From Ginglymostoma cirratum (lineage: Eukaryota): a DNA stretch of 64,000 bases. The position numbers and the translations under genes were made by a program. A model generated the notes under the pieces. The model saw only the letters and a program-made list of their open reading frames with translations, did no database searches and had not been told where the DNA came from. This document shows positions 1 to 64,000 of the stretch, piece by piece; position 1 is the stretch's first letter, and the number at the start of each line of letters is the position of its first letter. Location of the stretch: NCBI GenBank assembly GCA_024137785.1, contig JAHRHZ010000085.1, positions 3,513,770-3,577,769 on the forward strand, written 5' to 3'.

Positions 1-1010
1 ATCATGAGGAAACTGCATCGAGAATTTTCTGTCTCGGGAATCCATTGGCTCTATGGGATTACAAGGGTCTTGTAACATATATATTGCTGTAAATCAGTGA
101 TTATTTCAATCTGTTGTGATCCTTTTCTCACAGAGATGTTCAGATATAAAGTTATTCCTGTTCGCTGTGGGTATGGGATCCTTTGTTTTTGTCAGTAGTT
201 GTCGTAGTATAGCTCTGGGTTTGTGTGTTACCGCAATTCCTGGTGGTTGGAGTAATCTGGTGGTCATCTCCGATACGTTCCTGATGTGTGGCAGGGTGAC
301 TAGCGTATCAGGGCATGCTGTGTCTTCCTGTTGTTGCCTGTTGTGAAAGGACCGGCAGGCAGAAAGTGCTTTTTGGGTCGCTGTTGTTCGCTACGGACAC
401 TGTGGAGGTGTTCTTCTTCGGCTTTGCACAGTTCTGGGTGCTGCAGTGTGTTGTGGCTCTTTTCAACAAAGTGTTGGTGCAGCTTTATTTGTGGGTGTTG
501 GGGTTAATCATTTGGACCGTATGGGTATTTTTCTGTATTCACTGTTCTGGAGCTCACCGATGGCCCTTCGTTCGACCATTACGTCCAGGGATGGGACGCG
601 GTTGTTCTTTTTCTCTTCCCCAGTGAATTTATGCCGGTGAGGATGTTATTGATGAGTTGATGGGTTTGCTCCAATTTTGTGCGTTTGATAAAGACAAGTC
701 TGACATCCACAGAGTGGACCCATAATTTTGGATGGACAATGGGAAGAGCTGTCCGTTCTCGTCTTTGCATTCCTGCTTCAGCTGTAAGTCCCGATATTCG
801 TGATATCATGGGTTTTCTGTTGATTTTTTTGTATACCTGGCCATTGAAGGCAAAGTGGGTCGTGAGGCATAAATCTAGCAGTTTGAGGGTGCTGTCCTTG
901 CTGATGGTATTGGAGTTGTAGGGGGTCGGCATTACTGGGTCATGCAGTAACGAGGCTATTGTTTCCTTAACTAAGGGGATATCTATGGAAATAAACAGTG
1001 CTGTCACATC
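1..1010 (-). mobile_element. Penelope-like element, degenerate reverse transcriptase/thumb fragment
   Basis: ORF 579-1007(-) reads (D)VTALFISI...LLDLCLTTHFAFNGQVY..IN..PM.S.ISGL.AEA.MQR.E...PKLWV.SVD. This matches PLE RT motifs (DVTALFTSI, GTPMGSPIS, YVDD), with decayed catalytic residues. Confidence 0.85.
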
Positions 1011-1011
1011 A

Positions 1012-1138
1012 ATGCTTTATTGGAAGCGCACTGGTGTTACCTAGTATGATGATGAAACGTCTGCAAACCAACCTTCCAGCTCGGTGACCAAACCAACAAC
1101 CTCATCCACAATGTGAGCTATCAGTCTTCTCAAAACTT
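1012..1138 (+). mobile_element. PLE 3'/pLTR tail inverted relative to the adjacent RT fragment
   Basis: Contains gatgaaacgtc (the hammerhead GAAACGUC half) and PLE-tail-like sequence. It abuts the opposite-strand RT, the inverted-pLTR layout typical of PLEs. Confidence 0.55.
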
Positions 1139-1149
1139 TTACTCTCAAT

Positions 1150-1530
1150 TATACTGGAAATCTATGCAGTACCTGTATTCCAGTCTGTGGCCTGTGTCAG
1201 AAACATTTAATTTGCACAACTGGAGGAACCAATTTATTTGTTCAAAGCCCAGAAAATTCCCAATTTACCTCGTTGTGGTGGATGTTGATGTCACATCAGT
1301 CTGTCAGTCTTCTTGGTGAAAAGAATCACCAATTACTTATTTCTTGTTCAACCAGGAACAATTGGTGAAATCAATATTGTTCTAATTCTGGCCGAACAAT
1401 TGAACACCCCAAATCACCACAGACATTCCACTTTCCTGACCCAAAGAACCCGTGAGAGAGAGACTGATGCAGACAGCCTGAGGAGGTCTATTCACTTTGT
1501 TCCACATTTCCACAGCATCTGTGTCAAACT
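1150..1530 (-). pseudogene. Highly decayed Ig V-type exon remnant
   Basis: Minus-strand frames give VFNCS (B-strand Cys), CSW (C-strand Trp) and FLQLCKLNVSDTG...YC (E/F strands), with stops and frameshifts. Confidence 0.4.
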
Positions 1531-1533
1531 GCA

Positions 1534-1758
1534 TAAAAACTGAAAGAACTGCTGATGCTGTAACTCAGAAACAAAAACAGAAGTTGCTGGAAAAGCTCAG
1601 CAGGACTGGCAGCATCTGTGAAGAGAAATCAGAGATAACGCTTCAGGTCCAGTAACTGTCCTGAGGAAGGATCACCAGAACCAAAACGTTATCTCTGATT
1701 TCTCTTCGCAGATGCTGCCAGATCTGCTAAGAGTTTCCAGCAACCTCTATTGTTGTTT
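1534..1758. mobile_element. Short PLE-derived inverted-repeat (hairpin) insertion
   Basis: Arms of about 90 bp are reverse complements around a centre near 1660. Flanked by the direct repeat ctgtgt(c/g)aaactgca (1519-1533, 1759-1773). Degenerate ctgaggaagg...aaaacgtt hammerhead-like motif. Confidence 0.8.
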
Positions 1759-1779
1759 CTGTGTGAAACTGCAGACAGG

Positions 1780-2440
1780 TCATTCATAAGGCTCTTATTG
1801 TGCTGAGCTGTCCTGATCCCACAACAAATGGTGCCAGATTGTCCATACTCAATGTATCCAAAAGGTAACATTGTTTCATATGCATCAGTTCAGTTCACTT
1901 AGACTTTTCTTTCAGCTGCAAACAACGCCTTGCCTTCCACGTTGTTTCCCCTAAAACAGTGTCCATTTATCTCATTATCAGTGCACAGCCTCCAAAATGA
2001 AAGCTATCTCCTGTCACAATTTCACCACATATTCTTGGGGAAGAACAACTTGTTTTACTTTCACTCTTGTACTATGCATGCATATGTCTATGCCTTTGAG
2101 AAGAGAATTGGATGTATTGTATACATTTGCGAAGTGTCCGTTACTGATTTTAATCTGAATGACCTCACAATATTTTACATTTGTACCATCATACTTCATA
2201 TCCTCAGCAAAAAATTGAACTTCACCATATGTAACGGATCTGAAATTTATTTCCTGCTTTGCTCCGTAAGAGTTGACTTTTGGAACGTTCAAGTAATACA
2301 CCAAGATACTGTGAAATGCCCTCCTCATTTAACACTTCAACTGCACTGCCCTTTTACTAAAAGTGAGATACACCACCACAGACTGCCGAGGTTTAAATTC
2401 ATGGGACTGATGAACATGCCTCCCTTTATGATTCAGCATT
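1780..2440 (-). pseudogene. Possible decayed Ig-like exon(s)
   Basis: Fragments VHQS, VQLKC, TVSW, EDMKYDGTNVKYCEV, TRVKVKQ, NNVTFWIH, QSGTICC and FVVGSG resemble V-domain strands, but continuity is poor. Confidence 0.25.
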
Positions 2441-2679
2441 CTTAAGATTAAATTACTAGTTTACAAAAATGAAATACTTTCACACAAAATTGACCAAGTC
2501 ACAAGTCAACATTTTTGCTGATACACATCCGGCTCAATTTCATTTCTTATCATTACATTTTTGATCATATTCTGAAATAAATTACACATCGCATCAATAA
2601 TCTGGTATTTACATCGCTGGCCCAGAGCTGGTGGAGTTTGGAGCGTTTATTTGTGTGTGCTGTTGTTTTTTGAAACTGC

Positions 2680-3296
2680 CCTTGAACGGTAACATGAACC
2701 GTGATGTGGTGATCTCCCAGTAGATGTGGGCATAATAGTCCCAAACCTCAACAATAAACAATAAGCATGCTGATGTGAGAATCAGAGTCGCAGTTTTCTT
2801 TTAACTGCAAGGAAATTCTGTCCTTCAGCCATTGTGGTGGTCATCAAGCAACACTTTATTCTAATTCTATTTCCCAGCTCTTAGCCTGCAGCTTGCATCC
2901 TACATGGTTTCAAGTACTCACCTAAATTTTTCCGAAATGTCTTCAGGTTTCCCATCTTTATTGCTTTTTCGTCAGTTAGTTTAAGATACCCACAACCCTC
3001 TAGGTGAAATGAAATTCCTCAAATCCCTCTAAACCATCAGCTCCCCATCTTAAAAGTGTGCCCCTTGTTATTGATGCCTCTAATGTTGGGAAACGTTTCT
3101 CCCAAACTGCTGTATCTATGCTCCTTACAAGTGTACACACAGCGGCAATTGACTTTTAATATGATGAGGTTTCAAATAAATTAACAACTTTGGAAAATGG
3201 TAAGACACTGGGTATTTGAAATTAATGAGATTTTCAAATGCAACTGAAGCATGGGGTGTTGGAAAGATTGAGTCAATATTTACATTGATTCCATCC
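2680..3296 (-). pseudogene. Ig V(J)-type exon split by a CR1 fragment
   Basis: Phase-1 acceptor cacag|GG at 3296 gives GMESM*ILTQS. The 3' half (2680-2850) reads WLKDRISLQLKEN/TATLILTS.../YC/EVWDYYAHIYW/TVHVTVQ across frameshifts. Confidence 0.5.
2855..3135 (-). mobile_element. CR1-type LINE 3' fragment
   Basis: Similar to the reverse complement of the CR1 3' ends elsewhere in the window (cacaaccctct..gtgaaa..aaattcctc..., ttaaaa.tgtgcccc). Confidence 0.65.
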
Positions 3297-3444
3297 CTGT
3301 GATGTTAAAGACGTGATATAAATCCACAACGTGATGCTTTGAACATGGAATAGCATGAGCCGTATGACATTGTTTAGAATCTTTTCTTTCCTTTGAATTT
3401 CATCCTGAGCCAGATTTTTCAGTACATTGTATTTAACCGGTTAT

Positions 3445-3850
3445 AAAGTCATAGAGTTTTTCACCACGGAAACAGACGATTCGGTCCAATTCATTTCTGC
3501 TGACCAGATATCCAAGATTAATCCAGTCCCATTTGTCAGTATTTGACCCATATTCCTCTAAGCCTTTCCTATTCATGTGCCCATACAAATACCTTTTAAA
3601 TATTGTAATTGCACCAGCCTCCACACTTCCTCTGGCACCTCAGTCCATAGATGCATTACAGTCTGTATGAAAAAGTTGCTCCTTACGTCAATATTAAATG
3701 TTTCCCCTCTCACCTTAAAATTATCCCCTCCAGTTTTGGACTCCCCTATCCTGTCACCCCTCAGCCTCTGACACTGCAGGGAAAATAGCCCCAGTTTATT
3801 CAGCCTGTCCCTGTAGCTCATACCCTCCAAAACCAGTAACATCATCTCAG
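3445..3850 (-). mobile_element. CR1/HER1 LINE 3' fragment
   Basis: ORF 3573-3938(-) contains LEGMSYRDRLNKLGLFSLQCQRLRGD, the CR1 ORF2 C-terminus. It ends in a (ctatga)-type tail. Confidence 0.85.
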
Positions 3851-5399
3851 GAAATAAATAAATTCCATGATGATGAAAAAGTATATGTGATGGAGACGAA
3901 AAATTGTGACAGAAGAAATGGCATGTCAGCTCATTCAATAATGGATCTCCATCTTACATTGTCAGGGTAGTGCAGTGGTTGAAAGATGTGATTATGCCCA
4001 TAAACTGTATATCCTAAAATGTACATGCGGGAACAGATGTTATTTTTCAAAATGTTATCCCTTACAAGCAACATCATTATGAGAAATAGCAAAAAGAGGA
4101 AAGATCCCTTGATGGTTCAAAAGATAACGGGGTGGAAATGTACAACATTCCACAGCAAATAATTCAACTCAAAATACAAGAAACAAAAGCGAAGCATGAA
4201 TCAAATAAATTCCCGGGGATCGAATATCTGTAGAATTTTTTTGTTGTAATTTCTCTAAAAAAGACTGGAAATGCATCAGAAAGAAAGAACGGGGGCTATA
4301 TTCAGGTGAGTACATTGTCTATGTCTGTCGGGAGGAAAGTCAGAGTTGAGGTGGCCAGGAGAATTCATTGATTGTTTTTGTAGTGATTAGAACCAGATGA
4401 ATCTTACTGACTATGAGATTCTTGACTGAGGTTGTTAACCTCGGCCAAACAGGGAGCCTTGGCTGACCAATATAAACAGGACGTGCCCTGTACAGACTGC
4501 TGCTGTACACCATCCACTTCTTCTCCTTCACCCATTGCCCGGGTACACCTTGCTGTGCTCATTTATCACCGGGCGGCGGGGATCCCCAGTGGAGGGCTCT
4601 CTGCGCGGGAGTCCTCTCCCTTTCTCTCTGGAATCTGGGGGGGAGGAGGCTGTTGCACAAAACAGTCCCATGTAACTGCAGATTGCGGTGGTTCACAGTC
4701 TCCCAGCCCAACTGTCTGTTTTGTGGCGCTGTGGGGCCCATGGACCATGTGGATATTGGGTCTGGGTGTTTGCACTTACTTTCCAGTTATCTTAAAGACC
4801 TCCTTTTGTGTTTCTGACTGCACTTCAGCCCCACGTTCCTGAGCTTTGGACACCCAGTACGGAAGAGTCTAACCATGCATTGATCACACGTTCACATGAT
4901 GTTACTCCCCCCATGTAATTGAATGAGGAGTTAGATGAAAGCTGAAGTAAGCTGACTGACTGCATCCAAGCTGCATGTTTTCCTTTAATCAGTGGAGAAG
5001 TCCTTGAACTACCCAGACACTCTGACCTCACGTGTATAAAACAATATACTCTTTGGTGCCTGAAGTGGTATTGATTGTCAAGTGATTAATTTAATCATTC
5101 CATCCATCAGTTTAGTGCAGTCAGCAGGATACGAGAAGCATGCACAGGCAAAGTGACTGGACTACATGAGTACCCTGTATTCACAGCAACCTGTAACCCT
5201 GGTTCATTTGCTGTCCCCTTATGGTCCAGTATTTGAACTTGAAAAGGGTCCACTCGGTATCAAAGGATGATAGGTCCCAGTTGTTGTGGCTATGAGACAC
5301 AGACACAGGCCACCTTGAAGCACGCCTTCTTTGAAACATAAAGAGCATCTTCCACAGCTAAAGTTTAGTGGGAGAAACTCTAAGTCGTGCCCAAGGGAA

Positions 5400-6356
5400 A
5401 GGTAAGGAACACCGAGAGTTGTAATCTGCTTGCAGGACTTAGCCAAAACAGACAGACTATTTGTTAGTCTAATTTGTAAGAACGCCCCCTCAGAGGGTCT
5501 GGCACGACAGGCGTGGCAGTCCTCAGCAGGAACTGGGGTGGGTTGGGTTTGCATGGCTGACCCCCAAGATCAGTGGGAGTCAGCAGGTTACAACCTGGTC
5601 GCCTTTCAAAGGTGGTATCAGCCTCATTCCGGCACCTCGCAACGACCTCTTTTCTTGAACCTTACCCTCTGGAACGGGGAGATCAAACAGGAGGGTTATG
5701 TTTATGTAAGACACAGCAGTGAGGGCAGGAGACGAGATACTGCAAGTGTTACATTCATCATGGACAGGATTGTGTTACTTGAGTCTTTTGTTCTATCCTT
5801 TGTCCATCACTGATTCTCCCGACCTGAGATACCCCACTGGCATGGATTTAAATGGACCATTAAAGAGTCAGAGAGACTCGTTGGCATCTTCATCTCCTGG
5901 TACGAGACTACAAATCTGGTGAGGGAATCTTTCATCATGGTAGACATCCGAGAACAGATGCACAATGATACTGCAGGGGCCTTGGATAAAAATAAGCATT
6001 GAAATGGTAGTCATCTGTAAAACAGCGCTGCAGAACAGAATGGCTCATGGTTGGATACTGTCTGAAAAGCAAGTACTTGTGTCCAAATTGGGGCCGAATT
6101 ATATTCCAGATAACTTTCAAAGCAATCACTGATACAGCAACACATGGACAAAAATATATTGGCAAACTAAAACAACCTCCATCCTCCACTCTGGAGTTGG
6201 GCAACATGCTGGTTGGGATCCTTCGGAGTCTCCCTGGTGAGAGGTATAGTGTTATTTGTTGCAGTAATTCTCATTTTGTATTGTTTGTTTTTATTAATAA
6301 AATGTTGTTGCCAACAGGTGGCTTCTGCCATGGACCCGCAGGTTCAGTTCCTGTAA
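5400..6356 (+). pseudogene. env: ERV env remnant (gamma/epsilon type)
   Basis: Frame-shifted pieces: SERLVGIFISWY (fusion-peptide-like), NDTAGALD, ALQNRMA (immunosuppressive domain, ~6025-6045) and the TM anchor WSWATCWLGSFGVSLVRGIVLFVAVILILYCLFLLIKCCCQQ. Confidence 0.8.
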
Positions 6357-6466
6357 TATTAGCAACCCGTGAGGCATTCATTCCTGAATAAAAAGCCTGT
6401 CTTGTATGTGTAACTATATCCTTGTGTGCTCAGTGATTCGCTTCAGGAGGAATTAAAGTGGGAGAT

Positions 6467-7104
6467 TGTTAGGGATGCCCATAATTGAGTCACAAAATAG
6501 GCTAAGATTGCTGAATATGCAATCATTCTTGCAAGAATATAGATGACAGCATGTAACATTTGATAACAATAGCAGCCCTGCACATAGCAATGAACCAATC
6601 ACAGTTGCAGAATTGGTTGTTTCTCTTGAATTATTTAATAAATCTGTAATATGCGAAAAGAATCACCAAAAGATTCAAACTACTTTCATTCAGTAAAAAT
6701 GCTCTCCTTCGCATTGCATCTTTTGCATTCCCTGTAAATAGAAATTTAAAACTTCCTGAACTAATTAATTAGCAACTAACACGGAGCAGGAAGATAAGAA
6801 AGTCTGTGAGAACATCATGACCAGGGATGAACAACAAGCCTGTACATCTCAGTGATTAGCAAGCTGAGAGCCAATTATAGACGGGCAACTTGGCACAGCT
6901 GACCAGTTGTAATTAATGCGGGCGGGGTGGGGGGTGCAGTGCATGTGCATTCGAAGTTCAAATTGTATAAGTTAAGATACCTTAGTGCTCTTTTTTTTCC
7001 TGTTCCCTTTTGCTGTATTCTGCAACTGTGCTGTAAATTACAAATAAAGACCATCTGAATCTGGCCCGCAACTCAGACTCTCATTGAAAATGTGAAATCG
7101 AACA
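6467..7104 (+). mobile_element. 3' LTR of the env-bearing ERV remnant
   Basis: Purine tract aaagtgggagat immediately precedes TGTTAGG. TATA-like gtataag at ~6965, AATAAA at ~7043, ends ...cgaACA. No matching 5' LTR seen. Confidence 0.65.
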
Positions 7105-7248
7105 GATACATTACATCCTTTTCTGTGGCATTTGTAAAATACTGAATGAGATAAACACTGAACACTGAAAAGCTCAGGACTGGGCATTGATGAGGCACTT
7201 TGGGCTGTCAATATGTGGGGAAAACAATTCATTTGAAATTATCCTCAC

Positions 7249-7390
7249 CAGTCCGCCAGTTGCAGAAGCATCCATCCACTACAGAAATGGTAAACATGAC
7301 CACAGTGATCAAAACTGGTTCAATGAAAAAGAGGAGGGAGTAGCAGGAGCAAAACCAGGCATAGTTTGTTGTAGCAGAATGGCTGTTATT
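7249..7390 (-). pseudogene. Transmembrane-like exon, probably of an IgSF pseudogene
   Basis: Bounded by aacag| and |gtgagg. Reads NNSHSATTNYAWFCSCYSLLFFIEPVLITVVMFTISVVDGCFCNWRT. Same strand as, and downstream of, the V exon at 10437-10718. Confidence 0.45.
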
Positions 7391-7994
7391 CTGTTTGTAC
7401 TGCATATGTTAGCAACTATAAACTATGTCAGATTCAGTTGCCAGATAGCCCATGCCACACACAATTGTACGAAGGAATGTGGGAAATAGCAACATGAGAA
7501 TTAGGTGCAGGAGTGATACATGCTGTCCATCAAATTCGTGCCATCTCACGGGATGAGATCATATCTGATCTGACTGTGGTCTCAATCTCCAGTTACCTGT
7601 GTTACATTCATTGGTTCCCACTGTATTACAGAAATATGTAAAGCAGCCTGAAAATATTCAATTGTCCTGACTCTACTGTTTTCTGTGAAAGTGAAGTTCA
7701 GGGGCGAATGAACCTCTGACTGAGTGAAAAAAAAAATCATACCTGCCTAAAAAATCAGACTCCAATTTTTAAACTGGCTGAATTCTAGTCTCCAGGACGA
7801 ATTTCCACCCAGTGTCTACTGCATTAGGTCTCCATATTGTCTTGTTTATACAAACCACATATAATCTCACTGTTATAAAAATCCTCTGGGATAGGCCCAA
7901 AATGTTCATCCTCTCTCCAATCTTATTTTATTTCAATATGGAGATTAAATTTACCCATTATTATTGGTGTACCTTAATCCCAAACAATCAGTGT

Positions 7995-9455
7995 TTCATG
8001 AACAAAAGCATAATTTGCTGGAAGAACTCAGGAGGCCTGGTAAAATCTGTGGAATACAAAACAGAGTGAACAGTTTGTGCCCAGTGAACCTTCTTCAGAA
8101 CTGACCGAGGAAAGTTTGGTACATATGGTGAGGATGTGTTGGGGAGGGGAGGAGTAAACAGTGGGTGGACAGAGAACAACAGTTGAACAGACAAAGGAGT
8201 GGGTAAAGGTCAACTTGGGAGAATCAATACCTGCTAATGAGGCTGCCAATCGTTAGCAGCCCATGTGATTACAAGACCTGGTGTGTGGGGGTCAGGGTAA
8301 GGGCATGGGAAATGGTGCTGAAACCTGAAAATTATCGATCTCGATGTCGAGTCCCGAAGGCATCAGGGTCCCAAAATGGAAAATTAAATGTTTTTCTTCC
8401 AGTTTGTGCTGATCTTTGCTGGAGGACTTCAGAAATCCCAAGTCTCCCTGATCCTCATTTCCCATCCCACTGGCATGCACATCCAAAGCATCATTAGCCG
8501 CCATTTCTGCCACCTCCAGTGGGATGCCCACCATCAGATACATATTCCCTTCCACTTCTTTGTCAACCTTGTGCAGGGACCTTTCCCTCTGAATCACCTT
8601 GGCACATATCCAGAAACTGCCTTCCTCCACCCGACACAAGCACTGCAATCGCGGAATGTATAACATCTGCCCATATATTTCCTCCCCCTTCACTATCCAA
8701 TGTCCCAACACACCTTCCAGGGGAAGCACCGATTTAACTGCACTTCACTCAATTTAGTCTCCTGTATTCGTTGTCACGATGTGGTCTCCTCTGTACTGGG
8801 GAGACAAAACACAGTCTGGGTGACCAACATGGTGGAACACCTACATTGTGTCGAGAAAGTGACCCCCAGTTTCAGTTGCCTGCCACGTCAATGCACCGCT
8901 GTGCTCCCTGGCGAATACCTCTGTCTCGAGCTTGCTGCAGGTCTCCAGCGAAGCTGAGTACAAGCTGGAAGAACAGCATCTCATTTTCCGCTTGATGACT
9001 CTGCAGCTTTCAGCGCTGAATATCAAATTCAACAATTTTAGGGCTTGAGGAGGATCGACATGTCCTTGCTCCAACCCCGACAAACCAGACTGTTCCTCGA
9101 TCTCCACACTGTACTGTCTCATCACACTGACTGCTACTGATTGTCAGCTACTAATGGTCCATATTAGCAGGTATTGATTCTCCATGGCTGACCTTTCCCT
9201 ATTCTTTGTGTGTTTCACTGATATTTTCTCTCTGGATTTCCTCTCCAGTTATTGTTTACTCCTCCCCCCTCTCCTAACCCATCTTCAGCACATACACCAA
9301 TCTTTCTCCCTAATAAAATCAGTTCTGAAAAATGGTCACTGGAACCAAACTTTCAATTGTGCTTTCTCTCCACTGATGCTGCCAGACCTGCGAAGATTAC
9401 ACAATAAAATTTGTTTTTGTTTTTAATTTCCAGCATCAGCAATACTTTATTTTCT
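7995..9455. mobile_element. Old Penelope-like (Neptune-type) insertion with inverted 5' arm
   Basis: 8400-9050(+) is a decayed homologue of the 60.3-61.1 kb GIY-YIG ORF (RHFCHLQWD, NCTSLNLVSCIRC, GETK). 7995-8400 is the reverse-complement arm. Confidence 0.75.
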
Positions 9456-9854
9456 TACTCCATATGTCATCTGGAATGTTTTGTCCCACATTGTGATTCC
9501 TGTTAGTTATCCTGTAGACCAAACACAATGTTGATTCTTTCTGCTACCATTCGTCTTTCCGACCCAAGCTGATTCTTCGTCTTGATTTCTTGACTATGAC
9601 CATTTTTAACCGTGCTTAACTCTAACTCTAACAGTTGGACTCCATCCTCCATCACCTGGTGTCCTGTTCTTATTGACTGTTGTGTACTCCTAAATAATTA
9701 GTATTTGTCATCTTACAGTCATGTCTTCATTACAAATATCTGTCATGCTTATTTGCATCAATGTACGGTCTCAATTTGTTTATATTAGTCGGAATGCTAA
9801 GAGCATTTTCAAATCTGGAGTCATTTTTCTTGTTTTATTTTGTGAATACACGCA

Positions 9855-10265
9855 CCAGCAGGTTCAAGAACAACTTCTTCCCTGTTGTTCAGAGATAGGA
9901 AGAACTGCAGATGTTGGAGTCGGAGACAACACAGTGTGGAGCTGGAGGAACACAGCTGGTCAGGCAGCATCAGAGGTGCAGGAATGTTGACATTTTGGGT
10001 AGGGACCCTTCATCAGAACTTCTTCCCTGTTGTTATTAGATTGCTGAACACACCTATTTTACTTCAAATAATGTCGATCCTGCTCATGTTGATGTTGCTT
10101 TGTGCATCTCCTGTGCTGTGTAACCTGCATGCCTCGCACTGTCTGAGCACCAAATGATCTGTATGTGTTTGTTTGCTATGATCTTCCCGTACTGCTCGTT
10201 CAACAAAACTTTTCACTGTATTTAGGTACACGTGACTACAAGAAATCAAATCGAATCAAATCAAA
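9855..10265 (+). mobile_element. LINE 3' tail interrupted by a PLE end fragment
   Basis: Ends in (aatca)n. The insert at ~9890-10016 is flanked by the duplication aacttcttccctgttgtt. Confidence 0.6.
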
Positions 10266-10436
10266 CTCCGAGTTTTGATTGTTAGTGTATGCTCCTTTCT
10301 TTCTGAAACTCTATTCATCTTGCTATTCCCTGACCGTCAGTTCCCTGATTCCTATTTTCCTTGTTTCACTTGTCTTTTCTCTTGAACATACAACACACAC
10401 ACAAGTGATCTATTGATCCATTATTGAGATTAAAAC

Positions 10437-10718
10437 CTTCCCTATTTCCTTAATTCTGCCATCTGCAAACACATTGACTCTCTCACAGTACACTCAACCA
10501 CACAGTCAGATTCCACTTTCCCCAGTGCTGCTACCAGTAGTAAACTTCTTGTTCACAATTCCTTTTGAGGAATGACACTGTGAATCGTTGATGGCATTTG
10601 TGACTTTATTAGAGAGCTTCCTAGTAGGAAGAAATGCCAGGGGAGTGCGGTCCATCTACTCTGTGTAGTAAATGCAATTGTTGCATCTTCTGGCCCATTT
10701 CCAAGTCATTTCTCCAAT
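10437..10718 (-). pseudogene. Ig V(J)-type exon (decayed)
   Basis: Polypyrimidine acceptor ttgttccttcag|. Contains ALPWHF (B strand, Cys lost), GESGI*LCG (DxGxYxC) and NVFADGR (FGxG-like G strand). Confidence 0.55.
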
Positions 10719-10752
10719 CTGAAGGAACAAAGCAAAAACATGTCTTTTTCCT

Positions 10753-11355
10753 ATGGGCTGTATGTTACATTTCATTGGCACAACCAGCACTTACGTGTTA
10801 TTTCCCCATCAGCAAGTTCAGGTTGGGTAAGTTGCCTGAACAGTTACCTCAGTTTGTTGTCGTGTGCTGCAGTTATGCACCTTCCTTTTCTGGCTCGTAT
10901 TTCTTGTTTCTTTTATGCATTGCATTCCCATAAACTTCTGCAGTTGTTTAACTTACATTTAATACATAATGTGGTGTCAACTTTAAAGCAGATTCTCTCT
11001 GTTTTATTTGACCTTTCAGATCATCTCAATAATTCAGTTTTGAATTTCTCTTCTTGGAGGCTCCAGTGAACTATCAGGCAAGTTGACTCAGCCCCGTGTG
11101 AAGTTGCAGACAGATGCTTGCTCAAATGTGTCCTGACAACAGTTGGTTCTTTTCATTCAAGGCACCCTTGGTCTGAACATATATTGGTGGCATCAAGATT
11201 ATGATCAATATCTCTGCAAGGAACAAGATCACAGAAAATTAGCTGGTTTCTTCAGATAATTAGTATGAAAGCAAAGAAGGAGGAGCGGCCGAGTGCACAG
11301 AATCTCATCAAGGCAGTTTCCTTGTTTTTGGAAACCAGACGGAGTTCACTGTAAC
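10753..11355 (+). pseudogene. Leader + Ig V-type exon (decayed)
   Basis: Leader-like MGCMLHFIGTTSTYVLFPHQQVQV ends at a gtaagt donor. The exon from 11060 reads GSSELSGKLTQPRVKLQTDACSNVS*...LNIYWWHQDYDQYLCKEQDHRKL/WFLQIISMK. The YWW and D.RKL motifs match the V exons of the V-C1 family. Confidence 0.6.
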
Positions 11356-12926
11356 AGTGTGGAATAAGCATGAAAAGAACATGAGAATCAGGTGTTTATG
11401 ACTGTTATTTCATAAATTCTCACATAACTCAATTGTCCTTTGAAAAATTCTCTCCATTGTATCTATACACACACTCCTATGTACATAGTGGTCTTCAATA
11501 GACAGTTCAATATTTGCTGTCAATCCTTAATTATTTTTGTAATTAATGGTTTGCTGATCAGTTGGTAAAGACAGGCAGAAGGCAGCTGCATTAATCAGGT
11601 TATCTGGCGTCAAATGCCAGCCAGATCAGGAGAAGACCAGAAATTGGCTGAGCCACGTCTGCCGTTTCCAATGGTTTTCCATGCACACGTTTAATTTGCA
11701 AAATTCAACTAATTAGTTTTCCATCCTGTGTTAAGGTAGTTATATTTATCAAGTGATTTTACCGAAATAACAGTTAGCGTGTCTGTGATACAAACATTTG
11801 TGTATTTACTCAGTACAATTCAATAATGTGCATGTCACAACAACATGAATGACTGACACGAGTCCACCACAGAACACAGAGATTTGATTCTTGTTGAAGC
11901 TATTTTGATTATTCTGGTAACTGAGAGATGAACTTTGTGGGATTATGATTTGTGTTCTTCAAATTTATTATGGTATCTGTTCGTATAGATGAAAGCTTGT
12001 GCGATTGGCAAGTAAAGAATCTTTGAAATGCCAATGTTTCCATTATGTATTTGATCGACAATAAGGACATCATCATCTTCAACATTCATTTCAATCAAAA
12101 CTAAAGCATACTTTTAATCATTTTTTTATAACAATGAAAATGATTTGCACTCTCAGTAATTTCTCAAAACAATTGACAATCGAACGGAAATTCAATTGTA
12201 AACTTGCCTTGACTTTGTTCAACTCAGAAACAGAAAAAGCATGCATTCTGTAAAACACAAGCATGCATTCTGTAAAACACAAGTCCCATTTCCTACCTTC
12301 CCGAATTGATAAGTTTTAATTTCCTTTATTTTCAGATAGTGCGATGAAGATATTTCTTGCGATGTCAGTGTCGACAACATGCATTCGGAATCTGTGCCCA
12401 ACTCACGCAATGAGTCTTCATCTCAAACAGCAAATATGAGTTGATAATGTGCTGGTACAAAGTAAATGAAATGTTTACTTTTTTTGTAATGTTGAAGTTC
12501 TCGTGAAACTGATGGTGAGCCATCTTCTTGAACGGGTGCAGACAATATGTTTCATGTCTATTCAATGTGCTGCTTGGAAGGGGTTATGTAACTGGAATTC
12601 AGGATCAAGTCAGAAGATCTGTCTCCTGAGGTGGGTGATCCACATCATGATTTGGGAATGTTTAACTTCTAGACAAGGAGCACACTTGTAAGGTATTCTG
12701 GAACATTTCCACTTCCCATTACTGAGATGACTGCAGCGATAACAAACTCAGTAGAATGGCATCTCACAAGAAAAAGCAACAATTTTGATTGGCAATCACG
12801 TTCGCTTAAATGATCATTTCACCACATGGACAACAGCAAGTCAGAAGGAAACAAACTGATCTGGACAGCTATTAGCAGGTATTCACAAAGACAGTGAATG
12901 CACATGAATAAAAGACATAAATGGTG

Positions 12927-13152
12927 TTGGAGCAAACGACTGCAGATGCTGGAATCTGCACTGAAATCAAAAATGCTGGAGGTCGCAGCAGGTCATGCAG
13001 CATCCATGGAGAAACAACAAGCTAACGTTTCGAGTTGATATGACTCTTCATAAACTCTGAGCTGATGGAGTGTCATCTACATGTGAAACATTAGCTTGCT
13101 TTCCCTCCAGGGATGCTGCCTGACCCGCTGTGATCTCCAGCATAATTTGTTC
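12927..13152. mobile_element. PLE-derived hairpin insertion (pre-dates the duplications)
   Basis: Inverted arms, TSD acataaatggtg. Orthologous copies at ~57335-57560 and, truncated and inverted, at 54585-54702. Confidence 0.8.
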
Positions 13153-13659
13153 ACATAAATGGTGGTGCCTGGTTACCGTCTTTGACATCGATTATTGTCT
13201 TGGTAGAAAGATAAAGAGAGTCAAATCTATACCAACTGATAATTAACTTCATTAGATTAGTCAAACAGGCATCATGTCTTCAGTGAGAGTTATTGGTAAA
13301 AAGGGCCACACAGAAGAGTCACGGAGCATGACTTGTACATCCAGTATATGAGAGTCAAAGACATGATGCTGAAAAGTAATGAGGAAGGGGATATCAGACA
13401 GGTTAATCCGACACCCTTGCTCAGTCCTTTCAGTCCGATAGGAGTCAGAGGGTATTAATTGTGCCCCACTTTCTTCTTTTTAATACGGCTGTAGCTGTAG
13501 TTTCACCCGAAATCCCCAAGTCCTTAAAATTTCGACAACAGCAGTCACCTGATTGTTCACAAAATTAGAAAAGGTTTACAACACAGAGAAGCAACATGTC
13601 TGTGACGGCCAGAAAAGGAGCTGCCAAACCCAATCTCACTCCCCAGGATTAAATGTGAA

Positions 13660-14050
13660 ACACTACAGATTACAGTGCTTCAAGTGCATATCCAGTTAAA
13701 ACAGAGTGTAAGTTGTTTCTAACATTCTTTCAGGCAATGGGTTCCCGACCGCTACAACACTCTGGGATAAATAGTTTCACCATCTCCAAGTTAATCTGCT
13801 TCTCTATCAGTGTGTAACCCCTGAGTCTTTGGCCTCTTCCTCCATCTACTGTGCCTCGGCCCGGCCGGTTTTGTATATTGCAATGAAATTCCACCTCAGC
13901 CTCCTCGGTTTCAATGACAAAGACTTGAGCCCATCTCGTCGATCCTCGGCCAGACTTTCAAGTCCTGGCAGAATCTCCGAAGTACTTTCTGTGTCCTCAC
14001 TCGTGCAGCTATTGATGTTGTAGTTTCTGGTTGCAAAAACAACAGCATAC
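13660..14050 (-). mobile_element. CR1 LINE 3' fragment (also at ~58300-58715)
   Basis: ORF 13846-14088(-) contains LPGLESLAEDRRDGLKSLSLKPRRLRWNFIAIYK, a decayed CR1 ORF2 C-terminus. Confidence 0.7.
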
Positions 14051-14173
14051 TTTATTTGAAAAGGTTTGAATTTTTTTTCATTTAGCAATCAAACACGTGC
14101 TTAAATTGGAGACAGAGACGAGCAGTTAATAATCAATGCTGTTCACAGACATAACTGACAGTCTCAGATTTTC

Positions 14174-14400
14174 CGAGTTAGCAAACACTGTAGATGCTGG
14201 AGTCAGAGACAACACAGTGTGGAATGGAGGAAAACAGCAGGTCAGGTAACATCGGAGGAGCAGGGAAGTTGACGTGTCAGGTCGGGACACTTCTTCAGAA
14301 ATAACTTTTCTGAAGAAGAGTCCCGACCCGGGACATCAACTTTTCTGCTCGTCTGATGCTGTCTGGCCTGATGTGTTCCTCCAGCTCCAAACTGTGTTAC
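14174..14400. mobile_element. PLE-derived hairpin insertion (also at ~58840-59067)
   Basis: Inverted arms centred on ttcttcagaaa...tttctgaagaag, with TSD ctcagattttc. Confidence 0.8.
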
Positions 14401-14772
14401 CTCAGATTTTCGCTGTCGACCTGTCTATGTATTACTCACAACAGGACATCCGTATGCTAGGCATTGTGTGTGCAGTTACACATTTTTTAGCGACATATTA
14501 ACTGTTCATAATCAAGATGCAACAAAAATGTAAAACTTGATTGGAAAACTATTCAGACACAATTTTATTATTTTCGTGGGTTTTTTGTTTGCATGTTAAC
14601 TATTCAAAGAGCTCATTCGCCACTTTGTTACAGGGAAGTAAAATGACATTCAATGAGGACAATAGTTTAAGAATTGGAGAATTCGTCACTTAAGCAGGGT
14701 AAATCGCTGTTGCATCAATGACATGGAACAAGGATGTTATTTGGACAGACCATCCTTCTTGTTTAATTCCAG

Positions 14773-16140
14773 TGTGTTTCCTATCGCTGCTGTCGGCATT
14801 TCAGCCAAAGTGAAACCGGATCTTAGACAGACAGCCGCGAGAGAGGTTCAGCATTTCTCATGCTATGTCCTTTCTCCTTTGAAATTGACCAGTCGAATGT
14901 TGCAGCTTACTGGTGGAAAGAAGGTAATAATAACTTTCAGCAGGAGGAAAGCAGAAAGTTATTCACTGTAGTTAGAGGAGCAGCCCGACCTTCAACTTCT
15001 GAATGTGACTGTGCGGGATGCTGGAACATATTACTGTGTCGTCAAGTATAAGCATCAAACGGTTGGGGAAAAAAACTGTTGTGCAACTTACTGGAGATGG
15101 TGTGACCACAGACAAACATGGTGTCTTAGCTACATTTGATATAAGTATTCAAATACTTTCAAATGAAATTATCAACAGTGTGAGAAACTCGGAGAAAACG
15201 CCAGGATAAAGATTACCATCTGCACTTCATCAGAAAATTGTGCTGAAATGTATCTATTGCAGAATAAGTTAAACTCTGAAGCCACCCATTTTTTCTTTCC
15301 TAATCTAAGCATCAGGACATAATTGAAAAGATACAGATATTACCTGCAGTATTGTACATTTTGAATATCAGGTTTGTAATTGAAAATAAAACTCCTGTCC
15401 CCATCATTTGGACTGTGGCTGTTGCAGTTTCTATGATCTCGAATCTAGTTCCTAACCGAGTGTTATGCGAAGGATACAGAACGACATCCCAAATGTATTT
15501 GCATTAATTATAATGCAAATTGTTGGAAACCAATTTTTGTGAACTTGGAAATGGTGCATCAATTGCTTTGGGGGTGCACGTGTTCGCAATATGTTAAGTG
15601 CAATATTTTTTCCAAGCATGTAATGAATTCTAATGCAGAAACCATGTCACGAACTTACAGATAGTTTGTTCATTAAATCATTGAAGCTTTGGAGTAGGAT
15701 TCTGATCTTTAGATTTCAATCAATTGTGTTATTGACAATGCAGATTCACCAACTCCCCTGAAAATTGTGCCAGCGCCTTGAGAAGACGCTTCATTCGTTC
15801 TGCAGTGCAGGACTTCTGCATTTTACCCAAAAGACATTAATTTTACTTGGCACAAAAGCAATACAAACGTCTTGGATAACAAGGTGTAGAGCTGGATGGA
15901 CAGAGGAAGCCAAGCAGCATCAGAGGAACAGGAAGGCTGAAGTTTCGGTACGAGACCCTTCTTCAGAAAGGCCTTTACTGGATTTAGAAATGAACAACAA
16001 GTAAACATCAACAGACTTTGAGGTTGTCAGCACCTTAGAGGTGCCAGAGGCAGTCGAATGTGACACAGTTTACACTTGTCAAGTGCATCACGTTTCAAGC
16101 TCATTTCCAGCAAATGTCAATTGCACTATTGAGAAAGAAG
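14773..16140 (+). pseudogene. V(J)-C1 IgSF pseudogene, copy A
   Basis: V exon 14773-15099 (ag|...|gt): MLCPFSFEIDQSNVAAYWWKEG...LQLLNVTVRDAGTYYCVVKYKHQTVG, frameshifted. C1 exon 15744-16140: LQCRTSAFYPKDINFTW...VYTCQVHHVSS, with an in-frame TGA, a PLE insert (~15874-15966) and a 2-bp deletion. Confidence 0.85.
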
Positions 16141-17106
16141 TGTGGGGGTGACCTTTCCCTTTCCATACAAAGTGACCTGTATCTGCTTGCACCAAAGTGG
16201 CCCATGGTTGAAAGGCACAAAATGGCCAATAAGGATTAAAACAAAATATGAAAACCTGCTCTAGTATTTAATTGAAACACACTGGTACCTTTGAACAAGA
16301 CAATCCCAAGGTCAGCAAAAGAACATTACCACCGACCATCCGAGACAGTTCTGCTGAGAAGGTGCCTAAGGATGGGTCGGTAACTAATCCCAGCCTCCAA
16401 TGTAAAGATGATGGTCGCAGTAAACAAATAAGACGAAGTGTGATTCTCAGCCCAAGAGTCGGCTAGAATGACTTCCTTTAATATCCTAAGTAGCTGCAAA
16501 AAGTGACAACTAAAGTTACTTCGTAGTAAATAGTCGCTTCTTTGGATGTACCTGCAATATTACATCGACCCGAGTTAAAAATTCCTTAATCACAGAAGTA
16601 GTTTTAACATACATTAAAAAGTATAATACAAGCATTAGAAGAACAATATTTAAATTTACATGTGAAATTTACTTAGCCTTTGATAATAATGTAATACACT
16701 AAATAATAGAACTTAAGTGATAAGATAACTGAGGCAGATCCGAAGGAGTGTAGCCAGTAGCTTTGGAATGTGAATGAATAGGATGTGTAGAAAGATCACA
16801 AGGCCTCGAAATTACAATGTCTGGTAAACGTCATAAGATCATGGGAACCTGGTGCTGTCCATTGGAATGACCATCATTGATTAGGTGTTCCACGGGACTG
16901 AGTGTATGGATAAAGGAGGAAGGACAGTGAGTACGCTATATTTGACAGTTGTAACAGAGCATGTGTAAAATGCTGTACTTTCACTGTAAAAATCAGAGTG
17001 TGTCATTGATCTCCCTTCTGATTCGGGAAGATTCTTTGGACCTGTCCCAGAATCAACTGGTTTTTGCTTGAATATACATCTTCCTGCCTGCCTCCTGACA
17101 CCAACA
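16141..17106 (+). mobile_element. LTR-like element abutting the C1 exon
   Basis: Begins TGT exactly where paralogues C and D have the GT donor, and ends ...ccaACA. TATA-like ggataaagg at ~16908. Homologue at 62957-64000. No TSD recognised. Confidence 0.5.
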
Positions 17107-18829
17107 TTTTAGCAAAAATGGTTTACATGGTTTGATGTCCTATTCACAGCCTTAAATACTGATTCACTCACTTTGTTTCCTGTAATTTCATGGTGAGCAA
17201 GTGTCGATACTTTACCCTAAGCCCCTTCTTTTTTAGCTGACATCAAATTGAAATAGCTGACGTCCAAACGCAGAACTTTGCTTTACCCCACCAGTTCGAA
17301 TCTAAAATGCCAAACATGACCCTTCTTTAAAAATCTGCTTTCAGTTTGTTGCCCATCAGCTAACTTTATACCCTCAGAGAATGAATTTACGCTCACAGTG
17401 CTCACTGATCTTACACGTGACACAGGAAGAAACACTATTAATGTTATAGAACATAAAACAATAAGATATTTGCAACTGAAAAATCACAAACAAATTTAGT
17501 TTAAAAACAACCAAGCTATGCTCATGATATGGCAATAATTTCATCCTGTACCCATTTGAGTACTATTAGCTCCTCATAAACTCCTTTGTGGAACTTTATG
17601 GTTTAGCTGTTTAAAATCCAAAACAATATGTGATTTCCCCCAATACTCCCTTTTTGATATTTTCACTTCCAGACAAGGAAATCAGCAGAGGTTCACATGA
17701 ACAGTCGAATTAGAAGCAATTGCAGGTCAGTCAGTTTCTCTAGCCTGCTCTGTTATTCTGCACATTCAATAAAATGACCAGTATGAGAAGGTAGTCCATT
17801 TGGGAGGCCAAATCAAAAAAGTTATTCAAATAAGGTCATCATGAATCTGACTGTAACCTCAAACCGACACTTAAACGGCACTGCTGATAATCTTTCACCT
17901 CTTTTCTCCATTGGAATCTAGCAACGTGGGACTTTAAAATATTCAAGAACATTGCTTCTGTTTACCTTTTAAGGAAGAGTGTTCCAATGACTCAGACTCT
18001 GTGATAGAAAAACTGTCTATCGCTGTTTTAAATGGCCAACCTCTGATTTTTTAAAAACCATGATCCCTAGTTCTAGGTTTTCCATGGAAGGAAACATCTC
18101 CACGTTTACCTTAATCAATCATTCAACCTGTTCCTGTTTGCAGCTGTCCAATCACTTCTGACAAGACAAACAGAATTTGTCATCATCTGTGTTGCCTCTA
18201 CCGAGGCACAACTTTCACAACTTTCCAAGCAGTCTTTCAAAATTCTTCAGACTGATAATTCATTTTTATGGTTTTGTACTTGTAAGCTTTTGATAGATCG
18301 GTAACAGAATGCATTCATGTTAGTCACAAATACACAATGAAGCAGCGTTGATAGATTAGATTCAATATTTTCCCGATTTATTGAGTCTGGAGAATTTTTC
18401 AAAATATTTTTGGTGAAGCATTCTACTTTATTTGGAAACTGTATCAGTTCTATGCCAATTTTGAGAATAGAATATACAAATGTATTGAAAGAATTGCTTA
18501 AGCATATATCAACACGATTTGTTCAAATGTAAATTGACTTTTTTTCTCTAATTTCATTTCCACATCAATAAAGAATACATTTTCATGTCCAGAAACATTC
18601 ATGAGTGATGTCATCTTGAGCTACGATACCATATTAAAATGAGAGTGCAATGCTAATCAATGGGGGAACAAGGATGGAGCATCAGACTGCACCGTCTTCG
18701 GCACAGTGCCACTTTACATTGAATTAAAATTTGAAGAAGAAACTTCCAATTATTAACATAAGCAAATTAACTAAGCAAAGTGAACCAAGAAATATGAGAC
18801 AGATTAGCAATTGAATCTCATTAGCTTTC

Positions 18830-18932
18830 TTGAAATTGAAAAAATCAACACAAACAATGACACAGTAACAGCAAGAGGACAAACTGGATTAAAACTCCTG
18901 CCACAATGAAAGCAGAATGAAATTATCAATTC
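18830..18932 (-). pseudogene. Transmembrane-like exon remnant
   Basis: Phase-1 acceptor tttctcacag|GA. Reads GIDNFILL/IVAGVLIQFVLLLLLCHCLC across one frameshift. Confidence 0.45.
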
Positions 18933-19904
18933 CTGTGAGAAAGGACAGTTGAAAAAAAAAGGACAGTTAACTAACAGAAACCTGATAAACATTTGTCACA
19001 GTGAAGCCCATCATTTCCAGGTCAAAATGTAGAACTAGAGAAAGGGAAAGTAAATATCAACATTGCCCCGTGTTGCCAGTACAAGCAGAATTACGATGAA
19101 TATCTCCCGACGTACAAACACAGAGAAATACACTTAATAATAATCTTTCAGACTTTTATATCAAACTTCATGCAGATTTAAAGGGAATAAGGAGATCATT
19201 GAGAGTTGGAAATAATTGAATTGCGATCTTTCGTCGTACCTGTTGCATGAAATTCAAAGCTGAAATGAATTGGATACAGGTGACATGACTCTAAGGGAAG
19301 AGATTCATCCACATGTTTGCAAAATTATGATCGGGTTTATATGAGAAAAAATAACAGCTTAACATTAATAAGAAATGTTAACATCGCTGTGATACACTCT
19401 GCACTTCTATCTTTTAAGCATATTTTTGTTTTCCCAATTTAGTGGCTGCTTTTCACCGCTGCATACACTGGACATTATTCTTGGTGTTTGGGTTTCGATG
19501 ATGTACTGGAATCATTGAATTTCAGAGCAAGGGAAGTCGGCCTGCTGTCTGTCATGCAGTGTTTTGTCAGAAAAAACAACATTCAGACTGAATTACCTTT
19601 CATTTAAATCATTCTCGATGAAAATTACACAAAGATGGCTTAATGGCTTCTCAAAATCAACTCATTCTCATGAATGAACTTATTATATACTTATACGACC
19701 TTAAATATACCTCTATAGATTGTGATTTCTTTCTGTTGTTTTGACATTCTGCCATCCTCAGAACCAACTTGATCAAGAGCAGCATATTGCAGCTGATCCT
19801 CAGACAACTCTCGTTTTCTCTCGAAAGCCAAGATTTAATATAATTTCGTTATTTTATTTTGGAGTAAAGAGACAAGTGTACGTTCTTAACATGAACAATT
19901 AGTT

Positions 19905-20097
19905 TGTTGTACTGAAAACAACAAATGCTGGAGACGAAAGCGGGTCACGCAACTCCAATGGAGAGAGAGAGCAAGCTAATGTTTCCAGACTAGATGACTC
20001 TTCATCACAGCTCTAGGAGCTTGCTCTCTATCCATGGATGCTGGCTGACACCCTGTGATCTCCAGCATTTGTTGTTTCCGTACAGATTCCAGCATCA
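19905..20097. mobile_element. PLE-derived hairpin insertion
   Basis: aacaaatgctggaga...gcaagct is mirrored by agcttgc...tctccagcatttgtt. Same family as 12927-13152. Confidence 0.75.
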
Positions 20098-21019
20098 AAA
20101 CAGTAAAATAAAGGTGTTGAAGTGTGAAGTGAAGACAAAGGTACAACGCACTGTCAAAGGATTTGCAAGGTATGGGTAATGCCAGACAAGATGTTTAAAG
20201 TAAATTATTGATGTTTTAAGTCAGAAAATATGTCAACTGTTCAGGGAGGAATATGGTCAGGTGAGTGACAATGTAAAAATGTCACTTTTGTCGGAAAAGT
20301 AAGACACCATATTTCTGTGTTCTGATATGGACTCTTTGGTCTTCTGTGAAGCATTTCTCAATCATAGATAGTTTTGTTTAATCATTCCATCTGATCCATT
20401 GCTCATAAAACACTAAAACACAGGCGAGGCATTGCACCTGAACATCAGAGGACTTTATTCTGTTACCTGCAACAGCATCAGCTGCAACAGTTTACAGAAA
20501 CACGTGCAGTGATGGGGTAAAGAGTTTGAAGTAATTTTCTGAAGACCTCCAGGAAAGAATATAATTTTTGCAGCACCTGGAATGAGTGGGTCTATTCTGC
20601 CCGACGTACTATTTTTAATAGGATGTGAGCCTCAGTGGCAAGACCAATATTTGACGCCAATAATCGTTTACTATTAACAGTCCAGAAACACAGCAGCTTT
20701 CTTGACTCAATGCAGTCCAACATTGTTGTCACGGAGGGAGTTGCACGCACCAGGTGTAATGAAAGATGAGGGTAATTTTTGGAGTATTGTACTCAAGGAA
20801 GGAGAATGATTGTTTCAAAAACATCAAATTTAGATCCAAGACCGAATCTGAGATAATAAATGAGCTCAGTTGAGAGAAAGGCTTTAACTGCTTTAAAATG
20901 TATTTAAAGACATTAAATCTGCTTGCCTGCACGACATTCAAGCGTCGTCATGCATAAATATATGTAATTACGTTGTGTCCTCTGTCGTGGCCAACCAAAG
21001 AGTTCAAATTTTACTAAAC

Positions 21020-21370
21020 TATTATCAGTTATTCCTGGATAAGTGCTACGTGCTCCTTTTCAGGTGCCACAGATAGGGATGTGCCTCTCGTGTGTCACAG
21101 ATATCTACATGTTGAAAATTAAAAATGAGAGAGGTTTGCAGCACAACAGCTCGTCTATTTGTTTTCCAAGATGGCATGGTGTTGGCACGTTACACGATGC
21201 AGAGAGACAGCCAACAGTAAAAGCTTTCTCAGGAAGCCAACCTGTGCAAACTGTTGTTTGGCAGAAGTCAGACATAATCACCGAACTCAGACTAATGCTG
21301 AGTGAATTTTGAACAGTGTAAAAAGGAAGGAGGGAATAATCATCTCTATTTGCACCTGGAAACCTACCAT
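21020..21370 (-). pseudogene. Possible decayed Ig V-type exon
   Basis: TVQNS...DFCQ, FYCW and LSFLI/FQHVDICDT occur in V-domain order across frameshifts. Confidence 0.3.
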
Positions 21371-21644
21371 TCAAAACAGACATCATACCAATGTAATCAA
21401 CGTTGATTTTCATGTCTATAACCAATATGGCAAAATTATTCAGCACACTGTCACTTGTTAAATGCGAATGAAAACAAAAATCAAAGATATTTCACACCTA
21501 TGTTTGATGATTTAAAACAGTTTCAACAGTTCATGAAACTTCCTTCCACTTTCGATTTTCTTTATTGTGATTTCTTTCAGCTGATGTTGTGTTTTTGAGA
21601 GCTGATGAAATGATCAACACTCACCTTGACATGTTAGAAATATA

Positions 21645-22467
21645 GGGGTTAACAAGCATAGGGCTGGATGAACACAGCAGGTCAAGCAGCATCATCGGAG
21701 CAGGAAAACTTGACGTTTCGGTCCTAAACCCTTCATCAGAAATTGGGTAGGGGAAGAGGGTTCTGAAATAAATAGGGAGAGAGGGGGAGGCGGATAGAAG
21801 ATAGATAGAGGAGAGGATAGGTGGAGAGGAGGCAGACAAGTCGAAGAGGCGGGGATGGAGCCAGTAAAGGTGAGTGCAGGTAGGGGGGTAGGGAGGAGAT
21901 AGGTCAGTCCAGGGAGGACGGACAGGCCAAGGGGGCGGGATGATGTTAGTGGATAGGAGATGGGGGTGTGGCTTGAGGTGAGAGGAAAAACAGGTTAGGG
22001 AGGTGGAGATGAGCTGGGCTGGTTTTGGGATGCGGTTGGGGGAGGGGAGGTTTTGAAGCTTGTGAAATCCACATTGATGCCATTGGGCTGCAGGGTTCCC
22101 AGACTGAATATGATTTGCTGTTCCTGAAGCCTTCGGGTGGCATCACTGTGGCATTGCAGGAGGCCAAGGATGGACATGTCATCAGAGGAATGGGAGGGGG
22201 AGTTGAAATGGTTCGCGACTGGGAGGTGCAGTTGTCTGCTTCCTCTCCACCTATCCTCTCCTCTATCCATCTTCTATCCGCCTCCCCCTCTCTCCCTATT
22301 TATTTCAGAACCCTCTTCCCCTACCCCATTTCTGATGAAGGGTTTAGGACCGAAACGTCAAGTTTTCCTGCTCCTATGATGCTGCTTGACCTGCCGTGTT
22401 CATCCAGCCCCATGCTTGTTATCTCGGATTTTCCAGCATCTGCAGTACCTTTTATCTCTTATCTATT
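21645..22467. mobile_element. Young PLE (Neptune-type) palindromic insertion with hammerhead motifs
   Basis: The left arm (-) carries the 3' end of the GIY-YIG ORF (QLHLPVANHFNSPSHS...LQEQQIIFSLGTLQPNGIN). The right arm (+) starts at ~22236. TSD tagaaatata (21635-21644, 22468-22477). Confidence 0.9.
22328..22363 (+). ncRNA. Minimal type I hammerhead ribozyme motif (mirror copy at 21708-21743, -)
   Basis: AUUU-CUGAUGA-A-GGGUUUAGGACC-GAAA-C-GUC-AAGU: conserved core boxes, stem II, GUC cleavage triplet, and a 4-bp stem I (AUUU/AAGU). Confidence 0.7.
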
Positions 22468-22991
22468 TTAGAAATATATATTTGTGTTCCCAGCTTAAAT
22501 TGTTCAAGTAGACTTGAAAATTAAAATAATGAGAATGAAGGAAATTTGCCTCACCTCATATTCACACTGGGTTCGATTTATTGATGTTTTCTTTCCCCCA
22601 TCTGAGAAATAAAAATGGTATCAGTCAGCAACAAAAAAAAAGGCTGATATTTGTACTCATCGGCAAACCAAAGAAACCAAAAACAATTCGACCGCTAATC
22701 AATATTTATAAAGAGGGTACAATCGGAAGAACTGTTTCGCAATAAAGCTCAAAATGTTACACACAGATGCTTTGAATTTATGTTTTCAGGATTGAAGCTA
22801 CAGAAACTGCTGCCAGCAATGATTTTCATCAATACAATTTTGACCGACTCTGATACAGTTCACGAAGTGAAACTTCAAATATTGTTGTTTTATATTTGAT
22901 GTGAAGCAATGTCTATATTTGAAAGATGTTTCACATAAAATATTTGTTTAAATTGTCCAGTTCAGAACTTCAGTTCCCAATTATGTTAATT

Positions 22992-23134
22992 TCAGACAGA
23001 CATTTCTATCCTGTTCATATCTTTGGAGATAAAGAACAGAAAACCCTTGGCAATCATCACGGTCAATATCAGATTTGTAAGTGCACGAGCAGCACAACAG
23101 GCAACCATAGTAACACTGCTTTTAGAGGCAAAAT
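22992..23134 (-). pseudogene. Orphan TM/cytoplasmic exon of the V-C1-TM family (copy B)
   Basis: Reads FASKSSVTMVACCAARALTNLILTVMIAKGFLFFISKDMNRIEMSV*. Homologous to 52761-52951, and flanking 22.62-22.99 kb aligns with 52.47-52.8 kb. Acceptor mutated (cag>caa). Confidence 0.6.
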
Positions 23135-23689
23135 TTGTAATGTTAATATAAATTCAAAATTAGGAATTGCAACAGAAACTGAAAATGCACAGGTTTAAAT
23201 GTCACGTCTGTCATTTTCAATTGTACTGCCTTACACATGTGATAAATATAGTCCATAAAGTCACAGCATTTCAATTCTCTTGTCTCATTGTTCAACTGAT
23301 CCGTTTGCAGCCAGAAGCAAAATGTCTGGAACTTAGAGAAATGGGTAAATGACAAAAGTACCTCAACTAATAGCACATTTAAAATTAATGCGGAAATAGT
23401 GCTAATTGCACGAAGCATTCAGTTCTCTCAGCTATGTGGCAAAATACTAAATTGTTTGTTGGGAATTTAATTGAATTGCAGACAGATTGTTGTCTGAAAA
23501 AGTATATAATGGAACCTGCCGTCAGATTTGCTTGAGTTTTCTGTGGAGGCAAACTTCAGTTGAAATAATTTGAATCTCTCTGCAGCTACGACCCAATCAG
23601 TTATGACTCTGTGTTGAGTATTGAATCAAGTATTTAGCATTCTGACGAATTGGGGAAATAAACTGGAGCTACTGTATGTGTGGATATAT

Positions 23690-24210
23690 ATCATAGGTTT
23701 ATGGAGGTTGACAGCAAGGAAACACGCCCTTCAACCATTCTTGTCCATGCCGCCCAGTTTTCACGATTACTCTAGTCCCATTTGCCTACAATTGGTCCAT
23801 ATCCTTCCATACCCATCCCATCCATGTACCTGTCCAAATGTTTCTTAAAAGGCAAACTTGTAGTCGCCTCCACCACCATCTCTGGCAGACTATTCCAGAC
23901 ACTCACCACCATCTGTGTGTAAAATTGCTCCTCTGGACCCTTTTGTATCTCTCCCCTCTTAGGTTAATCCTGTTCCCTCTATTCTTCGACTCTCCTAACA
24001 TGGAGAAAAGCTATTTGCTATCTGCTCAAATCTGCCTCTCATGATTTTACAGACCTTTATAAGGTCACCCTCCAGTCTGGACGCTCCAGGGAAAAAAGTC
24101 CCAGCCGATCCAGCTTCTCTTTAATTTTCAAGTCCATATAACACCCTGGGAAATCCTATCTGTACTCCATCTCGTTTAATAATATCCTTTCTATAGCAGA
24201 GAAACTAGAA
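23690..24210 (-). mobile_element. CR1/HER1 LINE 3' fragment
   Basis: Reverse-complement CR1 3' end, similar to 3445-3850. Confidence 0.75.
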
Positions 24211-24269
24211 TTAGATGGTGAAATTACAATTCAATAAAAACCTGTAACAGTGTTTGTCTTAGAAACACT

Positions 24270-24787
24270 GATCTCCTTACTGTAGGAAAGATGTTGTTAA
24301 ACTTGAAAGGGTTCAGAAAAGATTTACAAGGATGTTGCTGTAGTTGGAGAGTTTGGGCAATTGGGCGACACTGAATAGCCTGGACCTATTTTCTCTGGAG
24401 TGTCGGAGGCTGAGGGGTGACAGTATATAGATTTATAAAATATACAGGTTTATAAAATCAGAGGCAATGGATAGGATGAATAACCATTTTTTCCCCTGGG
24501 TAGGCGAGTCCAAAACTAGAGGGCATAGGTGTCAGGTGACAGGCGTACAATTTAAAAGAGATCTACGGGTTGTTCTGCGTCTGGAATGAACTGCCAGAGG
24601 AATTGGTAGGGGCTTGTATGATTACAACATTTACAAGGCAGAAAATGGATGTATTAGTAGGAAGGGGTTTGGAGTGGTATGGACCAAATGTTGCTAAATG
24701 GGGCTGTATTAATTTAGAATATCTGGTAGGCATGGATGAGGTGGAATGAAGGCCTGTTTCCGTGCTGTTCATCTCTATTACTCTAAC
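24270..24787 (+). mobile_element. CR1/HER1 LINE 3' fragment
   Basis: ggaaagatgttgttaaacttgaaagggttcagaaaagatttacaaggatgttg ... ctctattactcta tail. Confidence 0.8.
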
Positions 24788-25927
24788 ACCAGGTAGTTAA
24801 CTTAATGTCCTTTTGGAAGTCATTCCACCATTGTTAACTGTCCTGCATGTGACTCACTGCAAATTGGATGGCTGTTGTGTGTTCTCTTGGCAATTAAGTA
24901 CAGATGATAAATGTCCTCCCAGAAAATATCACATTCGATGAATACAACAAAATCGACCAAACAATGTTTCTATTATGATGAATGGGGACATTCACCTTGG
25001 CTGCAATGGTTTCTTAATGTATTAAAAGATAATCAATTAACTCTAGAAGAAATAACAACACAAAGGACGGCTCAATGAATGGCAAGACACCAGGAATTTC
25101 AGAGGAACAGAAAGATCTTGGACTTCCTGTTTACAGATCACTGAAGGTGGCAGGGCAGGTTAATAGGATGGTTAAGAAACATACAGGGCATATGCTTTCA
25201 TCTGGAGTGAGATAGATTATAACAGGAGAGAGATTACATTGGAGTTTTACAATGGGCCTTTAGTTAGGTCACAGGGGGAGTACTGTGTGTAGGTCTGGTT
25301 GTCACACGACATTCAGGTGTCGTGTTGGGGTTAAAGATATCTCCAAAACAGAACATTAGAGTGATTCGTTCTGGGTTAATTGGACATGACAATGTGCAAG
25401 TGAAGAAAAGTGGAAAATTACAAAGTTACTGCAAAACAGCGTCTCTTGGCTAGGACGGAAACACAATATTGTGCAGTTAAAAATGAACCAACTTGAAAGT
25501 GTTTTTCACCTGTTTTTACACACCGGAATGCATGGGAAAGCACTGACAATACGATCAAATCGTGAAACAGCGTGTAACATTTTATTCAGAGCAGTTTTAA
25601 CATCTGGGACTGTGCCCCACTCATCTCTAATTTCACGATTGGGCGTGAGACAGGTGCTGTGGAACTGGAGACAGAGCTCCAAGTCCCGCCATCGCCAAAG
25701 TCCCCGGGGAGCAGAAACGCAGTGTGAAGCTCACATGTTTAATACATATCTCAGTTGGTTAACGTCACCGGTTAGCTTTAATATATCTGTGTAGTGGAAG
25801 CTAACACTTGTAACTCAGATATGTAAAGCACTTTAACCCAAAAAATTATATATCATGAAGTACTCTAGTCAACATTTTGACCAGAATTTAAAGAGCCAGT
25901 TGGGTACTTTCAGCCGAACAATGCATT

Positions 25928-25945
25928 TGGCACTGCTTGCAGGGT
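25928..25945 (+). promoter_or_regulatory. Primer-binding site, tRNA-Ser(UGA)-like
   Basis: TGGCACTGCTTGCAGGGT vs the expected TGGCGCAGCGAGCAGGGT (14/18). It lies 2 nt after the 5' LTR. Confidence 0.6.
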
Positions 25946-26074
25946 CTGAGCAAAATGTGGAAGGAAATGAAGGATACTTTGGCTGTGGAAGCATACTGCG
26001 TCCTGGTATGGTCCTGTAATAATTGGTTTCGTTGTTTCGTCACCGGTTGACTGTGGCATGACCATTTTGTTTTG

Positions 26075-27750
26075 GGAAAGGGATAAGGAGCAGAATCCCA
26101 ATGGAATACTTTGTGCCATGAAGGGCTGTCTGGGGGAAGTAGGTTTCCCAAACTAAACCAAGGGCATCACACATATGGAGTGGATCCTGCTGAGCGGCCG
26201 CTCGTATACTGTCCCGGGAGGTGCGAGATTTAAAGGAGGCGAATGGGACATTGACCGCTGCGCTGGCGAGGTCGGCTCGGACCGCTCAGGAAAGCACAGA
26301 TAAAGCCGAGTAGAAGCATACGAGTACAGCCTGCAACAAAAACAAAAAGTAGTGGGAATCACAGCGGGTCAGGCAACTTCCATGGAGAGAGAGCAAGTTA
26401 ACGTTTCAGGGCGAGACGACTCTTCATCAGAGCTGATGAAGCCTGGAGGGGGCAGCATTTATACAATGGCGGGGTGGGGTGGTGGGGGGCAGTGCTGGGG
26501 GAGAAAGGATGTTGACAGATCAGATTAAGTGATCGGAATGTGAGAAGGGCAGAACAATGGTGTGTCTAACTGCTGGACGAGTCAGAACAGAGAGTCAAAC
26601 TGTATAACCTGCAAATTGGCCACATTGCAGCACAAAAAAAAAACAAACTGGAAAGTAGATCCAGCGGAAGTGTCCTTTTTATTAACTTCAGTTGATCGGG
26701 TCCCCGATCACTGGGAAGATATTCGTCTGATTTGGAGTACGAGGGGACTGATGGGGAAGGAGTCTCTAATGGTGATAATGTTCCCCTTTGCGCGCCCGTT
26801 AGTAACTTATACAGCTAAGGGGCACGGCCAGCAGGCCTCCCAAAGAATCCTTGCATTGCGCGGGATTACCCACTGACAGAATTGCAGGATTTGGGGAATA
26901 ATTTTCCGTCAGAAAGCAGGGCACTGGGAGCTTGGATAACCCGGCTGTGGGACTCCCAGGCGTCTAATATTTCTCTCAAAAATAGGGAGCCTTGTCTACA
27001 TGCACAGCCACACATAATGCTCTCCATGGAGCACAGGAACAGGAGCATTCACTGCATATATACGCATAGCATTGAGACCGAAGTACCTGGACCATTCATG
27101 GATTGGGAGAAGGAAGCTGTCCCGTGGCGTACAATATCACAGGGAAGTGCCCGATTCCGGAGTGAGCTACACAAACGGGATTGGACATGAACAATTTCCA
27201 GTGATGGACCAAGAAGCTTTCACAACCCCAATGAGAATCCAGCTTATGCACAATGGACCAATTCATCTCAGAGTGACGCTGCTGGCAATGTTGGGGCGGG
27301 CTCAGGGCAGACCAGACGGTGATGTTGTAATGTTGTTTGGACAGTTAGTGGATGCGGATTTGCGCCAAGCTCATGCCGGAGAGCGGTAACAGGGAAACGC
27401 AGGAAAGGATGGGAAGCAAGCGAAGAAAGTCAGCAAAATCAGATGTTTACTGCTTTATGGGAAGCAGGCACAGTCTGAAATAGACAGAAAATGCATGGTA
27501 TCACCATCAGTGTTATATGTTCCTTCTGGAAGAAACGATTTGAAAATCCAGTAAGGGACCAAGGGGGACATCAATTCCTCCCATAGTGTGAGACACCAAT
27601 GCGGATTTAGATGCCACTTCCCAGAAAAAAAGGAGGATACACCAGAGTCCCTTCTGTACTCCACATGAGAGGAACTGCAGCAGATCTGTAGAGTCTGTAA
27701 TCCCCGAGAATCGGAAGGTGGCCGGGACATTGAGATGTGCCAAAAAGGGG
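26075..27750 (+). pseudogene. gag: Class III ERV gag remnant
   Basis: ELQDLGNNF...GAWITRLWDSQASNISL..E resembles the ERV-L gag motif WILRVWD.G..NI.L...E. Interrupted by a PLE fragment at ~26338-26605. Confidence 0.7.
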
Positions 27751-27764
27751 GAGTCGATTCAGGG

Positions 27765-28660
27765 GTCGAGAGGCCATACATCGGTGTCACAATTCATTGG
27801 ACAATTGGAAATAAACAGCACATTGTGGTCTTGCTCAATATCTTCCAGACATGAGGGAACTAAAATGACTATAAATAGATTTGTGAGAACAGAAACACCG
27901 GTGGTGCGGGCGCTGTTGCGATTGGCAATGGAGAATAGACAACCACGGATGGTATCTGTGTTAATATGCAGCATATTACAGGGATGGATGTTGTGAAGAG
28001 GGATGAAAATATGAACCCCAACATGGAAGTTTGATTTGGTGTGTGAAGGATGAATCTGGGAGTTGGGAAAGCTGAGTGGGAACCCCAATACATTCCAGTC
28101 CTTTACGAAATGTTAATGGTAAGCAGTATTGAGGGCACAAGGAGATGGCAGATACTATTGAAGGGTCAGTGACAGCAATGGGTTGTATGACCTGCTGTCT
28201 TCCTGTATAACTGCCTTGTGTGATCAGTGCAGAAACGAGGTGGTAACGGGAGGGCAGAGAGCAGACAGTTTGTAGGTTGTGCAAGGCTACTTGCACAATC
28301 CAGCTCTCTGCCATGGTTTAACAGCCAGGATCTGGAGATGTCCCCTCTCTCCAGCAATAAAACAGCTCTTTATATTGATGATATATTGCTACCTGGCCTT
28401 TCAGAGGAAGTAATAGCCAAAGACACGGCTACTTTGACTCAGGACCTATGGAATAAAGGCTGGGAAATTAATCCTAAAAAAATCCAGGGAACAAGCCAGT
28501 GTGTTGTTTTGCTCAGAATACAATGGGCCGGGGAGAGGGTGTGATTCCTGACTAAGTGAGAAGTAAAATCAGTGACGTGCAGACCCAGACCGCTAAAGAA
28601 ATGGCCCAAAGCTTTGTGGCGATGTTCGGTTATTGGAGAAGGTATGTCCCTCTCTTAACC
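27765..28660 (+). pseudogene. pol: Class III ERV protease + RT remnants (deleted)
   Basis: RPYIGVTIHW...VLL (ERV-L-type protease start). YIDDILLPG...KGWEINPKKIQG...IQWAG and AQSFVAMFGYWRRYVP are ERV-L-type RT. RNase H and IN are absent. Confidence 0.85.
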
Positions 28661-28669
28661 TAATTACCC

Positions 28670-30150
28670 CTCACCACAGAACTGGTTTCTTACTCGGACT
28701 TTGGACAAAGCGCCTGAGGGAGACGTTGCCTGGCAGTGGCTCATATGGAGGGTGGTTAGCTGCTGTGCCAAAATGCGACAAAGTGGCGTAAACCATCTTG
28801 GGGATTATTGCGGTAAGCCATGAGTTCAGCTCCATTAAAAGCCACACAGTTCCCCCATCTTCAGGAATTGTATGACACCTGTAACCAAACCGAATTTTGT
28901 TTTAACAGTGACAGTGGAGATGACTAATGGAAATAAATAACGTTCCCATTGCCGCTCGGTATGCACACAATCAACATTACAGAGGCGAGGCAGGAAAAAT
29001 GTACTTGTTGCTATTCTGGGTTGAGCAGCGGCGGGAATAGGTGTATTTACTTGCATTGGTACTGAAACGATATAAAACAGAATTGCTAAAGCTGGGCAAG
29101 TAACTAAGAATGCGAATAAACTGCTTGCTGTGTGGGCCAAACCATCAGGCCATCGAGATTTAGCAAATCGGTTTTTGACCGACAAGGTTTGGAAGTTTGC
29201 TCATAGCACCGTTTCGGAAATAAATCTCACCCAAATAAATCTTCATGCTGAAGCTAATCGAATACATTGTTAGCTGCTCCAGCTGTATTGTTTTAGCACA
29301 AAGACGTCAAGAAACCAATTTATTACAATCGGACATCTGTTGTATGGAAACAATAATTCCACCTCACCATTACTAACTTAGCGTTTATGCCTGATTTGTT
29401 AAAGAATAATTACGCTGTCACAGTATATCATGCTAAACCTTTCTTCAATAAAATACAACATTACAGCAACTATAGTGCCAATCTGTCACCCTTCCTCTTC
29501 TGTTGCGGGTAAGCCATGGACACTTGTGTTTTATGGCAAATGGCTGGACAACAACAATTAGACCCACTGGGAACAATAGACAGAAGGTCTGGTCTGCCCC
29601 TTATATTTCCCTACCTTTGAGCCATGCTACAATATTCCAAGAAAATTGGCCTAAACCGTTAGATTCCAGCACTCATATTGTCTACCTTAATGATAAGAGA
29701 GCAGAACCATCTGCCAACCTCTTTCGGGAAAAATATATGTTATCTGTGATTAAATTAGATGTAAACATCACATAATCACAGAATGGGAGGCGAAAACTGT
29801 GTATCGAGTTGTGTACCTCCACATGTGAAATTTCAGAAATTGCATGCTTTCCTTAAAAAGCATCAGTAGATTAGTTCTCATTTGGCAAAAGGACACCATG
29901 GCTTCTTACAGGAAGAAACTGTCATGACTTACAGCCATGGTCAATTGATTCACAAAGCAGACAATTTAGGAACCATTACCATGCATCATTAGTCGGTTAT
30001 ATTAACGGGTGGTCACCAAAAGCTTCAGCAGTACTCTCACCGTTATTGTATCCACTTGTTTAAATGATTGTTAATTGATTGTTTCTCGTTTTTATGTACC
30101 TGTGTAATGGCCTGTAAGTTATATCGCATGTATAAAGAACTTGTAGCTAT
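28670..30150 (+). pseudogene. env: Class III-type env remnant
   Basis: Basic cleavage site RRGRK (~28983-28997) is followed by the fusion-peptide-like NVLVAILG*AAAGIGVFTCIGTETI. Membrane-proximal GWSPKASAVLSPLLYPLV precedes a hydrophobic stretch at ~30.0-30.1 kb. Confidence 0.7.
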
Positions 30151-31124
30151 TGAACAAAACGTACGTGCTTTATAAGGTATTGGTAATCTATTTTGAAGAT
30201 ATCAGTGGGTGTTGTGTAGTATGGGCTGAAAAATGACATCTCCAAATCGGACCATTCAGGGTTAATTGGACATGGAATTCTGCAATTGAAGACAAGTGTA
30301 AAATGAGACATTTAGTGTAAAAACAGCCTTCTTTGGTTGGGAGGTAACTGCATGACCTTGGCTGGGTGGGAAACAGAATCGCCCAAGTCTCCGCCAAGTC
30401 CGAAAGTCAATATGGGAATTACTTTTTAAACATATATCTGAGTAACCTAACCATTTGACTTTAATATATATCCATAATTTAAAATGTCAATTATTAATTC
30501 ATACACGAATGAAGTATTAACCGAATAACTTAGCTACATAACGAATGCACTTATCTTTTGTAATCATTACAATCACATCTTAAGAAGATTCGTTAGATAC
30601 TTTAGGCCTAACAATGCGAAATAATTGTTTGCGGTTGCGGAGGGTGCAGAAGAGATTCACCAGGATGCTGTTTGGTTTGTAACATTTAAGCTGTGAAGAG
30701 TCTGGAGAAGCACGGACTGTTTTCTTTGGAGCAGAGAAGTTTAAGGGGAGTCCTGATTGAGGTGTATACAGTTCTGAAGGAATGGATAGGGTGGACAAAA
30801 AGCAACTGTTTCCTTTAGTTGAAGGGTGTACGACGAGATGTCATAAATTGTGGAGGGAAAGGCAAGAGGTTCAGAGCAACTTGGAGGATTTTTTTTTTCA
30901 CTGAGAGGGTGTTGGGTATCAGGAATGCACTGCCTGGGAGGGTAGTGCAGGTAGGAAATCTTTAAGAAATGTACGTGGACGAGCACTTAAAATGTCATAA
31001 CATTCAAGGCTATGGGCGAAGTGCTGGAAAGTGTTATGAGTGTAAATAGGTGAGCTGCACCCAAAGAACCAAAGGGCTTTTTATGTTCTGTATAACCTGA
31101 TAATATTCCTTGCGCAGACAGTAT

Positions 31125-31295
31125 GGAGTGCAGATGCTGGAAGCTAGAATCAATAAATGTGGGAATGGGAAAGTACAGCAGGTCAGCCAGCATCCGAGGA
31201 GCAGGAAAGTTAACATTTCGGCCCGAAACTTTCACTTTCCTGCTCCTCGGACGCTCGCTGACCCGCTGTACTTTTCCAGCTCCACATTTATTGAC
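31125..31295. mobile_element. PLE-derived hairpin insertion
   Basis: Near-perfect inverted arms centred on tttcggcccgaaa. Confidence 0.8.
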
Positions 31296-31329
31296 CGATT
31301 TTCCTATCTCTTTGTCCCTCTTTAACTTT

Positions 31330-32939
31330 TCCAGTGATTGAATTTAACGCTGAATGTATCTTCGGAAATGAATTGCAACATTGTGTATTTTCTTAATATA
31401 TTTGGGACCTCTCAATGACGAACTTTTGGCAGCAACTCTCCTGACAACATAGTACACACGTGCGGAAAAAGCTGAAGAAAGGAAACCTTTAACTATGCAA
31501 CAATGTCAAATTTCGGGATTGGCACAATCAGAGGCAAATGACTGTCGTAATCACTTTCTACTTCGTCAACCTCTTTAAATGATGTCTCAAAGTTTAACGT
31601 GCAACGTTTTGTAGAATATTACCTTCTTTCGGAACAGTGCAACTGGCATTTACTGGAAATGAGCTCGAAAAGTGATATATTTGACACATGTAGACTGTGT
31701 CACTTTCGGGTATATCTGGCACGTCCAAGGAGCTGACCACTTCATAAAGACCCTCGCCTTCTGCCTGTTGTACATTTCTAAATCCAGTGAAGATTTGTGT
31801 ACTGTTTCTGTGTCAAGTAAGGTTAAAGTCTTCTGGATAAAAGCCAGATGTCCTGCGTTGCAGCATGAAAGGAGGAGATGAAGGATCTTCGGAACGTATC
31901 AACACAATGTTTAGGGTAGATGGTGAAGCTGCATTATAAATAAAATTCACATAAATATGGACATTGTACTTCTGTCCCACAACTTAAACAACTTCATGAA
32001 CTAATCAATTGTTACTTCTGAGTCCGGCAGCTGCATTGATCATCATTATTTATATTGGTAGGGATTGCTATTACTTTTATTATGTAGCGACCTCCTAATG
32101 CAATTGAGATATCACCTGTCTCAGCAAAATTGGAAACTACTTTCTGTCCATGTTACTTAATAAAAATATGTTTGAGTTTTCATAAAGTACACTTCTCGCA
32201 ATCAGGGGTTTGGGAACTGGATCACTGAAATTGAGACAGCCACATTCCAAACGAGGGGTAAAGGAAAATGGCTTTTCAAAGTTCAACATAAAATGACATT
32301 TAAAGTGCCTAATATTGCCGATAAACTCAAGACAATACATTTTGTTACTCCATGCTTAAATTGTAAAAAATGCTTCACTTGGAAGTCTTGCATTAGCTTT
32401 CTATACAACACAAATTTCAATACCATATGCCGATAGTGTGCAATTGCTGAAGCGTGCAGTGTCGCTGGTGATGCTTTCTTTTTTATCACATTACTGAACA
32501 TGTCGTTCCTAAGAAGTAAACGATTTTATATCGGCCTCCACCACATATATATGTATATTTTTAAGAAAATGCAACTGCTAACTCGCATTCACTGTTCACT
32601 GGAACCAAGACTTAACGTTTCCTGGGATGACACTAACCGTAGACAACAAGTTGAGAAGCTTGTTTCTCAGAAACCCTTTGTTGCTGAGTTTTGGCTCTAC
32701 AGTAATATGTTCCAGCGTCCAGGACAGTCACTTTGAAGAGATGGAGGTAGGCTCTGCGTTCCAGTGCTGTAAAGTCTTTTTTTTGTGCTGTCCTCCTTCA
32801 GAAGCATGTTCTCATTACCTTCTTGCCAGCAGAAAACCTTAATGTTTGAACGGTTGAGCTCGAATGAGAAAAAGACATCGCAGGATAGCTGTTGTATTTA
32901 TCGGGGCCTTTATTTTCATAACATCCAGATTAACGTTGT
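31330..32939 (-). pseudogene. V(J)-C1-TM IgSF pseudogene, copy C (best preserved)
   Basis: V exon 32939-32638 (302 nt, ag|..|gttagt, two +1 shifts in homopolymers): TAILRC...VFCWQEG...AYLHLFKVTVLDAGTYYCRAK...QLVVY. C1 exon 31928-31623 (306 nt, phase 1-1): LQRRTSGFYPEDFNLT*HRN...GLYEVVSSLDV...VYMCQIYH, with Cys>Arg and Trp>TGA. Next exon acceptor at 31471. Confidence 0.9.
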
Positions 32940-33782
32940 CTGAAGTGCAGAGAGCTACTGTTAACAAAAGATTCATACAATGAGTAAACAGGGAAGATGA
33001 AATGCAACTTGAAATAACATAATTAATTCAATACACTCACAGAGTAATAATTCACCATGTCTTGCTCTTTGAATTCTGCATCACTATCTGAATATCTACC
33101 CGAACTGAACTATTGCAAATTGTTTTTTCACTTATCCGGAGGATTTTTAGGGCAAGGAACTCTGCCGTGAGAAACTTAGGAAAAGGAGTGTCCGATTATC
33201 CATCAAATATAAGTTAAATTATTCTTCCACCTCGATCAAGAACGTTTCAAACACAGAAAGAAGGAGCATGTACCTGGATACGAAATGCACAGAAAATATA
33301 AGTTCCACAGTTATCCACTCACAAACATAGCGACAAAGAAAATCTGGCAGAACATACATTGGATGTAAAAAGAGACCTGTTGAAAGTTTTTTGGAACATC
33401 AGTTATGCATTGATTTTAATCACTTGCGTCTAAATGAAGTCAATAAGCACGCAACTAATTCCTCGCCAAATGCGCAACATGCATGTGTTTTCAAATAAGA
33501 CCTTGTTGTGGCAACAGTGAGCGGAAATGATAACACGGACAGACAACTGCAGTTACAGCAAAATATATCCTGAGATAGTGAAACTACTGTTCGAGTCTGT
33601 ATCCACCCACATGACCCACCAGGCTTGGGTGCGATATCGGCTGCACCAATACAAAACTCCATCCTTTAATTTTTTACCCATGTCCACATAATTGTAACAT
33701 ACTTCCTTTGAGAACATTTTTCTCAGAATTTCAGTTCAGCCACAGGATACAACTGAGGCCATTTCAAAGAAAACACATGTTT

Positions 33783-34085
33783 CGGTGGCATCGTGGCTCA
33801 GTGGTTGGCACTGCTGCCTTCCAGTGCCAGGGATCAGTGTTTGAGACGGTGACTGTGTGGGGTTTGCACATTCTTCCCGTGTCTGAGTGTGTTTTTACAG
33901 TTTCCTCCCGCAGCGCAAAGATGTGCAGGTTCGGCGGTTTGGTCATTGTCCGCAGGGTCCAGGGATATGCAGGTAAAGGTGGATTAGCCGCGGTAATGAA
34001 GGGTTGCGGTGTGGTGGGGTAACAGGGACAGGGTAGGATGGTCTTCGTAGGGTCGATTCACTTCACTGTAAGGATTCTATGATTC
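33783..34085 (+). mobile_element. tRNA-derived V-SINE (HE1-like)
   Basis: A-box gtggctcagtggtt, V-domain gtttgcacattcttcccgtgtctg...caaagatgtgcaggtt, and a gattctatgattc tail. Confidence 0.8.
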
Positions 34086-34300
34086 AAAGGCATTTATAAT
34101 TTAATTTGGGTTCGAAAGATACCAGGACTTATCACATAACTAACGTAAATCGTGCGTTCAACTTAATGAGTATTTGCCCTGAATTTTGAATCCATGACTG
34201 ACATGTGTAAACATGCAATATTCCTATTTCTTGCGATACAGGTGCCAGAGTTGCGCTGCGGCGGAAAAACCAGAGGTAACAGGACATCAGGTTATAGTCG

Positions 34301-34866
34301 TCTCAGAGATAAAAGGTACTGCAGATGCTGGAGAATCCGAGATAACAAGCATGGGGCTGCATGAACACAGCAGGTCAAGCAGCANNNNNNNNNNNNNNNN
34401 NNNNNNNNNNNNNNNNNNNNNNNNNNNNNNNNNNNNNNNNNNNNNNNNNNNNNNNNNNNNNNNNNNNNNNNNNNNNNNNNNNNNNNNNNNNNNNNNNNNN
34501 NNNNNNNNNNNNNNNNNNNNNNNNNNNNNNNNNNNNNNNNNNNNNNNNNNNNNNNNNNNNNNNNNNNNNNNNNNNNNNNNNNNNNNNNNNNNNNNNNNNN
34601 NNNNNNNNNNNNNNNNNNNNNNNNNNNNNNNNNNNNNNNNNNNNNNNNNNNNNNNNNNNNNNNNNNNNNNNNNNNNNNNNNNNNNNNNNNNNNNNNNNNN
34701 NNNNNNNNNNNNNNNNNNNNNNNNNNNNNNNNNNNNNNNNNNNNNNNNNNNNNNNNNNNNNNNNNNNNNNNNNNNNNNNNNNNNGGGGTTTAGGCCCGAA
34801 ACGTCAAGTTTTCCTGCTCCTATGTTGCTGCTTGACCTGCTGTGTTCATCTAGCCCCATGCTTGTT
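34301..34866. mobile_element. Young PLE palindromic insertion containing the assembly gap
   Basis: Both gap flanks are opposite-facing ends of the 21.6/59.2 kb family. Perfect 15-bp TSD atcaggttatagtcg (34286-34300, 34867-34881). Confidence 0.85.
34385..34784. other. Assembly gap (400 N)
   Basis: Run of N. Confidence 1.
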
Positions 34867-35004
34867 ATCAGGTTATAGTCGAACAGGTTTATTTGAAATT
34901 ACAAGCTTTTGGAGTGCTGCTCCTTCGTCAGGTGGAGTGCAGCGCTTCGAAAGCTTGTGATTTCAAATAAACCTGTTGGACGATAACCTGGAGCCGTGTA
35001 ATTT

Positions 35005-35292
35005 CTAACATGTCTTGCAGGGAACGGTTTGTCTCATTAAATGGCGTTGCTGACACACCGGCGAGTGAATGATGTGGATTTGCTTAATTTTGATGATGTT
35101 TTGGGTAGCTGTAGTACAAAGTTTCCACTTTCCTTGGCGGAGACACCCACTGACATTCATGAAGACGCTGCCCTGAATATTTCGCTCAGAAATCCACCAG
35201 ATATAAGACATCTCCATGGTCTTTGAGCGCATGTAAAGTTGTCGATCAGTGATTGCTTCAGTCTGCTCCTGCTCTTTAGTTACGAGCACATT
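35005..35292 (-). pseudogene. Diverged Ig V-type exon remnant
   Basis: Open frame VLVTKEQEQTEAITDRQLYMRSKTMEMSYIWWISE...QNIIKIKQIHIIHSPVCQ has V-domain A/B/C(WW)/E/F order. The first Cys is lost. Confidence 0.4.
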
Positions 35293-37129
35293 TAGACAAA
35301 AATTGAGATGAGTTTAATTGAGATGTCCAGTGCAAATACATAATAGTGAATAACATTTTGTTTATTCGCTGCTTTGGGGAATCTCTGACTGTTAATCTCA
35401 AGAGACAGTGTTTCTTTCTTGAAGCTTTAAAACAATGAATGTCTTGTCTTCAGTTTCACTGCTTTATCCTGGTGCCGGCCTTCTCAGTTCTGTGGGAGCT
35501 GTAGCCACTCAGGCAAGTAGAGGGATTTCAGGAAACTCCTGAATTCTACTGTTTAGAGAGAAGTAATGCACTTCCAAGCAACGGTATGGATCAACACAAA
35601 GCGATCCCCTGCCCTGTTTCTGAAACCACCCTGTATTCCCTCCTCAACTGCTCACTCGGTTTATCTGCGCCATGTTGTCGACAGCGGATTAAGAAGGCAG
35701 CCCGAGACGGCTTTCTCAGGGGCATTTAAGTGTTTCCAATAAATACTGGCCTTGCCTACAAAGTCCACGTTCCATGAAAGCCGAACAGTAAATGTTGTCT
35801 TGTCAGTTTCATTTTAAAAGGCAACCAGATAATAATGTCTGGAAAGAACATAAAGAACATGGCAGAATTTTTTCTTTTAAAAAATCAGGTGAGATTAATG
35901 CGTTGGTTTGCTTATAACATTGTTAAATGAAACTTCGTTCAGAGTAGATTACGCATGAGAGTAGAAACTGTGAAGTCAATTGACTGGAATGAGCTCGTGC
36001 TGTAATTTTGGGACAGGGCATCAAACAAAGGGCTCCGGATTTTGGTGATCTGAAAAAAAAACAGACATTGCGGGAGAAACTCAGTGGCGAGAAAACAGAG
36101 TTAATGTTTCGAATCCAGTGACCCTTCTTTCTGTGTTTGTTTGGGACTGGCCGGAACTGACTCATTCACATTGTTAGATAAGTGTTCGTATGCAGCTGTA
36201 CAGAAAGACCTATGGTCAAACATGTGTGTGGTTCTGAAGCCGAGATCTTCAACAATTGATTTGCTTTTGTCAATTCTCAAATTCGAAAAATGCCTAGTTT
36301 TGAGTGGTATGTTTTGTGTGTCGAGCAAAGCGCTCCAGCTCTTGTCCTGTTTATCGTTAGGAAACATGAACACCCAAAGCTAAAACTGATCAAACCCGAG
36401 AGTGTGAATTAAAAGTGTTTGGAACTTTTTAATAGAAGTATGAAACCTGCAGTAAAGGGATTTTTTAAAATTATTATTTCGTGACCTGAGGTGAACTCGA
36501 GAATGTTTCCACTTCCTTTTCTGCTCGGCTGAGTGGGACGTCTCGCAAAATAAACCGACATGTCGCTGGCTCATTGGCTGCTGTCTGAGTCAGTAGAACG
36601 AACATGTTCATTCAGTGCTTCTGCTAATGCGCTGTGCATAAATAGAAAAAAAAAGCCTTTGTGTTTTGAAGTGACTTCAGTTTATTTCTGAATAAAATAT
36701 GTTTGTATATTTTCACTAAATTAACAGAGACCCTTTCAATAGCCATTTAAATGCGGCAGCTATGTTCGAAGCATCATCAGACATTTCTCATATGCGGCTC
36801 TTACATTGGAAACTAACGGTTGATCCAGTACAAGACTTATTGAATAAGTCGACCTCAACATTCCAACGGAAAATAGCATATTATGAACCCATGCGAAATT
36901 TGTCTATTCTTTCACGGATAAACCAAAGCTGAATGTTAACTTTCATTTTCGATGAGACATCAATTTTGTATCCCTCCAGGGCGGAAAGCGCCCATTCGTT
37001 CTATTGAGTCCGTACTGACAGTCTGAAAAAGATCCTACCCAAAGGATCAAGGTAAATATTAATCAATTTACATCAATTATTTAATAAACCCTAGTGTCGT
37101 CCAAACTCTGTATAAATTGCTCCTGCCTT

Positions 37130-37445
37130 TGAATCATGTCATCCTTACAGTGCGGCGAGAAGCCTTTTAGCGCATCGCCCACCCTCCGAAGAGTATCCCA
37201 CCGAATCCCTGCAACCTCGCATTTACTCAGGCTCACCCACCTATCTTTTTCACAACAGGTAATTTTGCATTACCAATCCACCTGACCTGCACATCTTAAG
37301 ACTGTGGGAGAAAGCTGGACCACCCACAGGAAACCCGGGCACACACGAGGGAGATGTGAAAACACCATGCAGATGTCGCCTGAGGCAGGAATCGAACACA
37401 GGTCCCTGGTGCCCTGAGTCAACACTGTGCCGCCATGCTGCCCAA
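37130..37445 (-). mobile_element. tRNA-derived V-SINE (HE1-like)
   Basis: Reverse complement of the SINE head and V-domain (acctgcacatctt..gactgtgggag). Paralogue at 39215-39530. Confidence 0.8.
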
Positions 37446-38074
37446 TCGGTAATATGTGATGGGATCGCTAAATAAATTCAATGAATTATTCAATGGGATT
37501 GGCAATGAAGTAATCCAATGTGCAACTGGGATCTTAAATCAAAACAAATAAACCAAAAAACAACAATCCGGTATTTAGTCTGCGGTCTTCCCTGGGACTA
37601 TTCTGTACACAAGCACATTCTGTTATTTACATATCAGCACACTTAGGATGGGAGGCTCCAGTGAAATTTTGACTCAGCATGTTGTCAATTTCGAAAAGAT
37701 GTCCTGCAGAAATTCACTAAAGATCCTCAGACAGTTCCTTCCAAATCCAGGACCTCGTTTATCTGAAAGGACCAGGCCAGCAAATATATGAGAACACCAT
37801 CAACTTCAGGTTCCCTGACAAGCCACTCACCATCCTGACATGGAAATATATTGCCATTCCTTCACTACCACTGGGTGAAAATCCTGGAATTACCTCCTCT
37901 ATGGCATTATGGGTCAACCCATAGCAGGTGATCTGCATCAGGGGAAGAAGGCTACCTTCTCAAAGGCAACTAGAGATGGGAAAGAAATGCTTGGCCAGTC
38001 AGCTGAACTCAGTCAAATGTGGCCTTGATGTCATGTGCAGTCACTCTTCCCTTACCTTTAGTTAATTTTTTTCC

Positions 38075-38560
38075 ATTGAGTCATGGTGTATGGAAACAGA
38101 ACCTTGGGTCCAAAACGTCCATGCTGACCAAGTTTCCCAAACTCAACTAATCCCATTTCTCTGCATTTGGCCCATGCCCCTCAAAATCTTTCCTGTTCAT
38201 TTATCTGTCCAAATGTCTGTTAAATGTTGTAACTGTACCTGCATCCATCACTTCCTCTGGCAGTTCATTCCGTGCATGAGCTACACTCTGTGTGAAAATA
38301 TGTGGCCCTCGTATCCCTTTTAAATCATTCTCATCTCACGTTAAAAATATGGTCCCAAGTTTTGAACTCCCCTGCCTTCGGGAAATGACCTTTGCTATTC
38401 ACGTTATGTATAACCCTCATGATTTTATAAACTTCTATAAGGTCACACCTCAGACTCCGATGCTGCAGTGAAAGAAGTGCCAGCTTAAATGCTCCAGTCC
38501 TGGTAATGACCTTTTAAGTCTTTCCTGCACCCCGTCTAATTCATACCATCTTTCCAGAAC
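38075..38560 (-). mobile_element. CR1/HER1 LINE 3' fragment
   Basis: Similar to 3445-3850 and 50740-51290. Confidence 0.8.
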
Positions 38561-39214
38561 TGTCAACAGTCATCCCATTTGGAGGATTAATGCACTGCAC
38601 TATAGGGATTCTATGATTCAAAGGCATTTGTCATTTAATTAGGGTTTGCAAAATACCAGGACTTTTGGCTTGATTGCGGTTGATGCGTAACTTCATTCAA
38701 ATGCATAAAGGTAGTTAAGCAGTGACGATTATTTAAGGAATGAATGCAGGTTGTACAACAATGAAGTAAATCTTGCATAAAAGTAATGTGTATTTTTCCT
38801 CAATATTGGATTGATGACTACATTGTGTAAAAACGAAATGTTCTTATTTTTTGCAGAGGAGGTGCCGGTGTTGTACTGTGTTGGACAAAGTCAGAATCAC
38901 ACGACACCACATTATCGCCCAACTGGATGATTTCGAATCACAAAAATTTGGAGAGTTGCAGCTTCTTCAGGTAAAGTGCAGCGCTCCAAAAGGTTGTGAT
39001 TTTAAATAAACCTGTTGGTATATGACCTGTGTCATGTGATTTCTGACATATTTCTTGCAAGTGTTGCGGAGACAGCCCATCGAGTCTTTACCGAGCCTCG
39101 GAAGATCATCCCACCCAATGGCCATACATTCAATTAACTGTATGATTTACATCAGCTTTTGAATAAGACCTGGTATAATCCAAACTCGAAATATACGGTG
39201 ATTGCATTTGAACC

Positions 39215-39530
39215 ATAGAATCCTTACCACGCAGTGTGAGGCCTTTTAGCTCATCGAGTCTGCACTGACGCTCCGAAGAGCATCCCATCCAATCTCCAGA
39301 ACCTTACATTTACCATGGCTCACCCACCTATTCTCCACACAACAGGCAATTTAGCATGGCCAGTCCACCTAACCTGTACATCTTTTGGCTGTGGGAGGAA
39401 ACCAGAGCACCCGTCGGACACCCACACAGTCTTGGGGATAATGTGCAAACTCCTCACAGACAGTCGCCTGAGGATGTAATCGAACCTGGGTCCCCAGTGC
39501 TATGAGGCAACAGTGTGCCACAATGCCACC
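39215..39530 (-). mobile_element. tRNA-derived V-SINE (HE1-like)
   Basis: B-box complement atcgaacctgggtccc, V-domain, and catagaatc tail. Confidence 0.8.
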
Positions 39531-40226
39531 TAACTGGAACCTTGTGATGGTATTGATACATAAACTGACAGAAGTATTTGTTGAGATTGGAAGGGAAGTA
39601 ATCCAATTTAGAACTGGGATCCTAAATCTGAACAAAGGAAAGCACAGAATTGTGAAGGATGGATTGACTACTGTTGATGTGTAACTTCATTAAAAGGCAT
39701 GATGGTAGCTAAGCATTGGCAAATATTTAAGGAATGCATGCAGGGTGTGCAACATTAACACATTTAAGAGTGCAATACATATCACAGGAAAGCTGTGGCA
39801 ACAATGGTTGGCAATATAAATGTTTAGGATTGACATTACATACCTCTGGAGGAGGTGAGACTTCAACGCAGTCTTCCTGGCTCACAAGTAGAATGTTACT
39901 AGTGTACCACAAGAATCCTGGCATTCATAAAATGACCAAAATCATGAATCAAATAAGTAATAAGAGGGCACTTTATATAAAAAAAAATAACGTGAAGTTG
40001 ACATGTTGTCCAAAAGGTTAATCATCTTCTATTAATCTGATAGCACTAATTGATGACAAAAGATACATTCGATATTAATTGAAACTTAAACATCTGCAGG
40101 ATTTCATTAGAACCTGATTGACAACTGAGGGTTAAGGTATATTTTGGCAACAGACTGAGTAAAATCTTAACCCAAGTTGAAAACAACAGAATGTGCTGGT
40201 GTAAAGAGTAATCCCAATGAAGACTG

Positions 40227-41011
40227 TGTTAGCTTCGTTTTTGGAGACCCTCACGGACTTGATGCAATAACAAGACACTGACATGTTTAGAAAAACATAA
40301 ATCCTTTATTACAAAGCAAGGACAAGCTGTGGAGGGTCATTGTGCTCAACCGGCACAGAGTGTAGAGTCTTGTAAGTGATTGTCCCTGAGCAGCGGACAG
40401 TCCCCACTTCTTATACCTTATCGAGTGCACAGTACATAAAGCAATTTTAAATCTCACAGTGGCATGTTACATGAAACAATCACTACATTGGACAATGACA
40501 TGATAACACAAACAATTACTGCGTCGAAAACATAAAGAAAGCAGGATACAGTACCAATTGCTCGCAAAGTGACTGCTACCGGCAGGAGGCGTTTTCAAGT
40601 TGGCGAAGTGACAGAATGTAATTTCAAGCTTCCGAAGTGTTTGGTTTGAACAAAGGTCAGTGTCCTGGCCCCTTCAGCTGAAACAGAAGTTACATTCTTT
40701 ACAGGATTTCAGAAGTCTCACACCTTTACAAACGTTGCCACCTCATCTTATTTGAGACAGCTTCCACATACTTCTGTGCAGGAAAATAAAGATTTGCAAA
40801 GTTTATACCTAATTCTATTCAGGCAGGATGCTTAAGGCAGTGTCTTTTCTACTTATGTATAAGAAGATAAGGATTTACAAAGTTTTACACCTAATTCTAG
40901 TTGGGCAGGAAGTTTTAAGTCAGTGCCTACATACCTCTGTGTCAGCAGATGGAGAGCAGTAATTTATAGAGAATGTGGAAATCAATGGGATGTTATCCCA
41001 ATAACATCTCA
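40227..41011 (-). repeat. 3' LTR
   Basis: TGAGA...TAACA on the minus strand. TATA (tataag) at ~40410 and AATAAA at 40305-40310. Preceded by the PPT aaaaggagggaa (41012-41023). Confidence 0.95.
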
Positions 41012-41024
41012 TTCCCTCCTTTTA

Positions 41025-42426
41025 TCATTTCATGATAACCTTTATCGGGGCCGTAAAAGGAGCTGCTCTTCTGTCAAACACAAGTCTGCAGCAGGAATTC
41101 AGGCATACCATAAATATACAGCAAACAGCTGTGATAACTATTAGAATAAATAACCCATGTAGCAGGTATGAGCCCCATGAACCGCCCGTAAGCTCTCCCA
41201 ACAAGCCCTCATCAGGTCGGGGTCCCTCTCTGTACTGTTTCAACTACCCCTGTATGGCTTGATTAGCCTGGGTATTATTATAGGACTCGTCAGTAACATG
41301 GGTAATGCACTTGTCCTCTATAATAGTACATACTCCTCCTTGCTGAGCCAGTTGATAGTCCACTGCATACCGGGTTTGCTGGGCATAGAGCCGGAGTTCG
41401 GCTAATTCTTGGTTGACTGCCTCCAGTGCCTTCATTGTGCTGTTTCCCAGGGCGGTGAGTCCACATATAAGGTAATTCCGGTTTTTTGGGGGTGCACCAC
41501 CCCTGGGGAGCCTCCCAAGCTGACAGTTCTCAGGAAGCCATTTCCCAAGGAAGAGCCCAAGGCAACCGTATCCTGCCATGCAGCGCAAAACTCCCGGCTC
41601 AGGAAGCGTGTGATAATTCACCGTTGAGTCCTTGCTCGTTGGGGGTGAGGGACAGTTAGAAGCCCAATAGTCCCAACAGCAAACAGCACCGGCAAAGTTG
41701 AAGTGGCAGTCGCGAATGTCCCGTTAAGGAAGAAAACGAATCCCTTCTTAGCCCGGTAGCATGGCACAGACTCACGTATTCCTTGATCGCTATTCCCCAG
41801 GAGGACAGATCCTTATATGGATGGAAGTCTGCGGAGTGAAACGGAAACGTCCCGTAGTCCGTTTCGACATGCGTGCCATTACAATCCCCACAAGTCCACT
41901 GTATGCCTGAGGTCACAGTTATTGTCTTTGATTCCAAACAGGGGCAGTTCAACAGTCCTCCTTTAATTGTGCGAGGTCTTTTTATGCACCAGTGGGGCCA
42001 GGAAACATTGTGGGGGTGATTAGTGGCTAGATCATGCACACAAGTCCCAGCTCCATTAAAGCAAAACGGATAGCTGCTGGGATTTGTACAGTTAACCCTT
42101 TCCTTCCCACGCCTCGGTCTCATGCCCAGACAATCAGAGGGGCCATTAACGACCAATTCCACACACCTACCCTGCACACCTCTCGTCCAAGTTCCCCTCT
42201 CCCCTCGGCAAGGTTTACTGGAATACTCCACTTAATAGAGCTGGCTCGGGTTCCAGCCTGGTGTTGCCACAAATAACGCCTCGACAGACCGTGCGAGCGA
42301 GAAACACGCTGTCCGATTCCCATGCAGTTGGATGTGTGTTCTATAAAACAGTTTGTCCTGCTGGTCATTCACGGCCAGAATAATACTCAGTCCGAAGGTT
42401 AATTGCAAGCTGATGAGGGAATCCAT
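41025..42426 (-). pseudogene. env: ERV env (stops/frameshift)
   Basis: Signal-like MDSLISLQLTFGLSIILAV, Cys-rich SU, ISD-like AQQTRYAVDYQLAQQGGVC + CX6C, and TM SWGSYLLHGLFILIVITAVCCIFMVCL. Confidence 0.9.
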
Positions 42427-44775
42427 CGTTTGCCATCACTTCGGTGGACCCAGCGATTCTGTCCTTTAACTTTCAGAGCTGTTGGTGTTTGAAGAAGCTC
42501 CTGAAATGGCCCTTTCCACCTTGGTCCGAGCTTAGGGCGATCCCACTCTCGGACAAGTCCGAACTCTCCGATCTGTGGCCACAAAAAACGATCCTGGCCC
42601 TTAAGTTCTTGTCTGGTGTCTGCAGACGTGGTCAGAAGGCGCACTTCACCTAAAATGGGGAAACTTTAGAGATGATGTTAGTTTCCAGAAGTACTTTTGC
42701 TATTCTTCTCCCATCACATTCAAGTCAATTTGTCTGGGTGGGCTGATATTGGCATCCCAGGGTGTTCTGCTGGGTCGGCCATAGATTATTTCTGCTGCCG
42801 AGAGTCCAGTAGTAGATTGGGGTGTTATTCGCATGTGGTACAAAGCTAGGGGCAAAACCTTTAACCAGCTAAGGCCGGTGTCTAACGTAAACTTGGTCAA
42901 TTTTGCTTTTAGTGTCCCTTTAGCTCTTTCCACTATCCCTGCAGCCCGGGGGTGGTATGCACAGTGGAATTGCTGCTGGATGCATAACGCATCACACAGT
43001 TCCTTATTAATATTTCCGATAATGTAAGGGCCATTGTCCGAACGAATTTGTCGATGCACTCCAAACCTCGGTATTATTTCAGTTAATAATAATTTCACTA
43101 CTGTTGAGGCTTTGTTATTTGTCGTTGGAAAAGCCCCTATCCACCTCCTGAATGCTTCTACAATGACAGGACAATACTTAGAACTATTTACGCGCGGTAA
43201 TTCAATAAAACCTAGCTGAACGCATTCAAACGGTCCACCTGGCAAGGGTGTTTTTTCCTGGTGAGCATCTCACCCCCTGACTAACATTGTTTTTCTGGCA
43301 TGTTAGACATGATGCTGTACGAGACTGGGCTGCCTCTGTCAGTCTGGGGTGCCAACAGGTACGGACCATAATATCACTCATTCCCTCCTTGCCTTGGTGG
43401 GTGTCAGGATACAGATAGTCAATAAGCAATGGTAACAAAGCATTAAGTATACACAGTTGGCCGATTGGGGTAACTGAAACGCCTGACGATGCAGAATGCG
43501 AACATCCGTGCGCCTTCCAAATGTCCTTTTCAGAAGCAGGGGCGTCCCCCTGAAAGTGCTGAACAGTGACTATATCTGGAATGCCCGTCTTGTCCGAAGG
43601 AGGCGTTCGATTTATCGCCTGCTTGTTCATAGATGGCACAATAAAAGTTTGATCTGCAGCAGCCTGTTCGGCAGCCTGATCAGCCCGAGTGTTGTCTTGA
43701 GTACAGAATCATCGGAGGCATGGGCAGCGCATTTGATAATAACCAATTGTTTAGGGAGGAGGATTGCCTGGAGAAGGTCTTTAACATACAGGGAATTCTG
43801 GATGGGCATACCTGAGGATGTTAAAAACCCACGCTGCGACCATAACTGGCCAAAGTCGTGGGAGACTTTTAAGGCATACTGGGAGTCGCTGTAAATATTC
43901 GCTGACTTCCCTGAGGCTAGAATGCAAGCACGGGTAAGGGCAAAAAGTTCTGCTTTCTGAGCAGACACCGGGGGCTCAAACGCTGCGGATTCCAATGTGG
44001 AGGCAGCATTGACAATCGCGTCTCCAGAGAGGGGGGTACCCACGGGGGACATGGAGGAACTGCCAACTACAAACGGGATAAGGTCCGGAGAAGGGAGACG
44101 GACGTCAGGAAGGTCCGGTCTGGGAGAGGTTAGAAATTGATTCCTTAGTAAGCTGTCATGTGGGGGTTCTAATAATTCATCTCGGGGGGGGGGCCTCAAA
44201 AACATGTCTGGGTGAATAGTGGAGCAGAAAGAGAATGTTAAGAGGGGATTGTTAAGGAGTGCGACTTCATAGCGGCTTAAATGTGCCTGGGTAAGGTTTT
44301 GAGTCTTGGTGGGAGGTGAGAAGGGCTACAATGGCATCTGAGGTATAGACAGTAAGAGGCTGGTAGAGAGTAACATTAGAGGCCGCAGTGACTAAATAAT
44401 AAATCGCAGGAAGGACCTGGGAACAATGGGGTGAGCCCTGAGCTACGGAGTCCAGGCGGGTAGAGTAGTAGGAAACCGATCGTTTGCGATCTCCGTGAGT
44501 CTGTGTCAATACCCAAGTAGCGCACCCATCCAGAACATTAACATTTAGCTGGAATGGTCTGTCATGTAAAGGTCTTCCCAAAGCCGGGGAGGCAGCAAGG
44601 GCTGCTTTTAAGTCTGCAAAGGCTGACTGTTGTTCGTTCGAGAGGGTGAAGGTTTTTGGGGCTTTACAAGAAGCCAAAGGGGTCAGTAGTTTAGTAAGCA
44701 AAGTTACTTTAGGGAGGCACGGTCGACAATAATTTACCAAGCCTAAAAATGCCCTCATTTGTTTAGGGGTGATGT
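42399..44775 (-). pseudogene. pol: ERV pol remnant: RT thumb/connection, RNase H, integrase
   Basis: MRAFLGLVNYCR and SYYSTRLDSVAQG (RT thumb/connection). SAQKAELFALTRA and NIYSDSQYA (RNase H). TH.G..C..C, SDNGP and GIVER..GTLK (IN). PRWKGPFQ (GPY/F). Confidence 0.95.
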
Positions 44776-44779
44776 GGGC

Positions 44780-45647
44780 GCCCCCTGATTTTGTCCTGTT
44801 TCGGTCTGTTCCATATCATGTTTCCTGTTTTTTCCGTTTAGTTTTGGACCTAGTATGACAGGAGATAGGGTCTGTGCAAGCCACGGGTTTGTCAGGAGGT
44901 GCATGTGGGCTGATTACTGAAGGGTTTGGAGATTCTGTAGCAGGAGGTTTGGTTTGGTCCGCGTCAGGTGGCGGAGATAGGGTTACGGGCGATTGCTGAG
45001 ACTGATAGGCAGTGTTGAGGTGCCTGCAGACGTCGGTTGGCCAAGGACGGTTAGAGTTGTGGAGGGGGTAGTGGTCCCGATGGGGCAGAGGGGTGCCTTC
45101 CCCAGTCCTCCTCGTCTTGCTCATCTGTATCTTTATTTTGGAGCAACATCAGCATTCCATATATGCCTGGAGGTACCTCCGACTTTCTATTTTCTGTCAA
45201 TGAGGCCTGCCGCTCTAATCCCCGTTCTTTGTCTTGTCTCTCCGTTTCCAGCCTTTCTTGTTTAACCCCTTCCTGTTCATTCATCTCATGATCATCACAC
45301 TGCAGCTTTAAAACCTCCCCACGTTTAGGTTTTCCTTCACTCCCTCTTCTACGCGCATTATCCACCCAACTGGCTAGTTTTGATTTTTCAGTCAGCTCCT
45401 CAGCTCTTTTTCTCCAGGATGACATTAGCCCTTTCCATTTGGTTCCTGCATTATGTGTCCATAGTGCCTCCTGGGCTTTAATACAGAGATCTATATCCCA
45501 CGTCCCCCCAAATGGCCAATTCTCATTTCCCAATTTTTTGTTTCAGCATGCGGACAGACGGCTGTACTGTACTTCCTTTTCGGCGTCATCCCAGCATAAC
45601 AGACGTAAAGGGGTTCCGACATCTGACTTATCTGACGTTTGTCCCAT
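44780..45647 (-). pseudogene. gag: ERV gag 5' part (MA + Pro-rich region)
   Basis: ATG at 45647 gives MGQTS (myristoylation-type N-terminus). WPFGGTWD is a class I MA motif, followed by a PSAP late-domain motif. CA and NC are absent. Confidence 0.85.
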
Positions 45648-46175
45648 TTATAGCGCTTTTAGATTTTACACATTTCTATGTACTCCACCAGTGTCCTTAG
45701 TCTCAACACTCCCTTCAGGGTCCTGACCTTCGCTTGGGGGAATTCCCCTCTTAACAACCGGTATAAGGCAGGGTGGTTGAGACAGACAGACACTGTAACT
45801 ATCCTGTACCTACATCTGAACACTTATTCTACATTACCAATATTATACTAACCGCTACCCCCCCGCCGACCCAGACCTACTTAGTCAATTTTACCTGACC
45901 TGGGGACTCTTAGCCCGGCCACCGGGGGCCTCTAACCTTCCGGATTTTCCTTTACTAACCTGGGGACTTGAACCTCCAGGCGTTAGGCTTTACCAGTGTT
46001 CAAGTCCGTGAGCCGTCTCGGAGTTCTGTCAGTACAGAGCCAGGCAGGGACGAGGTGGCAGGTTAGTGAGAGAGACCAAGGTGAATCGTACCTTGTGGGC
46101 CCGTCCGCATCACTCCACCGACACTCGAACTATCACAAATTCAGTCCTCCACGTAAGACTGCTGTACTTGTTGGA

Positions 46176-46193
46176 ACCCTGCTTGCAATGCCA
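46176..46193 (-). promoter_or_regulatory. Primer-binding site, tRNA-Ser(UGA)-like
   Basis: TGGCATTGCAAGCAGGGT(TCCAA) vs TGGCGCAGCGAGCAGGGT(TCGAA). It lies 2 nt from the 5' LTR. Confidence 0.7.
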
Positions 46194-46195
46194 AA

Positions 46196-46979
46196 CGTTA
46201 GGTTCGTTTTTGGAGACTCTCATGGACATGAAGCAATATCAAGACACTGACCTGTTTAGGAAAACACAAATCCTTTATTGCAAAGCAAGTACAAGCTGTA
46301 GAGAATCATTGTACTCAACCGGCACAGAGTGCAGAGTCTCGTAAGTGATTCTCGCCGAGCAGCAGACAGTCCCCACTTCTTATACCTTATCGAGTGCACA
46401 GTACATAACGCAATTTTACATCTCACAATGGCATGTTGCATGAAACAATCATTACACAGGACAATGACATGATAACACAAACAATTACTACATCGAAAAT
46501 ATAAAGAAAGCAGGGTACAGTATCGATTGTTCGCAAAGTGACTGCTAACGGCAGGAGGCGATTTCAAGTTGGCGAAGTGACAGATTTTAATTTCAAGCTT
46601 CCGAAGTGTTTGGCTTGAACAAAGGTCAGTGCCCTGGCCCCTTTAGCAGAAACAGAAGTTACATTTTTTACAGGGTTTTAGAAGTCTCACACCTTTACAA
46701 ACGTTGCCACCTAATCTTATTTGAGACAACTTCCACATACCCCTGCGCAGGAAAATAAAATTTACAAAGTTTATACCTAATTCTATTCAGGCAGGAAGCT
46801 TAAGGCAGTGTCTTTTCTACTTATATATAGGAAGGTAAGGATTTACAAAGTTTTACACCTAATTCTAGTTGGGCAGGAAGTTTTAAGTCAGTGCCTGCAT
46901 ACCTCTGTGTAAACACATAAAAGGCATTAATTTATTGAGAATATAAAAATCAATGGGATGTTATCCCAATAACATCTCA
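46196..46979 (-). repeat. 5' LTR
   Basis: Aligns end to end with 40227-41011, with about 22 differences in the first ~180 nt by eye. Confidence 0.95.
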
Positions 46980-47788
46980 ACTGTAGCCTAACCAACTGGT
47001 TGTTTTTGTTTTTTTTTTTGTCGCTCTGGTGAGATTCGTGAAAATATTCGGGCATTCACCAGGAAATACACCAGCTCCATTTACTGCACCTGAGTGGGCA
47101 GCATTCATCTGGAGCATTTTTACCCCTCAAGGAAGCTCCTCCAGAACAACAGTAAGCACTAAATAAGGCATATATTACATCAGAGATGAATAGTAGCATC
47201 CTTCTAAATAATTGTGAGAGAGACATTCGTCATTAGACACAGCCAGCTGTACTGGTGAGATTGACATTTGTACCATTGTGTTTGACCAGAACCATGCTGT
47301 GGACAGTGTTCTTGTGTCTTACATGACTCAGTCGATAGAGAGGGTCTTAAACTAAATATTGGGGGCAAGGGAACACATGTAGAAACATGTTGTCTATCAT
47401 AGGGCAAAAGCAAGTGAAGAGAGGAAAATAAGAACGTGGGAAATGAATGTCCAAGAAAGGAACAAAGAGCAAAGAGAGACAGAGAAGGAATACATTACCA
47501 GTCAAGGCTAGGTGTTACAAATTTAACAAAAACGAAGAAACTTAAGAATATATGATTGGAAATGATTACTGTGCTTTTCGTAAAATAAGTGAGTTAAGAC
47601 TGTACATTAACAGAAATAATTATAATTTAGGGCCATTGTGGTGACATAGCTGATCAGTATTGGATACCGTACATTTTGAAATATGGAACACACACTAAGA
47701 TTCGGAAATGAGGTGATGATGAAGGGGTTACAAATCCTGACTACCAGATCATGGATGTAATTTGTGCAACAGTTATAGATGACCATGG

Positions 47789-48240
47789 GATAACAAGGTG
47801 TAGAGCTGAATGAACAGAGCAGGCCACCCAGTGTCGGAGGAGCAGGAAGGCTGACGTTTCGGGCCAAGACCCTTCTTCAGAAATGGGGGAGGGGAAGCGG
47901 GTTCTGAAATAAATAGGGAGAGATGGGGAGGTGGATAGAAGATGGGTAGAGGAGAAAAAGGTGGAGAGGAGACAGACAGGTCAAAGAGGCTGTCTCTTCT
48001 CCACCGATCTTCTCCTCGATCCATCTTATATCCGCCTCCTCCGCTCTCCCTATTTATGTCAGAACCCCTTCACCACCTCCCCCCCGCATTTCTGAAGAAG
48101 GGTCTCGGCCCGAAACGTCAGCCTTCCTGCTCCTCTGACGCTGCTTGGCCTGCTGTGTTAATTTAATTCTACACCTCGTTATCTCAGATTCTCCAGCACC
48201 TGCAGTTCCTACTATCTCTGAAACAATTTTAGCCCCACAG
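47789..48240. mobile_element. PLE palindromic insertion with hammerhead motifs
   Basis: Inverted arms meet near 47990. TSD agatgaccatgg (47777-47788, 48241-48252). CUGAAGA-A-GGGUCUCGGCCC-GAAACGUC at 48092-48119. Confidence 0.9.
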
Positions 48241-50149
48241 AGATGACCATGGTTAAGGAAATCAGGATGATAAATTTATTTGGGGTGAAATTAGGAATTG
48301 TAGGAAATAAATCAATGCCTAAGATTAATCAATGTGAAACAACATATACAAGATGAAATATTTATGTTTGTGTTTGGGGACATCTGTAATAATGGGTGAC
48401 TTTAATCTCCTTATCAAATTAAACAGAAAGATTGAAGCGAGGTTGAAAAAAATGGGCCTATACCCAACGGAGATCAGGAAAGTATGAAGATATATCTTTC
48501 TTACGTCGATAACAGTGAGTGTCCTTAACTGGACGGACACTGAAGAGATGATTACTCCAAAGTCGGACACTTGAATTCGGCCAAGTAATTTGCAATCAAA
48601 AAATCTAATTTTAAAGGCAGACATGAATTTTTGTTCTGCTCATGTTCGCAGGGTCTGTAACCCTTGAAATTCTCTTCCAGAAAAGAGTAGAAGTGTGACA
48701 ATTATATTTATTCAGGAGACTTTAATTAGGTTTTGGCTTAGTTAGAGTGTCCTATTTGTGTGGCTGCCACAATGGAAACTGAAGTTTGGGACCATAACTC
48801 GATGAGATAAGATCACACCAAATCAGTGGACTAAAATATAAGGATGGAATGTTCCAATCCTCCATGAAAGTCTTATGTTCCTTCTTCGTATATTCCCTTG
48901 CATGGCTGCTACATGAGAAGGTGAATCTAGCAATTAAATTATTCATGACTTATAATTTGTAATATCTGCAATACAAATACAGCCGTTTTGATACAAAAGC
49001 CCAAATCATTTGAAAACAGGGACAACAATTTCACTACCTAACCCATTCCACAATATTCAGTGTTCAATATTTATTTTAGGTTGGTTCCAAACTTTGATGG
49101 TGGTGGTCGTGGTGCAAGTGGTGGGAGTTGGGAGATTGTTGTGCGTAAAGTTGGTGCATAAGGAATACCTGAATATTAGTTATCATGCAAGAAACTGTGG
49201 AAGAGAGGATCAGTGAGTAGAAACAAAGGAATATGGGAAGCTGGTACAGGAAGGCATGTAAGGAAAGTAAAAGACAAGCAGCTCCTTCCCGTCAGAGCAT
49301 ATAAATTTGGACATTTTCTGTATGATTCCAAAATTCAGACCCACAGTCTCCACTCACAACGGCCCAAAACCTCTTCCCCTCTGTTGCCTCTGTGCAGCTT
49401 ATAATATTCAGGGCCACAATGCAAAACCAACATTCACCACAACGTAAACATTACAGATGGTATTGATAAATAAAGTTATGTCCACTTTCATCAACCGTGT
49501 ACCAATTACATTTGCTCAATATCTTAGTTCTGTTCTCATTTGAGTCATTTGCTGTCTCGGTTCAGGTATTCAGTGTTACCCCATTGCTCTCATAAGTGTT
49601 TGTGAAGAACTTTAATTTTCAGTGGAGAAGACTGAGCAGAGACCAGGGGACAGCATGGAAAAGCCTAAAATGCCCTGCTGTAGCCTGCTGAAGATAGTTA
49701 TGTGCATCAACAGACTGCAATACATGATTTAGAAGAAACATCAAGGACAATGTTGGTGAAACTCAGATTGAACAATGTGTTAAGAAGCTGAAGACTTCCT
49801 GGAGCTGCCAAAATTGTATGGTATGAATCTTAGCCCAAAAGGTTACCAGAGAGTTAGTTTTAGCCTGGCTCACTCGATCAACAATGAGATTGGTTAGCCA
49901 CTACATGATGCAATGTATCAAATTGGTCACACATACTTCCAGATGCACTGAGCACATCCTTGTCCATCACCATCAGAGTATCTTAATAAACTACTCTGGA
50001 AGGATGATGAAAACTGAAAAGTAAGGCCACCTTTAGATGGCACTGAAGAGTAGAGATATATGGGTGTGCTGTGTGCAGACTGTCTGAATCGAAACAAGGT
50101 TCCTAGCACTGTAAGGCAGCTGTGCTAACTGGGCCACCAAAGGTGTCTT

Positions 50150-52250
50150 TCCGAAAGAGAGTTTATGACCACTGACCCAGCAACACTGAAGAAACTGAGA
50201 TAACTTTCCAAGTCACATGGGGAGTTGCCTGGAGGGCAATTTACAGGCGATTGTATTCCCATGTATCTGCTGCCTTGTTATTTTAGGTGGGAGTCATTAT
50301 GGATTTGGAAGGTGATTGCCAAAGATCCCTGTATTTGGCTGCAGAAACCTGGATATTGTCCAAGCTTTACTACATTTGCAAATGGACTGTTTCAGTAACT
50401 GAGGACTTGTGGATAGAGCTTATCATTGTGCAATTATCAGTGAACATCCCTAACACTAGTGTAATAAGGGAGGGAAGGGAATTGATGAAGCAAGTGAAGA
50501 TGTTTGGGCCTTGGACATAAATCCAAAGGCTTCCAGGAGAGATATCTTGAAGCTGAAATACAATCAACTGAGCCATCTTCTTTGGTGCTAATATAACACT
50601 GACCAGTGGAGAATTCGCCCGATTCCCATTCACTCCAGTTTTGCTTGAACTCCTTGATGGCAAAATCAATCAAATGTGGCCTTTATGTAAGGGGCAGTTA
50701 CTCTTTCTTCACATTCATATATCTTTCCCCCAGGTAGTCTTGGAGCACTGAACCAGAGCCTTCAGTCCAACATGTCTATGCCAATCAAATTTCCCAAAGT
50801 AAACTAATCGCATTTGCCTGCATTTGGATCATCTCCTCTAACCCTTTGCTATTCATGTACCTGTCCAAATACCTTTTAAATATTTTAAACATATCTGTAT
50901 CTATCACTCCTTCTGGCAGCTCATTACATATATAAGCTACCATCTGTGTAAAAAAAAGTCCCTTTTAAATCTTTCTCCTCTCAACTTAAAATTATTCCCT
51001 CCAGTTTTGAACTCTCCTACACGAGGGAAAACACCTTTGCTATTTGCCTCATCTCTGCACCTCACAATTTTATAAACCTGTATAAAGTAACACACCAGCC
51101 TCCTGTGCTCCAATGCAAAATGTCTCAGCCTGCTCAGCCTCTCCTCAGAACTCCAACCCTCCAGTCCCAGTGACCGCCTTGTAAATTTTTTCTGCACCCT
51201 CTCCCATTTTAATAATATCCTTCCACAACCATTCATTGTAATCTAAAAGTGGCTGTACCAACGTCCCATATAACATGATCCAAGTCTCTACTGAGGGCAA
51301 GAGCTGAGTGGCCCTGGTGGAACTTGAACTGAGCATCATTGAACCGGTTACTGATAGGTCAGTGTCGTTTGACAACACTGTAGCTGTCAGCCTCCATCTT
51401 TTTACAACTGAATGAGACTATCCTGAAAGGGCAATAATCGGGTCGGCTGGATTTATCCTCTGACTCTTCCTCAGAGTAAAATAAAATCCTCATCTTTGTC
51501 CTAAAATGTAGCAGAATAATTTGAAAGATGCATCGCTCGACCTGGACTCACCCACAGGAGGAAACATCCTTCCTATTTCCACCTTTTTGAAACCATTAAG
51601 GATCTTTCATCAGGTTGTCTCTCACTCTTCTAAATCCCAGTGCCAACAAGCCGAAGCTGTCCAACTTATCCTCTGAGGACAACCAGCTCATTGCAGGCAC
51701 AAATCACAAACAAATACTGGAGAACTTCAGCACGTCTGGCAGCATCTGTGGAGATAGAAAAATAATGAACATTTTGAATCTGGTATTAGTTCCACAGCTT
51801 TTCCACAGCACTGCCAAACCCTCTGAGATTCTGTAGAATTTCTGGTTTTAATCCTTTGAATTTTCCACATTGTCTGGTTGAATCCAGTGATGCAACCGCA
51901 CTTGAACAACTTGGCTAGGGATCCCACCATATCTGGAGCACACCGCTTCAGTACAATCGTTGGACTGTTGTCAAGGATAATAATCTTTGCAGCGTTCAGT
52001 GATATCATGTAAAGTGTATCAAATTAACTGAAGGCTCGCATCCTTGATGCTTTACATATCTGGAGGAGGCTGATGTTTGTTGCAAATGATGAAGCCTCAC
52101 TTTTTGCACGAATGTGTTTGTCTCTCGTATTATTAAGGGTGAGACTATTTGTGGAGGCTCCGACTCCAGTCAGTTGTTTCATTGTTCAAGACCTTTCACA
52201 ACCCAGGTGTGACAGTTGTAAAGTATACACCTGACTGTTCGCTGCAAAAT
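50150..52250 (-). mobile_element. Fragmented LINE (CR1/L2 group) RT with nested CR1 (50740-51290) and PLE hairpin (~51705-51850)
   Basis: QGPNIFTCFINSLPSLI...GMFTDNCTM (GSVLGP..F..FINDLP/FADD) and IVLKRCAP...LAKLF. The nested CR1 gives ERVQKKFTR..GLEG.S.EERLSRL. Confidence 0.75.
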
Positions 52251-52760
52251 TGGTGAGCCGTGTCTATCAGTTGCTGCATGTGCCATTTGGCATGTATGTA
52301 ATCCTACCTGCCACAGATCGATTGGTACACAGGTCAGGAATCGTCTAGCTAGATTGCAAAACGTTGCTGATGCAATAAACAAAATAGTCCGAACTCATCT
52401 TCTAACCCAGGGAGATTTTTTATTTTTTTTTTTTGCTTGGTGAGTGAGATATGAAGTTTACATGTGTTCTCAAGAGAGTGGTGATACTTGTATCCAACAG
52501 CAAGCCAATGAAACCAAATGAAATTATTTTGTCTGCAGATTTAAATAGGGCCACAATTTTTGCAATATATCTCAATATGCATTTATTTTATGAGATTTTG
52601 TGGGTTGAAGCTATGGAACCACAGATTTACAAATGAAATTCATTGGTGGTGGTTTAACTCTGCAATTGCCCCATTCTAGTCCAAAATTTGCTTTTAAGCA
52701 AATCAGATGTTTGAAAGTATTTTCACATCCAATAGCTATTCCAATTGTCGAATGCAGAAT

Positions 52761-54260
52761 TTATGATTCCTCATGTGAAATTTCCTCAACACGTGCGTGG
52801 AAATTACTTCTTTTAACTTGGATATTACCAGTCATATCATTGGAGAAAATGAATGGAAACACTTTTACAATCTTCGTGGCGAGCAGTACAATTGGAAGCA
52901 CGACAGGGACATATTCAAAAACCTGAACAGCGTTGATTTTTGAGGCAAAAGCTGTAAATTGGTGTAAAAGCACAAACCAGAAATAAATATTTTTGAATGT
53001 CATATATCTGAATAGACTGTTTTTTGAATATTGTTTGTCATAGTCATAGAGTTATACCTTCTTTCGCAATAGTGTAACTGACATTTGCTAGAAATGAGCT
53101 TGAAACGTGGTGCAGTTGACAAGTGTAAACTGTGTCACATTCGACTGCCTCTGACACCTCTAAGGTGCTGATAACCTCAAAGTCCGTTGGTATTTACTTT
53201 TTGTTCATTTCTAAATCCGGTCAAGACTTTTGTATCATCGTTGTGCCAAGTAAAATTTAAATCTTTTGAGTAAGAGGCAGAAGTTCTGCACTGTGGAATG
53301 AAAGAAATGCCTTCCAATGGTACTGGCAGAAGCTGCATTGTATATAATATAATTCAGATAAATGTAAATGTCAGAATCCAATTCCAAAACTTGAACGATT
53401 CAATTAACAAACCATCTGCAGTTTCAGGGCAAGGTTTTTGCATCAGTCATCATGATTTGCTAGGCGTAAATATTACGTTTATCATAGTGATGCGTACTTC
53501 CCCTCCCCAACCCAAAGTAATTGATGCACCATTTCCAAGTTCAGCAAAATTGGATTCTAACTTAAATACGCATTAATTATTACAAATATATTTGGGACGT
53601 CATTTTGCATCCTTCTCGTGACAACCAGTTTGGAACTGGATTCTGGATTGTAGAAACTGCTGAAGCCGCGGTCCAAATGAGGGGGACAGGAATTATATTT
53701 TCAATGAGATACCGGGATATTCAAAGATACTATTTGGATCTCTTCAAATTGGTTCCCGATGCTGAGATTAGAAAAGAAAAATGGATAGCTTCAAAGTTTG
53801 GTATCAACTTACTCTGCAATAGATACATTTCAGTACAATATTCTAATTAACTGCAAATGGTAATCCTCACACTGAAGGAGTTCCTAAAATGTTTTCAGAT
53901 TGATGCCAATTTCATTCTAAAGAAGTTGAATACTCGTGGGAAACATATATATTTAGGAAAATGAATTTTAACCATCATCGTTGTTTTTTTTAGCAGCTGA
54001 GACACCATGTTTGTCAATCACACCATCTCCAGTAAGTTGCACAGCAGCTTCTTTCCTAGCCGTTCGATGCTGATATTTGACGACAGAGGAATGTGTTCCA
54101 GCGACCCGGACAGTCACATTCAGAAGGTTCAGGTCGGCTGCTCCGCTAATTGCAGTGAATAACTTTCTGCTATCCTCCTGCAGAAAGGGATTATTAAAAT
54201 CTCTCCACCAGTAAGTGACAATATTTGAATGGTTGATTTCGAAGGAGAAAGGACACAGCA
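52761..54260 (-). pseudogene. V(J)-C1-TM IgSF pseudogene, copy D (inverted duplicate)
   Basis: V remnant 54260-54024: LCPFSFEINHSNIVTYWW...LNLLNVTVRVAGTHSSVVKY, 5' end deleted and 2nd Cys lost. C1 exon 53332-53058 (ag|..|gtataa). Phase-compatible TM exon 52951-52761: AFASKINAVQVFEYVPVVLPIVLLATKIVKVFPFIF...*. Confidence 0.85.
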
Positions 54261-54702
54261 GGAGAAGAAAGTGGGGCACAATTAATACCCTCTGACTCTT
54301 ATAGGACTGAATGGACTGAGCAAGAGTTTCGGAGAAGCCTGTCTGAAATCCCCTTCCTCATTACTTTTCAAAATCATGTCTTTGACTCTGAGATAATATT
54401 TGAGCTCTCTGTGACTCTTCTGTGTCGCCCTTTCTTCCCCATAACTCCCACTGAAGATATTATGTCTGTTTGACTCATCCAGTATAGTTAATTATTAGTT
54501 GGTATAGATTTGACTTTCGTTATCTTTGTACCCAGCCAATAACTGTTGTCAAAGACGGTAACCAGGCAACAACATTTATGTGAACAAGAAATGCTGGAGA
54601 TCACAGCAGGTCAGTCTGCATCCATGGAGAGAAAGCAAATTAATGTCTCGAGTCTAGATGACACTCCATCAGCTCAGAGCTTCTGAATAGTCATATAGAC
54701 TC
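53058..54702 (-). repeat. Inverted partial copy of the duplication unit (= 13045-16140 with an internal deletion)
   Basis: 54265-54702 is the reverse complement of ~13045-13478, joined directly to the equivalent of 14860 onward. Confidence 0.9.
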
Positions 54703-54864
54703 CAGTGTACTCCTAAGTTCTTTTTTTCGCTGAAACTCGATCCATCTTGCCATTGTCGGACCCTCAATTCCCTGATTCCTATTTTCCTCTTTTCACTTGT
54801 CTTTTCCCTTTAACATACCATAAAACACACAAGTGATCCTTTGATCCATTATTGAGATTAAAAT

Positions 54865-55157
54865 CCTCCCTATTCCCACGGTTCTGCCATCTGCAAAAAC
54901 AATGGCCTTCTGCAGTACAGTCAACCACAAGTCAGAATCCACTTTCCCCAGTGCTGCTACCAGTAGCCAATGAACTAGAGTACACTTCTTGTTTACAATT
55001 CTTTGGAGGAATACCACTGTGAAGCACTGATCGCATTTGTGCCTTTATTAGAGAGCTTCCTTGAAGGAAGAAATGCCAGGGGAGTGTGGTCCACCCTATC
55101 TGTGCAGTAAATTCACATGCTGCACCATCTGGATAATGCCCAAGCCATTTCTCCAAT
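54865..55157 (-). pseudogene. Ig V(J)-type exon (paralogue of 10437-10718)
   Basis: ttgttccttcag acceptor. TTLPWHFFLQG, GESGF*L and IVFADGRTVGIG. Confidence 0.55.
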
Positions 55158-55194
55158 CTGAAGGAACAAAACAAAAACATGTTTTTTTTTTGAT

Positions 55195-55805
55195 ATGGGC
55201 TGGATGTTACATTTCATTGGCACTGCCATCACATATGTGCTGTTTCCCCATCAGCAAGTTCAGATTGAGTAAGTTGTTTGAACATTTGCCTCAGTTTATT
55301 GTCGCATGTCGCAGTTATGAACCTTCCTGTTCTGGCATTTATTTCCTGTTTCATTTACGCATTGCATTCTCATAAAATTCTGCAGTTATTTAACTTTCAT
55401 TTAACAGATAATGTGTTGTTGACTTTAAAGCACATTAACTGATTCTCTCTGCGTTATTTGATATTTAAGATCGTCTCAAAAATTTGGCTTTGAATTTCTC
55501 TTCCTGTAGGCTCCAGTGAAATATCGGTCGAGTTGAATCAGCCCCATGTGAAGTTGTAGACAGATGTTTGCTCGAATGTGTCCTGAAAATAGTTGGTTCC
55601 TTTCATTCAAGGCAGCCTTTCTCTGAATGTATACTGGTGGAATCAAGATAATGATTAATATTTCTGCAAGGAGCAAGCTTACAGAACATTAGTTGGTTTC
55701 TTCAGATAATCAGTTTGAAAGTGCATGAGGAGGAGTGGCCTATTTCACAGACTATCATCAAAGCAGTTTTGTTTTGATAAAACAGACGGTGTCCACAGTA
55801 ACATT
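55195..55805 (+). pseudogene. Leader + Ig V exon (paralogue of 10753-11355)
   Basis: MGWMLHFIGTAITYVLFPHQQVQI then gtaagt. Acceptor tcttcctgtag| at 55510, followed by VELNQPHVKL*TDVCSNVS*...LNVYWWNQDND.../WFLQIISLKV. Confidence 0.6.
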
Positions 55806-57693
55806 GTGGGATAGGCATGAAAAGAACATAAGAATCAGGTGTTTATAACAGTTATTTCATAAATTGTCTCATTCCTCAATTGTGCTTTGAAACTTCCCTT
55901 TCATATATCCATAAATGCGTATGTAGTGGGCTTCAATAAACAGTTCAACATTTACTGTCAATTCTTAGTGATCTTTGTAATTAGTGACTTGCTGGTCCGT
56001 CGGTAAAGACAGGTAGAAGGGACCCACATTAATCTGGTTATTTGGCATTATGTGCCAACCGGATCAGGTCACCATAACAGGAGAAGACCAAAAATTCAGT
56101 TCAGCCATGTCCGCCATTTCCAATAGTTCGATATGCACACATTTAACTTGTAACATTCAACTACTTAGTGTTGCACCTGTGTTAAGATATTTATAGTTGT
56201 GAAGTGGTTTTACCAAAATAACAGTTAGCCTCTCTTTGATTTGTGTGTTTATTCCAGTACCATTCAACAATGTGCATGTGACAACAACATGAATGACTGA
56301 CATGAGTTCACCACAGAGCACAGAGATTTGATTCTCTTTGAAGCTATTTTGTTTATTCTGGAAACAGAGAGATGAAATTTGTGGGATTATGATTTGCGTA
56401 TTTCAAGTTTAATAGGGTATCTGTTAGTATATCTGAAAGCTTGTGTTATTGGCAAGTAAAGACACTTTAAAATGCCAATGTTTTCATTATGTATTTGATC
56501 CACAATCAGGACATAATCATCTTCAACATTCATTTCAATCACAAGTAAAGGGCACTTTTAATCAATTTTGATAATAATGATGATTCATACTCTCGGTAAT
56601 TTCACAAAAGAATCAATAATCTAACGGAAGTTCAATTGTAAACTTGTCTGGAATTTGTTCAACACAGGAAAAGATAAAGCAAGCATTCTGTAAAACACAA
56701 GTCCCATTTACTTCATTCTCGCATTGATAAGTTTGAATTACCTTTAATTTCACATGGTTCTATGAAGATATTTTTTGGCATGTCAGTGTCGACACCATGC
56801 AGTAGGAATCTTTGCTGACTCCCACCATGAGTATTCAACCCAAACAGCAAATATGAGTTGGTAATGGGCTGATACAAATGAAAACAAAAGGTTTACTTTT
56901 TTGTGATGTTAAGGATCTTGGGAAACTGATGGTGAGCCAAGTTCTTGAATGGGTGAATACAACGTGGTTCATGTCTACCCAATGTGCTGCTCGGAAGGGG
57001 TTACGTACCCAGAATTCAGGACCAAGCCAGAGGATCTGTCTTCTGATACAGAACATGATTCGGGAATGTCTATCTTCTACCCAAGGAGTGCACTTGCAAA
57101 GTATTCTTGCATATTACCACTTCCCATTGCCGAGATGACAGCAACTATAACAAACTCAGGAGAATGGCATTTCACAAGGCAAAGCAGCACTTTTGATCTG
57201 CAACCACATTCCCTGAAATGATCATTTCACCACATGGACAACAGCTAGTCAGAAGGAAACAACCTGATCTAGACAGATATTAGCAGGTATTCACAAAGAC
57301 AGTAAGTGTATGTGAATAAAACAGAGAAATGGCGTTGGAGCAAACTACTGCAGATACTGGAATTTGCACTCAAACCAAAAATGCTGGAGATCACAGAGGG
57401 TTACACAGAATCCACGGAGAGACAACAAGCTAACGTTTAGAGTCTACATGAGAATTCCTAAGCTCTGAGCTGATGGAGTGTCATCTGGACTCGAAACGTT
57501 CGTTTACTTTCTCTCCGTGGATGCTGCCTGACCGGCTGTGATCCCCAACAGTTTTTGTTCACATAAATGGTGTTGCCTGGTTACCGCCTTTGACAGCAAT
57601 TATTGGCTCAACCCAAAGAGGTACAGAGACAAATCTGTACCAACTAATAATTTACTTCATTAGTTTAGTCAAACAGACATAATATCTTCAGTG

Positions 57694-57910
57694 ATAACAA
57701 TGTGTACAGCTGGATAGACACAGCAGGCCAAGCAGCATCAGAGGAGCAGGAAAGCTGACGTTTCGGGCCTCACAGATTAATCTGAAGAAGGGTCTCGGCC
57801 AGAAACGTCAGCATTCCTCCTCCTCTGATGCTGATTGAAATGCTGTGTTCATCCAGCTCTCCATCTTGTTATCTCTGATTGTCCAGCAACTGCAGTTCCG
57901 ACTATTTCTG
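57694..57910. mobile_element. PLE hairpin insertion specific to unit E
   Basis: TSD atatcttcagtg (57682-57693, 57911-57922). Empty site at ~13273 and ~54450. Confidence 0.85.
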
Positions 57911-59233
57911 ATATCTTCAGTGGGAGTTATTGGGAAAAATGGCCAGACAGAAAAATCACAGCGAATGACTTGTACATGTATTATCTGACAGCCAAAGACA
58001 TGATGCCGAAAAGTAATGAGGAATAGGATTTCAGACAGGTTAATCCGACACTCTAGTTCAGTTCTTTCAGTCCTATCGGAGCCAGAGAGTATTAATTGGA
58101 CCCAACTTTATTCTTTTTTAATATTTCTGTAGCAGTAGTTTCAGCCGAAATTCCCGCGTCATTTAAATTACTATAACAACAGTCACCTGCTTGGTCACAA
58201 AATTAGAAACAGTTTACAACACAGAGAAGCAAAGTGTCTGTGCCGATGAATAAAAGAGCAGCCAAACCCAATCTCACTCCCCAGGATTTAATGTGAAACA
58301 CGGCAGATTACAGTTCTTCAAGAACATATGCAGTCAAAAAACCGCCAAAAGTGTCTGCGTCTATTATTCATTCAGGCAGTGTGTTCCAGACAGCTACAAA
58401 ACTCGAGGATAAACTGTTTCATCACTGCCTGTTTAGCCCGTTTCTCTTTCAGTGAGTAACCTTTGAGTGATTGACCTTTGTATGAAGGTAAATGACGTCT
58501 TCCCTACCCACTGTGCCTCCGCCCGGCCGGTTTTGTATATTCTATTCAAATTCCCTCTCAGCTTTTGTTGGTTTCACTGACAAAGACTTCAGCCCATCCA
58601 ATCGGTCCTCGGCCATACTTTCAAGTCCTGGCACAACCTCTGAAGTATTTTCTGTATCCTCACTCGTGTAGTCATTGCTATTATGGTTCCTGATTGCAAA
58701 AACAACAGCAGACTTTATTTGAAAAGATCTGCGTGTTTTTTTTTCATTCAGGAATCAAATGCATGATTAAATTGGAAACAGAGATGAGCATTTAACAATC
58801 AATGCTGTTCTCAGACTCAACGGATAGTCTCAGATTTTCGGAGATAGCAACAACTGCCGATGCTGGAATCAGAGACAATACAGTATGGCGCTGCAGGAAC
58901 ACATCAGGCCAGGCAGCATCAGAGGAGCAGGAAAGTTTATGTTCCGAGCCAGGACACTTTTTCAGATAAGTCATTTTTAGAAGAAGGGTCCCGACCTGAA
59001 ACATCAACTATCCTGTTCCTCTGATGCTGCCTGGTCTCATGTGTACCTACAGCTCCCCACTGTGTTGTCTCAGATCTTCACTGCCGATATGTCTCCGTGT
59101 TATTCACAACCAGATGTCTTTCTGCTGTGTGTCACATGCGCATGTGCACATTTTGTTGAGCGATGTATGAACTGCTCATAATCAAGGTGCAGCGTGAACT
59201 TAAAGCTATATTGGAAAACTATGCGGACACTTA

Positions 59234-61449
59234 TTGTATCAGAGATAAAAGGTACTGCAGATGCTGGAGAATCCGAGATAACAAGAATGGGGCTGGATGA
59301 ACACAGCAGGTCAAGCAGCATCAGAGGAGCAGGAAAACTTGACGTTTCGAGCCTAAACCCTTCATCAGAAATAGGGGAGGGGAAAAGGGTTCTGAAATAA
59401 ATAGGGAGAGATGGCGAGGCGGATAGAGGATGGATAGAGGAGAGGATAGGTGGAGAGGAGGCAGACAAGTAGAAGCGGCGGGGATGGAGCCAGTAAAGGT
59501 GAGTGTCGGTAGGGGGATAGGGAGGAGAAAGGTCAGTCCAGGGAGGACGGACAGGTCAAGGGGGAGGAATGATGTTAGTAGATAGGAGATGGGGGTGTGG
59601 CTTGAGGTGACAGGAAAAACAGGTTAGGGAGGTGGAGATGAGCTGGGCTGGTTTTGGGATGCGGTTGGGGGAGGGGAGATTTTGAAGCTTGTGAAATCCA
59701 CATTGATGCCATTGGGCTGCAGGGTTCCCAGGCTGAATATGATTTGCTGTTCCTGCAGCCTTCGGGTGGCATTACTGTGGCATTGCAGGAGGCCCAGGAT
59801 GGACATGTCATCTGAGGAATGGGAGGGGGAGTTGAAATGGTTCACGACTGGGAGGTGCAGTTGTTTCTTGAGAACTGAGCGCAGGTGTTCTGCAAAGCAG
59901 TCTCCAAGCCTCCGCTTGGTTTCCCCGATGTAGAGGAAGCCACAACGCGTACAGCGGATGTAGTATACCACATTGACAGATGTGCAAGTGATCATCTGCC
60001 TGATGTGGAAATCGTCTTGTGGCCTGGGATTGGGATGAGGGAGGAGGTGTGGGGGCAGGTGTAGCACTTCCTGCGGTTACAAGGAAAAGTGCAAGGGTGT
60101 GGTGGGGCTGGAGGGGAGAGTGGAGCGGACAAGGAAGTTGCGGAGGGAGTGGTCCCTCCGGAAGGCAGATAAGGGTGGGGTGGGAAAAATGTCTTTGGTG
60201 GTGGGGTCTGATTGCAGATGGCGGAAGTGTCGGAGGATGATGCGTTGGATCCGGAGTTTGGTGGGGTGGTATGTCATTCCACTCCCGTACATCTCAAATG
60301 TCCTCATTCTTCAACGACCGCAACTCTCCCCCACAGTGGACGAGAATGCCCTCGACCGTGTCTCCCGCATTTCCCGGAACACATCCCTCACGCCCCGTCC
60401 CCGCAATAATAACCAAAAAAGAATCCCCCTCGTCCTCACATACCACCCCACCAACCTCCGGATCCAACGCATCATCCTCCGACACTTCCGCCATCTGCAA
60501 TCAGACCCCACCACCAAAGTCATTTTTCCCTCCCCACCCTTATCTGCCTTCCGGAGGGACCACTCCCTCTGCGACTCCCTTGTCCGCTCCACACTCCCCT
60601 CCAGCCCCACCACACCCAGCACTTTTCCTTGTAATGCAGGAAATGCTACACTTGCCCCCACACCTCCTCCTTTCACCCCAATCCCAGGCCCCAAGAAGAC
60701 TTTCCACATCAGGCAGATGATCACTTGCACATCTGTCAATGTGGTATACTACATCCGCTGTACGCGTTGTGGCTTCCTCTACATCGGGGAAACCAAGCGG
60801 AGGCTTGGGGACCGCTTTGCAGAACACCTGCGCTCAGTTCGCAAGAAACAACTGCACCTCCCAGTCGTGAACCATTTCAACTCCCCCTCCCATTCCTCAG
60901 ATGACATGTCCATCCGGGGCCTCCTGCAATGCCACAGTGATGCCACCCGAAGGCTGCAGGAACAGCAAATCATATTCAGCCTGGGAACCCTGCAGCCCAA
61001 TGGCATCAATGTGGATTTCACAAGCTTCAAAATCTCCCCTCCCCCAAACGTATCCCAAAACCAGTCCAGCTCATCTCCACCTCCCTTACCTGTTTTTCCT
61101 CTCACCTATCCCCTCCTCCCACCTCAAGCCACACCCCCATCTCCTATCTACTAACATCATCCCGCCCCCTTGACCTGTCGTCCTCCCTGGACTGACCTAT
61201 GTCCTCCCTACCCCCCTACCTACACTCACCTTTACTAGCTCCATCCCCGCCTCTTTGACTTGTCTGCCTCCTCTCCACCTATCCTCTCCTCTATCAATCC
61301 TCTATCCGCCTCCCCCTCTCTCCCTATTTATTTCAGAACCCTCTTCCCCTCCCCCATTTCTGATGAAGGGTTTAGGCCCGAAACCTCAATTTTTCCTGCT
61401 CCAATGATGCTGCTTGACCTGCTGTGTTCATCCAGCCCCATGCTTGTTT
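59234..61449. mobile_element. Young Neptune-type PLE as a ~2.2-kb palindrome (GIY-YIG endonuclease 3' half in both arms)
   Basis: Left arm (-) runs to 60273 and right arm (+) starts at 60274. NVVYYIRCTRCGFLYIGETKRRLGDRFAEH is a GIY-YIG motif, with Cys-rich linker CNRRKCYTC. TSD tgcggacactta (59222-59233, 61450-61461). Empty site at ~14555. Confidence 0.95.
59337..59372 (-). ncRNA. Minimal type I hammerhead ribozyme motif
   Basis: AUUU-CUGAUGA-A-GGGUUUAGGCUC-GAAACGUC-AAGU has an intact core, stem II and stem I. The mirror copy at 61356-61391 has GUC>CUC. Confidence 0.75.
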
Positions 61450-61672
61450 TGCGGACACTTAATTGTGTTTTCTTTTTTGTGCTTTATGTGCATGTAAAGT
61501 ATTCACAGAGCTCATTTGCTGCTGTGTTAGGGCGGAGAAAATATGACATTCAATGAGGACAGTAGTTTAAAAATTGTAGAAATAGTCAATTCGGCAGCGT
61601 AAATTGCTATTGCATCAATTACCTGGAACAAGGATGTTATTTGGACAAACCATCGTTCTTCTTTAATCCCAG

Positions 61673-62956
61673 TGTGTTTGCTTGGTTGATAGTTGCTGTG
61701 GCATTTCGGCCAAAGTGAAACCGGACCTTAGATGAATAACCGCACAGAGAGGTTCATCAGTTCTCATGCTATGTCCTTTCTCCTTTAAAATTGACCATTC
61801 AAATGTTGTCGCTTACTGGTGGAGAGAAGGTAGTAACAGCTTTCTGCAAGAGGACAGCAGAAAGTTACTCACTGTAGTTAGAGGAGCAGCCTATCTTCAT
61901 CTTCTGAATGTGACTGTCTGGGATGATGGAACATATTGCTGTGTTGTCCATTGTCAACATTAAACAGTTGGGAAAGAAACTGCTGTGCAACTTAATGGAT
62001 ATGGTATGTGTGACAGCAGACAAACATGGTGTCTTTGTTGCACTTGACATAAAACTTCAACTTCTTTAAAATGAAATTATCAACAGTGTAAGAAACTTGT
62101 AGAAACTGCCACAGTGTAAAAATTGCCATCTGCACTTGATTAGAAAATTATATTGAAATGTATCTTGCGCAGAATAGGTTAATACCAAATTTCGAAGCCA
62201 CCTATTTTTCTTTTCTAATCTAAGCATCGGGAAACAGTTTGAAAAGAGACAGATATTACCTACAGTATTGTAGATTTTGAATATCTGGTATCTAATTAAA
62301 ACTAAAATTTCTGTCCCCATCGTTTGGACTGTGGCTGTCGCAGTTTCTGTGATTGAGAATCCAGTTCCACACTGGTTGTTTTGAGAAGCATGCAGAATGA
62401 CATCCCAAATATATTTGTAATAATTTATATGTATATTGTTAAGATTAATTTTATTGAACTTGGAAACGGTGCATCAATCACTTTGTGGGGGTGCAGGGCG
62501 GTTGCCATATGTTAAATGTAATATTTTCTCGAAGCAAGTAATGGCTGCTACAGCAGAAACCGTGCCACGAGCTGACAGATAGTTTGTTCATTAATTCATT
62601 GAATCTCTGGAGTAGGATTCTAATGTTTAGATTTATCTCAGTTGTGTGATTGAGAATGCAGCTTCACCAGCTCCCCTGAAAATTATGCCAGTACTGTGAG
62701 AAGACGCTTCTTCAATTCTGCAGTGCAGGACTTCTGCCTTTTACCCAAAAGACTGAATCTTACTTGGTACAAAACAATACAAAAGTCTTGACTGGATTTA
62801 GAAATCAACAACAAGTAAACACCAACGGACTTCATGAGGCTGTCAGCACCTTAGAGGTGTCAGAGGCAGACGAATGTGACACAGTTTACACTTGTCAAGT
62901 GCATCACATGTCAAGCTCATTTCCAGGAAATGTCAGTTACACTATTGCAAAAGAAG
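61673..62956 (+). pseudogene. V(J)-C1 IgSF pseudogene, copy E
   Basis: V exon 61673-62003 (|gtatgt): ITAQRGSSVLMLCPFSFKIDHSNVVAYWWREG...AYLHLLNVTVWDDGTYCCVVHCQH*TVGKETAVQL. C1 exon 62662-62956: LQCRTSAFYPKD...W...VYTCQVHHMSS, with TGA and frameshifts. Confidence 0.85.
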
Positions 62957-64000
62957 TGTGGGGGTGACCTGTAACTGTCCATACAAAGTGCCCTGTCGCA
63001 GCTTCACTTAAGCAGCCCATGTTTGAAAGGCACAAAATGGTCGACAAGGATTAAAACAAAATGGGAAAGCCTGCTCCAGCATTTCAGTGAAATTAACTGG
63101 TACCTTCGAACAAGACTGTTCCAAGGTCAGCAAAAGTGTCTTACCACCGACCATCCGAGACAGTTCTGATAAAAAAGTGCCGAAGGATGGATAAGTAACT
63201 AATCCCAGCCGAAACGGAAGGGTGATGATCCCAGTAAACAAATAAAGAAAAATGTCATTCTCAGCCCAGCGAGATTAACTTTCTTTAACTTGCGAAAGAG
63301 CTGCAAAAATCTGCAGCGAAATTTGCTTTTCAGTAAATACTTGCATCTTTGAAACAACCTACGGTATTCAATAGACTCTCTTTATGAAGTCCTTAATCAT
63401 GGAAGTAGTTTTAACAAATAACCAAAGCATAAGACAAGCATGAGGGGGAAAGTAGTTAAATTTATATGTTAAAGTTAATTAGCCTCAGGAAACACTTTGT
63501 CTTCCCGCCTGAGCAAGACAGGTTGTTCACAACCCATTAATTACAAAGTGCTGACAGTACAAATAGGTGTACAACTTTACATTTTATAACTAACTTTATA
63601 ACAGAAATTAATCTGATAGCTGTTAGTTAAATCTAACTGTCTTTTGTATTTTTACTATGTAATTAGCACATTGGGAAATATTAGAGGATTGGCTGAATTT
63701 GATAAAAAGAAAACACATGTAATACAATGAATAATAGAACTCAAGCCTGAGACAGATCCGAAGGTGTGTCGCCAGTAACTTTGGAACGTGAATGAATAGG
63801 GTGTGTAGAAAGATCCCAAGGCCGAGAGATTACAATGTCTGGGAAACGCCATAAGATCATGGGAACCTGGGGCTGTCCATGGGATTGTCCATCCTTGATT
63901 AGGTGTCCCACGGGATTGCGCATATGGATTAATGGGGAAGGACAGTGACAAAGCTGTAATTGAATATTTTCATAGAAATAATGTAAAATGCTGTATTTTG
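62957..64000 (+). mobile_element. LTR-like element abutting the C1 exon (paralogue of 16141-17106; runs off the window)
   Basis: Same TGTGGGGGTGACC start and colinear similarity. Confidence 0.5.

Follow-up and report, generated by a model that had tools for sequence, protein, structure and literature searches.

The 64-kb stretch of Ginglymostoma cirratum DNA analysed here (the window) carries several paralogous pairs of V and C1 exons, which raises the question of whether it harbours working antigen-receptor-like genes, relics of a pre-RAG receptor lineage or members of some other immune gene family. Our results show that it consists of decayed gene-family debris and conceals no working receptor. 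We consider it about 85% probable that the window is the decayed part of a tandem birth-and-death cluster, formed by a multigene family of paired immune receptors in elasmobranchs.

Organization of the window

The window contains four broken V+C1 copies, with A and E on the plus strand and C and D on the minus strand, as well as the 3' remnant of a fifth copy (B'). The four pairs described in the first-pass annotation were recovered at the same loci by self-BLASTN, in which A and E were 82% identical, intron included, and A and D 71% identical, with A and C alignable in their exons only. A family HMM, applied to six-frame pieces, detected V in all four copies (E, 2.8e-31; D, 1.8e-25; A, 6.3e-17; C, 5.6e-15) and a single C1 exon with each of them (C, 3.8e-23; E, 1e-20; A, 4.3e-15; D, 4.6e-14). 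Stop-free window pieces scored 29.1 bits with the Pfam V-set model (cut-off 26), and half-domain pieces scored 18.9 and 16.8 bits with the C1-set model (PF07654), their partial length keeping them below the gathering cut-off of 21. Every V and C1 motif quoted in the first-pass annotation is present in the window copies, and its C1 exon borders, all of them phase 1, agree with those given below. The true V exon starts lie about 18 nt upstream of the proposed ones, as a spliced contig shows for copy C (32957, not 32939).

In the four V+C1 copies, the G strand is encoded within the V exon and followed by a GT donor. As claimed earlier, there is no heptamer or nonamer near the V ends, with no CAC-type heptamer from 40 nt before to 80 nt after any of them. 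Given the lack of an RSS and of a separate J segment, and the position of the G strand inside the V exon, a rearranging antigen receptor (IgL, TCR) was rejected; there is no rearrangement because V is encoded with its own G strand. The G strands of the window copies read VGKKTVVQL, VGKETAVQL, ARKEAAVQL and VSEKQASQL and do not match the J consensus (F/W)GxGTxLxV.

An assembly gap of 400 N (34385..34784) separates copies C and D. It is part of no copy and adjoins no exon, the nearest family feature being the leader-like exon of C, with the gap 1327 nt upstream of it, and the ORFs listed across it are artefacts of N. The gap affects only how A/B'/C and D/E are ordered with respect to each other. 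No flanking single-copy genes were found in the 64-kb window.

Lesions in copies A, E and D

Each V and C1 exon of the four copies is disrupted, in line with the earlier description. The V exon pseudogene of copy A (14787..15099, plus strand), matched by the HMM on two frames (6.3e-17 and 6.1e-12), has two internal frameshifts, near 14837 and 14986; a third shift was called by DP outside the exon, upstream at 14769-70. Its start was placed by homology to the RNA-supported acceptor of C, which leaves it with CG instead of AG as the acceptor dinucleotide; a GT donor is found at 15100. The C1 exon pseudogene of A (15744..16140, plus strand) contains a TGA at 15779-15781 and is interrupted by a 102-nt insertion (15875-15976), a short repeat with many matches in the window. 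A frameshift called at 16007 corresponds, by DNA alignment, to a 2-nt deletion common to D, and the donor GT is gone (AAG/TGTGGG).

The V exon pseudogene of copy E (61693..62003, plus strand; start by homology) lies in a single frame with a TGA at 61733-61735 and a TAA at 61961-61963 and has a 1-nt deletion among the leader-end codons. Its C1 exon pseudogene (62662..62956, plus strand) shows a TGA at 62697-62699, in the same codon as that of A, 1-nt deletions at 62754 and 62774 and, as in copy A, loss of the donor GT.

In copy D, the V exon pseudogene (54024..54270, minus strand) is 5'-truncated, its first ~20 codons having been replaced by a stretch also present at 13383-13637 and 58020-58115, and its second Cys is missing (YYC to HSS). 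The C1 exon pseudogene (53058..53332, minus strand) retains its GT donor, lacks 20 nt at its 5' end and carries the 2-nt deletion common to A. Of the TM exons assigned earlier to both C and D, the one in D (52829..52951, minus strand) is confirmed by canonical AG acceptor and GT donor sites (phase 1-1) and by homology of its peptide, FASKINAV...IVKVFPFIFSNDMTG, to the family TM exon (FASKI...IVK; 37% to P0165/P0002). The proposed TM exon of C (~31470-31400) encodes a charged, non-TM peptide, and contigs run unspliced across it. A family HMM scan found no tail exon 3' of the TM exon of D.

Copy C and its transcript

The V exon pseudogene of copy C (32638..32957, minus strand) has two +1 frameshifts, at 32871 and 32774. 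Its acceptor is defined by a spliced joint (33041 to 32957) across an 83-nt GT..AG intron; the TTTCAG motif considered as the acceptor for 32939 is coding sequence (..ISA/TSD..), as the spliced contig indicates. Upstream lies a leader-like exon remnant (33041..33058, minus strand); its ATG is at 33058, and 33041 is followed by a gtgagt donor. Splicing joins this remnant to V, yet out of frame, giving six codons and then a TAG. The C1 exon pseudogene (31623..31928, minus strand; 78-81% identity to zebra-shark P0162) keeps to one frame, with a TGG-to-TGA change at 31815-31813 and its first Cys replaced by Arg. Its donor at 31623 is in use, since one contig joins it to 26329, in a cryptic exon (26000..26330, minus strand; 3' limit nominal). 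At its loose end, contig X1#2 matches 26300-26329 at 30/30 positions; a polypyrimidine tract and AG precede this segment, and the reading frame entered at 26329 stops after 14 codons.

The contigs of runs X1-X3 include the joints of leader to V and of C1 to 26329, as well as expressed paralogues of ~90% identity; the latter have TGG where copy C has TGA and show C1 spliced to a 'DFASKISVAV' TM exon. We took these runs, which may stem from the assembled animal itself, as cDNA solely on account of contig breaks at exon borders, and the contigs from the C locus itself end short of spanning its stop codon. With the runs read as cDNA, copy C is transcribed and aberrantly spliced. Its transcript would thus combine an out-of-frame leader with a C1 exon joined to a cryptic, stop-terminated exon.

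A fifth copy, B'

Copy B' (19442..23135, minus strand), absent from the first-pass annotation, is 5'-truncated and comprises a TM exon (23135-23022) and two tail exons (19819-19712 and 19570-19442), with no V or C1. The TM exon is 76% identical to zebra-shark P0165, and its splice sites are degenerate (acceptor AA, donor GA). Both LQYAAL and ITIY persist in tail exon 1 (66% identity to P0161). Tail exon 2 contains a TAA stop, shows Ser for Tyr in the third motif and has PVYAAV as the fourth. No V or C1 was detected by the family HMM between 23138 and 31600. The exons of B' are of the A/D/E lineage type rather than that of C, which favours a separate copy over a displaced 3' end of C.

Intact relatives and kinship of the window copies

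A profile built from the window V pieces had Heterodontus XP_067905931 as its top match (3.7e-33), followed by other elasmobranch proteins; the top matches, from 3.7e-33 to 1e-21, are members of an elasmobranch SIRP-like group, to which individual window pieces show 45-81% identity. RefSeq lists intact members, with leader, V, one C1 and TM, from at least 15 elasmobranch species, including sharks and rays, and intact relatives reach 30-54 bits (V-set) and 34-48 bits (C1-set) in Pfam. Contrary to the earlier suggestion, the family is thus not hidden from annotation. Its automatic names are inconsistent (SIRP-alpha-like, SIRP-beta-like, B7-H6-like, tapasin-related-like, Ig-lambda-like and 'NCR3 ligand 1-like'), with SIRP ('PTPNS1-like') the commonest. 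The label 'unnamed' is justified, as our literature search returned no paper describing this elasmobranch V-C1 family. The broader claim of non-rearranging V+C1(+TM) genes from an expanded cartilaginous-fish family, with all window copies dead, is well supported.

In the family alignment, P0001, P0160, P0162, P0034, P0039 and P0052 have ITIM-type tails, and P0003, P0164, P0166 and P0055 are short-tailed forms with an Arg in the TM segment. By motif, SIRP-type ITIM pairs are thus present in this alignment and in the tail exons of B', and basic-TM partners in the alignment. Basal members carry the canonical J motif GxGTxLxV (GSGTKLTV or GTGTQLTV), which has decayed in the window copies and their sub-lineage. 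The V domain is short: the AlphaFold model of P0001 lacks a C'' strand, and P0001 scores higher with the Pfam 'ig' than with the V-set model. The window copies match the exon plan of the family, with a leader, V and C1 exons in phase 1, a TM exon starting from (D)FASKI and tail exons with tyrosine motifs. Stops, frameshifts and lost Cys residues or splice sites in their V, C1 and tail exons leave no ORF capable of encoding a receptor. With V and C1 each closest to the elasmobranch SIRP-like V-C1 paired-receptor group, and nested within it in the tree, the window copies are pseudogene members of that group.

The tree united copy C with Stegostoma P0162 (support 100/100), identifying zebra-shark LOC125459911 as its sister, and grouped A, D and E (100/99) next to two zebra-shark SIRP-like genes, Stegostoma P0161+P0165 (95/90). 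Intron K2P distances are 0.21 for A-E, 0.30 for A-D and ~0.63 to C. Because their exons are less diverged than their introns, the copies were probably under constraint for a time after duplication. No one simple tree accounts for the lesions common to pairs (the TGA in A-E, the 2-nt deletion in A-D), which suggests gene conversion or parallel hits.

Alternative explanations

It is highly unlikely, in our estimation, that the window genes are relics of the pre-RAG receptor lineage (UrIg/UrIg2/PRARP-type VJ-C1), possibly linked to the MHC. They do share with UrIg and UrIg2 the elasmobranch host, a non-rearranging V exon with its own G strand and without RSS, followed by C1-type sequence, a genuine C1-set domain in the intact relatives, as well as the GxGTxLxV motif of basal family members, and UrIg2 is one of the top sequence matches in the PDB (92 bits with the profile, 62 bits with P0001). 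However, that score adds up several C domains, and SIRP-alpha, IgL, B7-H6 and TCR-beta fall in the same range; moreover, the J motif is decayed in the window sub-lineage, and no MHC or AgRC marker was seen in the scanned part of the window. UrIg and UrIg2 combine VJ with several C domains, nine in the case of nurse shark UrIg2 (PMC12227049), dimerize in an antibody-like manner and show linkage to the MHC or the IgH/TCR complex (Flajnik et al., 2023; PMC12227049). Membership would imply VJ and at least three C-domain exons, whereas the window copies and their relatives show one C1 followed by TM, ITIM-type or charged-TM endings, tandem expansion and many dead copies.

That the family comprises B7-H6 (NCR3LG1)-type or other B7/butyrophilin-type ligands instead of SIRP-like receptors is very improbable. 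Several members are named 'NCR3 ligand 1-like' in RefSeq, B7-H6 scores 65 bits against the family profile, and the AlphaFold ectodomain of P0001, with its V and C1-like domains in a predicted extended geometry, superposes best on B7-H6 (TM 0.70-0.72, rmsd 3.1-3.4 A) and ICOS-L. Yet the Foldseek E-values are flat (~1e-13) over B7, IgL and BTN, so that the fold does not discriminate, and sequence similarity to B7 proteins is no higher than that to IgL or TCR. Paired ITIM-tail and Arg-TM forms and a J-like G strand are receptor features, whereas B7 proteins act as ligands and have no activating/inhibitory pairs, and their V domains are not known to carry a J-like motif. It is barely credible, finally, that any window copy works and that its apparent lesions are assembly errors. 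Both V-exon frameshifts of C lie in homopolymer runs, its C1 exon is in a single frame, and the copy is transcribed and spliced, but a separate short-read contig spanning 32831-32957 matches the assembly exactly, the shift at 32871 included. Copy C has further defects in a stop created by substitution, the loss of a canonical Cys, a leader of six codons that is out of frame, and the stop-containing cryptic exon, while A, D and E each combine several kinds of lesion, including the 102-nt insertion, the 20-nt deletion and lost splice sites.

A probable decayed cluster of paired receptors

We favour the reading of a decayed paired-receptor cluster. Intact family members consist of a split leader, a short V with its own G strand, one C1-set domain and a TM segment, followed by one of two endings. 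One is a cytoplasmic tail whose tyrosine motifs comprise two of LTYAAL type and two of xVYAx type; judging by these motifs and by the example of SIRP-alpha and other ITIM receptors, members of this form may be inhibitory and recruit SHP-type phosphatases. The other has an Arg within the TM segment, before a short tail, a motif suggestive of an activating form acting via an acidic adaptor. The window preserves two old lineages, one comprising C and the other A/D/E and the 3' remnant B', inactivated through premature stops and frameshifts, loss of cysteines and of splice sites, repeat insertion or truncation; because every copy has been inactivated, none can make a receptor. To the observed anatomy, lesions, kinship and transcription, this scheme would add signalling and ligand-driven turnover.

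Pseudogenes such as these are ordinary in themselves; their family may be the distinct thing. It is tempting to speculate, though we hold this only tentatively, that the family is an undescribed, elasmobranch-wide, Mb-scale V(J)-C1 receptor system with ITIM/Arg-TM pairing, the cartilaginous-fish counterpart of KIR/LILR/NITR with an antigen-receptor-like V-C1 scaffold as its base. If so, clusters such as that in the window would form a dated record of its birth-and-death turnover.

Comparison with known receptor systems

With the full-length family profile, the best non-elasmobranch match is mammalian SIRP-alpha (114 bits), which again argues against B7-type ligands. Since the ectodomain alone is about equally similar to IgL, UrIg2, SIRP and B7-H6, membership in any named family is not shown, but the single C1, the TM segment, the ITIM-like or Arg-TM endings and the best match to SIRP-alpha together indicate that these are SIRP-like paired receptors and not antibody-like genes of the UrIg type. 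Like SIRPs, its members have an N-terminal V with its own J-like G strand ahead of C1-set sequence, putative inhibitory tails with four tyrosines in alternating LTYAxL and xxYAxx motifs, and activating-type forms with a basic TM residue and a short tail; d3, TM and tail of SIRP-alpha align collinearly with C1, TM and tail of the family. However, identity is just 22-30%, the V domain is shorter and predicted to lack the C'' strand, and SIRP-beta has a TM Lys in place of the Arg near the outer leaflet. SIRPs sensu stricto, moreover, have a V and two C1-set domains, in contrast to the single C1 of the relatives and window copies. The family could be sister to SIRP, or it could have branched off independently from the VJ-C1 stock behind Ig/TCR, UrIg and SIRP. 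Its genomic behaviour resembles that of mammalian KIR/LILR and teleost NITR, with tandem birth-and-death clusters, ITIM and charged-TM members and many pseudogenes, and teleost NITR13 is itself a weak match of the family profile (65 bits). However, KIR/LILR are built from C2/I-type domains and NITR from V or V-I, whereas a C1-set domain distinguishes the elasmobranch family.

Anatomy of the window copies

The window (64 kb, G+C content 42%) carries the decayed remains of part of a SIRP-like V-C1 paired-receptor family of elasmobranchs, which is annotated but has yet to be characterised, a feature that is real and was well observed in the first-pass annotation, which over-read it. In self-BLASTN within the window, copy A matched three more loci, bearing out the proposal of four paralogous pairs of V and C1 exons (copies A and E on the forward and C and D on the reverse strand). 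Copy E resembles copy A at 82% over 1.3 kb, intron included, copy D at 71% over 1.1 kb, and the similarity of copy C to A is confined to the exons. No additional V or C1 exons were found within the window by tBLASTN with its own V and C1 pieces. DNA alignments, by which exon borders were set, agree in all four copies with the C1 borders previously proposed (A, 15744-16140, +; E, 62662-62956, +; D, 53332-53058, -; C, 31928-31623, -), each exon being in phase 1. The V exons end at 15099 (A), 62003 (E), 54024 (D) and 32638 (C), with a GT donor directly after each, and the stretch from 40 nt before to 80 nt after all four ends lacks a heptamer-like CAC motif, which upholds the claim that no recombination signal follows any V.

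Intact relatives in sharks and rays

Stop-free window pieces reached 29.1 bits against the Pfam V-set model (cut-off 26). Their C1-set scores, 18.9 and 16.8 bits, remained below the cut-off of 21 because the pieces are half-domains. In a MAFFT alignment of the C1 half-domain pieces, first halves were placed onto second halves, and the alignment was discarded. Comparison of single pieces with the PDB by phmmer returned generic Ig matches alone, with a titin I-set domain for V and, all weakly, IgCH1, TAPBPR and class II beta for C1. The window copies entered the searches as exon pieces rather than as a spliced or joined model, and for the large search, a profile of the window V pieces alone was run against 1.84 billion representatives. 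The best match was Heterodontus francisci XP_067905931 (3.7e-33), followed by XP_067905013, a Chiloscyllium protein and then more elasmobranch proteins. The intact relatives that the first-pass annotation had proposed to seek were thus found in many sharks and rays, and the family is not hidden, since intact members already stand in genome annotation.

In these relatives, a leader precedes a V domain (30-54 bits against V-set), which is followed by a single C1-set domain (34-48 bits) and a transmembrane (TM) segment. The proteins then end in one of two ways, with tyrosines of the LTYAAL and xVYAx types in the tail (P0001, P0160, P0162, P0034, P0039 and P0052) or with an arginine in the TM segment and a short tail (P0003, P0164, P0166 and P0055). 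The named matches are without exception sharks or rays (Heterodontus, Stegostoma, Hemiscyllium, Chiloscyllium, Rhincodon, Heptranchias, Scyliorhinus, Mustelus, Cetorhinus, Carcharodon, Pristis, Hemitrygon, Hypanus, Mobula and Narcine). Their automatic RefSeq names contradict one another, ranging from 'tyrosine-protein phosphatase non-receptor type substrate 1-like' (SIRP-alpha-like) and 'signal-regulatory protein beta-1-like' to 'NCR3 ligand 1-like', 'tapasin-related protein-like', 'immunoglobulin lambda-1 light chain-like', 'class II beta chain-like' and 'uncharacterized'. A literature search, whose coverage excludes subscription journals, found no paper on the family.

Downstream exons and a fifth copy

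A comparison of the regions downstream of C1 at the DNA level and by tblastx found no TM exon common to the copies, and a global alignment of these regions in copies D and C was unconvincing; TM and tail exons became detectable only with intact relatives as queries. With these, tBLASTN identified three more minus-strand exons, namely a TM exon at 23135-23022 (76% to P0165), whose splice sites read AA and GA, a tail exon at 19819-19712 (LQYAAL...ITIY; 66% to P0161) and a tail exon at 19570-19442, which has a TAA stop and a serine in place of the third tyrosine. Since all three resemble the A/D/E lineage in type and the family HMM finds no V or C1 exon between them and copy C, we read them as probably a separate fifth, 5'-truncated copy (B') and not as the 3' end of copy C. 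Of the TM exons proposed earlier, that of copy D (52951-52829) retains both splice sites and shows homology to the TM exon of the family. The one assigned to copy C encodes AFSARVYYVVRRVAAKSSSLR, which is not a TM segment, and 151-nt contigs pass through it unspliced.

An assembly gap (400 N, 34385-34784) separates copies C and D, 1327 nt upstream of the leader-like exon of copy C. It touches no exon or alignment used here, and the scaffold join determines nothing beyond how A/B'/C are ordered and oriented relative to D/E; ORFs across it are artefacts of N. The window ORFs that we scanned contained mobile-element domains or had no match, and no MHC marker that would bear on the suggested MHC linkage was among them. 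Between copies C and D, a minus-strand ORF run at 41659-45533 with an integrase core (1.4e-10), RNase H (4.4e-13) and RT-RNaseH (6.1e-12) represents a decayed LTR-retroelement or retrovirus-like pol, and upstream of copy E, a 351-aa ORF (60099-61151, +) with a GIY-YIG nuclease domain (23.5 bits) fits a Penelope-like element. Minus-strand segments at 2536-2747 and 4438-4562 show 55-73% identity to residues 1-108 of zebra-shark P0161, an unusual N-terminal extension of this RefSeq model. The extension is probably repeat-derived sequence that does not belong in the model; alternatively, it is an upstream element conserved in the family. Neither the family HMM nor tBLASTN with family proteins gave a V or C1 match at 1150-3296; V-like exons there, if real, would belong to another family or have decayed beyond detection.

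Disruption of the exons

Frameshift-aware alignment to the nearest intact proteins, combined with DNA alignments, located lesions in each V and C1 exon of copies A, C, D and E, as the first reading had held. In copy A, the V exon has two frameshifts, near 14837 and 14986, and CG in place of the acceptor AG, with a third shift called at 14769-70, just upstream. Its C1 exon is interrupted by a TGA (15779-81) and, at 15875-15976, by a 102-nt repeat insertion; it also has a 2-nt deletion and has lost its donor. The V exon of copy E is interrupted within one frame by both TGA and TAA, and a single nucleotide is missing among the leader-end codons; its C1 exon has a TGA at the codon also hit in A, 1-nt deletions at two sites and no remaining donor. 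Copy D has a repeat in place of the V 5' end and lacks the second V cysteine, and its C1 exon shows a 20-nt deletion and the 2-nt deletion also present in A; two compensating shifts called in its V 3' end are regarded as an artefact of the frameshift-aware alignment, as the plain frame reads through. Copy C has two +1 shifts in V, both in homopolymers, and TGG-to-TGA and Cys-to-Arg changes in C1.

A SINE- or MITE-like repeat of ~95-130 nt occurs at about a dozen places in the window (9888-10018, 14203-14406, 21647-21742, 22329-22423, 47788-47884, 48086-48223, 57693-57873, 58867-59373, 61356-61436 among them), often as close inverted pairs, and its copy at 15875-15976 is the insertion splitting the C1 exon of copy A. 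The sequence replacing the V 5' end of copy D (54285-54357) recurs at 13383-13637 and 58020-58115 and is therefore a repeat; it reads through into the V exon without a stop, which could misdirect annotation based on ORFs.

Probable transcripts of copy C

Parts of copy C are present in three small sequencing runs from a single study, whose kind is not on record and which we read as cDNA because their contigs break at exon borders. Over 32831-32957, one contig agrees exactly with the window, and it then extends to 33041 across an 83-nt GT..AG intron. This joint sets the V acceptor at 32957, the earlier placement being incorrect. The homopolymer frameshift at 32871 recurs in this contig, and the frame of the leader-like exon (ATG at 33058) does not match V. 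Another contig, of 446 nt, has one difference over the C1 exon and joins the C1 donor at 31623 to letters identical to 26300-26329, a cryptic exon with a stop after 14 codons. Several further contigs, ~90% identical to the C1 exon, represent expressed paralogues in which the TGA of copy C (31813) is TGG and C1 is joined by splicing to a TM exon that starts with DFASKISVAV. A 57-nt contig from run X3, joining 32638 to 31856 with seven extra letters, was judged unreliable and set aside.

Placement and turnover of the copies

The C1 exon of copy C is 78-81% identical to zebra-shark P0162 (LOC125459911), and the closest relatives of A, D and E are P0161, P0165, P0163 and P0170. In a maximum-likelihood tree, in which broken copies were entered as rows joined with X at every break, copy C is sister to P0162 (support 100/100), and A, D and E form one clade (100/99) that is sister to P0161 and P0165 (95/90). 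These pairings with zebra-shark genes indicate that both window lineages predate the split from the zebra-shark lineage, with A, D and E arising later. K2P distances in the V-C1 intron amount to 0.21 for A-E, 0.30-0.31 for A-D and E-D and ~0.63 to C. Among A, D and E, the C1 exons differ by 0.11-0.16, about half of the intron divergence (0.21-0.31), which suggests a period of constraint or function after duplication, or gene conversion. The TGA common to A and E and the 2-nt deletion common to A and D likewise hint at gene conversion or parallel hits.

Discussion

By itself, the locus matters little: its contribution is five dead copies of a family already visible in annotation. It serves as a pointer, showing that most of the family's history is missed by ORF-based views and revealing two sub-lineages that predate the zebra-shark split, together with contradictory RefSeq naming. 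The diversification of V-C1 receptors around the origin of adaptive immunity is a question to which curated work on the entire family would be relevant.

Among known families in the PDB, the scores of intact members against IgL, UrIg2, Ig-mu and SIRP-alpha differ by a few bits. The family profile scored 92 bits for UrIg2, a sum over several C domains, 84 for SIRP-alpha, 71 for SIRP-gamma, 65-72 for IgL and 65 each for B7-H6 and TCR-beta. The UrIg-type reading of the copies fails on architecture (PMC12227049). In the large protein collection, among the best 8000 candidates by shared words, the top non-elasmobranch match was rodent SIRP-alpha (114 bits), followed by a frog Ig-like protein (71) and carp NITR (65). 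In the AlphaFold model of P0001 (ectodomain pLDDT ~90), the V domain lacks a C'' strand and is followed by a C1 domain and a TM helix; with this model, Foldseek found ICOS-L, B7-H6, IgL and BTN equally near, providing no discrimination. The C1 domain, TM segment and tail of the family are collinear with d3, TM segment and tail of SIRP-alpha at 22-30% identity. From the sequence, collinearity and model comparisons, we infer that the family would act like SIRP or another paired-receptor family. With one C1 domain, whereas SIRP proper has two, it may be called SIRP-like, a designation that stops short of placing it in SIRP proper.
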